Source of the DNA: Squalus acanthias
Lineage: Eukaryota
Length of the DNA: 64,000 bases
Direction of reading: 5' to 3'
NCBI GenBank assembly: GCA_030390025.1
Contig: CM059446.1
Location: 41,850,001-41,914,000 of the forward strand
The number at the start of each line of letters is the position of its first letter. Positions within the stretch are counted from its first letter, which is position 1. A program made the translations under genes and the position numbers. Below the pieces are notes generated by a model, which was not told the origin of the DNA, made no database searches, and saw only the letters and a program-made list of their open reading frames with translations. Positions 1 through 64,000 of this stretch are shown in pieces.

Positions 1-280
1 CCTGGTTTCACATTGCACAGGAGGACACAAGCAGAGATGTTGTTAGGAGGACCAGGCTGCGGTGGCGCAAACCTTTCAATGATCTCAGTAGATCACGAAA
101 TGTTACTGCAAAGCCACACTCAACCTCATCTTGCTGTGCGACTCATCACATCCCCATCACTCCACCTTCTCTACCCTACCCCTGCACATCCTTACTCACA
201 CCAACTTACCTTGCACCTCCACCCATCCCTCTCTATCTACATTATCACTTCCCCATCTCACTAGCCACCCCTCACACTCA

Positions 281-3200
281 AGATAGATGAATTGACGGCA
301 CAAATAGAAATAAATGGATATGATCAGATAGCCATTACAGAGACGTAGCTGCAAGGTGACCAAGGCTGGGAACTGAATATTCAGGGGTATTTGACATTTT
401 AGAAGGATAGGCAGAAAGGAAAAGGAGATGAGGTAACTCTGTTAATAAAGGATAAGATCAGTACAGTAGTGAGAAATGATCTTGGCTCGGAAGATCAAGA
501 TGTAGAATCAGTTTGGGTGAAGATAAGAAATAATAAGGGAAAGAAGTCACTGGTGGGAGTAGTCTATAGGCCTCTTAACAGTGGCTACACTGTGGGACAG
601 AGTATAAATCAAGAAATAATCGGGACTTGTAAGAAAGTTACTGCAATAATCGTGGGCGATTTTAATCTTCATATAGATTGGACAAATCAAATTGGCAAAG
701 GTAGCCTTGAAGACGAGTTCATAGAGTGTATTCAGAACAGTTTCTTAGAACAATACATTGTGGAACCACCCAGGGAACAGGCTATTTTAGATCTGGTAAT
801 GTGTAATGAGACAGGATTAATAATGATCTCATAGTAAAGGATCCTTGAGGGAAGAGTGATCATAACATGATAGAATTTCACATTCAGTTTGAGGGTGAGT
901 AACTTGGGTCTGAAACTAGTGTCTTAAACTTAAATAAAGGCAATTACAAGGGTATGAAGACAGAGTTGCCTAAAGTGGACTGGGAAAATAGATTAAAAGG
1001 TAAGATGGTAGATAAGCAGTAGCAGACTTTCAAGGAGATATTTCATAACTCTCAACAAAGATATATTCCAGTGAGAAAGAAAGACTCTATGAGAAGGATG
1101 AACTATCTATGGCTTACTAAGGAAGTTAAGGAGGGTATCAAATTGAAAGAAAAGGCATACAATGTTGCAAAGATGAGTGGTAGGCCAGAAGATTGGAAAT
1201 TTTTTAGAAACTTGCAAAGGATGACTAAAAAAAAATAAAGAGGGAGAAAATAGATTATGAGAGTAAACTAACAAGAAATATAAAAACAGACAGTAAGAGC
1301 TTCTACAAGTATATAAAAAGGAAGAGAGTAGCTAAAGTAAATGTTGGTCCCTTAGAGGATGAGACTGGGGAATTAATAATGGGAAACAAGGAAATGGCAG
1401 AGACTTTGAACAAATATTTTGTAGCTGTCTTCACGGTAGAAGACACTAAAAACATCCCAATAATAGTGGAAAATCAAGGGGCAAAAGGGAGGGAGGAACT
1501 TAAAACAATCACTATCACTAGAGAAAAAGTACTAGGCAAACTAATGGGACTAAAAGCTGACAAGTCCCCTGGACCTGATGGCCTGCATCCTCAGGTCTTA
1601 AAAGAAGTGGCCGCAGAGATAGTGGATGCATTGGTTGTAATCTACCAAAATTTCCTAGACTCTGGAAAGGTCCCAGTGGATTGGAAAACCGCAAATGTAA
1701 TGCCCATATTCAAGAAAGGAGGGAGACAGAAAGCAGGAAACTATAGGCCAGTTAGCCTAACATCTGTCATTGGGAAAATGCTGGAATCTATTATTAAGGA
1801 AGTAGTAGCAGGACATTTAGAAGATCATAACACAATCAAGCAGAGTCAACATGGTTTTATGAAAGGGAAATCGTGTTTGACAAATTTATTAGAGTTCTTT
1901 GAGGATGTAATGAGTAGGGTGGATAAAGGAGAACCAGTAGATGTAGTGTATTTGGATTTCCAAATGGCATTCGATAAGGTGCCACATAAAAGGTTACTGC
2001 ACAAGATAAGAGCTCATTGTGTTGGGGGTAATATATTAGCATGGATAGAGGATTGGCTAATTAACAGAAATCAGAGAGTCGGTATAAATGGGTCATTTTC
2101 AGGTTGGCAAACTGTAACTAGTAGGGTGCCACAGGGATCAGTGCTGGGGCCTCAACAATTTACAATCTATATTAATGACTTGGATGAAGGGACCAAGTAT
2201 ACTGTAGCCAAATTTGCTGACGATACAAAGATAGGTGAGAAAGCAAGTTGTGAGGAGGACACAAAGGGGGAAAAATTCAGTCGCGCCCCATTTGGGGCGC
2301 AAATATCGTCCGGGCGCAAAAATTAGCGCCTGGCGCTAATTATCGCCACTGACTGGAAACTTCACTTTTAACGCCCCGGGAGATGATTGGAGCGCTAAAT
2401 CAGGCGCTGCACACCTGTCTTAAGGTGCAAAGGCCGAGGAGTGAGGCGCTAACTCAGAGCGCTGGCGAAGCTCATGTAATGTCAGTCAGCAATGGAACAC
2501 ACACACAATGGCACGGGCCAGTTCTTAAAGGGGATGGTTAATCTTGCTTTCCATCCACATCCTGTTCATTGCAGCCTTGAATCTCGGCCTGGAGAGACTT
2601 GCACATCAAATGTGCTGGAAAGAACAATGGAGAGTACCAGGCAAAGAGCTCAGAGTGCAGCCCCCACAGTCTCTGCTAAATCGATACAAGGAATGGCAAA
2701 TCAAAATGAACCTGCAAAGTGCTGCTCAGTACCCAAAACTCCTTCACACAACGTTGAATCTCTCCAGAAGTCTCTCCCTCTCTCTCTCAGAATGCGTAGT
2801 TCAAAAATGGCACCAACAATAAAAGGCAGGAAGCGGTCACCTTTAAATAGCGCTCCCCCTTTCCCTTCATGACTGCAGAACGCTCCCCTCAACCTGTCGT
2901 TGCTAGCGTCAGGTGGTAAGGCAGGGGGCACCACTCAATATCCGCTCCGGGGCGATACCGGGGCGTTGCACACTCGACTGACGTCATGATCTGCCGGCAC
3001 AGGAGATCGTGGCGGTAGTGTTTAGCGCCGCCGCAAAATGTCTAGTTAATTTCGCGAGCGGCGCAAACTTCGCCGTGCCTGGGCGCTAGATGCTTTGCGC
3101 CCCATTAGCGCCCTCTTAAGGCGCTATCGGGAGGCGCAACCAATTGAATTTTTCCCCCAAAGAGTCTGCAAAGGGATATAGATAGGTTAAGTGAGTGGGC

Positions 3201-4037
3201 AAAAATTTGGCAGATGGATTATAATGTGGGAAAATGTAAGGTTATCCACTTTGGTAGGAAGAATAGAAAAGCAAAATATTATTTAAATGGAGAGTGGCTA
3301 CAGAATGCTGCGGTACAGAAGGATCTGGGTGTCCTCGTACATGAAACACAAAAAGTTAGCATGCAGGTACTGCAAGTAATTAGGAAGGCAAATGGAATGT
3401 TGGCCTTTATTGCAAGGGGGTTGGAGTATAAATGTAGGGATGTCTTGCTACAACTGTACAGGGCGTTGGTCAGACCACACCTAGAGTACTGTGTACAGTT
3501 TTGGTCTCCTTATTTAAGGAGGGATATACTTGAATTGGAGGCAGTTCAGAGAAGGTTCGCTAGGTTGATTCCTGGGATGAAGGAGTTGTCTTATGAGGAA
3601 AGGTTGAGCAGGTTGGGCCTATACTCATTGGAGTTTAGAAGAATGAGAGGTGATCTTATTGAAACATATAAGATTCTGAGGGGGCTTGACAGGGTAGGTG
3701 CTGAGAGGATGTTTCCCCTCATGGGGGAATCTAGAACTAGGGGGCATAGTTTCAGAATAAGGGGTTTCCCATTTAATACAGAGATGAGGAGGAATTTCTT
3801 CTCTCAAAGGGCCGTGAATCTTTGGAATTCTCTACCCCAGAGAGCTGTGGAGGCTGAGTCATTGAATATATTCAAGGCTGAGATAGACAGATTTTTGAAC
3901 TACAGGGGAGTCAAGGGGTATGGGGAATAGGCAGAAAAGTGGAGTTGAGTCCAAGATCAGATCAGCCCTGATCTTATTGAATGGCGGAGCAGGCTCGAGG
4001 GGCCGAATGGCCTAGTCCTGCTCCTATTTCTTATGTT
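281..4037 (+). mobile_element. CR1 LINE, 5'-truncated and disrupted ORF2 (APE endonuclease + RT)
   Basis: APE motifs (VGVVYRP, VGDFN, ILDLV) in ORF 469..834. RT motifs (KSPGPDG, NYRPVSLTS, YLDF..AFDKV, PQGSVLGP, KFADD) in 1379..2326 and 3214..3930. Stops and frameshifts present. 3' tail cctatttcttatgttct. Confidence 0.95.
2266..3158. mobile_element. GC-rich non-autonomous TIR element (probably PIF/Harbinger-type) inserted in CR1
   Basis: TIR gggggaaaaattca / tgaatttttccccc and 3-bp aaa duplication. Removing it restores the CR1 frame (CEEDTK|SLQRDIDRL). Confidence 0.88.
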
Positions 4038-5112
4038 CTCACCCTCATCCTACTGCAAGCATACCAACTAACAGCATACAAGGGTAGGCACTTGGGTGTT
4101 TTAGCGAATGTTCATGTGATGTTTCTGGTAATGTGCTGTCAAACATTGAAATCTTTATTTTCAACACTTTGCGTTCTTGGACAGATTTCTGTGCACCTTT
4201 GGAAGTGGCTTAGTGAGTTGCAGTGAATGGTGAGACATAAGGGTACCCCCACAATGGTGATGAGTGTGAAAGGAATGGCTTGGGCATTGTAGGGATGCTG
4301 AATGGTGTTGGTGTGGGGTGGTGCCAACCTGGCGCATCATGTGGCAGCCAGGGTGTACAGCGTCAAGTGAAGTAAATCTGGCCATGGTGAGGCCATCCCT
4401 GGCGTCCCGAGCAGCAATGTGGTCGGGTGTTGATGCAATGTGTCCTGTGCAGCATCAGTTGATTGCAGAGAAGGTTGGTGTTGTTGTTGTTGCTGCTGGT
4501 GATGCTGGTGTTGGGGCTGATCGTGGTGGGATTCTGAGGATCAAGGTGAGATATTTTCAAGGGTGCTGATGGAATAGATGGCAGGTGAGGTTGAGATGAC
4601 AGAAACGATCTGTCAATGGTGAGAAAGGTTGTTCCAATGAGTGGCACTGGATAGAGAGTTGGCTGCAAACACTTGAAAGCTGTAGAAAGCTCAATATGTC
4701 TTCCAAATGCAGTAACCAACAGTTTCTGAGCTTTGAAAGTGAACAGCTGTAACTTGGGATCTTTTATACAACTTTGGCAGCTGTCAGGTCATGAGATAAT
4801 TCGATGCTGAATCCACTCATGACATGCTGAGCTGATGTGTTCCCCGAGCAGCATGTAACCCATGGGGGAGCAAGTAAAATTGAAAGGTAGGCAGAAAATA
4901 ATACTTAATTGGCTGTTAACAATGCATTTAATGATGTCAACTGCCTCCTCCGCCACTTGGTGTCGGGTCTGTTCAGCGCTGACAGACCCGACACCTGGGA
5001 GACTCGCGTGGAGGCGGGTTGACAGCGGGGTCCCGACCCGCTGTCAATCATTTCTATTTTCACAGCTGACCCGCCTCCGATCCCATCCTCTCGGCGCCAG
5101 TAAAATTCCGGC

Positions 5113-5183
5113 CGTTAACTCTGTTTCTCTCTCCACAGATGCTGCCTGACCTGCTGAGTATTTCCAGCATTTTCTGTTTTTAT
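5113..5183 (+). mobile_element. PLE family B pLTR fragment
   Basis: gttaactctgtttctctctccacagatgctgcctgacctgctgag matches 7801-7850. Confidence 0.75.
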
Positions 5184-5719
5184 ACACAGAAAGCATGTTC
5201 GAACTATATTCCTGGTGTGTGATACACATGTTGCTGCATCAATGCACTTACATCTCCCATGTGTGACTCACACACAGAATAATAAGGTTACACTCATTAA
5301 AAAGTATATACTTTCCCTGTTAACATTACACACGTTTTCTCTGCATCAGTGTTTATTTAAAGTAGCTTTTAGACTTCTACAAAAATTATTTTAATTCCTC
5401 CAATAAAACACATTGAGAGTTACCCATCTACAGTAAATCAGGGAACATTTTGTTTTCCAGACAGGTATTCCCGATTGAAGTCAATAACCATGACTCTGAA
5501 GACCATTAGATGTGATTTACATGCTACTGAGATCTAGATTATATTGCTTGCCCACTGCTGCACATTTTGATTTAACAGAAACAGAGGCACTGACTGTAAA
5601 TCTATTTAATGATGGGGAATTCAGTATATGGTCGGCAATACACACCATATAAAACTGCCTATCTCCAAAAGAGAGCAAGTCACTTCAAACTCACTTTTTA
5701 AATTTGCAATTAATCGAGT

Positions 5720-6128
5720 AAAACATCCCAAGGCGCTTCAGAGGGGCGTTATCAAACAAAATTTGATATCGAGCCACATAAGGAGATATTAGGGCAGGTG
5801 ACCAAAAGCTTGGTCAAAGAGGTAGGTTTTGAGGAGCGTCTTAAAAGATAGAGGGGCGGAGAGGTTTAGGGAGGGAGTTCCAGAGCTTAGGGCCCAGGCA
5901 GCTGAAGGCACGGCCGCCAACGGTGGAGCGATGAAAATCCAGGATGCGCAAGAGGCCAGAATTAGAGGAGTGCAGAGAACTCAGAGGGTGGTAAGGCTGG
6001 AGGTGGTTACAGAGATAGGGAGGGATTTGAAAACAAGGATGAGGATTTTTAAATCAAGGCATTGCCAGTCCAGGAGCCAATGTAGACCAGCGAGCGCAAA
6101 GGTGATGGGTGAACTGGACTTGGTGCGC
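5720..6128 (-). mobile_element. L2 LINE 3' fragment
   Basis: Reverse complement of ~58040-58480. Confidence 0.85.
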
Positions 6129-6479
6129 ATGAGATCATGGCTGATCGCTGAAGCCAACTCCATATCCCCGCCTTTGCCCCATATCCCTTAATACCTTTGG
6201 TATATACCCTAATACCTCTGCTCGAATTAAAGGTGTAGTTTACCATCTGCACCAGCAGTTAGTCGCATGTACACACATTCTTAAAATAGTTTACGGTGAT
6301 GACCATAGTGTTTATGCCATGAATGTGGACCTGTGATCATGGCACTATCACATCCTGTAGGGACACTAGAAATACTGTGGCAATACAAAAGCCTTTCAGC
6401 AGCATTATATTCTCACTTTGCGTTTGTCATCATTAAGTGATTTTCAATAGCCAATAAATATTATTTTTAAAATTAGAAT

Positions 6480-7230
6480 AATGGCCCGTATTTTCCGATC
6501 CCTACGGGTGTGTACGAGCTGTGTACACACCCGTAGGGGCCTCGCAAGTGCCGGTTTCAGGCATGCGAAGTGCATGCGCTGAAAACCGGCACTTCCGATC
6601 TGTCAAGAATCCTCTTGACAGATTGCACGCCTGCCCTGGAGAAGGGCCTCTGCGGGGGGGAGAGTTCCGCTTTCTGCAGAACCTCCGCCCGTTGAAATCC
6701 CTTAAAAATCTTACACCTGGTAAGATAAGGCCTGCTTTTACCAGCATAAGAGTTTAAAAAAAGTTTTTTTTTTATTTTCACTCATTTATAATTTAAAAAT
6801 ACTTTCAAAAAAGGTAAGTTTATTTTTAGCCCTGTAAAAAACTAATTTTTTTTTCAAAAAATTAAATTTTTGTTTAAAATATTTAATTTAATGTAATTTT
6901 AACTCATTTTAACAACGTCTTTTTTTTAAATTTATTTAATGTTTTGATGTCTTTTCAGTGATCCCCAATCATACTTTTGACAGGTCTAAGCTGTCAGAAG
7001 TATGAAGGGAGATTCCCTTCTCCCATTGGTTCCCCATGGCCCACGTGATCCCAGGGACGCTTGCGAACCGCCTGCACCCCTGGGATACGTGGGTCCTGCA
7101 CATTTCATCGTGGAGAGGCCCAGGAGCGGAAATATCCGGACCTCCGGAGCCCTCAGGTAAGGGCGTAGATTTTTTCCAGATCGGAGGCCTCCGCACGCAG
7201 GAAGCCTCCGATCGGAAAATACGGGCCATT
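6480..7230. mobile_element. MITE with perfect terminal inverted repeat and AT-rich core
   Basis: aatggcccgtattttccgatc / gatcggaaaatacgggccatt. Confidence 0.82.
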
Positions 7231-7309
7231 CTCTTTTACTCACCAAAAATTGTACGATGTTTCCAATACTCTAGTTCTTCCAAAGGCGAGGAACCATAAT
7301 GCACAATTT

Positions 7310-7655
7310 TATATTTGTTCTCAGGATGCGAGTGATTTTGGCAAGGCTGCACTTATTGCCCATCCCTAGTGAAAGTAGTGATTGTTGAACTGAGTGCGCG
7401 AGGCCACTTCCGGGCATTAAGAATCAGTCACATAAAGGGGGACTGGAATCACATGTAGGCCAGACCGGGTAGGGGCGGCAGATTCCCTTCCCTGAAGGAC
7501 ATTAGTGAACCAGTTGGGTTTTTACAACAAGCTTTCATGGCCATTTTCTGGTGCTAACCCACAAATTACCAGATTTATTGAATTTAATTTTACAACTTGC
7601 CACGCTGGGATTTGGGCTGACAACCTCCAGGTTACTAATCCAGTACAATACACCA
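7310..7655 (-). mobile_element. tRNA-derived SINE sharing the 3' tail of the 60585 LINE family
   Basis: Homologous to 49457-49800; tail gggatgggcaataag..ccttgcc. Confidence 0.6.
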
Positions 7656-7677
7656 GCCTGTGCAGTGCAGCCTGTAA

Positions 7678-7910
7678 TAAAAACAGAAAATGCTGGAGAT
7701 ACTCAGCCGGTCAGGCAGCATCTGCGGAGAGAGAAACAGAGTTAACGTTTCAGGTCGATGACCCTTCGTCAGAACAGGCGAAGGGTCATCGACCTGAAAC
7801 GTTAACTCTGTTTCTCTCTCCACAGATGCTGCCTGACCCTGCTGAGTATTTCCAGTAATCATCTGTTTTTATTTCAGATTTCCAGCATCCGCAGTATTTT
7901 GCTTTTGTAT
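7678..7910 (+). mobile_element. 233-bp fold-back PLE pLTR insertion (family B)
   Basis: TSD cagtgcagcctgtaa at 7663-7677 and 7911-7925. About 95-bp inverted arms around 7775, plus an unpaired 3' tail. Confidence 0.88.
7741..7775 (-). ncRNA. Minimal hammerhead ribozyme motif (family B)
   Basis: Minus strand: GUU-CUGACGA-A-GGGUC(AUC)GACCU-GAAA-CGUU-AAC. Confidence 0.8.
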
Positions 7911-8156
7911 CAGTGCAGCCTGTAACCTTGATCGCCATGGGAAAAATGACAGTATCCCTGCAACAGTTGCAATAGTGTGATTACTGGTGAGTGAAGTATT
8001 TTTCATTCTAGTTTTTGGAACAACATTCATGCATGATGGAGCATTTAGAATCCCCAGTGTATTTCCTGAAAACAATTGAAATATAACACTCTGGATATTG
8101 TGTAAAATGTCTCTCGAGAATCGCTAAAAATGTCAGAAGCAACTAAAAACTATATT

Positions 8157-8986
8157 GGCGGGGATTTTGGTGCTCGCCGTTCATTATGCTTACAGCTGCC
8201 CGCAGGCTTATTGTGGGCTTTTGCGTGGCAACGTACGGGTCATCAGGAGTCCAATACAGCGCAGTGCCCTCTACATGGGGATCTGCGTACTCTCGCGTAT
8301 TCCCACTCCAATTGCCGGTTTTCTGCATGCCCTGCGCATGCGCTGAAAACCGGCAATTGCTCTTCCGAAAAGGGGGCGGGGCCTGGGTGCATCGCGTGCG
8401 CGCTACAGGCTGCGCGCACGCTGTGCACTTCATGCTTTGGACGCGCAGGTAAGTAGGGAAGATTTTGGAAATGTAAAAAGGAGGAGTAAGACCCGCTTTT
8501 AAGAAGGTAAGTAGTGAATTAAGTATTTTTTTGAATTTTTTTTTACAGGTATATCTTTTTTATAGACTTTAAAGACAGGTAAGTTTATTTTTATAACTTT
8601 TTAAAAGATAAATTTTTTCAAAAATTTAATTTTTTATTTAAAATGGTTAATTTAATTAACTATACTTATTTTATTAATGTGATGGTTTTTTTTTTAATTT
8701 AATTGAGGTTTAGCTGTTATTTTGGGGGGGTGTAAGATTCATAAGTCTCACAGCTATGCTGTGAGACTTATGAATGGAAGATGGTGTGCTGCCATTGGCT
8801 CTAACTGAGTCACGTGATCCCACAGCTCGCACGAATTAACTACGCCGCTGGGATACGCAAGCCCAGCACAGCTGATGTCTGGAACATCAAGTTCGTGCGA
8901 GCTGGATCAGAAAAAGCATAAGCGAGGTGAGACATCGCGGGGAAGGCTTACCCCCGCGGGAACAGAGCGAGATCAATTTCTGGGCC
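8157..8986. mobile_element. MITE related to 6480-7230
   Basis: Shares the ccggtttt..catgcgctgaaaaccggca hairpin, the AT-rich core and the cacgtgatccc..tgggatacg motif. Confidence 0.65.
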
Positions 8987-9036
8987 AGTGTGTCTCTTCA
9001 ACCAGTCAGATTGAAGAATCCTTACTGAGACACGCA

Positions 9037-9573
9037 GGGGGGGAATGTTAACCCCCAGAAACGGGTGGGTTTGGGTCTGGTGAGATGTGAAAATTTTAAA
9101 AACCTCAAATCCGACTCTAGCCTGCCTACTTCCGGTTTTTCCAGAGGCCGGACAAGGGACAGGCAACCAACCCACTCTAAGGAGGAGGGTTGAACATTTA
9201 AATATTATAATGAGGCTGCGTGCCTCAGATTTCATCTTCATTTTAGGTTTAACCCTGACCGGCCGGGTTTCCTGGCAGCTAAAGGGAGGCGAGGACTGCG
9301 GCGTGGAGGAGGTAAGTGCCATTCCAGCACTTCTTGTGGGCCAGGAGGAGCAGGAGTGCTTCCCCCCAAGCTAACCTGCTTCGCCCCCCTCCAGGATCGG
9401 TGTACCCCCCTCCAGGATCGCAGACCACCACCCCCACCCCACTTCCAGGAAGGCTGGCTTCTGGGCAGGGAACATGCTGGAGAAAACTCCACCGCGTGCA
9501 GGGAAACCCGGACTTCCGTGGTTGTGGTTTCCTGACCACAACTTCCACCCCACCCACTCCGGAATCCTGCCCC
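9037..9573 (+). mobile_element. Non-autonomous TIR element (family also at 19690-20011 minus and 38358-39695)
   Basis: Shared ~290-bp 5' region (aaacgggtgggttt..acttccggtttt..tttaaatattataatgaggctg..ggaggtaa). Confidence 0.7.
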
Positions 9574-10001
9574 AGTCAAGATCCAGGCTGCAGAGTCCAA
9601 ACCAGGATGTGTAATTTAGAATATTTATTTCAATGTAAAATCATGTACAGAAAGCAAAATAAAGAGAGGGAAAAAAAGATGGGATTGAGAAAGAGACAAA
9701 AAGAAAAAGTTAAAAAAAAGTTTTTATTTTAATTTTTAATGCTTTTAAAATCTCCAACAATAATTAAAATCTGAAGGAATGAGACTCCACACTTGTAAAA
9801 GTAAATTTTTCAGTGCCAGATAAGTTGTTTGGTAGTAATTAAGACAATCACACTGTTAAAAATTAATTTACACTTGAATTGACAAGCCTTAACTTTTTCT
9901 GGCGTGTTTAGTGGGTAAGTATCTCAACTTCATGCCCTTTCATGTGTTTGAATGCTGAGTCTCTTGGTGAGGTACCAGTGTTGTGAAACTTCTGGAGGAG
10001 T

Positions 10002-10320
10002 AGGGCAACATGGTGGCATAGTGGTTAGCACTGTTGCCTCACAGCGCCAGGGACCCGGGTTCGAGTCCGGCCTCGGGTGACTGTCTGTGTGGAGTTTGCA
10101 CATTCTGCCCGTGTCTGCGTGGGTTTCCTCCGGGTGCTCCGGTTTTCTCCCACAGTCCAAAGATGTGCGGGTTAGGTTGATTTGGCTATGATAAATTGAC
10201 CCTTAGTGTTAGGGGGATTAAATACGGGGGTTACGGGGATAGAGTGGGATATGTGTCGGTGCAGGCTCGATGGGCCGAAATGGCCTCTATCTGCACTGTG
10301 GGGATTCTGTGATTCTGTGA
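10002..10320 (+). mobile_element. HE1-type V-SINE
   Basis: tRNA-like head (tagtggttagc; ggttcgagtcc), V-domain (gtgtggagtttgc..gggtttcctccgggtgctccggtt..cccacagtccaaaga) and CR1-like tail with (ttctgtga)n. Confidence 0.88.
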
Positions 10321-10659
10321 AATCGGACAGCAACTTCCCGATTTCCGTGTTTAACTGTGCATCTGTGGACACCAGAAGTTGCTGTCCGATTTACTCCTTA
10401 TTAACGGTGAGTGCTGATAACCTCACCATTATTCCTACCACAAAATCTAGGCTATTGATTACTTACAGTAAGCCTCCAAACGGGTAATAATTTGTGAAAT
10501 ACACAAAACACATTCCCAGTGTTCCTTTCCCTCCTGAAGACAGACTCCTCCTGGAGTAAATTCCACCTCTGCCACCATGCCCAAATAATAATTTGTTTTA
10601 ATACGATATTACCATAGGAATAGGGGTCCACATTCATTATATGTAAATGAGGGAAAATT

Positions 10660-10945
10660 GAACTTGCATTTGTATAGCACCTTTCACGACCTCATGCTGT
10701 CCCAGAGCGCTTCACAGCCAATGAAGTATTTTTGAAGAGTGGTCAGTGTTGTAATGTAGGAAACATGGCAGTCATATTTGTGCACAGCAAGGTCCCACAA
10801 ACAGCAATGAGGTAATGACCAGATAATCTGTTTTAGTGCTGATGGTTGAGGGATAAGAATTGGCCAGGACACCAGGGAGAACTCCCCTGCTCTTCTTCGA
10901 AATAGTGCCGTGGAATCTTTTACGTTAAGCTGAAAGGGCAGACAT
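10660..10945 (-). mobile_element. DeuSINE 3' part
   Basis: Matches 59245-59530. Confidence 0.78.
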
Positions 10946-12094
10946 GACATGATTGAGCTTTCCTGACATGATTGAGCTTGGCTGTGATTTCCTTCTACGG
11001 AATAATAGCCAGCCAACACTCAAATGCCGATGCACGCACACATGCACTTTCCAGCAGGCGTTAGTGGATAATAATGGGGTGTGAAAATTCTGCCTGTTTC
11101 CCACACGGAATTGAACCTTCCTGAAATATGTGACTCAGATCCAGACCACACTGTATATCTACTAACTGAGTACACATTAGCTTTCCCAATTGTGACTTTC
11201 ACTTCTTCTGGTAGCTTTCCATCTACTGTTAACAAATTGCTGAGATTGGCAAAATCTACGTTTTCAATAGAAGCACTTCCCAGGCCAATGCTTAGCTATT
11301 TGCCTGTCTGTGTCTCATCATTATTTGGAAGTCAATACTTCAGACTTAGTCACTTGTCCTGACTCTTCCAGTGCAGTTTTATCATCAGGTGGGCTATATT
11401 GTGGATAAAGGTATCTAGAGCACCATCAGGATACTGCTGTTTCCCAATTTTGTCTAATGGGAGAAAGCTGTTCGTTATTGTAGCCCAGTACCTGCTCTAA
11501 AGTGTTACTTATTCTACTGCCAGTTTCCTAAAACAATCTAGAGGCAGAGGTTAAGCTGATTTATGCCATGCATTTGGATATTGGAAAATTACTATCCCTC
11601 AGAATTTTTTTACAGTTATTTACAATGGCGGTCAATAAATTAAAAAATATTATTGCTTTATGAGCATTTACTTTGAAGCAATAGTGAGATTAATGGAGGT
11701 CTCATTATAGAAAGAAAATCACTGTGTTTCAATTGTCACTGAATACGCTTGGAGAACATATTTCATCCGTGTCCCAATATATTGAATACGAAGCAGAAAG
11801 TGTTGCTTCTGACAGGAAGATGCTTCACATGAAATTGCAAAGGATTTCAGTAAGATGATTCAAAGGAAGGACTCCAGAGGTAATAATGCAAAAGGTTCAG
11901 GGAAAAAAAGTCAAACCTACAAGTAGTATTCCCAGTTCCTTACACAAGAGTTCCAATCATTGTGTGTAACTAGCTAATGTGATGAAAAAAGACATGGGAG
12001 TAATTTTGACTTTGGTGCTAGTGTAAAACGGGCAATATTGATTCAGCCGCCCATTATACACCTCTCCCAATTTTTATTTCTATTGACTTTACCG

Positions 12095-12470
12095 GAATGG
12101 TACCAGGGATGAGGGACTTCAGTTATGTGGAGAGACTAGAGGAGCTGGGATTGTTCTCCTTACAGCAGAGAAGGTTAAGGGGATATTTAATAGAGGTGTT
12201 CAAAATTATGAAGGGCTTCGATAAAGTAAATAAGGATAAACTGTTTCCACTGGCAGGAGGGTTGGTAATCAGAGGACGCTGATATAAGATAATTGGCAAA
12301 AGAACCAGAGGGCAGATGAGGAGAACTTTTTTAATGCTGTTGTTATGATCTGGAATGCACTGCCTGAAAGGGCGGTGGAAGCAGATTCAATGGTAACTTT
12401 CAAAAGGGAATTGGATAAATACTTGAAAAGGAAATATTTGCAGGGCTATGAGGAAAGAGTTCTATGATTC
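12095..12470 (+). mobile_element. CR1 3' fragment
   Basis: PGMRDFSYVERL..LGLFSL..RRLRG. Confidence 0.85.
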
Positions 12471-12499
12471 AATGTAAATGAAAATCGGGAGAGATGTAT

Positions 12500-12892
12500 A
12501 AACATAGAAACATAGAAGATAAGAGCAGGAGTAGGCCTTTCGGCCCCTCGAGCCTGCTCCGCCATTCAATGCGATCATGGCTGATCATCCAAACTCAGTA
12601 CCCTGTACCTGCCTTCTCCCCATATCCCTTGATACCTTTAGCTTTAAGAAATATATCTAACTCATTCTTGAATATATTTAATGACTTGGCCTCAACTACC
12701 TTCTGTGGTAGAGAATTCCACAGGTTCACCACTCTCTGGGTGAAGAAATTCTTCCTCATTTCTGTCCTAAATGGCTTACCCCTTATCCTTAGATTATGAC
12801 CCCTGGTTCTGGACTCTCCGACCATCGGGAACATTCTTCCTGCATCTAGTTTGTCCAGACCTGTCAGAATTTTATATGTTTCGATGAGATCC
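12500..12892 (-). mobile_element. CR1 3' fragment
   Basis: ESRTRGH..RKNFFTQRVVNLWNSLP with tandem tail. Confidence 0.85.
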
Positions 12893-13287
12893 CCTCGGGC
12901 GGCTGAATTGCTATTGCCCGTTTTACACTATTGCTCAAAGTCCAAATTACCCCCATATTGTGGAGCTAGAAACGGAGATCACGGCTGCGATTTTACAACC
13001 TCGGCGGGTCCGTGGTGGGCGACGTTGGTGGCAGGTCCTGACCCCGCTGCTGTCTCCATCCCAGCCTCTAAAATGAATTTCCCGAGATTGGGCTTGTTAA
13101 GCCCGCCCAGCGCGTTTCCCAGCCAATTAGAGGAAGCAGCCCTGGCGTCCCGGGCAACAACGTGCTCGGGTGCTGATGCCCTGTGTCCTGTGCAGCATCA
13201 GGTGATTGCAAAGAAGGCTGGTGATGTCATTTGATGACTCGTCATCAGCCGGTTTCCTTAAAGGGACCATGGCCAACTTTCTTTTGA

Positions 13288-14355
13288 GAGGTCGCACAAC
13301 ACCAGGTTATAGTCCAACAGTTTTATTTGAAATCACAAGCTTTCGGAGCTATCGCTCCTTCCTCAGGTGAAGTAAATTGGATACAGAATCGCCAGAGCAT
13401 ATATAGATGGAAAAAAAAGCATGTGTACTTTACAATTGCAGACCAATAAATTAAATCATCCTGACTATCTGCCGAGGTGTGATAAAGTTAATTAAGTCAG
13501 CCAGGAAGGTACCACATCAAAAGACATAGCAAGATACAACTGAGACAATGAGGTGTAGTCGCAGGGGTTCCAACGTGTCAAAAGCTGCCGTCTGTATGTA
13601 AAACGAAAAGCTTTAAAAAAAATTTACTTTTTTACTGGGAAAATTTTTACTTTTTTACTGGGAATCACATCTGTGAACAAGCTAACGACGACTCGAGTCC
13701 GGATCACGTCATGTATCGTGACATAAACCCAAGATCCCGATTGAGACCGTCTTCATGAGTGCGGAACTTGGCTATCAGTTTCTGCTCGATGATTTTGCGT
13801 TGTCGTGTGTTTCTAAGGTTGCCTTGGAGAACGCTTACCCGCAGATCCGAGGCTGAATGTCCTTGACTGCTGAAGTGTTCCCCGACTGGGAGGTAACAAT
13901 CCTGCCTGGCGATTGTTGCGCGGTGCTCGTTCATACGTTGTCTCAGTGTCTGCATGGTCTCGCCGATGTACCATGCCGCGGTGCATTCTTTCCTGCAACG
14001 TATGAGGTAGACAACGTTGGCCGAGTCACATGAGTATGTACCATGTACCTGGTGGGTAGTGTCCTCACGTGTGATGGTGGTATCTGTGTTGATGATCTGG
14101 CACGTCTTGCAGAGTTTGCCATGGCAGGGTTGTGTGGTGTCGTGGTCGCTGTTATCCTGAAAGCTGGGTAATTTGCTGCGAACGATGGTACTTCTGAGGT
14201 TAGGCGGCTGTTTGAAGGCAAGTAGTGGAGGCGTGGGGATGGCCTTAGCGAGGTGTTTGTCGTCATCGATGACATGTTGAAGGCTGCGAAGAACATGTCG
14301 TAGTTTCTCCGCTCCGGGGAAGTACTGGACGACGTAGGGTACCCTGTTGGTTGTG
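13288..14355 (-). repeat. Inverted copy of the PLE 3' ORF end and pLTR
   Basis: The minus-strand translation (13704..13955) is identical to the C-terminus of the main ORF. Junction microhomology tgtg at 14352-14355. Confidence 0.95.
13333..13370 (-). ncRNA. Minimal hammerhead ribozyme motif (PLE family A, inverted copy)
   Basis: Reverse complement of 14652-14689. Confidence 0.83.
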
Positions 14356-14777
14356 ATTCCCAGTAAAAAAGTAAAAATTTTCCCAGTAAAAAAGTAAATT
14401 TTTTTTTAAAGCTTTTCGTTTTACATACAGGCGGTAGCTTTTGACACGTTGGAACCCCTGCGACTACACCTCATTGTCTCAGTTGTATCTTGCTATGTCT
14501 TTTGATGTGGTACCTTCCTGGCTGACTTAATTAACTTTATCACACCTCGGCAGATAGTCAGGATGATTTAATTTATTGGTCTGCAATTGTAAAGTACACA
14601 TGCTTTTTTTTCCATCTATATATGCTCTGGCGATTCTGTATCCAATTTACTTCACCTGAGGAAGGAGCGATAGCTCCGAAAGCTTGTGATTTCAAATAAA
14701 ACTGTTGGACTATAACCTGGTGTTGTGCGACCTCTCAATTTTGTCCACCCCAGTCCAACACCGGCATCTCCGCATCA
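14352..14777 (+). repeat. Upstream pseudo-LTR of the PLE
   Basis: Near-identical to 17490-17915; ends at the A of the ORF start codon. Confidence 0.93.
14652..14689 (+). ncRNA. Minimal type I hammerhead ribozyme motif (PLE family A)
   Basis: UCAC-CUGAGGA-A-GGAGC(GAUA)GCUCC-GAAA-GCUU-GUGA: catalytic boxes, stem II, stem I UCAC/GUGA and palindromic AGCU stem III. Confidence 0.85.
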
Positions 14778-17455
14778 TGACCACTATCGACACCACAAAC
14801 TGCCGGCTCAAAGTGGAGAGAATCGCCAAGAAGATCGCGCATATCGACACCGACATCAAGTATCTACAGAGATGCAAGAAAGCAGACAAGATCCCGAAAG
14901 GACTACAGATCACGAACCCACTCAAGTCGACATACAACACAGACTACGCTGAGAGACTCTGCCGTCGTACCTCTCGCACACTCCTCAACCATCTCGTACA
15001 CCAGCTCTACAGCAAACGCCACAACCTCGAAACCAAGATAGAGTCCATGCTCTCAGCCTGTGCTCAGGACACAGCAGACCAGTTACGAGACACCACCAAA
15101 CAGACGAGGCAACGGAACTACGCTGCCTACATGCGCATCAAGAACAGGAAGCTTGAGAAACTCGGCATCACCACCAGCAGCAACCAAGCCTCCCCCGGTA
15201 CCACGGCTGCAACCACAGGGAAGTCCATCGTCAACTTGTCCGACCATACCCTTCAACCAGACGAAATCGAAGTTCTCGCCCTAGGGCTCAAGTTCTGCCC
15301 AACCACCAAAATGGACCCCATCGGTCTCGCGGCAGACACGGAGGAATTCATCAGGAGAATGAGGCTCCGGGAATACTTCCACAAATCCCAAGATGTCAGC
15401 AACAAACCCAATGAGACAATCAATGATCCAGAACTGCAGACAGAGGGACTCGCAGTGCAGCAACCGAAGAAAAAAGAGTCAAACTGGACCCCTCCGGAGG
15501 GTCGCTGCCCCAAGCTTGACATGTATGCTCAAGCTGTCAGGAAATGCATCAACGCCAGATTCATCAGCCGCACTCACAAGACAGTCCAGAATGTCACCCG
15601 AGCACAACGCAACGCCATCCATGCTCTCAAGACCAACCGCAACATTGTCATCAAACCAGCGGACAAAGGAGGAGCCATCGTCATACAGAACAGAACGGAC
15701 TATTGTAAAGAAGCATACCGACAACTGGACAACCAGGAACACTACAGACAGCTACCCGCAGATCCGACCAAAGAACACACCCGCCAACTCAATAGACTGA
15801 TCAAGACCTTCGATCCAGACCTTCAAAACATCCTACGCGCTCTCATCCCACGTACTCCCCGCGTGGGAGACTTCTACTGCCTCCCAAAGATACACAAAGC
15901 CAACACACCCGGACGTCCTATCGTATCAGGCAATGGAACCCTGTGTGAGAACCTCTCTGGATACGTCGAGGGCATTCTGAAACCCATCGTACAGGGAACC
16001 CCCAGCTTCTGTCGCGACACTACAGACTTCTTACAGAAACTCAGCACCCACGGACCAGTTGAACCAGGAACACTCCTTGCCACGATGGACGTATCGGCAC
16101 TCTACACCAGTATCCCCCACGATGACGGCATCGCTGCAACAGCCTCAGTACTCAACATCAACAACAGCCAATCTCCAGACGCCATCCTACAACTCATCCG
16201 CTTCATCCTTGACCACAATGTCTTCACCTTCGACAACCATTTTTTTACCCAAACACACGGAACAGCCATGGGGACCAAATTCGCACCCCAATACGCCAAC
16301 ATCTTCATGCACAAGTTCGAGCAAGACTTCTTCGCTGCACAGGACCTCCAGCCAACGCTGTACACCAGATACATCGACGACATTTTCTTCCTTTGGACCC
16401 ATGGCGAAGGATCACTGAAAAGACTACACGATAACATAAACAAGTTCCATCCCACCATCAAACTCACCATGGACTACTCCTCAGAATCGGTCTCATTCCT
16501 GGACACACGAATCTCCATCAAAGACGGACACCTCAGCACTTCACTCTACCGCAAGCCCACGGACAACCTCACGATGCTCCACTTCTCCAGCTTCCACCCT
16601 AACCATGTTAAAGAAGCCATCCCCTATGGACAAGCCCTGCGAATACACAGGATCTGCTCAGACGAGGAGGAACACGATGGACACCTACGGACGCTGAAAA
16701 ACGCCCTCGTAAGAACGGGATATGACGCTCGACTCATCGATCGACAGTTCCGACGGGCCACAGCGAAAAATCGCATAGACCTCCTCAGAAGGCAAACACG
16801 GGACACAACCAACAGGGTACCCTACGTCGTCCAGTACTTCCCCGGAGCGGAGAAACTACGACATGTTCTTCGCAGCCTTCAACATGTCATCGATGACGAC
16901 AAACACCTCGCTAAGGCCATCCCCACGCCTCCACTACTTGCCTTCAAACAGCCGCCTAACCTCAGAAGTACCATCGTTCGCAGCAAATTACCCAGCTTTC
17001 AGGATAACAGCGACCACGACACCACACAACCCTGCCATGGCAAACTCTGCAAGACGTGCCAGATCATCAACACAGATACCACCATCACACGTGAGGACAC
17101 TACCCACCAGGTACATGGTACATACTCATGTGACTCGGCCAACGTTGTCTACCTCATACGTTGCAGGAAAGAATGCACCGCGGCATGGTACATCGGCGAG
17201 ACCATGCAGACACTGAGACAACGTATGAACGAGCACCGCGCAACAATCGCCAGGCAGGATTGTTACCTCCCAGTTGGGGAACACTTCAGCAGTCAAGGAC
17301 ATTCAGCCTCGGATCTGCGGGTAAGCGTTCTCCAAGGCAACCTTAGAAACACACGACAACGCAAAATCATCGAGCAGAAACTGATAGCCAAGTTCCGCAC
17401 TCATGAAGACGGTCTCAATCGGGATCTTGGGTTTATGTCACGATACATGACGTGA
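14777..17455 (+). CDS. Penelope-like element (Neptune-type) polyprotein: reverse transcriptase + GIY-YIG endonuclease, intact
   Basis: Uninterrupted ORF (track 14705..17455; first ATG 14777). PLE RT motifs IKPADKGG, FYCLPKIHK, PGRPIVS, ATMDVSALYTSI, GTAMG, YTRYIDDIF. CxxxxCxxC linker (CHGKLCKTC). GIY-YIG domain VVYLIRCRKEC..WYIGET..RMNEH..EHF..GH..GLN. Confidence 0.96.
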   Translation: MTTIDTTNCRLKVERIAKKIAHIDTDIKYLQRCKKADKIPKGLQITNPLKSTYNTDYAERLCRRTSRTLLNHLVHQLYSKRHNLETKIESMLSACAQDTADQLRDTTKQTRQRNYAAYMRIKNRKLEKLGITTSSNQASPGTTAATTGKSIVNLSDHTLQPDEIEVLALGLKFCPTTKMDPIGLAADTEEFIRRMRLREYFHKSQDVSNKPNETINDPELQTEGLAVQQPKKKESNWTPPEGRCPKLDMYAQAVRKCINARFISRTHKTVQNVTRAQRNAIHALKTNRNIVIKPADKGGAIVIQNRTDYCKEAYRQLDNQEHYRQLPADPTKEHTRQLNRLIKTFDPDLQNILRALIPRTPRVGDFYCLPKIHKANTPGRPIVSGNGTLCENLSGYVEGILKPIVQGTPSFCRDTTDFLQKLSTHGPVEPGTLLATMDVSALYTSIPHDDGIAATASVLNINNSQSPDAILQLIRFILDHNVFTFDNHFFTQTHGTAMGTKFAPQYANIFMHKFEQDFFAAQDLQPTLYTRYIDDIFFLWTHGEGSLKRLHDNINKFHPTIKLTMDYSSESVSFLDTRISIKDGHLSTSLYRKPTDNLTMLHFSSFHPNHVKEAIPYGQALRIHRICSDEEEHDGHLRTLKNALVRTGYDARLIDRQFRRATAKNRIDLLRRQTRDTTNRVPYVVQYFPGAEKLRHVLRSLQHVIDDDKHLAKAIPTPPLLAFKQPPNLRSTIVRSKLPSFQDNSDHDTTQPCHGKLCKTCQIINTDTTITREDTTHQVHGTYSCDSANVVYLIRCRKECTAAWYIGETMQTLRQRMNEHRATIARQDCYLPVGEHFSSQGHSASDLRVSVLQGNLRNTRQRKIIEQKLIAKFRTHEDGLNRDLGFMSRYMT

Positions 17456-17489
17456 TCCGGACTCGAGTCGTCGTTAGCTTGTTCACAGA

Positions 17490-17915
17490 TGTGATTCCCA
17501 GTAAAAAAGTAAAAATTTTCCCAGTAAAAAAGTAAAATTTTTTTTAAAGCTTTTCGTTTTACATACAGACGGTAGCTTTTGACACGTTGGAACCCCTGCG
17601 ACTACACCTCATTGTCTCAGTTGTATCTTGCTATGTCTTTTGATGTGGTACCTTCCTGGCTGACTTAATTAACTTTATCACACCTCGGCAGATAGTCAGG
17701 ATGATTTAATTTATTGGTCTGCAATTGTAAAGTACACATGCTTTTTTTTCCATCTATATATGCTCTGGCGATTCTGTATCCAATTTACTTCACCTGAGGA
17801 AGGAGCGATAGCTCCGAAAGCTTGTGATTTCAAATAAAACTGTTGGACTATAACCTGGTGTTGTGCGACCTCTCAATTTTGTCCACCCCAGTCCAACACC
17901 GGCATCTCCGCATCA
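17490..17915 (+). repeat. Downstream pseudo-LTR of the PLE
   Basis: Near-identical to 14352-14777; followed directly by the TSD. Confidence 0.93.
17790..17827 (+). ncRNA. Minimal hammerhead ribozyme motif (PLE family A)
   Basis: Identical to 14652-14689. Confidence 0.85.
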
Positions 17916-17979
17916 CAACTTTCTTTTGACATTTGTGCTGTCAGTATTCTACAGCATTGAGGTGCTGCAAACACTGACA

Positions 17980-18215
17980 ATGACTGCACAGAGGCAAAGG
18001 GCTGCACCCAAGCTCTCACATAACTCTCTCCATATGCTTATGGAGGGAGTCACAGCACACAGGGAGGTCCTCTTCCCTTCCCATATGCAGAAGAGACCTC
18101 CCCAGGAGACCAACGCAGCCTGGTTGCACATTGCAGAGGAGGACACAAGCAGGGATGTGGTCAGGAGGACCTGGGTGCAGTGCCGCAAACCTTTCAATGA
18201 TCTCAATAGATCACA
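17980..18215 (+). pseudogene. Myb/SANT-like DNA-binding domain remnant (Harbinger ORF2-type)
   Basis: RAAPKLS..L..L..GV..HREVLFP...AW.HIAEE..SRDVVRRTWVQCRKPFNDL fits the Myb/SANT-like trihelix pattern. Confidence 0.72.
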
Positions 18216-19387
18216 AAACGCTAGTACAAAGTCACACTCAACCTCATCCTGCTGTGCCTCTCATCACATCCCCATCACTCTGCCTTCCCTACCCTACTCC
18301 TGCACATCCTTACTCACACCAACTTACCTTGCACCTCCACACATCCCTCTCTATCTACATTATCACATCCCCATCTCACTAGCCACCCCTCACACTCACC
18401 CTCATCCTAGTGTAATCACACCAACTAACAACACACTTGGGTGTTTTATGCAATGTTCATGTAAAGTTTCTGTTAATGTGGTGTCAAACATTGAAACCTT
18501 TATTTTGAACACTTTGCTTTCTTGGTCAGATTTGTGTGCTTTGGAAGTGGCTTAGTGAGTTGCCGTGAATGGTGAGACAGAACGGTACCCCCTGCAATGG
18601 TGATGAGTGTGAAAGGAATGGCTTGGGCATTGTAGGGATGATTTATGGTGTTGGTGTGGGGTGGTACCAACCTGGTGCTTCATGTACAGCATCAAGTGAA
18701 GGAAATCTGGCCATGGTGAAGCCATCCCTGGCCTTCCGGGCAGCAACGTGCTCGAGTGCTGATGCTCTCTGTCCTGTGCAGCATCAGGTGATTGCGAAGA
18801 AGGTTGGTGGTGGTGTTGGTGCTGTTGGTGTGCCTGGTGTTACTGGTGTTGGGTCTGATTGTGGTGGGATTCTGAGGACCAAGGTGAGAGAGTATAAAGG
18901 GCACCCATGCTGATGAAATAGATGGCAGGTGAAGTAGAGTTGACAGAAGCGATCTGTCAATGGTGAGAGAGGTAATGAGTTCAGACTGGATGGAGACTTG
19001 TGTAAAGACTTGCAGCATGGTGAATCTGTTGTGGAAATGCAGTGAGGAAGAGCTTGTGGCTGAGGGAAGATATCTCTGTAAGGTGGGAGCTTTTACTTTA
19101 CATTTAAAGCTGTCAACTCAACAGCTGATTCAATGGCCGCTGAACTCCTGCCTCAGCTTGACAGACGTGGTCCACGACTAGCGCGGACCCCATGGGCGAG
19201 CTGTCAAATGCAGAAGGTGAGTTGAAATTCATTCTTAAGTGGCTCTAAACAAGCCACTAATTACCTGAATTGGATCCCCCGCTGTGAACCCGCCGCTGCG
19301 TGTCGGGTCTGCTCAGCGCTGACAGACCCGACATCGGGGAAGGGTGCTTGGCGGCGGGTTCACAGCGGGGTCCCGATCCGCTGGGGA

Positions 19388-19690
19388 AAAAACTAAAGGG
19401 AAGATCTGTGATAAGGTAGAAGGTAGGAGTGATTTAATGAACAGCAGAATCATTACCAGCACCTGCTGTCTGAAAAAATGGGAGCAGAGGTTATGATCTG
19501 AAATTGTTGAACTCGATATTGAGTCCGGAAGGTTGTGAAGTGCCTAATAGAAAGATGAGGTGCTGTTCCTCGAGCTTCCGTTGAGCTTCATTGGAACAGT
19601 GTAGGAGGCCGAGGTCAGAGTTGGAGTGGATCGGAGAATTAAAATGGATAGCGACCGGAAGCTCAGGGTCATGCTTATGACTGAATGGAA
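19388..19690 (-). mobile_element. PLE family B fragment: GIY-YIG C-terminus and start of 3' repeat
   Basis: Translation LPVAIHFNSPIHSNSDL..EAQRKLEEQHLIFLLGTSQPSGLNIEFNNF. Downstream sequence (aagggaagatctgtgataaggtagaagg) matches 22896-22925. Confidence 0.8.
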
Positions 19691-20011
19691 CAAGCACAAG
19701 CAGTGTTGCAAAGGCACTTACCTTCTCCCCGAAGCTGTCCTCGCCTCGCTTCAGCTGCCGGGTTTCCCGAGGCCTGGGAAACCCAGCCGGCCACTGTAAA
19801 ACCTGCAAAGCAAGTTAAATCAGAGGCTGCCAGCCTCATTAAAACAGCTGAATTGCCAACCCGCCTCCTGGGAAAGGGTTAGCTGCCCGTCCCTTGTCCT
19901 GCCACTGTTAAACCCGGAAGTAGACGGGTTGAGGTCGGGTTTCGGACTTTTAAAATTTTAATAACTGACTCGACCCCAAACCATCTGTATTTGAGTGTTA
20001 AATTTCAGCCC
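19690..20011 (-). mobile_element. Fragment of the 9037 family
   Basis: Diverged reverse complement of 9037-9340. Confidence 0.62.
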
Positions 20012-20241
20012 ATAGATTTCATTAATCATTTTGGCATAGAACTGACGAAAGGTTTTTATCACTTTTTTACATGCTTTTTTTTCTTTCCGGAGGGGCATCA
20101 TAATCAATTAGTAATTTATAAGATGCCTAGGATCTAGAATCCTTCAAGATACATCTTGCTACTAATCACACTTTGATTCATGTATGACAATATTCATTGT
20201 TTTAAGATTAATAAGTGGCCTGACATTGAGAAATGCATGTA

Positions 20242-20510
20242 CAGGAATCCCGCCCCAACCCCGGTTTTGCCATACGTGGATTTCAAGTATACACGGTTTC
20301 CTCTCTGCGACAACTTTTGCCAACCGCGGCAGTGAAACTTGTGTATACGCGGTTTTTAATTTAGGATTAAGGTAAATAACATGATTTTATTGCTTTTATA
20401 TTCTTTTTTATTGTATTATTTGAACATTTATACTGTATTTGCCAACCGCGGTTTTACTAACCACGGGGGTTTTCAGGGACGTATCCCCCGCGATTGGGGA
20501 GGGATTACTG
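20242..20510. mobile_element. Tigger/pogo-like MITE
   Basis: TA TSD; TIR caggaatcccgccccaa / ttggggagggattactg; near-identical copy at 41896-42163. Confidence 0.85.
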
Positions 20511-20861
20511 TATATAAACCTTCTTAAAAAAAACTAATAGCTTACACACATTTTCCTAATTTTGCATGACTGATTTTAGCTGTGCCTCAGTAATCTGGTG
20601 AGAGTACTTACGTGCCTCTAAAGCCACAGTGACAGCTTATTAAAGTGATTCAGTGTGGAGGTACATTGCAAACACTTGACAGTATGCATGTAAGTAAGCC
20701 TTGCTGTATGTACTGAGAGTGGAGCATGGTTTTTACATGTACTTTTGATTAGTAATTAAAAACCAAAATGAAAACAAAGAATCAAATCAGAACCGGCATT
20801 CCAGAGAGGCCAGTAAATCAGGTGCAGCTGAAGGAAACGTTGGACAACCTGACTGAACACC

Positions 20862-21058
20862 TGAAATAACAACAGAAAATGCTGGAAACTCTCAGCAGGT
20901 CAGGCAGCATCCGTGGAGAGAGGAACAGATTTAACGTTTCAGGTCTGTGACCCTTCGTCAGAACTGGAAAAAGTTAGAGATGGAACAGATTTTAAGCAGG
21001 TGCAGAGGCAGGGAAAGCGGGGAGGGGAGCAAAGAACAAAAGGGACGGTCTGTGATTT
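20862..21058 (-). mobile_element. PLE family B pLTR fragment with hammerhead motif (20929-20965)
   Basis: Diverged reverse complement of ~23130-23335; core CUGACGA-AGGGUC(ACA)GACCU-GAAA-CGUU. Confidence 0.8.
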
Positions 21059-22697
21059 GGTTCACTGAATGTATTATGGTTAACAAAAAAAGTAAACTTT
21101 TTATAACAGTCTGTAAGCTAAACTGCTAACATTTTTATTATTTAGTCATCATTGTGCAATACGTGCACATCTTTAAAACTCCTGCTGTACGCGATTTGAA
21201 TTTACTGTCCGTGTGACTTTGATTAGTATTAACAGCTTCTCAACCTGTTATTTGATTACACTGATCTTACCTGATTGTCAAATATAAACATCCGATTCTG
21301 AGTTTAAGACACTGTGGGCTAGAAATTCGTCTCGGGCAGTGGTGCAAAGCGGGCAGTATCGGATCAGCCGCCTGTTATACGCAGTTCTATTGCAGTCAAT
21401 GACGCTGAATATCAGGCGCTGTGTATAACGGGCGGCCAATCCGATACCGCCCGTGACGAATTCCTAGGCCTTTGACTACCCAGCCTCACTTGGCCCATCC
21501 GCGTGCTCTGCTTCAGTGCCTCAGAGTTGATTAATAGCCCAGACAGCGAAACAGTTCCTCACGGGACTGAACCAAGCCTTCCACAGTTCTAAAATAAAGC
21601 AGAAGCTGCCCGGGGGAAGATACCTGGAACACATAAAATTGGTGCTTCATGTCATCATGTTAATGGAATCTGATGACAGTGCCTCAAATTATACAGTTCT
21701 TTGAAAAAGGTTATGTAACAAGAGCATTTTGGATAGCAGACAACTTTCTTTGAAAAATTATTCTCTACATTCAGCATGTTTGGCATAAAATTGAACAGAT
21801 TTTAAAGCCGTCAGCTGTCTGCTGATTTTTGAGTAGGATTGGGATGTCAGGCCTGTGTCAACACAACGGATGTTTGAGAATGGAGATCTTTAGAGCTGGA
21901 TTGGGTTATCTTTCTCATGCAACGGAAATATGAATTAACACTCCCTGCCAAAAAGGTCTAACTTTTGCTAAAAGTGCATCTGATGCAGTGATTCGCACAC
22001 CTGAAATCAGATTTATCCCTGCTTTTATTGGTGAATTTGTAATCACCAGCGCCTCCGATGTATGCATAGAATTCACGCTGCCTCATGATGCAGATCCGGG
22101 TTCTGACCGTTGCAGGTAAGTAGAGACATTTTTGAAGCACTGAATTGCACACGTTTGACACATGCCAGCGTTTTTCTTTTGAAACGAATGCTAAGTAGAT
22201 GGCTGTGCTGCATCTAATTTGTATATCTGAGTTGGAGAGTGAGGAGGCTTGTCTGTGCGTGTGACATGTGCTGAGAGTTGTCAGGTGCACGTCAATTGCA
22301 GTTACTGAAAAGAGCCGAGCTCTATAATTTTAATACGACAAGTATAAATTATGCAGGCGCATTGTCGTGAAAATAGTTAACTGACGACAGGCAGGCTGTT
22401 ATTCCAACTCAAGGGTGTGCGACAGTGAAAAGATCTCAAACAATGGGCTTTGTTTTTTTATTAAAAGGTGTAATTGGAGTTCTGAATCCGTGACAGTAAT
22501 TACTGTAGAAATATTTAATGGTACTTTATCTGCAGATGATCGATACAGTGAATTTAATGTTTGAAAAGTATTTTATTATTGGTCACTCATTTTCTTCTCA
22601 GTTCTGCACATGGATTTAAGTATTATGCATGTCTATCATTTAATTAGAACAGCACAGCTTTTTGTCTTAAATTACAGTTTTCTCTTGCTTCCCTTGT

Positions 22698-22868
22698 CAT
22701 CAGCTGTGGCTCAGTGAGTAGCACTCTCTCCTCTGGGTCAGAAGGTTGTGGGTTCAAGTCCCACGCTAGAGACTTGACCACAAAAATATAGGCTGGCACT
22801 CCAGTGCAGTACTGAGGGAGTGCTGCACTGTCGGAGGTGCCATCTTTCGGATGAGCTGTTAAACCGAG
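22698..22868 (+). mobile_element. DeuSINE 5' part
   Basis: cagctgtggctcagtgagtagc..gttaaaccgagg, joined to a PLE fragment. Confidence 0.78.
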
Positions 22869-23362
22869 GAAGGGGGGAGGGGAGGAAAGATCTAAAAGGG
22901 AAGGTCTGTGATAGGATGGAAGGCAGAAGAGATTAAGAGGCAAAAGGGATGATGGTGCAAGGCAAAAGTAGATGGTAATGGGACAAGTTAAGAAACAAAA
23001 GATGACTCTAGATGAAGTGTAAATGGCAATAGCAGAGTGATCAACAGCTGCCATGTGAGAGAGAGAAAAAAAAATGAAAAAAAAGCTCTCTGTCCTCGGC
23101 CTCTTTTGTCTCTTAATCTCTCCTGCCTTCCATCCTATCACAGACCTTCCCTTTTGTTCTTTCCTCCCCTCCCCCCTCTCCCTGCCCCTGCACTTGCTTA
23201 AAAACCTGTTCCATCTCCAACTTTTTCCAGTTCTGACGAAGGGTCATCGACCTGAAACGTTGACTCTGTTTCTCTCTCCACAGATGCTGCCTGACCTGCT
23301 GAGTATCTCCAGCATTTTCTGTTTTTATTTCAGATTTCCAGCACCCGCAGTATTTTGCTTTT
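22868..23362 (+). mobile_element. PLE family B pLTR, partial inverted arm plus direct arm
   Basis: 22875-22950 is inverted relative to 23100-23180. The 3' end matches 7780-7907. Confidence 0.82.
23229..23265 (+). ncRNA. Minimal hammerhead ribozyme motif (family B)
   Basis: AGUU-CUGACGA-A-GGGUC(AUC)GACCU-GAAA-CGUU-GACU; palindromic ACGU stem III. Confidence 0.82.
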
Positions 23363-24819
23363 GAAGAAACAAAAGCTGATGGGGTGGGTGTATATTCCAC
23401 ACCCACTCAGACAGTTGGCTTGCCAGCTTCATGATAAGAGTTGTCAACACACATATATTTGCAACAGACCTCCCACCTTCAGCAGCTACACAAAAAGCAT
23501 CCTCTGGTGTCACTGGCGTGGGGGGAGATTGTGTTCTCTCTCCATTAGCAAGGCTAATGTGCACGATTCATCAGCCTTATGGATGGGGGTGGGGTAGAGA
23601 GCAGAATGTGAGTTATTCTATTTTATTTTGTTTCAGCTGCTCTAGGATTTGTACTTTAACACTCAGGACAGCTGTCTAGGGATGGGAGACCATTTCTTTT
23701 GTGTCTAATATTTATTTCTAAATCAAACTGACTAAATTAAATGCATAACCAAACAGCACAATGCCGCCTGGCAGCAGCAGGTGAGTGGTTTGTTAGTGCC
23801 TGTACTTCTGCGGACCAGATGACCCATCTTATGTTTAGACACTAGTGGTGCAATACTGCCTGAAACCAGCAAATTGTGATCTTGTGTACTTTACCACTTA
23901 CAATTTATTCCTGATGAAGCGCTTAAAGAGATTGTCCGCCAGAGTTACCAACTTATATTTTGGAGGCTAGCTTTATCAAAAGGGAATTGCCAGTGAGTGA
24001 TGGTGCGACTGAGTATCTGTGGCACTGTTACTGCTCATATTTCTTTTGGTTAAGTTTGCAAAATAGCTTTGTCAATGTGAAATAATTTGTCGGTTTTTAT
24101 TTTAGATTGCCACCAGCTGTCCCGGTTTCTGCAGACAGTGGGAATTGCGAAACGTAATGATGGTTCAAGGCTGGTCCTATTATTTTGGGGAGTGATTGCC
24201 TGAGAGGCTGCAATCTAAAGTGTGCTGTCCTCCAGACTCTACAAAGACACAATAGAGTGGGGAAGAGCATTGCAGTGAGGACAATTACAGTCGCAACAAT
24301 TCTCAACTATACTATTTTTTGAATTTTATCCAGTGCAGCGTCCGTCAGCCTATCATTATCCAATTGACGGCAATAGTGATTGAGTGAGCCACAGTGATTC
24401 AATTTTAAAATTCAGGATAAATTCATTGGATTTGTGCTACATTTTAAAAGTTATGGATAGACCTGTGAAACAATAGTGCTCTTGAAGATATTACTAACTG
24501 ACTGGCAAAGTGTTAAAGTGCTAAAACAGGATATTGTATTATAGGAACTTTGATTTATTTCAGAGAGATGTACCGACATTCTCCAAACTACAAGCAGTGC
24601 TGAATTTCACTAATCTTCCAAGGATTAAATACATATGAAGAGGTGGTTCCTCGTAGTACTCATCTTAGCCAAGCAAATACACTATCATTGTGCAGTCTGA
24701 AAAAATCAGTTCTAATTTTTTCTAAATGGATCACTCAAGACCCTGAACACCTCTAAAGAAATATGGAAATTATTTGAGATAATGACTGTTTGGCTTTAAG
24801 CATAAGATGTTCCTTAGTG

Positions 24820-25245
24820 TCACCTTGGCTCAGTGGCAGCACTCCTGCCTTTGGGTCAGAAGGTTGTGGGTACAAGGTCCCTTTGAGCATAGAATCTAGG
24901 CCGACACTTCAGTGCAGTACTGAGGGAATGCTATTGGAGGCGCTATCAGATGAGATGTTCAACCGAAGCCCTCTCTGTCTGTGCAGGTGAATGTAAAAAG
25001 ATCCCATTTTAAGAGGAGGAGAGGAACTCTCCCAGTGTCCTGCTCAGCATTCACCCCTCAACCAACACTGCCAAAACAGATTAATTGGTCTAATTTGCTA
25101 TTTGTGGAATCTTACTTTGTGCAAATTGGCTGCTGTATTTGTCTACATAAGAACAGTGACTGCACTTCAAGGTAATTTATTAGCCGGGAAGCGCTTTGGG
25201 ACATCCTGACTACATGAAAGGCTCTAAACAAATACAAGTTCTTTC
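24820..25245 (+). mobile_element. DeuSINE, diverged
   Basis: Same head, Deu domain and tail order. Confidence 0.75.
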
Positions 25246-25859
25246 TTCATTTGTATTTGAATTTCAGGCCATTACAGTTCAAAAGATAAAACCATTTTTA
25301 CCAGAAGACAAAATACTGGCAAACATCCAGGAAATTCATGTTGATATTTTACATGCCTACATCTCGTTACATATCCCTTAATTATACTGCATATGTGGTC
25401 TATGGGCGAATGGCTTGTTTGCAGTTGTTTGTTTTCTACCTGGAAGCAACCGCTGTGATGTTACACGACCTTAGCTTCCCTGGGGCCGCTAATGTCACAA
25501 TGATTTAGTGCTTCTCCACTTTAACATTAACATGTAATGTAATGTATACCAAGAAAATAAACAGCATTTTGTGGCAAGAACAGAACATTTTTCATGTGAG
25601 AAAATTACCCACCTCCCTTCATAATTTTAAATTAATTGTATTCCTAACATTACTTGATGAGCTATTTTTAGTAAATCACAAATCTCTTTGCCCTCTTCAA
25701 TACAGTCAATGAAGAAGGACCTGGGAAATACTTCACACAAAAAAATAAGGAGATCAAAGCGTTAAAATCTCCTCAACCAACAGTGACTACACATCAAAAG
25801 AATTAATTGGCTGTGAACCACTTTGGCACATCCTGAGGGTGTGAAAGATGCTAAAAGAA

Positions 25860-25923
25860 CCTTCCTTCCTTCCCTCTCTCTTTCCTTCCTTCCCTCTCTC
25901 CTTCCTTCCTGCCCTCCCTCCCA
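25860..25923 (+). repeat. Polypyrimidine (CCTT/CCCT)n simple repeat
   Basis: Directly visible. Confidence 0.85.
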
Positions 25924-26614
25924 ATCTGAGTACAGACGTTTAGAGCCTGCTTTGTAAAATAGATTCTGCCATGATTTAAAGGAGGTCATTTTGACTTTGT
26001 ACGATAGTGTAAAACGGGTGATAGCGAATTGGCAGCCAGCTTTACATCTCTCCTTATTTTTATTTCCATTGACTTCACTGGTTTTTTACACTATCGCACA
26101 GTCCCACAAAGAGTCTATGTTGAGACAAGCAGCCCGTGGGGTCTGATTGAACTCCGAGATATAAGCATAAGGAATTCTTTTTGTTCAGTATTCTAATGAA
26201 AGCATTGACCCATTTATTTTAAACATGTTTCCATTAAATAGCAGCCAAAGGAAGGTCTTCAAATGCACTAATATCACAGAGTGCGATTTCACCCCCTCCT
26301 AAGTGAATAAATTAAAATTGACGTCAAATAACAAGCTGTCATTTATGCCTTGTATTTATGTAACTCCAAAAATATTAACCAGACCCTCATCTATTCCCTC
26401 ACTCATTTCCTTTAGAATTCTATGGTGCGTGCCATCTAGTCCAGGGGTCCTGCAGAGATTTTAATACGTGGAACGTAGGGTTTTCTAAAGGTATCAACAT
26501 GCCAGAGTCCTTCATAAGGATACGTCTGTCGGTATGAGTGGGCAAGAGCAGTTCCCACCTAGGTGGTCCCACTCTCCAATTGGTGAATGTAGTAATCCAA
26601 GGGTACAAAAACTT

Positions 26615-26930
26615 CCCACAGCACCTCCCAAACCTGCATCCTCTACCACCTAAGACAAAGGCAACAGGCGCATGGGAACACCATCACCTCCAAGTTCCCC
26701 TCCAACTCACACACCATCCTGACTTGGAAATATATCGCCGTTCCTTCATCGTCGCTGGGTTAAAATCCTGGAACTCCCTCCCTAACAACACTGTGGGAGT
26801 ACCTTCACCGCACGGACTGCAGCGGTTCAAGAAGGAGGCTCACCACCACCTTCTCGAGGGCAATTAGGGATGGGCAATAAATGCTGGCCTTGCCAGCGAC
26901 GCCCACATCCCAGGAACAAATTAAAAAAAA
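26615..26930 (+). mobile_element. Same LINE family, 3' fragment
   Basis: SWNSLPN..GLQRFKK.AHHHLL; tail gggatgggcaataaatgctggccttgccagc. Confidence 0.8.
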
Positions 26931-28404
26931 ACTCGTTACCTTGTCTCAGGGTCCAATAACAAGTTCATGTTAAAATGCATTCATCATGATAGTAGTCACA
27001 CCTATACAGGATCGAAGATGCGTGGAAATGGTGGATCATCACTGTTGAACAGATGGAGTGCTTGGCTACTATGCACCCATTCTGGCAACTGCGCCATCAG
27101 AGGAATTACTGATTGGTTTGGAAAGCATGTTGTCCCCATTGCACGCAATCAGTTGGAATTGTGTGTAATAAGCACAAACCTTGGCCAGTCGCCATCCAAG
27201 GAATTATCGAGTGTTCATTTTGGACCAACATCTCTCCAGGTAGAAAGGAAGAAAAAACTTGTGAAAGAAAGCGCCTTTCATGATCTCAGGACGTCCCAAA
27301 GCAATTCACAGCCAGCTAAGTAGTCAATGCTGTAAAGTAGGGAAACCGCTGAAACACCTGGTTAACTTCTATGGCCACTAGAAGTTGCTCACAGATGCAT
27401 AAATAAACTGGTGATGACCCCATCAAATCCACTTCCACTACATCAAATCATGGCTGCTGGAGGGATGAGAGTACAAGTATCTAGCTTTAAAGCGGGGATT
27501 AATAAACAATGCCTGATTCAGCATACAGAGCACAGCTGCATTCGTTGTAAAATTACACCGTTAACTTGAACTAAAGCACAGACAGCTTCAGCAGTCAAAA
27601 GGCAGCACTGTGCAGTCCAATTCAAACTGTGGATTGTGAGCCGATAAACGATTGGGAGTAGTAAGCAATTCAAGTTGTCTGATTAAGCACACATTTTTGA
27701 GTTTTATGTTTAAAACTGACACATGGTAATCAATAGGTTGCTGGGGGCGAAACAATGCTAAACAGATGACATCCTGATTCAGAGAAAGTAGTGCTCTCTT
27801 GCTCTCTGCCTCAGTATTTTCCTCGATCCTCCTCTTCATGTCTAATTGTTAAATAACCCATATACGAGAGCTATGTTTCTCACTTATTATTAAACATACT
27901 TTGATCCTTACATTTTTTTTCATTTCTTCCAAAGAGATCAATAATGGGAGCTGCACGTAATGGAAGCCATAAGTCTGTTGCTAAGCAGTAGACTAAACCG
28001 GCCTGCAGTTATTGATTATGTGGGATTGTGATAATTCCCCATTGTACCCTAAACCTTTAGAATGGAGTGTCTACCTGCATTTACAAAAGAATTAATTTAA
28101 TTCAACGCCATCATAGTTTCAGTAAATAGCATCAGCAAAATAAGTCATTGGAGCTGTTGAATAATTTGGACTGTACAAAAATTGATTTTTTTTATTGACG
28201 CGTGACTCAGCTTATTGTATAACATCCTTTTGTTGCAGCCAGAAACAATTGAGCATAAGACAGAGTGATGTGATAATGAAAACCCCTCAGAGAGCGAACA
28301 AACGTAACAGATGTTGCATTACATTTGTTCTCCTTCTTGCAAAACCCCAATTATTTACTTCACTGCCTTGAAATGATGATGTGCGAATATTAGCGTATGA
28401 TTGT

Positions 28405-28558
28405 TTAAAGCGTTCGTATGAATTCTTCTGCCAACTACTTTAGTGAGACTTGCCTCCATTAATGTAATGCACAAAGGGTCTGCACACACCTACGCTGGTA
28501 CATTAACAGTCACACAGTGTAATCGAGGCCCACATCTGGCCGAATGAGCAACATTGCA
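28405..28558 (+). repeat. Left arm of a ~150-bp inverted repeat pair
   Basis: Reverse complement of ~31468-31619 with scattered mismatches. Confidence 0.85.
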
Positions 28559-29124
28559 CACTTTGTGGATCTTTGTAAGTGAGAATAGCCCAAGGCTTAA
28601 GTGATAATACAAAGTAAATGAATGTCAATAACATAAGCAATCATTAAACAAGAAAAGGCTCTTCAATCCACAGACCATGTACTATGTATTCTACCTCTCC
28701 ACTGTAGAACCATGAGCTGCTGCCCTCCCCCACAGACAGCAGTCCCTGCCCCACCAGCACAGGAACACAAACCTATGGCGTATTTGATCATCTCAGACAT
28801 ACCTGTCCTTAGAATCTTTCACCCAGTTCCCAGGTATTTATGCAGTTTTATTTTTTGAGTTATTCGACAATACGGTATTACAGTATTTCTTTTATCTGAC
28901 AGTCCATTCCACAGATTCACTGCTCTGAATAGGAAAGAATTCCTGTTCTCCACTGTTTTCCTGGGGGTGGGTGGGGGCTTCACCATTCTCCAGCTGGACC
29001 TGCACTGGTAGACCAACAGAATCCCTATGGAGCTTCAAGTCTTTTGAAGATAGACTGCCCAAAAATTTACACAATCAGAATAATTCCATGATCCCAATGG
29101 GCAGCCGTGCTTGCAGGAGACATT

Positions 29125-29854
29125 GGGGGCGAAATTCGGCTCTTTTGCGCCTGCCGTTAGCACCTCCAGGGGGCACTAATGGGGCGCAAAGGGGTTATCG
29201 CCCGGGGGCGGGGGGAAAGCACCTCCCGCAAAATTCGGCGGAGCATTGCTGAGACGCTACCCGATAGCGCCGGGGCCCTCGCCGGTAGCGCCCCAGGCCG
29301 CTGCACCGCCGGCGATTACATCATCACTGTGCACCCTTAGCGCCCTGCCGCGTCCCCTTACCACCCCGCGGCAGAAATTCGGCTGCACCTTGCAAGGCTG
29401 CCGCGGGCGATGTCAGCGCCAGCCTCACGGGGAGCGAGCCAGGCCGACCTCCGCTCGCGGGGCGGTAGTTAAAGGGGAGGTGCGGCGGCGACCCGCGCCG
29501 CCATTTTCTTTTTTTGACCGACCTCCAGGTTGGCCCTCCGTGGTGTGGTCCTGGCCGCCATCGCGCAGCCCGGCATTGCGTCTCTGCGCCGGGCTGCTGC
29601 CATGGCACCACGCCATCCTGGTGGCCTAGTGTGGGCCATCGGCGGCCCTACAGAGTGTGCAGCGTCCCTCCCCTTTAACTGAAGTGGAGGGGTGTTGAAA
29701 CGCCGATCGCGCCCCGACATCGCCTCAGTTACCGCCCCACCAGGAAGTGGAGCGCCCGACATTGCGCTCCACTTCCTGGGCGGGCCGGTAAGGCGAATTT
29801 TGCACCCCACCAGTGTTACTGCCCCGAAACGGGGCACTACCGAATTTCGCGCCC
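29125..29854. mobile_element. GC-rich MITE related to the 2266 family
   Basis: gggggcgaaattcgg ... ccgaatttcgcgccc termini; CpG-rich. Confidence 0.72.
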
Positions 29855-30696
29855 ATAGCTCATAAAAACCTTGGAGCCTTTTTCTCGCCACCCTCCAAAT
29901 GCAGCTTCTGCACTGAGCCCATGGGATCTTGGAATCACCATTAATATTCCGAATGTAACCTCACCAGTGAATAATTTATTTCTACTTGTAGTCACATGAA
30001 TTTGAGATCCATTCTAATGTTGGACTAGTTTTATATTGTCTAGAAGCTTTCAGTGCGTAATGAATAACCATGATCAATAATTTTGTTGCACAAGTTTAAA
30101 CAACCAAAATTCAAAGCTGGTTTAGAAGCTGATAAATTTCAGTAATTTACTCACAAACAATCTTCATTGTGCTGTTATCTAAATCCAGATTGTAAGATTA
30201 GACCTGGGTGTACTCAGAGATGTCAACTTGCTGTGTTTAGCATAGAGGCTCAGAGTTTTTCCAATGAAGTTCTGCTGTCCAAATTTTTGGCACTTTCCCC
30301 CAAGTTTCCCAAACTGCACAATGGTTTGGAGAAACTGCTATAAGATTCAGGCACATTTTACGGAAAGACGTGAGCATTAGACGTTGCTATTTGTCTAACT
30401 GTGGTTACCTTTTGCTATATCCAGAGCACTCCAGGTAATTCAACAGTGCTATCAAGGTTCCTTGTATAGGTTTTTTTAATTAAACTTGACATCCCTCCTA
30501 TTTTACGAGTGGCAAGCCCACCGACACTGATCCCTGCCAGGGCACCTTACCTGCATGGGGCTGACGGGCAGAAGAGCCACTTGAGGTGTCTCTTTATGTT
30601 TGCTTATGTTATTGAAATTCATTTACTTTGTATTATCACTTAAGTCTTGTGCTATTCTCACTTACAAAGATCCGCAAAGTGTGCATTTCTTTTTTA

Positions 30697-31207
30697 AGAA
30701 CATAAGAAATAGGAGCAGGAGTAGACCATACGGCCCCTCGAGCCATTCAATAAGATCGTGGCTGATCTTCGACCTCAACTCCACTTGCCCGCTCCATTTC
30801 CATATCCCTTGATTCCCCTAGAGTCCAAAAGTCTATCTATCTCAGCCTTGAATATACTCAAACACTCAGCATTCACAGCCCTCTGGGGCAGATAATTCCA
30901 AAGATTCACAACACTCTGAGTGAAGAAATTCCTCCTCATCTCAGTCTTAAATGGCCTACCCCTTATCCTGAGACTATGCCCCCTAGTTCTAGACACTCCA
31001 GCCAGGGGAAACAACCTCTCAGCGTCTACCCTGTCAATCCCCTTCAGAATCTTGTACGTTTCAATGAGATCACCTCTCATTCTTCTAAACTCGAGAGAGT
31101 ATAGGCCCATTCTACACAATCTCTCATCATAGGACAGCCCTCTCATCCCAGGAATCAATCTAGTGAACCTTCGTTGCACCGCTTCCAAGGCAAGTATATC
31201 CTTCCTT
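30697..31207 (-). mobile_element. CR1 3' fragment
   Basis: ORF 30775..31188 matches the CR1 ORF2 C-terminus. Confidence 0.88.
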
Positions 31208-31465
31208 TATTCGTTCCTGGGATGTGGGCATTGCTGGCAAGGCAGCATTTATTGCCCATCCCTAATTGCCCTTGAGAAGTTGGTGGTGAGCCGCCTTCTC
31301 GAACCGCTGCAGTCTGTGTGGTGAAGGTACTCCCATAGTGCTGTTAGGGAGGGAGTTATAGGATTTTGACCCAGTGACGATGAAGGTACGGCGATATATT
31401 CCCAAATCAGGATGGTGTGTGACTTGGAGGGAAACTTGCAGGTGATGGTGTTCCCACGCATCTGC
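31207..31465 (-). mobile_element. Same LINE family, 3' fragment
   Basis: Matches 60595-60850. Confidence 0.8.
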
Positions 31466-31467
31466 TA

Positions 31468-31619
31468 AATTGTTGCTCATTCGGTCAGATATGGGCCTGA
31501 ATTACACTGTGTGAATGTTAGTGTACCAATGTAGGTGTGTGCATTTCCATTGTGCCTTATGTTAATGGAGGTGTATCTCATTAAAGTAGTTGGCAGAAGA
31601 ATTCATATGAATGCTTTAA
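31468..31619 (-). repeat. Right arm of the inverted repeat pair
   Basis: taaagtagttggcagaagaattcata pairs with tatgaattcttctgccaactacttta at 28417-28442. Confidence 0.85.
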
Positions 31620-31627
31620 GCCAGTGA

Positions 31628-31665
<38 letters not shown>

Positions 31666-31910
31666 GTGGGTTCAAGTCCCACTCCAGGGCCTCGAGCACA
31701 AAAATCTAGGCGGACACTCCAGTGCAGTGCTGAGGGAGCACTGCCACTGTCGGAGGTGCCGTCTTTCAGATGAGATGTTAAACCGAGGCCCCGTCTGGTC
31801 TCTCAAGTGGACGTAAAAGATTCCATGGCACTATTTCGAAGAAGAGCAGGGACGTTATCCCCGGTGTCCCGGCCAATATTTATCCCTCAATCAACATCAC
31901 TAAAACAGAT
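31620..31910 (+). mobile_element. DeuSINE 5' part
   Basis: Head plus Deu domain, cut by the MITE at 31912. Confidence 0.8.
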
Positions 31911-31911
31911 T

Positions 31912-32506
31912 GGGGGAAAAATTGAGTCGCGCCTCCTTTGAGGCGCTAATTTCACCGGGGCGCTTCTTTTAGCGCCCTGAAAAAATTTGCGCCCCCCCAC
32001 GGCCGAATTTGAGTGGTAGCGCCGCAAGAGGGAAGCGGGGCGCTACTGGAAGCGCCCCGCCTCCCTCTTGGGGCACTGCGAGGGAATATCGCGGCTCTAC
32101 GTGCCGCGGTATTGCGGGCCTTCCTCCCCTTCTTGAAGGGGAGGAGCCTTGCGCAGCGTGACCCGGGGCACAGCTGGGCCACCGGGATCGGAGCACCGGC
32201 ACTCCGCGGGGGGGGCGGGTCAGGAGGCCGGGGACGGCAGCAGAGGCAGGTGCTAGCAGGCGGCCAGCAACAAAAATGGCCTTTAAATAGCGCCGTCCCG
32301 GCCTGTCTGACGGTAAGTCAGGGGGCGCTACCGAAGATCACAGCCGGGGTGCGAGCGGGGCGCTGCGCACGGCGATGACGTCATCGCCGGCGGCGCAGCA
32401 CCGCAGGGCACTAACGGTTACCGCCACCGCTAACCTCCCGCTGAATTTCGCGGGAGGCGTTGGCGGCGGCGCACCCGGGCGCTAGTTGCTTTGCGCCCCG
32501 TTAGCA
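31912..32506. mobile_element. GC-rich MITE of the 2266 family, right end truncated
   Basis: Starts gggggaaaaattgagtcgcgcc. The 3' part (gggcgctagttgctttgcgcccc) matches 48638-48660. Confidence 0.72.
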
Positions 32507-33389
32507 CTGTTACAATCAGCCCCCACAAATAATTTTGTAAAAATTCCCTCTTCAGTGGGATCCATATGCACCTTGTGAGACCAGTAGACCTCATCTCATT
32601 CAGAGTACCAGCCGGCACTGGTACACCAGGACCCCACCCAGGGCGGTTAGAGACTGGGAGGTCTTGTGATGAAACCTCCAGGAATATGTCCAACCAAAGT
32701 TGGCAACCCTACTGCCCACAGTAGGCACCTCACTAGAAAACGGGGGGCCTGGCCTGCTCATGTAGGCTTCTTAAAGGGAGAGGATTGTTTGAGTTGATGG
32801 CAAAAGTTTTGGAGCTTTTTTTTGCATTTTTAATCACATTTTGCTAGCTAGTCAGCCATTTTATATTTCGTTAGTTTTCCCCACTAATACTTTCCTTCAT
32901 TATTCTTGGTTGATGCTGATGGTTCAAGTGGTAAGCCTGGGCATTCCTTCACATGTTCAGAATGTGCAGTTTGATTTAAGTGAAGAGGATTTGGCCTCGA
33001 GTGACGTCTCCACACACACATGGACAGGTCTGAAAGAGAACTTTGTTCGATGCCTCCACTTCACGGGACAGGAGATAACAGGAGAACAGTTCGAGCAATG
33101 GAATCGCTGTTTTGGCATCCCTGTGGTGCGTGCCGCAGAAAGTCAGATATTGGCAAGGGCCTCATTGCACCTGCTGCAACTTGCACTGCACCAATAATGG
33201 CCAAGACACCAGGAAAGTTTTGTATTCGAAAAATGAAGGCTTCAACAAAAATTTGGAGGGAAATAAACGCGTGCAAGTAATTCAGTACACAAGCAGAAAC
33301 TAGCTAACTGCCAAAAAAAGGCTTCAAAAAATAAGACCAGAACAGCAAATTAGCTTTAAGAAACACTAGAAAACAATGCTAGACCCTGC

Positions 33390-34012
33390 TATAGAATCAT
33401 ACAGCACAGAAGGAGGCCATTCGGCCCATCGTGTCAGTGCCGCCTCTTTAAAAGATCTATCCAATGAGTCCCACTGCCCTGCTCTTTCCCCATAGCCCTG
33501 CAAATTTTTCCTTTTCAAGTATAGATCATAGAATCATAGAATGGTTACAGCACGGAAGAAGGCCATTCGGCCCGTCGAGCCCGTGCCGACTCTCTGCAAG
33601 AGCACCTCAGCTAGTCCCACTCCCCCGCCCTTTCCCCGTAGCCCTGCAAATTCTTTTCCTTCAGATACTTATCCAACTCCCTTTTGAAAGATAGGATTGA
33701 GTCTGCCTCCACTACCCTTTCAGGCAGTGCATTCCAGATCCTAACCACTCGCTGCGTAAAACAGCTTTTTCTTACGTCGCCTTTGGTTCTTTTGCCAGTC
33801 ACCTTAAATCTGTGTCCTCTGGTTCTCGACCCTTCTGTCAATGGGAACAGTTTCTCTCTATCTACTCTGTCCAGACACCCTCATGATTTTGAACCCCTCT
33901 ATCAAATCTCTATCAAATTCCCATTTGAAAGTTACTATTGAATCTGCTTCCACCACCTTTCAGACATAGCATTCCAAATCATAACAACTCGCTGTGTAAA
34001 AAAAAATTCTCC
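33390..34012 (-). mobile_element. Two nested CR1 3' fragments (inner ~33525-33908)
   Basis: Two (atagaatc)n tails; the outer copy resumes at ~33910. Confidence 0.8.
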
Positions 34013-36004
34013 TCTACATGCCACCTGCCACCAACAAGGACCCATGTCATAGCCACGGGGAACCTCCGAGAATCACGGCTGTAAAGTTGATCTAGATAAT
34101 AGCACAGCCGTAGAAAATAATGGAAAGCTATTTAAATGCGACTACACTGTTTATGACATCTGTTCATGGAGAGAAAAGTTCTGGTATACCATTTCAATAT
34201 ATGAAAATCCTGATCCAGATGTACCATGTTTTGGCAAAGAGATACATTTTATGAGGACTGACTAACAGGTTAATCATCTTATTGATAGTTTTCAGTCTTC
34301 TGCTTTTTCTGTGCGATGGCTGAGACCCAAATCTTTTTTAATGATGTGTTATTTTTGTTGCAGATACACCAGCAGCTCTTCGGAGTGCAGTCACTGTCAG
34401 GTGCGTCACAACACCGCAGACTGCCTCAAAAGCAATAGGTTAATAAATAAAAGGTCATTTAGTTTTGTCACGGTGCATTGACTGTGATATTACACATATA
34501 TTCTTTTTAAATCCCTCTGCAGCGATGTCGCTGGAGCTGATTCGAACCTTATAACTGCTACATCGCCATCTATTCTTGAAATTCCAGCCAGTTTGGTCAC
34601 CTCCCTATCCGTGCATCTCTATTATCCTTGGGGGGGGTTTCAATTACACATTGCACATACTAAATAGCCCTAGTGCTCAGTCCCAGTTCTGAAGGTACTT
34701 TCCAGAGCCTTTGACCAGGCATTTCACTATTGTTCCATTGCCATCTTAATCCTATTCTCAAATTAAAATGCAGCCAATCCTCCTTCATACATTTTTAATT
34801 CATTGAATAGATTTTAACCAGAAAAGGCAGGACCATTTCGAATGTTATTATAAAAAACATTATCATACTGCCTTCAACACATTTAAGATATTTGTTGCGA
34901 CTATAATTATAAGAAGTACTGAAGAATTCAAATTCACAAGGAACTTTCAAGTTCTGTTCTTGTATTCTGGTGCCGCTAAGGATAGTTGGATCATCAACTC
35001 ACTCGCCAGGCAGGGCGAGTCTGGAACTGACCGCTTGTTCAAACAGTGGACTCTTACCGCGAGGTAAAGGGGGAAGATTTTCATTTATTTGAGATTAAAT
35101 TTGAAGCGGTTTCTCACAATCTGCTGAGTACAGAATGCAGAATGTAAGTAGCCTTTAATTGCTAGATTTCCTGAAAGGTGCTGACATTCATCTTCCTGGA
35201 GTTTTCCCCAACCATGTCGCATCAGTCAGTGGGCCAGATCATTCACAGCTACATAATCACAATATTCAAACTAGGTGTTGCTGAAGAATTCATTGTTATC
35301 GATTTGATTTAGCTCTCTCTAAACTGATGGGCTATTACGCTTTAATTAGGAACTTGAATTAATCATGATCGTTAATATTTAATTAAATCCATACTGTATA
35401 AAATGTGCTCTAACTATAATGGTGCCCATACTTCTGGTAGAGAAAAGCTGTTGGTAAGATAACTGTCTAATTCACTTATAATGATTCCTTTTTCTCCCTC
35501 CCTCTCCCCCTTTGTGCCACTGACTTGTACTGGGGGGGGGGGCAGTGCCACAGCTGCCCGCTCCCCGTTAGTATTGGACCTGACTGATCATTCTTCTTGC
35601 ATTAACTGTGGCGCAGAGTTTTGGCGGGTTATTAAGCAGGGAGTCCTCCCAGCCACACCCAAGCCTTCCCTCACCTGATGTCCGCGCACAAGGCTTTTGT
35701 AAGCAGGGGCTACCGAGTAGCGATCGGTCCCGGGTTGAATTTTGTCCCTTCCCTCGATTAGGAGCACTACGACCTACTGTAGCAAGCCTTCCACTGTCCC
35801 AGCTGGGTTCAGCTACCTCAGCACTCAACCTGGTTTTATACTCCATATTTAAGTTTCACACTATTCACTCTTACCTTAGATACACTGAGCTGTCGCGACG
35901 ACACTCCCTCACCTCTAGCTCGCCATTTCTCACATTATTCTTTTGCCTTCTTGACTGAGGAGTTTCATCAACTGTAACAGGATAGAGAACCACAGCTACA
36001 ACAT

Positions 36005-37230
36005 TCTGAGGAGGACTGCAGCAAGTTGCAGGAGGACATTAATAAACTTGCAGAATGAGTTATATAATTGGCAAATGAAGTTCAACACAGATAATTGTGA
36101 GGTACAGGAAACTCTTTGTTATCCGGCACCGACGGGACCGGGATGGTGCCAGTTGATTTAAAATTCCGGATAACGGAGAGGGTTATCTACCGAGGCTATT
36201 TTTAACAAACAAAGAGTCAGACTCCTGTTATTGAGGTGTTCGGACTTCCGACAGTGCCAAGAAGCCGAGTAGTGGCAGTTTGGAGAACTACTCCCACTGA
36301 CTAACTCGGCCACCGCGGGAGACTCGGACTCGGACTCGGCAACATTTCCGGTTATTGAGGTGTTTTCGGAATATGAATTTTGCCGGTTAATAGAGAATTC
36401 CGGATATTTAAGTGCCGTTTAAACAAGAGTTTCCTGTATTACATTCTGGTAGGAAGAATAGGGAGGTCACTTATTACTTGGAGGGTGTGAGTCTAGGTGG
36501 GGTAGAGGAACAAAGGGATCTCAGAGTACAAATACACAAATCACTAAAGTTGAGACACAGGTTAGCAAGGTCATAAAAAAGCAAACCAAGCACTAGGGTT
36601 TATTTCTAGAGGAATAGAATTGAAAAGCAGGGAAGTTATGCTAAACCTGTATCGAACCTTGGTTAGATGAGAGTACTGCGTACAGTTCTGGTCGCCATAT
36701 TATAAAAAGGATATAGAGGCACTGGAGAGGGTGCAGAGAAGATTTACAAGGATGATACCATAAATGCGAGGGTATACATATCAGGAAAGGATGAACAGGC
36801 TGGGTCTCTTTTCTCTTGACAAAAGAAGGCTGAGGAGTAACCTAATAGAGGTCTTTAAAATTATGAAAGGTTTTGATAGAGTGGATACAGAGAGAATGTT
36901 TCCACTTGTGGGGAAGAGCATAACTAGAGGCCATCAATATAAGATAGTCACCAAGAAATCCAATAGGGAATTCAGAAGAAACTTCTTTACCCAGAGAGTG
37001 GTGAGAATGTGGAACTCGCTACCACAGCGGGTGGTTGAAGCGAATAGTATAGATGCATTTAAGGGGAGGCTGGACAAGCATATGAGGGAGAAGGGAATAG
37101 AGGGTTATGCTGATAGATTTAGATGAGGAAAGATGGGAGGAGGCTCGAGTGGAGCATAAACGCCGGCATGGACTGGTTGGGCCGAATGGCCTGTTTCTGT
37201 GCCGTATATCCTATGTAATCGTATGTAATT
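36005..37230 (+). mobile_element. CR1 3' fragment interrupted by a MITE
   Basis: ORF 36764..37126 matches the CR1 C-terminus; tail ctatgtaatcgtatgtaat. Confidence 0.85.
36105..36436. mobile_element. Tc1/mariner (Tigger/pogo-like) MITE
   Basis: TA TSD; TIR caggaaactctt(t)gtt / aacaagagtttcctg; interrupts CR1. Confidence 0.82.
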
Positions 37231-38357
37231 CTTTAAAAGACTGGCAAAGCAGAACAACAGCCACGTGTTAACGACATTGGTACAGTACCCGTACTAATAG
37301 TTGGTACGGCAAATGATTTAGGAGTTTACAGGAAAAAAATTCATAGTGAAACTTGTGCACGAACCTACTGAATTGAAATTCTTCTCTTCTGTGTTACCGG
37401 GGCAGGTTGTGGAGAAATCTGGGGCAGGGCCCGGTTACACCAGCTCTCCAACCCATTTGCTTTTTGAAGCAACAGATTTCCGCCAGAGATGGGGGGGTGA
37501 CATGAACCTTGTCATTCATGTGGAAATGACTTATGAAATAATACTGGGCGGCCTGCTGGTGGCGCTGTCCAGGGAGAGTATAAATACTCAGGCATGGGCC
37601 CAGCTTGCTCGGGACATTCTTTAACAGGAACTAGTGAAGGACACAACTAGATCTCCATGTTGAAAAACAGTTGATTAAAGCTTTGTTTAACGCTTAGACC
37701 AAGTGCTGAGTAGTTTTCTTACATCAGGGGGGTTGGTGCTTCTTACGTGCGAAGGCAAGTGAAAGAGGTGGGACCGGTGGGAATGACATGATCTGACCAA
37801 AATCTCGCCAGTCCCGTCCCAGTTGCCCTTGACACAGTGAATGCCCGCATGAAGCTGGCACACTAGCGTGCTAGGACTTGATCCTGGTGGGCGTGGGACC
37901 CAGCGAGGGTAATGTTAACCCAACACTCCTGGTAGGAAACTGATAGGATCAGATCAGCCGCCCCTGATACAGCTCGAAGCCGTTGGGAAGTAAAATCGGG
38001 TGGGGAGTAAATCGAACGATCGATCTGAACTCCTCAGTTTCTTGCCGGGCAGATTAAAATGACTCCCACTGTAATTTAAAAGGTCACTTTCCCTACAGCA
38101 GTCGATCACTGAGCAGTTGATTGCCATCGGGAAGGTGGCAAACTTGAAATCTCAGCCTCGCAACATCTTCAGTCAGCACAGGAATCCCTCTTAGGCTGAG
38201 GTAAGGTGCGACAGCGAAATGCCTCCTTCCCTTCTCACCCCCTCCAATGAGGCGGGGACCCCAGTAGTGCCGAAAATAGCAGAGGTGTGCACCCACACTT
38301 TGTTACTTTGACCCTGGGATTGGGGTCAGGGAAGTATCATGGGGACGGGGGGGCGGA

Positions 38358-39695
38358 GGGGGGATTTAAACCCCTAAAACGGGTGGGTTGGGGTCGGGTG
38401 GGAGGTTAAAGTGTTAAAAAACTGAATCCCGACCCCAAACCGCCTCCACCCCGTCCACTTCCGGTTTTAACGGAGGCGAGATGGGGGGTGGGCAGCCAAC
38501 CCACTCCCAGGAGGAGGGTCGCCCATTTAAATATTATAATGAGGCTGGTGTGCCTCAGATTTAACCACCATTACAAATTTAACGTTGGCTGGTCGGGTTT
38601 CTCAGGCATCGGGGAACCCGCCAGCTAAAATAAGGCAGGGACGCTGGATCCAGGAGGTAAATGCAAAGGCTTGAGGCCTCCGATCCCCCCCCCATGAACA
38701 ATGTTTCCCCTAAGGTGCGCGGCTGCACCAATCAGGAGGACCCGCGCAGGCCGTTCACCAGCTGCTGCCGCTGGAAAAGACACCGCGTAGCAAATTTAAA
38801 GGGACCCCGCACCAAAAAAAATTAGAGGGAACATTGCCCACGAGGTCTCCGATCCCCCCCACCAGGCCTCCGATCCCCCCACAAGGCCTCCGATCCCCCC
38901 CACCAGGCCTCCGATCCCCCCACAAGGCCTCCGATCCCCCCCACCAGGCCTCCGATCCCCCCAAAAGGCCTCCGATCCCCCCCACGAGGCCTCCGATCCC
39001 CCCCCCCACGAGGCCTCCGATCCCCCCCACGAGGCCTCCGATCCCCCCACAAGGCCTCTGATCCCCCAACAAGGCCTCCGATCCCCCCCACGAGGCCTCC
39101 GATCCCCAACACGGGGTCTCCGATCCCCCCCCACAAGGCCTCTGATCCCCCAACAAGACCTCAGATTCTCCCCACAAGGTCTCCGATCCCCCCACAAGGC
39201 CTCCGATCCCCCCTCGAGGCCTCCAATCATCTTCCTGGACTCCCCCCTCCAGCCCCGATGCTCCTCTGGCCCTGATCCTCTCCCCCCGCCCCCCCACCCC
39301 GATACTCTGGCCCCGATCCTGCCCCCCACCGAAGTTCCAGCCCTGATCCTTCCATTCCCCCCCCCCCCCCCCCCCACACCCCCCACCGCCCCCTGCCCTG
39401 ATCCTCCTCTGGTCAGCCCCGATCCTCTTTTCCCCCCCCCCACCCCCATTCCTCCTTCAGCCCCTGACCACTCCCGGCCCCCACCCGATCCTTCCCTCCC
39501 TCCTCTCTGCGGCCTAGTGCCGCAGGCCTACCCGCACGCAGCCAACCAGCCTCTCCATCTGCGGGCGAGAAACAGAGCTTTGAAATGCAAATCATCGCTG
39601 CCATTAAATTCGGCAGGACCTGCAGGAAACCCTGGTTTCTCGATCACGTTCTAGGCCCCCCACTCCCAACCCACCTCCAAATTAAAATTCCGGCC
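38358..39695 (+). mobile_element. 9037-family element with internal minisatellite
   Basis: 5' region matches 9037-9320; ends ttaaaattccggcc. Confidence 0.68.
38838..39225 (+). repeat. Minisatellite, ~20-22 bp unit aggcctccgatcccccc(c)ac(a/c/g)
   Basis: Roughly 18 tandem units visible; one more unit at ~38674. Confidence 0.95.
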
Positions 39696-40314
39696 AGGAG
39701 GTCAGAATTTCTAGCCTTCGACTGTAAAATATGTGATATTGATTGACCTTTTTGTAAAAGTAAGATAATATGAGAGGAATCACTGTTCAAAGAATGGCAG
39801 ATCTTCATTTCAAAAAGTCTAAAGTGATTGTTTTGTTCTAATGCGTTGAGTCCTGACGGACTCCCTGGAATCATAACAAACTGCTTGCTTTTTAATAGTA
39901 ATAGCCCTTTGCCCAAAGACTTCTTATCAAGTAGCTCCTGAAGTCCCTGTTAATATGGATTTTGGCCCTGATCTAGTGGTGTTTTATCGCTGATGTTACG
40001 AGTAGTTTTTTTTCCCCACTGCATTGATAAATTGAAAACTCTGAGGGCACGCTGTACAATTCTGCCCTATTTGAACAGCCAGAAGTGAAGGGAGATAGTG
40101 AACTGAAAGATGTTTCGCCAGCAGCCTAGGAGTCTCTCCCCGTCTGATTTGCAGCATGCTCACCAATGAAGCAAGAAACATTCACTGAGGCTGGGATTTT
40201 TGCTCAACTGTCTGTAGGTTGGTGGACCTCCAGCCTGCTCACTTACCATATGGCCCAGTGGCATTTTAAGCTCTCCATTTCTTTTTAAAAATGTCTCCAC
40301 CACATGCATAGTAG

Positions 40315-40655
40315 TTATGAGGGGCCTAGAGTGGACAGGAAGGACCTATTTCCTCGCAAAGAGGCCAATAACCAGGGGGCATAGATTTAAAGTAATTGGT
40401 AGAAGGAAGAGAGGGGAATTGAGGAGAACTTTTTTCACCCAGAGGGTGGTGGGGGTCTCGAACTCACTGCCTGAAAGGGTGGTAGAGGCAGAAACCCTCA
40501 CCGCATTTAAAAAGTACTTGGTTATGCACTTGAAGTGCCGTAACCTGCAAGGCTACGGACCAAGAGCTGGAAACTGGGATTATGCTGGATAGCTCTTTTT
40601 TCAGCCGGTGCAGACACGATGGGCCGAATGGCCTCCTTCTGTGCCGTTAATTTCT
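40315..40655 (+). mobile_element. CR1 3' fragment
   Basis: TRGHRFKV..FFTQRVV..NSLP. Confidence 0.8.
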
Positions 40656-41895
40656 ACATGAATACAAGGACTCGTCAAACAACATAGAATGTCAGTGTTT
40701 GACAGCTTCACAGAGCTGTCAAACGATGACAATTCAGCTGGGCGGTCTTAACAAGGTCAATCAAGGGAAAATAGCGTGGGTTGGCCAGAAGTCGATGGAG
40801 GCAGGACTAAAACCCGACAAGCAGCAGTCCCGCCTCCAACGCGCGCCCATTGACAAAATCGCCCCCCTATCATTCGAATGCGCCTGCTCCAATCTTGAAT
40901 GAGCAGGATTTTGGGATACAGTATATGAGTAATTTGAGACATGACATATGATAAGTGTAGCATTCTTGGGAGGAACAGGTGACTGTGGAGTTTTGGTTCC
41001 CAAAGCTCTTCACCACTGGGGTTTTCCTCATGATATGTCTGGGTCTGTTGTAGACTGATTGCTATGATTAGCCAGCAACTCCATTATCATCGTACCATGC
41101 AGTAGGAGATGGCAAACTGGATGGACCAGGTCAGGTGCTGAACTTCTATATCATAGTGCATATTGCTCATCCATGTTCCAAGATGCAGTTTTCATGGAAC
41201 TGCTTTAATTCCTCGTGGGTGCATCCCAGATTGTGCTGAACTAATTCTTCATAGTACTTAGAGTGAAAGGATGCAGAATGCCAAAAGCAATCCCTATGGC
41301 TAGTGGTGAGGGTGAAGACTGTTACTCTTTCAAGAGACTAACAGATGATTTTCCACTGTGTCAGAGCATAGAGCATGGCATAGATATTTAAGAGGGTGCA
41401 AATCCCTTATATCCTCTCTAGCTGGCCTGGGGGTTCCCTACATTCAATCTGTGCAGTTTAGCAAAGGTAATTTATTGCAGGAATGATTTTCAATTCCCTT
41501 TTTTGTGACCTTACAAACTGCAGAACAGACATTGTTCTGCTCCCATCTCTGATGCTATATATGCAAATCGTAACCCAAGTTTTTCTGACAGAACTGGAGC
41601 TCATTCAGTTCATGGAGAAGAAGGTTTTGCAAAAATGAAGGTTAAACTGCCCTTTCTCAGCAGGAAAGAACAAAAAAAAAAGGACGGATTTTATATTCTG
41701 TCCTGCACCTGGGGATATCCACAGAGGAACGGTGCCGGAGCCCCGTAATGTGAGGTCTCTGCCCGCACCGTGCCTCGCCTGGGGTAACCGGGCCTCAGCC
41801 TATGGTAGGCACCCAGTGAAACCTGGCACTACGGCCCACCCTGGACCACTGCCAGCTTGAAGATCTGTGGGGTCTGGGAACAAGTTGACGATATA

Positions 41896-42163
41896 CAGGA
41901 ATCCCGCCCCACCACGGTTTTGCCATACGCGGATTTCAAGTATACACGGTTTCCTCTCTGCGACAACTTTTGCCAACCGCAGCAGTGAATTTTGCGTATA
42001 CGCGGTTTTTAATTTAGGATTAAGGTAAATAACATGATTTTATTGCTTTTATATTCTTTTTTATTGTGTTATTTGAACATTTATACTGTATTTGCCAACC
42101 GCGGTTTTACTAACCACGGGGGTTTTCAGCGATGTATCCCTCGCGGTTGGGGAGGGATTACTG
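41896..42163. mobile_element. Tigger/pogo-like MITE (second copy)
   Basis: TA TSD; colinear with 20242-20510. Confidence 0.85.
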
Positions 42164-42672
42164 TACCTGTGTTCCTCCAATTCTGGCCTCTTGTGTATCC
42201 CCGACTTCCTTTACTCCACCATTGGCGGCCGTACCTTCAGCTGTCTAGGCCCTAAGCTTTGGAATCCCCCCCTAAACTCTCCGCCTCTCTCTCCTCCTTT
42301 AAGACGTTGCTTAAAACCTAAAAAAAAATTCTCTTCGTGGGGGAATCCAGAACTAGGGGGCATAATTTCATAAAACAGAAATGAGGAGGAATTTCTTCTC
42401 TGAGGGTCGTGAATCTTAGGAATTCTCTTCCCCAGAGAGCTGTGGAGGCTGGGTCATTGAATATATTTAAGGTGGAGATAGACAGATTTTTGAAAGGTAG
42501 GGGAGTCAAGGGTTATGGGGAGCGGGCAGGAAAGTGGAGTTGAGGCCAAGATCAGATCAGCCATGATCTTATTGAATGGCGGAGCAGGCTCGAGGGGCCA
42601 AATGGCCGACTCCTGCTCCTACGTCTTATGTTCTTATACCTCGTTGACCAAGCTATTGGTCACCTGTCCTAA
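42164..42672 (+). mobile_element. L2 fragment with nested CR1 3' end (~42330-42636)
   Basis: L2 sequence breaks at cttaaaacct and resumes at acctcgttgaccaagc. Confidence 0.75.
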
Positions 42673-44369
42673 TGCCTGGAGGTCCCTTTTCCCTCCCCCC
42701 CCCAACCCCACCTCCCCTCCAGCCATGGAGATTGCTTCAAATTAGGGGAGTATGATGCGACTCCTGCACACTGATGGCAAGGTCTCAGAAAAGGCTCCAT
42801 TCCTTATTAATGTTGGGGTAGTCTTTGACTTTGCATCTTGCGAATCTGGAAATCCAATCTACTCACCTGATTCAGCAAGGTGGGCTCCCAGAATGTAATG
42901 GGTCAGAGGGCTAAAGCAGCCCAAATAACAAATATAACAAAAATGGAAATTTCACACCCTCCAACTATTTGAGGAAGCGGCCAAGATTTAGTATGTAAAG
43001 AATTATTTATGGAGCTATGGTTTGTCTGTCAGAGTTTATTTCAAAGCCTGCTGCATAAGGTACTGAGCTGTAATTTGTGCTCCCACAACTTTGTGGAATG
43101 TGTATAAAACAGGACAATGAACATTTATATAAATTTTATGAGCTATGCCATGACAGTTTTGGCCTCTCTATCTGATCAGCTCACAATATATGTGGTTAGT
43201 GGTTTTTATGCAGGAAGTGACACAATGACAGAGTGATAAAAACATCTTCCCAGAACCCAGACTCCATCATCGAGTAGGAACCAAGGCCACCTTGCTTTCT
43301 GCTGAGCCCATTTTTCTCGGTGAGGCTATCCCCCTTCGACCCTCCCTGTCGGTCACCGTTGGCAGTGCCGCCCTTCATACAGACCTCTGCGTTCCTGTTT
43401 ATTTTGGAAATGTTTGGGCATTTTTAGCCTATGGGTTTCAGTGCCCACTTGCTGTAATTTCAGATCCGATAATAACCTCATTTCCTTTAATGAATCCTGT
43501 CATTAAAATATGAAGTTGGTGCTGACTGAAAATATGGCTAACACCTGTGGGATTTGGTTAGTTATTTTACTTCTGCTCCCACCAGCGCAAAATAAACCAC
43601 CAAGTCATTGTCAACGGTTAGGTTCATTCCTCGCGTTTGTCAATGTCTGCACACTAGTACTGAGGTGCGATTCATCACTATCTCAATATATTTCCTTTAT
43701 ATCCCATTCTTTTCAGCAATTATCAGAGGTCATGAAAAATGGTATGGAAAATTTCTGATGATACTTTTAACCAAATTTCATTTTACTCCCAGTTATATAT
43801 AAGCCTGGCACTTACCATGAGTGATGTTATTGTATGAACACTTAACACATTCCTGTCAAATTCCTTTCTGCTAATATATCGCAAGTGTGAACCTATCACC
43901 TCTGTTAAACCAGCACAGAGACGAATATGATTGAAGTGAGTTAGACATTAACATGATAACATCACACACAGTTTTTTCTAGATTATAGCTGTTTTGAAGC
44001 ATGCCCTTAAAATGGTAACATCTGAGGTCCTCCAGACGGCAAATTCGCCACCTGGACCATCAGGATCAAGAAGATCTCAGTTTGATCCTTGCTCTGTGGT
44101 GAGTTAGATGATCTTAGCCAGGGCACAGTAGAGTACGACAATTAGCTTCAGTGTCCATATAGATGGAGAGCAGGGCAGTAGGATTAGTTTTGGATGGCTT
44201 TAGTAAAGAGCTAGCTCAGACAGGGTGGGCCAAATGGCATCCTTCTGTGCTTTTAACTTCTATGGTTCTAAGCTGAAGAGAGGGGAAAACCTGTCCTGAT
44301 TCCTGTCCAGTGACCCTATGTGGAGGTTGGGTGAGGATGGGGTCAGGTCTGGATCTGGGGCCCTCCAAT

Positions 44370-44835
44370 TTTTTTAAATTCGTTTATGGGATGTGGGTAT
44401 CGCTGGCAAGGCCAGCATTTATTGCCCATCCCTAATTGCCCTTGAGAAGGTGGTGGTGAGCCACCTTCTTGAACCGCTGCAGTCCGTGTGGTGATGGTAA
44501 TCCCACAGTGCTGTTAGGTAGGGAGTTCCAGGATTTTGACCCAGCGACGATGAAGGTACGGCGATATCCTTCTAAGTCAGGATGGTGTGTGACTTGGAGG
44601 GAAACTTGGAGGTGGTGGTGTCCCATGCGCCTGCTGCCCTTATCCTTCTAGGTGAAAGAGGTCGCGGGTTTGGGGCAAAGAAGCCTTGGCGAGTTGCTGC
44701 AGTGCATCTTGTCGATGGTACACACTGCAGCCACGGTACGCAGGTAGTGGAGGGAGTGAATGTTTAAGATGGTGGATGGGGTGCCAATCAAGCGGGCTGC
44801 TTTGTCCTGGATGGTGTCGAGCTTCTTGAGTGTTT
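44370..44835 (-). mobile_element. Same LINE family, 3' fragment
   Basis: Colinear with 60590-61050. Confidence 0.82.
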
Positions 44836-44884
44836 TCAATTACTTTCCAACACTCTCTGAGCTTGTACATGACGACTATATCAA

Positions 44885-46440
44885 CGTACAAAAAAGACGG
44901 ACAGAAAAAGACCCCCTGGCCCACTTAGCCATGTTGCAACTAGGCAACATGACCCTTAATACTCCCGTCCGAAAGCAGCTACGTAATCTGCTGGGAGAGG
45001 CAAAGAAACAGATGAAAAGAAACTCTAGGCCAATTCAGGGAAAAGGGAATTCTGGGAAACTCTTCCTCAACCCCAAAAGTCGATCAGAAACGAGTTCCAG
45101 GAGATAACAGTTGCCACGAGGTACATCACCGTAATTTATATGCATTCCCCCTCGCTCTTCCTAATTTAGCTAATTCAAATAATCTGTCCACATCTAAACA
45201 GTCTAGTTCCCTCATCATTTTAAATACTTCAATCATGTCTCCCTGAAGTCTATGCTTTTCTAGAGTAAAAAGACCAAGCATTCTGGCCCTATTGTGATAA
45301 CTAAGAGTTTTTAAAATTGGTATTAATCTAATGGCTCTCCTCTGAACTTTTTTCAGAGCCTCAAATCTCCCAACATGTGAGAGGGCCAGAACTGAACATT
45401 ATATTCTAGGTAGGGCCCAACCAGGATCTTGTACACAACACTATGGTGCTCTTTGTTTTATATTGGATCATTCTAACTATACATCCTAATTGTCTATTTG
45501 CTTTCGCTCTAGCCTCTCGGCAATGATCGTGGTTCTTTAGAGACTCATGCACTATAATAACCTGGTTTCTTTCCCTCTCAGCAGACTTAAATTCAGAGCC
45601 CAGCGTGGTATACACATGCTTGGCATTAGCTCTACCCAACCTGCATTAAATTACATTTATCTACATGTCATCTGTTAGACATGGACCCATTTCCCCATCA
45701 CATTTAGATCAGTTTGTAACCTTTTTATCTCTTCAAGGATTCTGACACCAGCACAGATATTTGCGGACGGTTCCCCCATTGGCTTCATCCAGATCATTGC
45801 TATGGATCGTGAAGAGTAACAATGCTAACACCGATCCCTGCAGGACACCATTAGTAACCAGTCTCCACATGGACCCACAGTCATTAATGACAACCCTCTA
45901 TCTAAGAGAATGCAACCAATTTGCTATCCAACTTAGGATTTGCCCTCCAATCCCATGGGACTCTTTCTACTGCAGTCAGGGTTACCTGGTGTACATTCAG
46001 CCTAATCAGCAGTCCTTAAAAATATTTACCTTAATGTGGACCCGAGAGGAGTATTTCTGCTCCTCCTAGCTCCTTGGCACTACTGAGGGCTGCTACTGGC
46101 TCCTGCTCGGCCCCCCCTTCCCATTCCCCTCGCCTCCTCCCAGGTCTTACCTTAGGGCCTCTGCTGGCAAGGCAGGCAGCCCGAAACTGAAGGAGACCAG
46201 AGCTACCTCTGGAGGCAGGCACCGGCCGCTCGCCCAAAATATTAAGATGAGACTCGAGGACCAATTTCAGGTGGTCCTCGGGCTGGCCTCTTCTGGCACG
46301 TGCAGCGGGCGTGAACCAATTTATCCCCCACAGTGTCAACAGGGCTACCTTCATCCATCAACCTAGTATCCTCCTCGAAGAATTGAGCCAGAATGATGAC
46401 TTCGATAAGGTGCTGGGATAATACCAAGGAACATGGGACC
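44885..46440 (-). mobile_element. Old, degraded CR1 with a MITE-like insert at ~46030-46330
   Basis: Minus-strand remnants of GVLQGSVL, KANRQLGCI and LGLFTLEK. Confidence 0.6.
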
Positions 46441-47464
46441 ATGCTCGGCCAAAGTCCCCACTGTCGGGAAAGGAAAGTTGAAAACTGAGGGAGGAGAAGG
46501 TGAATTCTACACGAAAACTATTGGAGTTGCACTGCGCATGTTTCAAACTGTTGGAAAATATCCAACAATCCAATTTAAAATGTTGGAACAAACTGGTGAA
46601 AAGAAAATGCAAAACAAAATGAAGCAACATGCAGATTTTGATGAATGCTCCTTTTGACTGGGTCAGTTTATTCATCGTGAACATTGGCTGTATCTTAAAG
46701 TGGGTCAATATAGCTGTGATTAGATTTTTGATCAATTGTTTCTCTTATACTCTAAAGGCTTCGCGTTATTTTTCAGATAGATCATGGTACTTGATAGAGT
46801 AATCGAACTGACATACTCTTCCAGATGTTTAATGCCCCAAAGTTTGTCCCTCTGACGATGTAACTAGGGACGTGACAAACACAGCAGCTTGTTATTTTAC
46901 ATGTAGCTGAAAGCTAGAGTCAGTCAGCTATTTTAATTACTAAGCCTGTCAGCTCCAGTAATTACTAAGTATATTTCTGGTTCCCACCATCCAGTATTCT
47001 TTAGTCCTCTCAATCACATGTTTAGTTAAACGCTGCAGAAAGATGTACCTAATCAGGGGAAATGTTCTTCCTGACACCAACTGTGACTGTTCTCACCAGT
47101 GGTTTTCTTAGGATGACAAAAATGCTCCACCTGCATTCCTTCTATCCAATCTAATCAGAAGAAACCCTGGATTTTTTTTAATAAGAGGTTTGTTTCCAGA
47201 CATTCAGGGGATGCCTTTATACCAAGCTGTGAAACTTAAACAGATCTTGAATGCAGACTTCTCTGAGGGTGATAATGGCCTTGAACAGTAAAACTACTTC
47301 AGTAAGCTGTGTGATGAGCCTCTCAATGCCCCACTGTTGTGTTATGAAGCTCAGGAGTGTTTCTTGCAAAGGGTAAATTTGTTTCCTTTAATCTTACATT
47401 ACAACAGTAATTAATGCAAGTCTTTCTTTCATTCTATTTATAACCAACTTTGGCTTCTCAGTTG

Positions 47465-49062
47465 ATAAGAACATAAGAATTAGGAGCAGGAGTAGGCCAT
47501 AAGGCCCCTCGAGCCTGCTCCGCCATTCAATAAGATCATGGCTGATCTTCGACCTCAACTCCACTCTCCCGCCCGATCTCCATATCCCTTGATTCCCCTA
47601 GAGTCCAAAATTCTATCGATCTCAGCCTTGAATATACTCAACGACTCAGCAGCCACAGCCCATTGGGGGAGAAAATTCCAAAGATTCACAATCCTCTGAG
47701 TGAAGAAATTCCTCCTTAAATGGCCAACCCCTTATCCTGAGACTATGCCCCCTAGATCTAGACTCTCCAGCCAGAGGAAACAACCTCTCAGCATCTACCC
47801 TCTCAGTCCCCCTCAGAACCTTATGGGGGAAAAATTCAGTATCGCCCCATTTGGGCCGCGATTATCGGCCGGGCGCAAAGATTAGCGCCTGGCGCTAATT
47901 ATCGCTTCCGACTACAAACTTGGCTTTTATCGCCCCTGGAGGTGATTGGAGCGCTAAATCAGGCGCTACACACCTGTCTTAAGGCGCAAAGGCCGAGGAG
48001 CGAGGCGCTACCTCAGAGCGCTGGCGAAGCTCATGTGATGTCAGTCAGCAATGGAACACAGACACAATGGCGCCGGCCAGTTCGTAAAGGGGAGGGTTGA
48101 TCTCGCTTTCCATCCACATCCTGCTCATTGCAGCCTTGAATCTCGGCCTGGAGAGACCTGTACATCAAATCTGCTGGAAAGAACAATGGAGAGTACCAGG
48201 CAAAGAGCTCAAAGTGCAGCCCCCACAGTCTCTTCTAAATAGATGCAAGGAAGGGCAAATCAAAATGAACCTGCAAAGTGCTGCTCAGTACCCAAAACTC
48301 CTTCACACAGCGTTGAATCTCTCCAGAAGTCTCTCTCGCTCTCTCAGAATGCGTGGTGCAAAAATGTCAACAACAAAAAAAGGCAGGAAGCGTTCGCCTT
48401 TAAATAGCGCTCCTCCAGTCCCTTCCTGACTGGAAAACGCTCCCCTCAACCTGTCGTTGATAGCGGCAGGCGGTAAGGCAGGGGGCGCCACTCAATATCC
48501 GTTCCGGGGCGCTACCAGGGCGTTGCGCACTCGACTGACGTCACGATCTGCCGGCGCAGGAGATTGTGGCGGTAGTGTTTAGCGCCGCCGCAAAATGTCT
48601 GGTCAATTTCGCGAGAGGCGCAGATATCGCCACGCCCGGGCGCTAGTTGCTTTGCGCCCCATTAACGCCCTCTTAAGGCGCTAACGGGAGGCGCAAACCA
48701 ACTGAAATTTTCCCCCATGTTTCAATGAGATCACCTCTCATTCTTCTAAACTCCAGGGAGTACAGGTCCAATCTCCTCAATCTCTCCTCATAGGACAACC
48801 CTCATCCTCGGGATCAATCTAGTGAACCTTCGTTGCACCGCCTCTAAGGCAAGTATATCCTTCCTCAGATAAAGAGATCAAAGCTGGGCACAGTACTCCA
48901 GGTGTGGTCTCACCAAAGCCCTGCAATTGTAGTAAGACTTCCTTACTCTTGCACTCCAACCTCCTTGCAATAAAGGCCAACATGCCATTTGCCTTCCTAA
49001 TTGCTTGCTGTACCTGCATGCTAACTCTCTGTGTTTCCTGTACGAGGACACCTCAATCTCTC
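47465..49062 (-). mobile_element. CR1 3' fragment interrupted by the GC-rich element at 47825-48716
   Basis: QVQQAIRKANGMLAFI..RPHLEYC; tail (ataagaac)n. Confidence 0.85.
47825..48716. mobile_element. Second copy of the ~890-bp GC-rich TIR element, again inside a CR1
   Basis: Colinear with 2266-3158; TIR gggggaaaaattcagt / actgaaattttccccc. Confidence 0.88.
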
Positions 49063-49456
49063 TGAATTGCCTTATTGTTGAGTCAAGAGTGCTCTCCAAG
49101 ACTTCCTTGAATCTCTTGCTCCACTTACTAAATTTGACTTCAAATTCAGACTCCAAAATGTTCTAGTTTTCAACTTTACACATCCGTTGCTGAATATTGA
49201 GAGGATTTTTCTCAATTGTTATACAAGGTTTGATGAATCAAGGATTCTGTATTTTCCTGCATAAGGATAAATGAAGGTACAATAATACACCGCACCACTA
49301 AAAAGGTTTGTTTCATTGTTAGAAGATCTTCCTAGAGCCTGGTTATTGTGACTTTATCCATCCATAACAGCGGTGATCAACTCAGTTGTTGTGGGAAATG
49401 TTATGCAAAATGGTGTACACCCACAGTTGGCTTTCTTGATCTACTGTAAACGGGTA

Positions 49457-49805
49457 TGGTGATGTAGTGGTTTATGTTCCTTGACTGGAAATCCTGACAA
49501 CGTGAGTTCAAGTCACACCAGGGCAGTTTGAGAATTTGAATTCAGTTAAAACAAAATCTAGAAATTAAATGCTGGTATGAAGATTATCGTAAAAACGCAA
49601 CTGCTTTACTACTGTCCTTTAGGGAAGGAAAGCTATATGTGACCCACACCAACATGGTTGACTCTTAACTAGCCACTGAAGTGGCCGAACAAGTCACTCA
49701 GTTGTATGAAGCCAGTTATATTCAGTTCAAGCCCACCACACTCTGAGGACAACTGGGTGGGCAGTGCCTTGCCAGTGACGCCCACACCCCGAGGATGAAT
49801 TTTTT
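49457..49805 (+). mobile_element. tRNA-derived SINE (same family as 7310)
   Basis: A-box tgtagtggt, B-box gagttcaagtc, tail ccttgccagtgacgcccacaccccg. Confidence 0.6.
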
Positions 49806-50197
49806 TTTAAAACCTTGACGAATTTGATCCATCTAATAGCACAACCTTTCCTTGCACGCACTCCACAACAATTACAGTGTGTAGCCATGTAATCATCCTT
49901 TTTAATAACCTCACTTATGAGAGTAGATGGATTCTCTTTCACAGCTTTCAGTTGAACTGAATTTGAACGCTCTCTGCCTTACTGTTGCGAGGGAGTTGCT
50001 TCAGCTAATGGAACGGGGACAGCAACATGGGTGGAGTCTGACTGCGACTGATTGTACTGCTGTGGGAGGTAGAACTACTGGTGAGGAGGCTGTGTGGCAG
50101 ATATCTGCAGACAGCAGTATGAAATTCCTCAGATCACAGGATCTGTTCAGTAACTACAATTTTACCTGGCAGTACAGAACATCTGTTTTTAAATGAA

Positions 50198-52921
50198 AAG
50201 TCGATGCGTAGAGGTCCTCTTTAACCGCGGTGCACAGGCCGAGGAGGACCCACGGAAGTCGGTCGGTCCAGGCGCCGTCTTGGAAGCTGGCTCGAAGAGA
50301 TGCCTTCAAGGATCTGTTGAACCGCTCACACAGTCCGTTGGCTTGGGGGTGGTACGCTGTGGTGCGGTGAATGGTCACCCCGAGATTGCGTGCGACGGCG
50401 GTCCAGAGTTCAGAGGTAAATTGCGGACCTCTGTCCGACGTCATGTCGGAGGGGACGCCGAACCGTGCGACCCAGGTGCTGACGAAGGCTCTGGCGATGT
50501 CGGCGGTGGTGGTAGAGGTCAGTGGAATTGCCTCAGGCCAGCGTGTGGTGCAGTCAACGATGGTCAGCAACTGCGTGTGGCCTTGCGACGGCGGCAGGGG
50601 CCCGACGATGTCCACGTGGATGTGGTCGAATCTCCGCGAGAGGACGGTAAACTCCTCGAGGGGTGCTTTCGTGTGTTGCTGTACCTTGGCCCGTTGGCAG
50701 GCTAGGCAGGAGTTGGCCCAAATACGCACATCCTTGCGAAGGCCGCGCCAGACAAAGCGGTTGGCTACCAATTTGATGGATGCGCGGGCGCCGGGGTGGG
50801 AGAGGTTGTGGAGAATGTCGAATACCCGGCGGCGCCAGGACGCTGGGACGACGGGCCGAGGTTCACATAGGGATATGTCGCACTTGACTGTGACTGCGGT
50901 CGGGCCACAGGCGACGTCGGCCAGGCGTAGCCCTGGTAGGTTGGTGGGTGCAGAGAGCAGATCAGGGTCGGTGATCTGGTCTGCTGCGAGTTGAGCGTAG
51001 TCGACTGCTAGGTGTGCGGCGTGGATGGCGGGGCGGGAGAGGCAGTCGGCTACCACATTGTCTCGGCCGGAGACGTGTTGGATGTCCGTGGTGAACTCGG
51101 ACACTGCCGCAAGCTGGCGCTGCTGCCTGGCGGACCAGGGGTCGATTGTCTTTGCCATTTCGAATGTCAGGGGCTTGTGGTCGACAAACGCAGTGAAGGG
51201 GTGGCCCTCAAGCAAAAACCGGAAATGGCGGACTGCCAGGAACAGCGCGAGGAGCTCGCGGTCGAAGGTGCTGTACTTGACCTCCGGGGGGCGTAGTTGG
51301 CGGCTGAAGAAGGCAAGTGGTTGCCAGGCGCCGTCGACCCACTGCTCATACACGGCGCCGACCGCGTGGTCGGAGGCATCCGTGGTGAGCGCTACCCTGG
51401 CATTGGGCCGTGGGTGCGCGAGCAGGGTGGCGTTGGCGAGCGCGGTCTTGGTGGAATCGAAGGCGGCGGACGCGTCTGCCGTCCATTCGATCGCCATCTT
51501 GCCGCTCCTGCCCCGGAGGGCTTCATACAGGGGCCTCATGAGGGACGCCGCTTTTAGGATGAAGCGGTTATAGAAATTCACCATCCCGAGGAACTCCTGG
51601 AGGCCTTTGATGGTGGTGGGGCGGGGAAATTGTTGGACGGCCTGCACCTTGGTGGGCAGGGGAATGGCCCCAGCATGGGTGATGTGGTGGCCGAGGAAGT
51701 CGATCTTGTCCAGGCCGAACTGGCATTTAGCTGGGCTGAGGATGAGCCCGTGGTCGCTGAGGCGCCCGAACAGGATGCGAAGGTGTTCGAGGTGTTCCTG
51801 CTTGGAGGAACTGGCTATCAGGATGTCATCCAGGTAGACGAACAGGCACTGTGACGCCATGTCGGCGGGTTGATGGGGGGCCATGGCGCCCAGGATGGGG
51901 GAAATGGTGTTCATGTCCACGAGGCGGTGACGAGGGATGTCTACCAGTAAGCCGTGGGCACACAGGAAATCTGCGCCGATGAGGGGGGAGAGCACCTTGG
52001 CAGTGATGAACTCCCATCGGTAGCGGTGACCAGTGAGGTCGAGGGTGACTGTCCGGGTGCCATACGTCCGGATTTCCGAGCCGTTAGCAGCAGCCAGCGC
52101 CGGTCCTCGTTCGCCCTTTTGGATGTCGAGGGCGGAGGCCGGGATGATGCTGTGCTGAGCTCCAGTGTCGCACAGAAACCGGCGGCCGGTTTTGTCATCC
52201 GTGACGAACAGCAGGGAGCCCGCGTGGCCCACGGCCATCGCGGGGGCTGGAACGGGGGCGGACTTGAAAGAGCAGGGAGGTGTGCACCATTGTGCCCTGG
52301 CGCCGAACCGTGCGTGGTAGTAACAGTGGCCCGGGTTAGTAGGGCGTGAAGGCCCCGTGGGCCTGGTGACAGGCCCTTGTGGCCGTGTGCTGGATGGTGA
52401 GGGGTGCGCCCAGGCATTGGCTGCCAGGTCCGGAGTGACGTCGCGGCTGGAGTGAGCGGACAGCAGCTTGTCGGCCTCATCGGCCAGGGCTTCCAGGTTC
52501 GTGAGGCCGGACGCCACGATCGCTGGGCGGATGCTGAGAGGGAGCTGGCGGATGAACAGCGTGCGGAAGAGGGATCCGGGTGGGCTCTCGTCGGTGAGGA
52601 GAGGAGGTCTGACGGTGAGGCATCACCGAGGCCTGGAAGGTCGAGGAGGTGGCAGTTTCGCTGATATGCCGAGGCCGTAAATTTTTTAAGGAGCGCTGTT
52701 CTGAGATGTGCGTACTTGCCTTCCTCTGGTGGGTTCTGCAGCGTTGTCCAAACCTTGGAAACTGCGGCACTACTGAGTGATGTGACGAGATAGTCGTACT
52801 TCGTCCCATCTGTGGTGATATTTCGCAGCCGGAAGCGAGATTCAGCTTGGAGAAACCAGGCTTCGGGCTGGTTTTCCCAAAACTCCAGCAGTTTCACGGA
52901 AACTGCGTTCGTGTCCGCCAT
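50198..52921 (-). pseudogene. gag-pol of the gypsy element (frameshift near 52600; most of RT deleted near 51860)
   Basis: The gag N-terminus is in ORF 51941..52921; the rest is in ORF 50154..52517. The protease region runs almost directly into YLDD. Confidence 0.88.
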
Positions 52922-52946
52922 TGCAGTGCTCGGAATACGTTCTGAG

Positions 52947-52960
52947 CGTCGGGGTCACCA
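52947..52960 (-). promoter_or_regulatory. Primer-binding site complementary to tRNA-Trp 3' end
   Basis: Minus strand TGGTGACCCCGACG, 1 nt after an LTR-like ...CAACA end. Confidence 0.85.
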
Positions 52961-52961
52961 A

Positions 52962-53235
52962 TGTTGAGGCTGCCGCGAAACACGAATGGAGGCTGAATCC
53001 ATATGTGGAAAACAAGAAACTTTTATTCACTGCATGCTATTACAAAATGGCTGCGAGAGCTGCTCCCAGAATTCTCTGGCAAAACTCCCAGAATTCTCTG
53101 GGTAAAAACTGAGGCCCCGCCCCCTTCTGCCTTAAAGGTAATGTGCCTTAAAGGGGAGGGGCTGGAAATTTGTCCACGGACGGAAAAGTGGATTATGCCC
53201 GTTTTAGGTGGCGATCCGCCACACTACCATCTACA
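52962..53235 (-). repeat. Putative 5' LTR of the gypsy element
   Basis: Ends in CA next to the PBS, with AATAAA (minus, ~53022-53027) and a candidate TGT start near 53235. The outer boundary is uncertain because there is no second LTR. Confidence 0.6.
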
Positions 53236-53324
53236 CTGGTGACACGACCTTTATCCACAGTAGCCATGCTTGTGGCCTCTCTGCAAGTTGAATAATGTAG
53301 ATTGTAATGGAATATAGATTGATA

Positions 53325-53552
53325 TTTTATGCAACGAGCGGTTAGGATTTGGAATGCACTGCCTGATAGGATGGTGGATACAGAGTCAATAGTAGCCTTC
53401 AAATGGGAATTGGATAAATACTTGAAGGAGAAAAAGTTGCAGGGATATGGGGAAAGAGCGGGGGAGTGGGACTAACTGGATTGCTCTTCGAAAGAGCCGG
53501 CGCAGACTCGATGGGCCGAGTGGCCTCCCTCTGTTCTATGGCTCTGTTCTAT
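53325..53552 (+). mobile_element. CR1 3' end
   Basis: Matches the 62660-62890 copy; tail gggccgagtggcctcc..ttctatg. Confidence 0.78.
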
Positions 53553-54889
53553 GAGACTGAATCTGATTTGAAGAAATACAGTTCAAACCCGAGAGCAATA
53601 GTTTCCTTACAGATGACGCTGGGTTTTAAGTAACTGGATTGTGGGAAATCTGGGGCGATTTTAACCCGACTCGCTCAGCAGAAACCTGGCGGGTGGGCAG
53701 TTAAAATTGTCCTGGCTCTTACCTGTCCGAAAGCTGCCACGATCGCAACATCTGCAATTTTAACCTGCTCTCCTGAGCAGGCAGCAAGGACAGGCGCCCG
53801 GAGCCAACAGGGTCCTTCTTTACATGTGGCATGTTGCTGCCCAATTACATCATTGAGACCCGACTGTAATTTTAACTCAGGCCTGAGCGGGGAATCCACC
53901 CGGAGTTAAAATTGGGGCCTATTCCTACTCCTCCTATTACTGCATTCTCACACAGGCAGCTTTTCCTGCTAGAAATTCACTAACATCCCTTTTATTTTTG
54001 CTGTTTGAAACTTTCATTTATTTTATTTTTTCGGATCTCATTGCTGAGTAGTTAGACACATTTCCTTCCAGAGGTTATGCTGGGATTTGAGCTGCCAAGA
54101 ACAAGGTGTACGTCTGTCTAAACTCACAGGTAGAACGGAGTGAGAGCGGCCTGAGTTTTTCTCCTGTCTGTGCACACCGCCGTGGGCAACTAACTGAAAA
54201 TTATGAAGCTCGCAGCGCTTTTGACAGACAGATTAGAAAGTCAGCCTCCCTTGGAACTTGAATCTATAAACCGCAGTGGCGAAGTCAGGTAAAATCATTT
54301 AAAAATCAACTCAAGTGAGCTTAAACACAACACAAATACCAATGCAAATACAATCCTGTCAGAATGAGCACTGCGCTCGATCAGTCACTGGGATCCACTC
54401 ACGGTCTTGCTGTTAAAGAAATTGCATCAAACCTTTCTCTAAAGGTCAGCGTGTGGTAGCAGCTGTTGAATGGAGTTGTTGAGTAGCCTTGGCTTCAGAG
54501 CTCGGTTAAGATGGATATAAATGAAGCAAAATTGGCACTGCTCTTGAAAATCACAGTGAAAGATAGACTCTCGGCATTCTCAGTCAGAGATTGCAAGCAC
54601 TCACATTCTCCCACTTGTGCAGGCTGACATCCTTATATAATGAGAACGGCCCCTATCCTCTGAAAACAGGATGTGTACGTCATGCCAAAAAACAGAATCT
54701 TAATGGTTTGATTGCTTACTATGAATATATATAGTGGTTCCAATTAGATCACTGGCCAGTGAGTACACACGGTTCATTCTGTAAAGGCGTTCTATGCTGT
54801 CCGAGTGCAGCACCAGCCGCTGTTCCTATTTGCAGTGGGGATGGCAGAAATTCGGTGAACTTGGTTTTTGTGCTGAAGTGCAGCGGTAA

Positions 54890-55530
54890 TGAACGTAGGA
54901 ACAGGAGCCGGCCATTCAGCCCCTCGAGCCTGTTCCGCCATCCAATTAGATCACGGATAATCTGTACCTCAACTCCATTTACCCACCTTTGCTCCATATC
55001 CTTCCCGAACAAAAATCGATCGATCTCAGTCTTGAAAATGTCAATTGGCCTCCAGCATCCAGTGTTTTGGGGCAGAGAGGTACAAGGCAAAGACGGGGAT
55101 GGAGTGAATGGAAACAGGACTGGAGCCAGTTGTTAAATTCCCAAATATTTATAGAATCATCGAATAGTACAGCACAGAAGGAGGCCCTTCAGCCTATCGA
55201 GTCTGCGCCAGCTCTTTCAAAGAGCAATCCAGTTAGTCCCACTCCTTTCCCCATATCCTGCAATTTTTTCTCCTTCAAGTATTTATCCAATTCCCTTTTG
55301 AAGGCTGCTATTGAATCTGTATCCATCACCCTATCAGGCAGTGCATTCCAAATCCTAACCACTCATTGCATAAAAAAGTTTTCCCTCTAGTTCTTTTGTC
55401 AATCACCTTAGATCTGTGCAGTCTGGTTATCGACTCTTCAGCCATTGGAAACAGTTTCTCTTTATTTACTCTTTCTAAACCCTTCATGATTTTAAACACC
55501 TCTATCGATTCTTCTCTTAGCCTTCCCTGT
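54890..55530 (-). mobile_element. Two CR1 3' fragments
   Basis: Tails at ~54890 and ~55150. Confidence 0.75.
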
Positions 55531-56267
55531 TGCCCCATTCTGGTATCGACTGTGAGAGCTTTTCAAGTGGGACCAATATGATTTTATTGAAAAGATCCTC
55601 CCTTTTCTGGGCTGTTCCAGGATTTGGCATTTTGTGTAGTTTATTTTAAGAATTTGATTTAAAGCTTTTGTCTTCATAGTAACTACCTAATTTACTTGGG
55701 AACTAACTCCCAGGGCGATTAATGATGTAAATGGAACTGACTCACTCACATCTTCAAGCTCTGATTTACGCGCGACTTTGGCAAATGACAGTGAATGGGG
55801 AGGGGAGGGGCACAGCCAGGGGGCGTTGAACCAGCACAATAAAACACAGCTAACAGTGAATGGATGGTGGAAATTGCAGAAAAATGCAAATGTGGGTGAT
55901 TAGAGCTTTCCCTGTGCCTGGAGTTTACGGCCTCTTGTTCTGCTGGCAAGGTTCATTTAACTTTATTATCAGTCAGTTTTATTGTAGTGTTTAAGGGGCT
56001 TGAAATATCAACGTGAATAATTTACTGGAATGAACTGTGTCGTGATGCATGAGGAGTTGAGGCTTCTGTGTGGCGCCTACATGGGGGGGTGGATTTAATG
56101 TTACAAAAACCACCATTTTATCTTAATTATCTCAGTCTATTCATTTAGATTTTTGAAATCCGCGAAGAAGCCACCGAAATAAAAACAAATGGTAACTATT
56201 ACTGATAGCATTAATAACAAAAAGATGTTCTCTCACTTTTATTTCTGAATTCTCTTTTTACTTAAAT

Positions 56268-56286
56268 GTCACCACCTAGTGGCAGA
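56268..56286 (-). promoter_or_regulatory. Candidate CTCF site
   Basis: Minus strand TCTGCCACTAGGTGGTGAC fits the CCACYAGRKGGY core; lies in non-repetitive sequence. Motif match only. Confidence 0.35.
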
Positions 56287-56980
56287 ACTCAGGAGCTACA
56301 CCCACGGGCAAGCACTGGGGTGGAAGGACTGCTATTTTGGTGTGCGGCGGAAGTTCTTGAGTAAAGTGGCTTATGGAATTGGTTTCCGGCACATAATGAT
56401 TGCAAGAAATAAATTGTGTCTAAATAGGACGGGCAGCATTACTCCATTGTAAATGTTCAGCTTGGTGTACTCTTCTGATTTTGGTGATTAAACAAATAGA
56501 CTGTAACTTAATAAAACATGAAATAAAACTTAACAAATTAAATTAAAATTTGATTGGCCGGCGTGATGATGCACTCCAGTCCCCGCGACGCCTTAAGCTT
56601 GGTGTAGCCCGGCTGCAGTCACAGCGCTTCATTGCCGAAAGAGCTCTAAATGATTCATGGCACGGGGATGTGGTAAACGCTACAGCCTGCTTCTATTGCA
56701 CATCAAACAGCTATAATGGAACACTTCAGCACTAACAGTGTCGGTGTCCATCTCTATTCTAGGGCTGAATTAGAGCATTCCATGTATATTTCCTGAACAA
56801 TGGATCTCACCCGACAGGCCCTGTGAGATTCCTTGGTGCCCCATATTGCTGTACCAACACAATTGTGATTGTGACAGATTCCAGCCAGAAATGCCTCAAC
56901 ACCTTGTTCTCAATGACTAAATAGACTAAAATGAGAAGTCGCACAACACCAGGTTATAGTCCAACAGATTTATTTAAAAT

Positions 56981-57016
56981 TACAAGCTTTCGGAGCTGTC
57001 GCTCCTTCTTCAGGTA
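56981..57016 (-). ncRNA. Minimal hammerhead ribozyme motif (family A variant, inverted arm)
   Basis: Reverse complement of 57526-57561. Confidence 0.82.
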
Positions 57017-57525
57017 GGGTAGCTGTGAGAGAATCTCCCAGAATTCACAATATAAACACAGGAAAAATGTATTCAAATCTTTCCCTACATCAAAGACACA
57101 CTAAGAGCACAGCCAAGACAATGAGATGTGTCCCAGGGGGTCCAACGTGTCAAAACACCTGCTGGCTGCATATCCTCTCCATTTGTGTTTGGTTCTTGTG
57201 TTAGTTTTTTTTTAAAAACCTGGAAGGACCGGCCATGATGTCAAGTCACGTTCTGTATCGTGACATGAACCCGATATCGCGATTGAGGCCATCCTCATGA
57301 GTGCGGAACTTGGCTATCAGTTTCTGCTCTATGATTTTGCGCTGTCGTGTATCCCGAAGGCCGCCTTGGAGAACGCTTACCCGCAGATCCGAGGCTGAAT
57401 GCCCCTGACTGCTGAAGTGTTCCCCGATTCTCTCACAGCTGTGTGTCTTTGATGTAGGGAAAGATTTGAATACATTTTTTCTGTGTTTATATTGTGAATT
57501 CTGGGAGATTCTCTCACAGCTACCC

Positions 57526-57561
57526 TACCTGAAGAAGGAGCGACAGCTCCGAAAGCTTGTA
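57526..57561 (+). ncRNA. Minimal hammerhead ribozyme motif (family A variant)
   Basis: UAC-CUGAAGA-A-GGAGC(GACA)GCUCC-GAAA-GCUU-GUA. Confidence 0.83.
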
Positions 57562-57902
57562 ATTTTAAATCAATCTGTTGGACTATAACCTGGTGTTGTG
57601 CGACTTCTCATTTTTGTCCACCCCAGTCCAACGCCGGCATCTCCACATCATAAATAGACTAAAGCAGTAATACTGAAGGATAAGTTGAAATGGGTAATGA
57701 AACGAGCCCCATAAGAACATTTTCATGCCATATTTGCTAAATGGTGATGAGAATGAAACTCTCATCTAATGAAACACCCTGTACATCTCTCTGTTTCCTT
57801 TTAATTTGTGAAACAGGGAACAGGAAAATAATGTTGATTGTTTGGGAGGAAGGGAACCAGTGGTGCCAGTCCAGAAGTTGGCACACCAGTCACTTCCTTG
57901 GA

Positions 57903-58525
57903 AGCTCATCCGCTGCTGAAACCCTCATCCATACCATTGTTACCTCTAGACTTGACTGTTCCAACGCACTCCTGGCTGGCCTCCCACATTCCACTCTACG
58001 TAAACTTGAGGTCATCCAAAACTCGGCTGCCCGTGTCCTAACTCGCACCAAGTCCCGTTCGCCCATCACCCCTGTGCTCGCTGACCTACATTGGCTCCCG
58101 GTTAAGCAACACCTCGATTTCAAATTTCTCATCCTTGTTTTCAAATCCCTCCATGGCCTCACCCCTCCCTATCTCTGTAATCTCCTTCAGCCCCACAACC
58201 CTCCGAGATATCTGCTCTCCTCTAATTCTGCCCTCTTGAGCATCCCTGATTATAATCGCTCAACCTTTGGTGGCCGTGCCTTCTGTTGCCTGGGCCCTCA
58301 GCTCTGGAATTCCCTGCCTAAACCTCTCCGCCTCTCTACTTCTCTTTCCTCCTTTAAGACGCTCCTTAAAACCTACCTCATTGACCAAGCTTTTGGTCAC
58401 CTGCCCTAATTTCTCCTTGTGTGGCTCGGTGTCAAATTTCTTGTCTTATAACACACCTGTGCAGCGCCTTGGGACGTTTTACTACGTTAAAGGCGCTATA
58501 TAAATACAAGTTGTTGTTGTTATTG
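57903..58525 (+). mobile_element. L2 LINE 3' fragment
   Basis: AETLIH.IVTSRLD..NALLAGLP..IQNSAAR..ITPVLADLHWLPV..GGRAF..LWNSLP; tail aaaggcgctatataaatacaag(ttg)n. Confidence 0.9.
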
Positions 58526-59236
58526 TTGGAAAGGGGGCGCAGAAGTGAAGATGTTGTGGTTGTTCCTGCTGCACTTGGCCACATTGTCACAGGTTTGCTG
58601 AGGAGTTGTAGATATTGACTGCCCACGAATGCATAATCCACAGTGATTACTTAGTTATGGAAGACACACATTTATTAAAATAGTCTGGATGTTTTAAAAA
58701 TCTTAGCCAAAATAGATAAATGCTCGATTTCTTCCAATACAAACAGCAAAACGTTCTTTTAAATGTTGAGTATGAATACAGTGATTTCAGGCAGAACAAC
58801 TTCCTGCATCAAATCTCTCGAATTCCTCGATTTACTGGATGCAGCACAATCTGAAATCTCAGTAGTGCAACTTTGCATAAAAAAAGTCCCGGTAGGCAAT
58901 GAGAAATGCCAGCACCTGAGCAGCAACAAATCGTTTCCCTAACCCTGCACTACAACACTCTTATAAACCTGCCCGCGGTGTAATCTGTGCAGTTAATTCC
59001 GAACTGCAGCTACCTCACTGATAAGAAGGGAAGTCCACTTTCGCATTAACAAACACACTGAATAAAATCAAACTGGAATTCTGGACGTAATCAGGTGAAG
59101 AGGATAAATTGACTTTTGCAAATAAAGCAATCCGTGGGCCCTGCAATAGTTGACACTTTAATTAAATCCTTTCAAACTTCTTGTCAAAATTGTGCAGACG
59201 CCTGCAAACCACATTCGTGAAGTGGGAGCTGTATAA

Positions 59237-59697
59237 AAAGAAAGGACTTGCATTTATATAGCGCCTTTCACGACCACCGGTCGTCTCAAAGCACTTTCCA
59301 GCCAATGAAGTACTTTTGGAGTGTAGTCACTGTTGTAATGTGGGAAGCGCGGCAGCCAATTTGCACACAGCAAGCTCCCACAAACAGCAATGTGATAATG
59401 ACCAGATAATCTGTTTTTTTGTTATGTTGCTTGAGGGATAAATATTGGCCAGGACACCTGGGAGAACTCCCCCTGCTCTTCTTCGAAATAGTGCCGTGGG
59501 ATCTTTTACATCCACCTGAGAGAGCAGACGGGGCCTCGGTTTAACGTCTCATCCGAAAGACGGCACCTCCAATAGTGCAGCGCTCCCTCAGCACTGCACG
59601 GGAGTGTCAGCCTAGATTTATGTGTTCCAGTCCCTGGAGTGGGACTTGAACCTTCTGTTTCAGAGGCAATTGTGCTACCCACTAAGCCACAGCTGAC
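59237..59697 (-). mobile_element. DeuSINE (SacSINE1-like), near full length
   Basis: tRNA-like head, Deu domain (ggtgccgtctttcggatgagacgttaaaccgagg..aaagatccc) and L2-type tail (aaaggcgctatataaatgcaag). Confidence 0.85.
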
Positions 59698-60584
59698 AGG
59701 CTTTCCTGTTCTGTTACTCTGCCTTTTGTAAACTTACTGTAGTTATTTTAACTTGCCGTTGTAGAATTTATTGTGCTCGGAAAATGTAATAAGCTCCACT
59801 GCTTAAAAACAACATTTTACGGCTTAATGTATTATTTACATTGTTTAGACTAGAAAGCTGGCCGCATCTGTACAAAGCCATCTGCACAGTGTACTCGGAA
59901 TCAATTCTGCCATAAACATCAGTACTGTGCCAGGAGGATATTTACATCACATTAGTTTTGTGTTATAATAACATTTACCATAGATTTTAATTCAACACTT
60001 TCCATTTTCCCAGTGATTTCCACTTGACGCTATTTTTCTGCTCTAACTGATGTTTTGGGGGAAAAAAACTAAAGTAAATGTTTGGCTAGTGTTGCTCTAT
60101 TAAACTTGGCTGAGTGGTTATGGTTCGAAGAATTTCATCACCTTTTAATGTTCTTCAGATTTGCTAATTACCAACACAGACCATTTTTTCCGGAATGAAA
60201 ATGAAACAGCCCAGTGGGCATGTCTCAGTAATGATGCAGTTGGGACTGCACCGAGCACTATACACCATAAGCATGGCAGCACCCAGTTATACAGCCCAAT
60301 CTCAAATCAGGGAGAATCAGAACTGCCCCGCCCTGTCAGATTTTTTAAATCTTTAGACAAGACGTCACTAGGCTGATTTTTATATTTTAATTTGCCTCCT
60401 GGAGGAGATCTCCCAGCTGACACCAAGTGACAAACTAACATTGGGTCAGCCGCAGTTATTCTTTACAATTGGCATCACTGTGACGTCAAAACTGCTTTGC
60501 AACAAGGTAGAATGTGCACTGGATGCAACCTCTGTGGCAAATGAAGGAATTCATGAGCTGAGACCAGATCATACAATTTAATTT

Positions 60585-61400
60585 TTTTATTATTCGTTTA
60601 TGGGATGTGGGCGTCACTGACAAGGCCAGCATTTATTGCCCATCCCTAATTGCCCTTGAGAAGGTGGTGGTGTGCCACCTTCTTGAACCGTTGCAGTCCA
60701 TGTGGTGATGGTATTCCCACAGTGCTGTTAGGCAGAGAGTTCCAGGATTTTGACCCAGCGACGATGAAGGAACGGCGATATACTTCTAAGTCAGGATGGT
60801 GTGTGATTTGGAGGGGAACTTGGAGGTGGTGGTATTCCCATGCCCCTGCTGCCCTTGTCCTTCTAGGTGGAAGAGGTCGCGGGTTTGGGAGGTGCTACCG
60901 AAGAAGCCTTGGCGAGTTGCTGCAGTGCATCTTGCAGATGGTACACACTGCAGCCACGGTACGGTGGAGGGAGTGAATGTTTAAGGTGGCGGATGAGGTG
61001 CCAATCAAGCAGGCTGCTTTGTCCTGGATGGTGTCGAGCTTCTTGAGTGTTGTTGGAGCTGCACTCATCCAGGCAAGTGGAGAGTATTCCATCACACTCC
61101 TTACTTGTGCCTTGTCGATGGTGGAAAGGCTTTGGGGAATCAGGAGGTGAGAAACTCGCCGCAGAATACCCAGCATCTGACCTGCTCTTGTTGCCACAGT
61201 ATTTATGTGGCTGGTCCAGTTAAGTTTCTGGTCAATGGTGACCCCCAGGATGTTGATAGTGGGGGATTCGGCGATGGTAATGCCATTGAATGTCAAGGGG
61301 AGGTGGTTAGACTCTCGCTTGTTGGAGATAGTCATTGCCTGGCACTTGTGTGGCACAAATGTTACCTGCCACTTATCAGCCCAAGTCTGAACATCGTCCA
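60585..61400 (-). mobile_element. Non-LTR retrotransposon 3' fragment (CR1/L2-group, separate family)
   Basis: RT C-terminal translation ILGVTIDQKLNWTSHI..LGILRR..KAQVRSVMEY..AW; tail cacatccca..aataaaa. Confidence 0.85.
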
Positions 61401-61585
61401 GGGGAGGAGAGTTTTACTTACCAACAATTTAATTTATTACTCCTTTAACCTGAGTTGAAATCTAGCCCAGAACAATGAGTTGAAAATCTCCTCTCTCTCA
61501 CTACTTGCTGCAAAAGATTTAATCAAAAATACAAAAGGAAACAAATCAGTGCAACCAATTGAGTTGTTGCACTCCTACCTAAGTG

Positions 61586-62018
61586 TCAACCGTGGCTCAG
61601 TGGGTAGCACTAAGTCAGAAGGTTCTGGGTTCAAGTCCCACTCCAAAAGACATGAGCAGAAAAATCTAGACTGACACTCCAGTGCAGTACTGAGGGAGTG
61701 CTGCATTGTCGGAGGTGCCGTCTTTCAGATGAGACGTTAAACCATCTGATCTCTCAGGTGGATGTAAAAGATCCCATAGCACTATTTTGAAGAAGAGCAG
61801 GGGCGTTATCCCCGGTGTCCTGGGGCCAATATTTATCCCTCAATCAACATCACTGAGACAGATTATCTGGTCGTTACCACATTGCTGTTTGTGGGATCTT
61901 GCTGTGTGCAAATTGGCTGCTGCATTTCCTGCATTACAACAGTGACAATACTTCAAAAGTACTTCCTTGGCTGTAAATCGCTTTAGGACATCCTGAGACT
62001 GTGAAAGGCTTTCTTTCT
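61586..62018 (+). mobile_element. DeuSINE (SacSINE1-like)
   Basis: Colinear with the 59237-59697 copy. Confidence 0.85.
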
Positions 62019-62444
62019 ACCAGAAGTGTGTCTTGTTTGACAGACTGTGTTGACACTTTTTGAGTTCACAGTTGGGCTGCGGTTTGGAGTGTCACATGGA
62101 AGTCAAATATTAGTTTGAAAGGAAGATTACACTGATGGCTCCAGACTTTGACGATTGAGCTAGGAGGAGAGGATAATGGTTTAATCACTTCTCATTGGAA
62201 AATAAAAATGAAAGATGACATAATCCAAGTTTTAAAAATCTAGGAAGGAATAATTTGGGTGGCTATAGAGAGGTACAAACCAGGAAAAGAAAACCTAGAG
62301 TTAAGAATACAAGCAAAGGAAGTCATGGTTTACTGAACATCATTTCAATAATAACCTTTCTAAACTTCAAATTCACTTGCGGAGAAGAGAAGAGGCAGTC
62401 AAGCTTTCAACACTCGAGCACTGATATTAAAAAAAAATCTGCAG

Positions 62445-62892
62445 AAAAGATTTACTAGAATGGTAGCAGGGATGAGGGACTTCTGTTCTGTGGAGAGAAC
62501 CTGGGGTTGTTCTTCTTCCAGCTGAGAAGGTCAAGAGGAGATTTGATAGAGGTGGTTTTGATGGAGTAAATCAGGAGAATCTGTTTCAGTGGCAGAAGGG
62601 TCGGTAACCAGAGAACACAGATTTAAGGTGATTGGCAAATGAACCAGAGGAAATATTTTTTTACACAGCGAGTTGTTGTGATCTGGAAATGCGCTGCCTG
62701 AAAGGGCGGTGGAAGCAGATTCAATAGTAACATTCAAAAGAGAATTGGATAAATACTTGGAGGGAAAAAATTTACAGGGCTATGGGAAAAGAGCAGGGGG
62801 AGTGGGATTAATTGGATAGCTCGACCAAAGAGCCGGCACAGGCACGATGGGCCGAATGACCTCCTTCTGTGCTGTGTCATTCTATGATTCTC
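62445..62892 (+). mobile_element. CR1 3' fragment
   Basis: Colinear with 12095-12470; tail cattctatgattct. Confidence 0.8.
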
Positions 62893-63904
62893 GAGTGTTC
62901 AGGTCCTTTTACATTCCAGCTCCAGTCCAGGGAAAGTGACACCAAAAGTGGGTTTCTGCTGTCAGCTCTGCAAATGTTTAGGAATGGACTGCCTACAGAG
63001 CAACAACCTCGCAGCTACTCTTCAACTCCGCACCAATCATTTTGAAAGCAGATGTGTGGCTCACGCTGGCCCTCGAGAATCCATAAAGCAGAGACAGCAG
63101 CTCAGTGCCAACTCGCACGCTATACCCGGGGTCCCTGACTCCAGAAAGGGGACGCTTCAGCGCAGCACTCACAATTAAAAGACTCGCGTGCCACACAATC
63201 CCACGGATATATTTCAACTTCACTCGCCTCTATTCCAAAGAGAACTCACTTTATATCAAACTGGGGCAGCAGAATAGCAGCGGTGGAGTGTCCTACTGCT
63301 AGCTGTTGGAATATTCGCACAGAAATTGGACACATTCCCAATACAACAGAGTTGAGTGACTGGAGCATTGCAGCAGATCGCAGGGAGAGTGGCGATGATC
63401 GGCTGCCCTGGGTAGACTTAATGAGCTTTTCTTGTTTCTACCATCTCATGTTCTTATGTTAGCCTGAATAACTGAAGAGATGGCTTAACGCCTTGTCGTC
63501 CATCTGCACCTAGAGATCTCTCAATCTATTTATATCTTTCCTATAGTTGAACTCAATCTTGATTATTTTTGGAGCTCATCTTGTTTTGCTGTTAAGCATC
63601 TACACAGATGTACAGGATTCTCTCTCATTGGGTATATTTTCCCCTGTGTGCACAGTTAAACAGAAAAATCTTTTCTATTATAAATCATTGGCTATGTATC
63701 TATCTATAAATGCAAAATATAACCAAATCTGCAACAATGTTATATATCAGCATTATACCGAGTCTGCAACAATCTAATTAGAACTATTCGGATACGGATT
63801 TTTTGCTTGCTGGCTACGTAGCGAGATATATTGAACATGATTTATTATTATTTGCTGCATTTGTTTAATCTTCAGGTGAAGCTGTCTCATTATTTTCATG
63901 GTAA

Positions 63905-64000
63905 AAGAAAGACTTACATTTCTATAGCGCCTTTCATGACCACCAGACGTCCCAAAGCGCTTTACAGCCAATGAAGTACTATTTTGAAGTGTAGTCACTG
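63905..64000 (-). mobile_element. DeuSINE 3' end, runs off the window
   Basis: Matches 59237-59332. Confidence 0.75.

Follow-up and report, generated by a model that had tools for sequence, protein, structure and literature searches.

Structure of the insertion

The window, by which we mean the whole 64,000-nucleotide stretch of Squalus acanthias contig CM059446.1 that was analysed, carries a Penelope-like element (PLE) insertion of which the features are collected in Table 1. The initial annotation had described a perfect 14-bp target-site duplication (TSD) and three near-identical repeats, and both descriptions hold: the TSD copies are exact, the inverted arm (which comprises the last 216 codons, the 3' UTR and a hammerhead) differs from 16804-17872 at 3 of 1069 columns (two substitutions and one homopolymer indel), and the 5' and 3' pseudo-LTRs (pLTRs), which lie one unit period of 3138 bp apart, differ at 2 of 426 positions (one substitution and one difference at a homopolymer boundary). 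Among 20000 random pairs of 35-nt windows, 2 had a 14-mer in common; the 20000 include pairs that overran the window end and were passed over. At the inversion junction, ORF position 16804 is linked to UTR position 17490 via 4 nt, and the junction is no palindrome. As an empty-site check, host-repeat paralogues in the 64-kb window were compared with the locus, and none spans the insertion junction. A 235-aa stop-free frame does cross that junction, with only 27 aa of it upstream, a weak observation.

Table 1. Features of the PLE insertion and of two further insertions (positions within the window)
Feature	Position	Strand	Remarks
Whole insertion	13288..17915		PLE copy bracketed by exact 14-bp TSD
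TSD, left copy, 14 bp	13274..13287	+	last 4 nt complementary to element RNA 17873-17876 (microhomology)
TSD, right copy, 14 bp	17916..17929	+	no homology to RNA continuation at that end
Inverted 5'-truncated arm, 1068 bp	13288..14355	-	reverse complement of 16804-17872, without the 39-43-nt tail
Inversion junction	14352..14355		4-nt microhomology common to inverted arm and 5' pLTR start
5' pLTR, 426 bp	14352..14777	+	5'-truncated upstream unit copy; begins 35 nt past stop-codon equivalent
3' pLTR	17490..17915	+	ends at base equivalent to A of start codon
Tail, 39-43 nt	17873..17915	+	at direct end only
ORF, 892 aa, no internal stops	14777..17455	+	N-terminal helices, telomerase-like RT, thumb, Cys linker, GIY-YIG
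N-terminal long helices, aa 6-128	14792..15160	+	AF2 model
RT core, DKG motif to thumb strands	15644..16546	+	Pfam RVT_1 E=1e-8; catalytic D438, D534, D535
Zinc-finger-like linker CX4CxxC	17033..17059	+	C753, C758, C761; additional conserved C785
GIY-YIG endonuclease	17129..17452	+	CCHH = C796, C800, H820, H836; catalytic Y792, Y805, G807, R816, E866, N881
Minimal type I hammerhead, inverted arm	13333..13370	-	own descriptor; C3 at 13366-
Minimal hammerhead, 5' pLTR	14652..14689	+	own descriptor; C3 at 14656+
Minimal hammerhead, 3' pLTR	17790..17827	+	own descriptor; C3 at 17794+
Sister-subfamily insertion, ~90% identical	56931..57650		5'-truncated, head-to-head; 13-bp TSD 56918-56930 / 57651-57663
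Insertion of unrelated hammerhead family	7678..7910		TSD-flanked, inverted; same end geometry as 13288..17915

Near-identical inverted or tandem repeats of this kind trouble genome assemblies (PMC8557442, excerpt), but each repeat copy carries private differences, the exact TSD encloses the entire structure and the same geometry recurs in the two other insertions of the window, and we regard an assembly artefact as barely conceivable.

The encoded protein

In the annotated, stop-free RT plus GIY-YIG ORF of ~892 aa the following motifs were located (aa positions): KPADKG 293, GRPI 379, DVSALY 438, GTAMG 495 and YIDD 532, followed by the endonuclease motifs VVY 790, YIG 805, R816, H820, H836, E866 and GLN 879. 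When the AF2 model (pLDDT 93) was searched with Foldseek, ranks 1-10 were all TERT (best E=1.7e-9); the Pfam GIY-YIG match scored 22.7 bits against a cutoff of 22.6 (E=1.3e-4), and a profile search matched the endonuclease to the I-TevI domain 1ln0 (E=0.043). A PDB sequence search with the ORF protein gave no match at E<=0.1, and one with the ORF profile gave five weak matches.

The claim of a structurally complete element is sustained by catalytic positions at which no lesion was found and by agreement at 159 of the 169 columns conserved at >=80%, all 10 departures being common to shark relatives; the linker cysteines C753, C758 and C761 are each 92-98% conserved among homologues. Against this, fourteen residues are unlike all close relatives at positions where those relatives agree at >=75%; three of the fourteen fit CpG decay, H633 falls outside the duplicated part, and the unduplicated ORF is expected to hide about two private substitutions. 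Over 59 EN codons compared with the sister copy 56931-57650, pN/pS is 0.12 (Fisher p=3e-6). The region of the anole element matching aa 6-128 is a predicted dimer and nucleic-acid-binding part (PMC11167929, excerpt). Homodimer prediction for aa 1-135, with the alignment not used, gave 0.01, 0.41 and 0.00 in separate runs, values that speak neither for nor against a dimer.

Classification and relatives

The hallmarks of EN+ PLEs are all present: a telomerase-related RT, a C-terminal GIY-YIG domain with CCHH and the R/H/E/N residues, partial-tandem pLTRs, an inverted 5' copy, a tail, a TSD and a minimal hammerhead. C753-x4-C758-xx-C761 corresponds to the Neptune linker CX2-5CxxC, and the likeness to Neptune/Nematis elements extends over the C-terminal GIY-YIG with CCHH, the GxKF and DKG motifs, hammerhead-bearing pLTRs, the inverted 5' copy and a 30-40-nt tail, with no structural departure found relative to the published descriptions and a TSD that here is not a microsatellite (PMC8557442 and PMC3846280, excerpts). 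Penelope/Poseidon was excluded because the CX4CxxC linker is present, Naiad/Chlamys (N-terminal EN, DKA or DK, no hammerhead) by the C-terminal EN, DKG and the hammerhead, and Hydra (no CCHH, DKT, CxCX5C linker) by CCHH and DKG. The annotated Neptune type stands as an EN+ PLE with a Cys-rich linker but not as Neptune over Nematis, since the linker occurs in both and in Nematis is termed 'reduced' (PMC8557442, excerpt); the full CX4CxxC with a further Cys leans towards Neptune, itself a paraphyletic group.

Two protein searches were evaluated over the best 120 of 666 and the best 120 of 352 matches, in which 90% clustering could hide near-identical copies. Among the matches listed, the closest named relatives are shark proteins of 80-94% identity and none exceeds 94%; none of the listed shark matches covers the N-terminus or is a full-length shark member, and most look degraded. 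A tree built by quick search from 65 of 140 aligned rows, with SH-aLRT support only and composed without named PLE references, places the element with shark, turtle and crinoid rows (support 99), its terminal branch (0.013) being the shortest of the four shark rows. The element may belong to an already catalogued shark family. We consider it probable that the locus holds a genuine, structurally complete, autonomous EN+ Cys-linker (Neptune/Nematis) PLE that inserted in the shark genome as proposed below, and, judged by sequence, the element appears intact.

Hammerheads and tail

A descriptor written from the published minimal PLE hammerhead (PMC4209133, excerpt) found the motif in all three repeats, as annotated, and matched 7 times in the 64-kb window, always inside PLE-type repeats, and never in 100 Markov-resampled windows; Rfam reported no family at the gathering score across the window and, on the pLTR, no hammerhead family at E<=10 and only two chance miRNA matches. 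The hammerhead at 14652..14689 combines a 4-bp stem I, an intact core, a bulged A, a 5-bp stem II and palindromic 15.2/16.2, with a predicted cut after 14685, 92 nt upstream of the AUG. Metazoan PLE hammerheads share the short stem I, the extra nucleotide between 9 and 10.1, G10.1-C11.1, the palindromic 15.2-16.2 and the lack of helix III, whereas stem II has 7-8 bp in the Schistosoma families; such minimal hammerheads are poor cleavers and were already described in fish Neptune PLEs (PMC4209133, excerpt). Hammerhead and tail together are identical at 114 of 124 positions between subfamilies, and the upstream UTR aligns at 161 of 337; the hammerhead differs at four positions, of which two form a compensatory pair and the others are N7 and loop II. 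The tail folds no better than shuffled sequences (z=-0.62; 46 of 200 shuffles equally good).

End geometry of three insertions

Every one of the three TSD-flanked inverted insertions examined in the window has just one tailed end, the tail measuring 36-43 nt. Microhomology amounts to 4, 3 and 2 nt at the tail-less ends and to 0 and 1 nt at the two testable tailed ends; for the tail-less ends the combined p is 0.006-0.05 (n=3, the pattern having been noticed before testing), and significance is lost at p=0.052 once the base-match frequency is set to 35%. The sister insertion has two hammerheads, the same distal end and a 36-39-nt tail. Target AT content is 71% and 85%. A universal cut-to-end distance of 92 nt was rejected, the distance being 107 nt in the family of 7678-7910. 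The end geometry fits priming by both target strands at two fixed RNA sites.

The inverted arm might instead stem from self-priming by fold-back on an antisense template, or from repair at a later time. Such an origin has been suggested for rotifer Penelopes, whose inverted junctions hold palindromes (PMC3846280, excerpt), and the near fold-back junction at 7778/7779 of insertion 7678-7910 and the short templated filler at the junction of the sister copy 56931-57650 would suit it. We nevertheless consider it unlikely for the present element, in which the 16804/17490 junction is joined via 4 nt and is non-palindromic, while the arm's outer end meets the TSD at a nearly identical RNA position in two subfamilies.

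Proposed mechanism of insertion

Under second-strand priming, the reading that we prefer, a parental partial tandem would be transcribed from its pLTR and translated; by analogy with D. virilis Penelope (PMC2377424, excerpt), the 5' pLTR is likely the promoter region. The protein would bind its own RNA near the hammerhead-plus-tail module, and its GIY-YIG domain would nick both target strands 14 nt apart, the product of which is seen as the TSD. The bottom-strand 3'-OH would prime cDNA unpaired at the A of the AUG-equivalent, which is the distal RNA site, yielding a cDNA which, as judged from the junctions, would span one unit and a further 426 nt, 3564 nt in total. The top-strand 3'-OH may pair over ~4 nt at a second site, 39-43 nt further upstream, from which 1068 nt would be copied, and the two cDNAs would be joined head to head via the 4-nt microhomology visible at the junction. 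The 1068-nt stretch overlaps the first template, and a second RNA copy would therefore be needed; together the cDNAs read through the cut site of the hammerhead three times, and the template would thus be uncleaved or re-ligated. The ribozyme, though conserved, is probably dispensable for insertion.

By a rolling-circle model, put forward in PMC4209133 (excerpt), reverse transcription of a hammerhead-cut, re-ligated circle, here of 3138 nt, would give the over-unit length. In its favour, a second hammerhead of like sense follows the first after one unit, and the palindromic helix III could pair as a dimer, but a linear pLTR-ORF-pLTR transcript suffices for the direct arm, minimal hammerheads cut poorly (PMC4209133, excerpt), and the anole Poseidon protein PAc mainly uses uncleaved RNA, with no reads ending at the cut site (PMC11167929, excerpt). 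Rolling-circle synthesis seems to us improbable, a shade more so than fold-back.

In L1 twin priming, short pairing lets the second target strand prime within the RNA, which produces a 5' inversion, and the two arms copy non-overlapping parts of one RNA. The insertion proposed for the shark element would resemble it in internal second-strand priming and 5' inversion and differ in its overlapping arms and fixed start sites. In a search covering few subscription papers, none of the 12 papers listed linked twin priming with pseudo-LTRs, and we found none joining the Penelope tail, microhomology and second-strand TPRT.

A functional comparison is offered by PAc of Anolis carolinensis, a vertebrate PLE protein that is active when reconstituted in vitro. 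It nicks both strands and extends them, initiates at a pair of sites inside the RNA that delimit the tail and works without hammerhead cleavage (PMC11167929, excerpt). Both elements encode N-terminal helices, RT and GIY-YIG in a single ORF and have a hammerhead and AT-rich targets; the two RT start sites bound the tail, as read here from the junctions; and the cut-to-start distance is 85-92 nt for PAc and 92 nt to the distal end here (PMC11167929, excerpt). PAc differs in lacking the Cys linker, in a hammerhead that overlaps the start codon with RT starting at +111-118 within the ORF, whereas both lie upstream of the AUG in the shark element, and in its demonstrated activity (PMC11167929, excerpt). 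D. virilis Penelope, a member of the Penelope/Poseidon clade with an intron and a demonstrated internal promoter, likewise has a partial tandem, large inverted repeats and a 34-37-bp terminal repeat, and the partial tandem with large inverted flanks is its common active form (PMC2377424, excerpt including the Fig. 1C legend).

Age of the copy

The annotated high CpG density in a CpG-poor region is confirmed as a modest effect: CpG o/e is 0.85 in the element, against 0.52 and 0.50 in the two flanks of 5 kb and 0.54 elsewhere in the window, and none of 101 equal-sized non-overlapping tiles reaches 0.85 (maximum 0.83). A shorter gypsy-like element in the window has a CpG o/e of 0.93. Of the description 'very young', the repeat divergence of 0.1-0.2% stands; the description is nonetheless weaker than claimed because sharks mutate slowly, and 3 substitutions in 2605 site-copies give an upper bound of ~1.6 million generations (0.34-4.8) at 7e-10, the rate of another species, the epaulette shark, with a tenfold CI.

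We give close to an even chance to the same element being a fixed, silent fossil that looks young through slow shark mutation, its family now immobile. Besides that age, one of the three substitutions, a C>T of CpG type, lies in the ORF copy, with the C kept in the inverted arm and the sister copy, the listed shark matches show no N-terminus and mostly look degraded, and Neptune insertions in anole have been called rare and mostly fixed (PMC7561263). However, the age is an upper bound to which RT error, differing templates and assembly error also add differences, its rate is borrowed, CpG o/e is still 0.85, and one cluster in the same anole table counts 215 polymorphic against 3 fixed Neptune insertions (PMC7561263); moreover, the divergence equals epaulette-shark nucleotide diversity (0.002), and the copy could therefore still segregate.

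Implications

The element is a well-preserved full-length PLE copy of textbook layout and, judged by its sequence, a candidate for laboratory tests. Its novelty had been overstated, as the layout (PMC2377424, excerpt), fish Neptune hammerheads (PMC4209133, excerpt) and a vertebrate PLE working in vitro (PMC11167929, excerpt) are all published, and a specialist is not surprised by it, intact copies of such layout being already known. More tentatively, and at clearly less than even chance, we suggest that the copy may still be competent and that its junctions may record strand-asymmetric double priming, with a homology-free start at the distal site, which lies 92 nt beyond the predicted hammerhead cut, after which the second target strand would start ~40 nt upstream, guided by microhomology, on another RNA copy. 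If so, double priming would offer one mechanism for the PLE tail, inverted arm and TSD, and would bear on second-strand, tail and inverted-arm formation, steps that PMC11167929 (excerpt) leaves unvalidated. A competent copy would be, among those that we could find in print, the first Cys-linker (Neptune-type) PLE fit for biochemical use; with a natural, unmended full-length Cys-linker ORF and readable RNA start sites, the anole result could be put to the test in a second clade, and the shark ORF would allow a test of the extra zinc finger's role.

Anatomy of the element

The anatomy proposed in the initial annotation proved right: the target-site duplication (TSD), inverted arm, ORF and two pseudo-LTRs (pLTRs) of the Penelope-like element (PLE) were all located, and this main element has a unit period of 3138 bp. 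As had been noticed by eye, the repeats differ at few positions: among the three copies there are three substitutions, each found in only one of them, and a single A/T run varies in length. At its start, the pLTR carries a 23-nt tandem duplication containing A/T runs; this duplication is missing from the UTR of the sister subfamily, and the copy-specific homopolymer differences fall inside it. In D. virilis, an active form of Penelope that occurs frequently is described with the same layout (PMC2377424), which is also the typical PLE scheme. We conclude that the main element is a well-preserved PLE copy whose layout was already known.

Features of the main element and other repeats in the window
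Feature	Position (strand)	Description
TSD of main element	13274-13287, 17916-17929	exact, 14 bp
Main element	13288-17915	4628 bp
Inverted arm	13288-14355	reverse complement of 16804-17872
5' pLTR	14352-14777
ORF	14777-17455	892 codons, stop-free
3' pLTR	17490-17915
Tandem duplication	14357-14404, 17495-17542, 13617-13664	23 nt
Myb/SANT-like frame	17854-18555 (+)	directly downstream of main element; Pfam Myb_DNA-bind_5, E=2e-7; probably in a host repeat that we take to be PIF/Harbinger-type
Repeat related to that host repeat	1-280, 4038-4922
Sister copy	56931-57650	with TSD, 56918-57663
Junction filler of sister copy	57426-57440	13-15 nt, copied from 57507-57521 just upstream of its own hammerhead
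Third insertion	7678-7910	with TSD, 7663-7925
Same family as third insertion	23150-23400 (+), 20853-21043 (-), 5113-5183 (+)
Decayed fragment	19518-19676 (-)	like PLE endonuclease C-terminus; tblastn 42% over 57 aa, E=0.003
Gypsy-like LTR retroelement	50154-52954 (-)	gag-like DUF7041, protease, partial RT, RNase H, integrase; two frames
Broken non-LTR fragments	403-3930, 30775-31206, 36764-37126, 40218-40592	presumably CR1-like; Pfam endonuclease and RT matches at 403-831 and 1229-2323
Tandem repeats	38755-39654	low-complexity, GC-skewed, long open frames on both strands

Age

The element had been called CpG-rich and very young. The CpG contrast is real (observed/expected 0.85 versus about 0.5 in the flanks) but only moderate, as the gypsy-like element reaches 0.93; with its GC content of about 0.6, that element is probably recent too, and its RT match, spanning profile positions 126-205 only, suggests an internal deletion. 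Youth is borne out by low repeat divergence (3 substitutions in 2605 site-copies, 1.15e-3), but at the epaulette shark rate of 7e-10 per generation (PMC10587355) the age reaches 1.6 million generations (0.34-4.8 million). This figure is a maximum, since RT and assembly errors and differences between templates add to the count, and its rate comes from another species. Since the pairwise divergence equals epaulette shark diversity (0.002; PMC10587355), the element may be polymorphic, or it may be fixed. In anoles, polymorphic Penelope insertions have been reported (PMC7561263). The arms of the sister copy differ at 2 of 171 sites; by these small counts, the main element would be the younger.

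The encoded protein and its placement

Pfam identified RVT_1 (E=1e-8) and, in the final 155 aa, a GIY-YIG domain scoring barely over the cutoff. An AF2 model (140-row alignment) had a pLDDT of 93, and its ten top Foldseek matches were all telomerase RTs, as expected of a PLE. The ORF combines a C753-x4-C758-xx-C761 linker, CCHH, DKG and a C-terminal endonuclease (EN), features that rule out Penelope/Poseidon, Hydra and Naiad/Chlamys under the definitions of PMC8557442, where the linker is credited to Neptune and Nematis alike and Neptune is paraphyletic. The element is likely 'Neptune-type', a placement by features rather than named reference sequences, with a linker that Nematis shares. Neptune PLEs are known from fishes (PMC4209133) and, in a sample that included a single chondrichthyan, from five vertebrate classes (bioRxiv 10.64898/2026.07.22.740005); among the papers examined in our literature search, we found none on a Neptune-type Penelope retrotransposon in sharks.

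The top named protein matches came from Heptranchias (92-94%), Scyliorhinus (80-85%) and Mustelus (82%) among the best 120 of 666, and a second search (best 120 of 352) added Chiloscyllium at up to 85%; no full-length named shark protein was among the matches listed in either. These matches point to a shark as the host. A protein of Heptranchias that bears an epn2-isoform annotation includes ~260 aa at 94% identity to the RT region, a segment that would be an exonised or mis-annotated intronic copy. The ORF agrees with 159 of the 169 columns conserved at ≥80% (out of 857 columns filled by at least 30 sequences), the 10 departures being common to shark relatives, and has the shortest end branch among four shark rows in a quick tree (65 of 140 rows). 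Fourteen of 871 positions with at least three relatives are private to it, none catalytic; six lie in the part duplicated in the inverted arm, with the same residue in both copies, and are thus older than the insertion. H633, an Arg in relatives, would fit later CpG decay.

Hammerheads and related insertions

No hammerhead matched Rfam in the window or pLTR. Using a descriptor built from PMC4209133, with 0 matches in 100 resampled windows as control, we found a predicted minimal hammerhead of type I in each of the three main-element repeats and at four other window sites; such motifs are reported to cleave weakly, as dimers (PMC4209133). The sister copy, a head-to-head, 5'-truncated insertion that carries two hammerheads and is flanked by a 13-bp TSD, is ~90% identical to the main element in the EN end and the hammerhead-tail part, the tail being extra sequence at one insertion end only. 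Their hammerheads show four differences, made up of a compensatory pair in stem I, position 7 of the core, and loop II. Over 59 EN codons pN/pS is 0.12 (p=3e-6), and the hammerhead-tail module is identical at 114/124 positions while the upstream UTR aligns at just 161/337, which argues that protein and RNA module were both selected during subfamily divergence. The third insertion, also head-to-head, has a 15-bp TSD, a 37-39-nt tail and a minimal hammerhead. Its family has no blastn similarity to that of the main element and its copies are probably what is left of the pLTRs of a different PLE family; the search for an ORF by which to classify it found none in the window copies.

Insertion ends and proposed mechanism

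The start-codon A, 92 nt past the predicted cut, is the last base of the direct arm in both the sister copy and the main element; their inverted arms stop earlier by 36-39 nt and 39-43 nt, respectively. The main element displays a 14-nt staggered cut and a joint with 4-nt microhomology, and consists of two opposite-orientation copies that start from two nearby RNA positions and traverse the hammerhead site three times. The Poseidon protein of Anolis carolinensis (PAc) nicks and extends both strands and initiates internally on uncleaved RNA, at two sites between which the tail lies (PMC11167929). In the scheme that we propose, bottom-strand synthesis would start unpaired at the distal RNA site and copy 3564 nt, the top strand would pair briefly with another RNA copy at a point ~40 nt upstream, with 1068 nt copied, and repair would join the two cDNAs. 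Fold-back self-priming as the origin of the inverted arm (PMC3846280) fits the junction of the third insertion but not that of the main element, and rolling-circle copying, though possible, is unnecessary.

At tail-less ends (n=3) the target and the RNA continuation share exact runs of 4, 3 and 2 nt, with 4, 6 and 5 matches in the first 7 positions. The two tailed ends that could be tested share 0 and 1 nt, with 2 and 3 matches in 7, and the combined p is 0.006, 0.02 or 0.05 at match rates of 0.25, 0.30 or 0.35. The excess of microhomology at tail-less ends is suggestive only, because n=3 and the pattern was spotted before the test. Against strand asymmetry, PAc in vitro starts alike on both strands (PMC11167929), and we doubt that an active main element and asymmetric double priming would both hold. 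A vertebrate PLE has already been reconstituted in vitro (PMC11167929); the worth of the main element lies in offering a natural full-length Cys-linker PLE, together with an end geometry common to three insertions.

Follow-up and report, generated by a model that had tools for sequence, protein, structure and literature searches.

Does the hammerhead motif that sits in both pseudo-LTRs (pLTRs) of a Penelope-like element (PLE) cut its RNA, and is it the cut or the uncut RNA that is copied into new genomic sites? The question is raised by a 64,000 nt stretch of Squalus acanthias DNA (contig CM059446.1, positions 41,850,001 to 41,914,000), here called the window, for which an earlier note had proposed that an RNA spanning both direct pLTRs pairs its two motifs and releases a unit-length, possibly circular, RNA. 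The reading that we favour, at a probability of roughly 0.55, combines slow cutting by paired hammerheads with read-through, uncut RNA as the template of new copies. The five motif copies that had been reported are all present:

14652-14689, forward strand: minimal type I hammerhead, left pLTR; predicted cut after CUU at 14685
17790-17827, forward strand: minimal hammerhead, right pLTR, identical to 14652-14689; predicted cut after CUU at 17823
13333-13370, reverse strand: minimal hammerhead, inverted arm of insertion A; predicted cut between 13337 and 13336
57526-57561, forward strand: UAC/GUA-subfamily minimal hammerhead in the direct arm of insertion B; predicted cut after 57558
56981-57016, reverse strand: UAC/GUA-subfamily minimal hammerhead in the inverted arm of insertion B

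The 14652-14689 motif consists of stem I (UCAC/GUGA), CUGAGGA followed by an extra A, stem II (GGAGC/GCUCC), GAAA and an AGCU palindrome. CUGANGA, stem II, GAAA and AGCU are kept in all copies and, as described previously, the two subfamilies differ at N7 (G versus A), in loop II (GAUA versus GACA) and in stem I (CAC/GUG versus UAC/GUA); the cuts predicted at 14685 and 17823 are indeed 3138 nt apart. The extra A, between A9 and G10.1, is present in 5/5 window copies, was absent from the earlier description and is a known feature of minimal hammerheads (min-HHRs). All of the metazoan min-HHR features listed in the available text of PMC4209133, which include this nucleotide, are present, and the assignment to the PLE minimal type I class therefore stands. 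The G10.1-C11.1 pair is G-C in the main family, and H17 is U in the window copies. By pattern matching, the core elements CUGANGA, GAAA and UH occur in the right order, and the window has 12 core matches, versus 4.75 +/- 2.46 expected, a number reached in 0/100 shuffles. An Rfam scan of the window returned no hammerhead family among 7 matches at E up to 5; all seven are weak and under their gathering scores, the best being fold-back repeats. The 13333 copy and both copies near 57 kb are each on the strand opposite to their neighbour and so cannot pair in cis. Three other motifs in the window, unmentioned in the earlier note, belong to a second family in which all three stems are changed relative to the main family:

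7738-7778, reverse strand: second-family hammerhead with stem I GUU/AAC, stem II GGGUC/GACCU and palindrome ACGU
20927-20967, reverse strand: second-family hammerhead, same repeat family as 7738-7778
23227-23267, forward strand: second-family hammerhead, same repeat family as 7738-7778

The main-family copies lie within two insertions, designated A and B, with the following parts:

13274-13287, no strand: target-site duplication on the left of insertion A (10-14 bp), identical to 17916-17929; the final 4 bases match the end of the element as well
13284-14355, reverse strand: inverted arm of insertion A, truncated at its 5' end; a 99.7% identical copy of 16804-17876 (3 differences)
14352-14777, forward strand: left pLTR, partially duplicating the 3' end in tandem, with 2 differences from 17490-17915
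14777-17455, forward strand: intact 892-aa ORF with RT (DVSALY, YTRYIDD), Cys-rich linker CHGKLCKTC and GIY-YIG endonuclease
17490-17915, forward strand: right pLTR (3' UTR, hammerhead, tail)
17873-17915, forward strand: tail between the two preferred copy ends, which are putative reverse-transcription start sites
17916-17929, no strand: right target-site duplication of insertion A
56918-56930, no strand: target-site duplication on the left of insertion B (13 bp), identical to 57651-57663
56931-57427, reverse strand: truncated inverted arm of insertion B, second subfamily, with tail, hammerhead, 3' UTR and the final ~180 nt of the ORF
57441-57650, forward strand: short direct arm of insertion B, a 98% inverted match to 56924-57101
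57651-57663, no strand: right target-site duplication of insertion B

The five copies are the result of two insertion events, each within its own target-site duplication, and therefore count as two independent sequences. The inverted arm of insertion B is 89% identical to 17276-17455. In the protein encoded by the ORF, PF00078 identifies the RT domain (E 1e-8) and PF01541 the GIY-YIG domain in the C-terminal 141 aa (E 1e-4; 22.9 bits versus a cut-off of 22.6), with a Cys linker (CX2-5CxxC) between them at residue 753; the nearest named relatives are shark proteins with 80-94% identity, and none of the homologues returned bears a clade name. Judged from its domain order and Cys linker, this young Penelope-like retroelement is of the Neptune type. 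The C-terminal GIY-YIG, the Cys-rich RT-EN linker (common also to Nematis), the partial tandem and inverted 5' copy and an optional 30-40 bp tail are all shared with the Neptune clade as described in the available text of PMC8557442, whereas the clear 10-14 bp target duplications, outside microsatellites, differ from that description. Type I hammerheads in tandem units are also found in non-LTR retrozymes, for which the accessible parts of bioRxiv 10.64898/2026.07.22.740005 and PMC7229834 report circular RNA and presence in the one chondrichthyan sampled. Retrozymes are, however, short and non-coding and the 3138-nt unit is autonomous with an intact ORF, and this identity was rejected.

The earlier note took the two subfamilies as covariation support for the motif, in a 3' UTR that had diverged strongly. 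The divergence holds for the 80 nt upstream of the motif (42/83 columns). Downstream of the cut, however, 92 nt are as conserved (84/92) as the motif itself (33/38), and the hammerhead therefore does not stand out by its conservation. In stem I the change is indeed compensatory, also genome-wide, but the evidence within the window had been overstated: there are only 4 distinct rows, 1/11 pairs is changed on both sides, 423/500 shuffles equal this, and the change maps to one branch, and it was rejected as proof. Across the genome the stem I pair is C-G in 46,706 copies, U-A in 25,062, U·G in 2,202 and C·A in 455, and the stem II closing pair provides a second compensatory change, from C-G to U-A, in 5/50 rows. 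Paired cells amount to 96.4% in the genomic alignment versus 27-43% with the partners slid. With only two compensatory events inside the main family, plus the contrast between families, the genome-wide alignment nevertheless gives better support than the window. Stem III is palindromic in both families, AGCU in the main and ACGU in the second; its middle is GC in 43, CG in 6 and other in 1 of 50 rows, and GC or CG in 96 of the 100 first-listed core matches, as counted by eye. Palindromes with A/T middles gave 80 matches versus 79 in the control. Many of these A/T-middle matches resemble CpG-decayed old copies. Loci picked for broken stems were excluded from alignment A2, and the invariance of its core columns is not evidence because the columns were chosen by pattern.

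Genome-wide there are 111,920 core matches, versus 770 for the reversed pattern and far above the 4,000-9,000 given for coelacanth and Xenopus in the available text of PMC4209133, and the family has about 100,000 copies. Among 52 copies fetched regardless of the hammerhead, 45 have an intact core, U4C being allowed, with N7 and loop II varying freely; the remaining seven are 5 junctions and 2 with single substitutions. The U4C core, for which a considerable loss of in vitro activity has been reported (PMC3088659), has been amplified to 3,945 copies.

The positions at which genomic copies end provide information on the template. Two clusters beyond the cut, at +50-59 and +90-99 nt, account for the ends of 243/301 distinct copies, and the distal cluster coincides with the ATG of the ORF, located at +92. 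By comparison with the Poseidon element PAc of Anolis carolinensis (PMC11167929), we infer that these are reverse-transcription start sites. In PAc, too, the hammerhead lies close to the junction of pLTR and ORF, copies stop at two points downstream of the cut that are separated by a few tens of bases, and the targets are AT-rich; extension takes place on both strands, in keeping with the inverted arms observed here. PAc differs in being a Poseidon rather than a Neptune-type element, in having an ORF that starts inside the motif rather than 92 nt beyond the cut, and in reverse transcription that starts at ORF +111-118 rather than having a distal end at the ATG.

Most loci also continue across the cut: 27/30 ORF-start loci run through it, copies that begin at the cut are under about 1%, and 1,792/101,841 tail copies are without the GAAA register. 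Templates of the R2 type are trimmed by their ribozyme, and a corresponding pile-up of 5' ends at the cut was not found among the ORF-start loci or 97 sampled boundaries (from the 100 matches listed first among the 1,792, after removal of three further units of one tandem locus). At +1 there were 13/97 boundaries, and five neighbouring positions averaged 7.4 (P 0.04); with joins at stem I microhomology removed, the count at +1 fell to 9 (P 0.32). Since reverse transcription apparently starts 50-99 nt from the 5' end of the linear 3138-nt product, and copies cross the cut, that product is not the usual insertion template, and the dimer and unit-length model of the earlier note therefore survives only in circular form. 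New copies are likely made from RNA that is whole across the predicted cut, with any self-cutting probably either slow or undone by re-joining.

Under the favoured reading it is slow. Cutting after CUU is predicted to occur only slowly, by a pair of motifs joined via the AGCU palindrome and likely assisted by the element's protein; new genomic copies would come from read-through RNA uncut at the site, and the ribozyme would trim tandem or read-through transcripts as a side process, being retained by selection in active lineages while not defining the insertion template. Cleavage, dimer formation, protein assistance and a template that is linear and uncut, rather than re-ligated, are the parts of this reading that we infer. 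The PAc hammerhead needs protein in order to cleave, mutation of its core leaves insertion in vitro normal, and RNA-seq shows no ends at the cut (PMC11167929). These data are from in vitro work on another clade, which weakens the reading. Naiads, without a hammerhead motif, form the same tandem and inverted structures (PMC8557442, available text). In the energy model stems I and II fold in the monomer (z -1.9 and -1.5), but the 4-bp intermolecular helix contributes only -2.5 kcal/mol, and co-folding two copies of the 14652 motif did not give the double hammerhead as the best structure; both count against the favoured reading. So does the presence of head-to-tail arrays in which 2-3 full units are accompanied by partial ones; the units of one array differ by 0-2 substitutions and share variants that are absent from the other sampled loci. 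Such arrays are a prediction of a circular template, and also fit uncut tandem RNA.

It is accordingly possible, if rather doubtful, that re-joining is the answer: the two direct motifs would come together and free the 3138-nt unit, closure would be by a ligase or by the ribozyme itself, and reverse transcription starting in the tail would travel round the circle more than once, generating the pLTRs and leaving arrays within single target duplications as the record. The direct arm of insertion A, at 3564 nt, is 1.14 units long and passes the cut site twice, and three multi-unit arrays (C2a, C2b and C3) have outer duplications of about 12 bp or more. Their units show few or no differences, and a single haplotype is common to direct and inverted arms. 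Of the 29 loci scored, one array carries 844C and 1150G in both of its units and another carries 103T and 1657A in all three of its units, and no other locus has these variants. Arrays with private variants lie, for example, near 129.33 Mb (C3) and near 175.56 Mb (C2). Read-through of a source array of identical units, or DNA duplication after insertion, would however look the same, tandem units may have been homogenised by the assembly, and one array has a variant in 2/3 full units, which a single circle does not predict. The tandems of Naiads and the normal insertion of PAc core mutants also argue against a need for the circle.

An improbable explanation is that the cut, in read-through transcripts and separately from any template role, makes a messenger, an uncapped RNA starting 91 nt before the ATG that licenses or tunes translation of the ORF. 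The position of the cut, and the tail conserved across subfamilies between it and the ATG, would suit this, and the available part of PMC13725137 describes a fungal virus 5' UTR in which type I hammerhead cleavage is needed for translation initiation; but reverse-transcription start sites explain the tail conservation equally well, and in Anolis the ORF already contains the cut, 26 nt past its start codon (PMC11167929), so this geometry is not general. Least probable of all is a structural or passenger role without cleavage, in which the fold would serve for binding or pausing near the reverse-transcription start and catalysis would be vestigial. To this the amplified U4C lineages, the U at H17, the lack of a curated Rfam match in the window and the very low in vitro rates reported for min-HHRs (PMC4209133, available text) would point, but it is opposed by the intact cores of hammerhead-blind copies and by the palindromic stem III and NUH site kept in two families, a pattern of constraint that fits a catalytic core.

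The motif, the dimer model and the circle hypothesis were all published in 2014 (PMC4209133) and are not new. The available text of that paper places min-HHRs in metazoan PLE pLTRs, including those of fish Xena, Poseidon and Neptune elements, and PLE hammerhead dimers are the subject of a 2017 paper, as cited in the accessible part of a review (PMC6765202). Relative to the 2014 text, the differences here are a stem II of 5 bp and a cartilaginous fish host, a group not named in its available part; a literature search for Penelope ribozymes in sharks returned nothing relevant. The motif is ordinary for PLEs, and what the present analysis adds is a host and a very large copy number rather than a new kind of ribozyme. 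The family is a good test bed: its ORF is intact, its arrays are very young, core variants occur naturally, and insertion records number about 100,000. These records already make it clear that the linear cut product does not normally serve as template, and the U4C lineages, having been amplified, offer a natural test of how much cleavage the element needs. If the circular template is real, thousands of very young copies with private variants would allow multi-unit daughters to be traced to single-unit donors, and the circle hypothesis of 2014 would become testable from sequence alone.

The five motif copies, and the differences between them described in the earlier note, are confirmed in the window. 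The copy at 14652-14689 reads as a type I hammerhead with a UCAC stem I, a CUGAGGA core, one extra A, a GGAGC-GAUA-GCUCC stem II, GAA, an AGCU palindrome, U17 and GUGA, and cleavage is predicted 3′ of CUU, at 14685 and again at 17823. The window has 12 matches to the hammerhead core (4.75 expected). In energy folding, stems I and II form but stem III does not form stably, and an Rfam scan of the window gave no hammerhead match. All five are real, correctly read minimal hammerhead motifs of an already known kind. In the available text of PMC4209133, fish Neptune, Poseidon and Xena elements carry this motif class, including its additional nucleotide and palindrome, in tandem pairs ~3 kb apart and in opposite-strand pairs; activity is low and dimer-dependent, and a circle is proposed. 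The accessible part of a review (PMC6765202) gives the same account, and the mechanism in the earlier note is this published hypothesis. A literature search for Penelope, shark and ribozyme found no relevant publication; a 2026 preprint (bioRxiv 10.64898/2026.07.22.740005), in its accessible portion, covers Penelope-like elements (PLEs) and retrozymes across vertebrates, one chondrichthyan included.

A single Neptune-type insertion (A) accounts for the three copies at about 13-18 kb, with both of its arms enclosed by a target duplication of 10-14 bp.

13284-14355, inverted arm
14352-17915, direct arm: 426-nt pseudo-LTR, intact ORF, second pseudo-LTR
14777-17455, the intact ORF: RT, CHGKLCKTC linker, GIY-YIG domain

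A Cys linker of this kind is characteristic of the Neptune and Nematis clades, according to the available text of PMC8557442, and the closest named homologues of the ORF are shark proteins. An A-rich tandem duplication of ~23 nt is present where the 3′ UTR starts (14359-14400 and 17497-17538). Insertion B, a single truncated fold-back with a 13-bp target duplication, supplies the pair of copies near 57 kb, one in each arm. With three copies in A and two in B, the comparison in the earlier note is therefore between two independent sequences.

The covariation claimed for the window was accordingly overstated, with 1 of 11 pairs changed on both sides, a count matched by 423 of 500 shuffles; genome-wide, the claim holds. 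Searches of the genome give 111,920 matches to the core pattern (770 for the control) and 101,841 to the tail anchor. At the stem I pair singled out before, C-G occurs in 46,706, U-A in 25,062, U·G in 2,202 and C·A in 455, these being copies and not independent events. In a tree of 41 rows built from the last 256 nt of the ORF, for which insertion B is too short, one branch (98/97) separates the U-A and C-G types, and one U·G row falls within the C-G side. Stem II supplies a second compensatory change, C-G to U-A at its closing pair, in a lineage whose cores are mostly of the variant CCGANGA (U4C), and a second hammerhead family, with three motifs in the window, has all three stems altered, including AGCU to ACGU. 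Across 50 distinct motifs, 96.4% of cells are paired, versus 27-43% with slid partners, and 8 of 11 pairs are changed on both sides, a count reached by 33 of 500 shuffles; this signal is mostly the contrast between the two families. The fold is thus supported by few independent events, not thousands. Between the A and B subfamilies, the tail 3′ of the cut (84/92) is conserved as strongly as the motif (33/38), and the upstream sequence matches at 42/83. The second family and other repeats in the window are:

7672-7907, 20853-21056, 23103-23363 and 5113-5183, second hammerhead family, ACGU palindrome
50154-52954, minus strand, LTR-retroelement pol-like frame (Pfam: protease-like, RT, RNase H, integrase)
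1229-3930, plus strand, two-piece LINE-type RT frame whose first piece matches PF00078
38813-39274, tandem repeat of a C-rich 20-21 nt unit

The second-family copy at 7672-7877 is a fold-back and the source of weak miRNA-like Rfam matches. Seven genomic copies (L119, L125, L132, L133, L136, L140, L145) carry motifs that are old and decayed, end in GAAAUAUU/C and have a tail resembling that of the second family, likely through CpG decay of ACGU. The pol-like frame has an overlapping frame upstream, and its RT looks incomplete. The LINE-type frame, which may be CR1-like, has a related copy near 47.8-48.6 kb.

Copy ends record the state of the insertion template. End points of 301 distinct copies cluster at +50-59 (130 copies) and +90-99 (113 copies) downstream of the predicted cut, and 15 copies extend into the ORF. 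These two clusters match the two internal RT starts of the Anolis element (PMC11167929) and may themselves be RT starts, in which case a linear 14686-17823 RNA would give only cDNAs of <100 nt. Fetching by ORF start gave 30 loci, some of them units of the same array: 27 cross the cut, 3 start downstream of it and none has an arm starting exactly there. The linear unit-length product suggested in the earlier note is consequently a misfit with the insertion record. Tail copies without the GAAA register number only 1,792 of 101,841; the 97 examined have boundaries between -4 and +11, 13 of them at +1. Four of the 13 are joins via the self-complementary stem I, and the excess at +1 (P 0.04) is gone once they are removed (P 0.32). 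One locus, L095, has a separate 95-nt piece starting at 14686. Copies beginning at the cut are estimated at ~0.2% when scaled, and under about 1% allowing for the filter. Insertion templates are whole across the cut site, either uncut or cut and then re-joined. In a single case among the 97 (L183), the core is intact and three extra A lie precisely at the predicted cut site.

Re-joining would be expected of a circular RNA copied by rolling circle, a possible but distinctly less probable template, for which head-to-tail arrays are the relevant record.

G000 (the genome assembly), contig C2, 211.21-211.22 Mb and 175.56-175.57 Mb; C3, 129.33 Mb; C1, 223.72 Mb (L147-L153): head-to-tail arrays

These have 2-3 full units plus partial units, flanked by duplications of ~12 bp or more. 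Two units have 0-2 substitutions between them if they come from the same array, and 2-34 if they come from different arrays of this subfamily. Units of an array share variants absent from the other loci sampled, and direct and inverted arms have the same haplotype. A circle fits all of this. So, equally well, do a transcript read through a source array, DNA-level duplication after insertion, and assembly smoothing; in one array a variant is present in 2 of 3 full units, which a single circle would not predict.

Several observations argue against cleavage being required. Core mutants of the Anolis element insert normally in vitro, and RNA-seq ends at its site were not found (PMC11167929); Naiads form the same structures without the motif, in the available text of PMC8557442. 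The U4C core has amplified here to 3,945 copies (e.g. L274-L293, L088, L102), many in a few repeated sequence types and many with the stem II closing pair changed, despite considerably lowered activity in vitro, as given in the accessible part of PMC3088659. In some U4C copies the linked ORF start matches that in the window exactly over 301 nt, so this lineage looks recent. That the hammerhead serves translation is improbable, and that it is a non-cleaving fold slightly more so. An uncut read-through RNA is the favoured template for insertion of these elements, with a probability of about 0.55.
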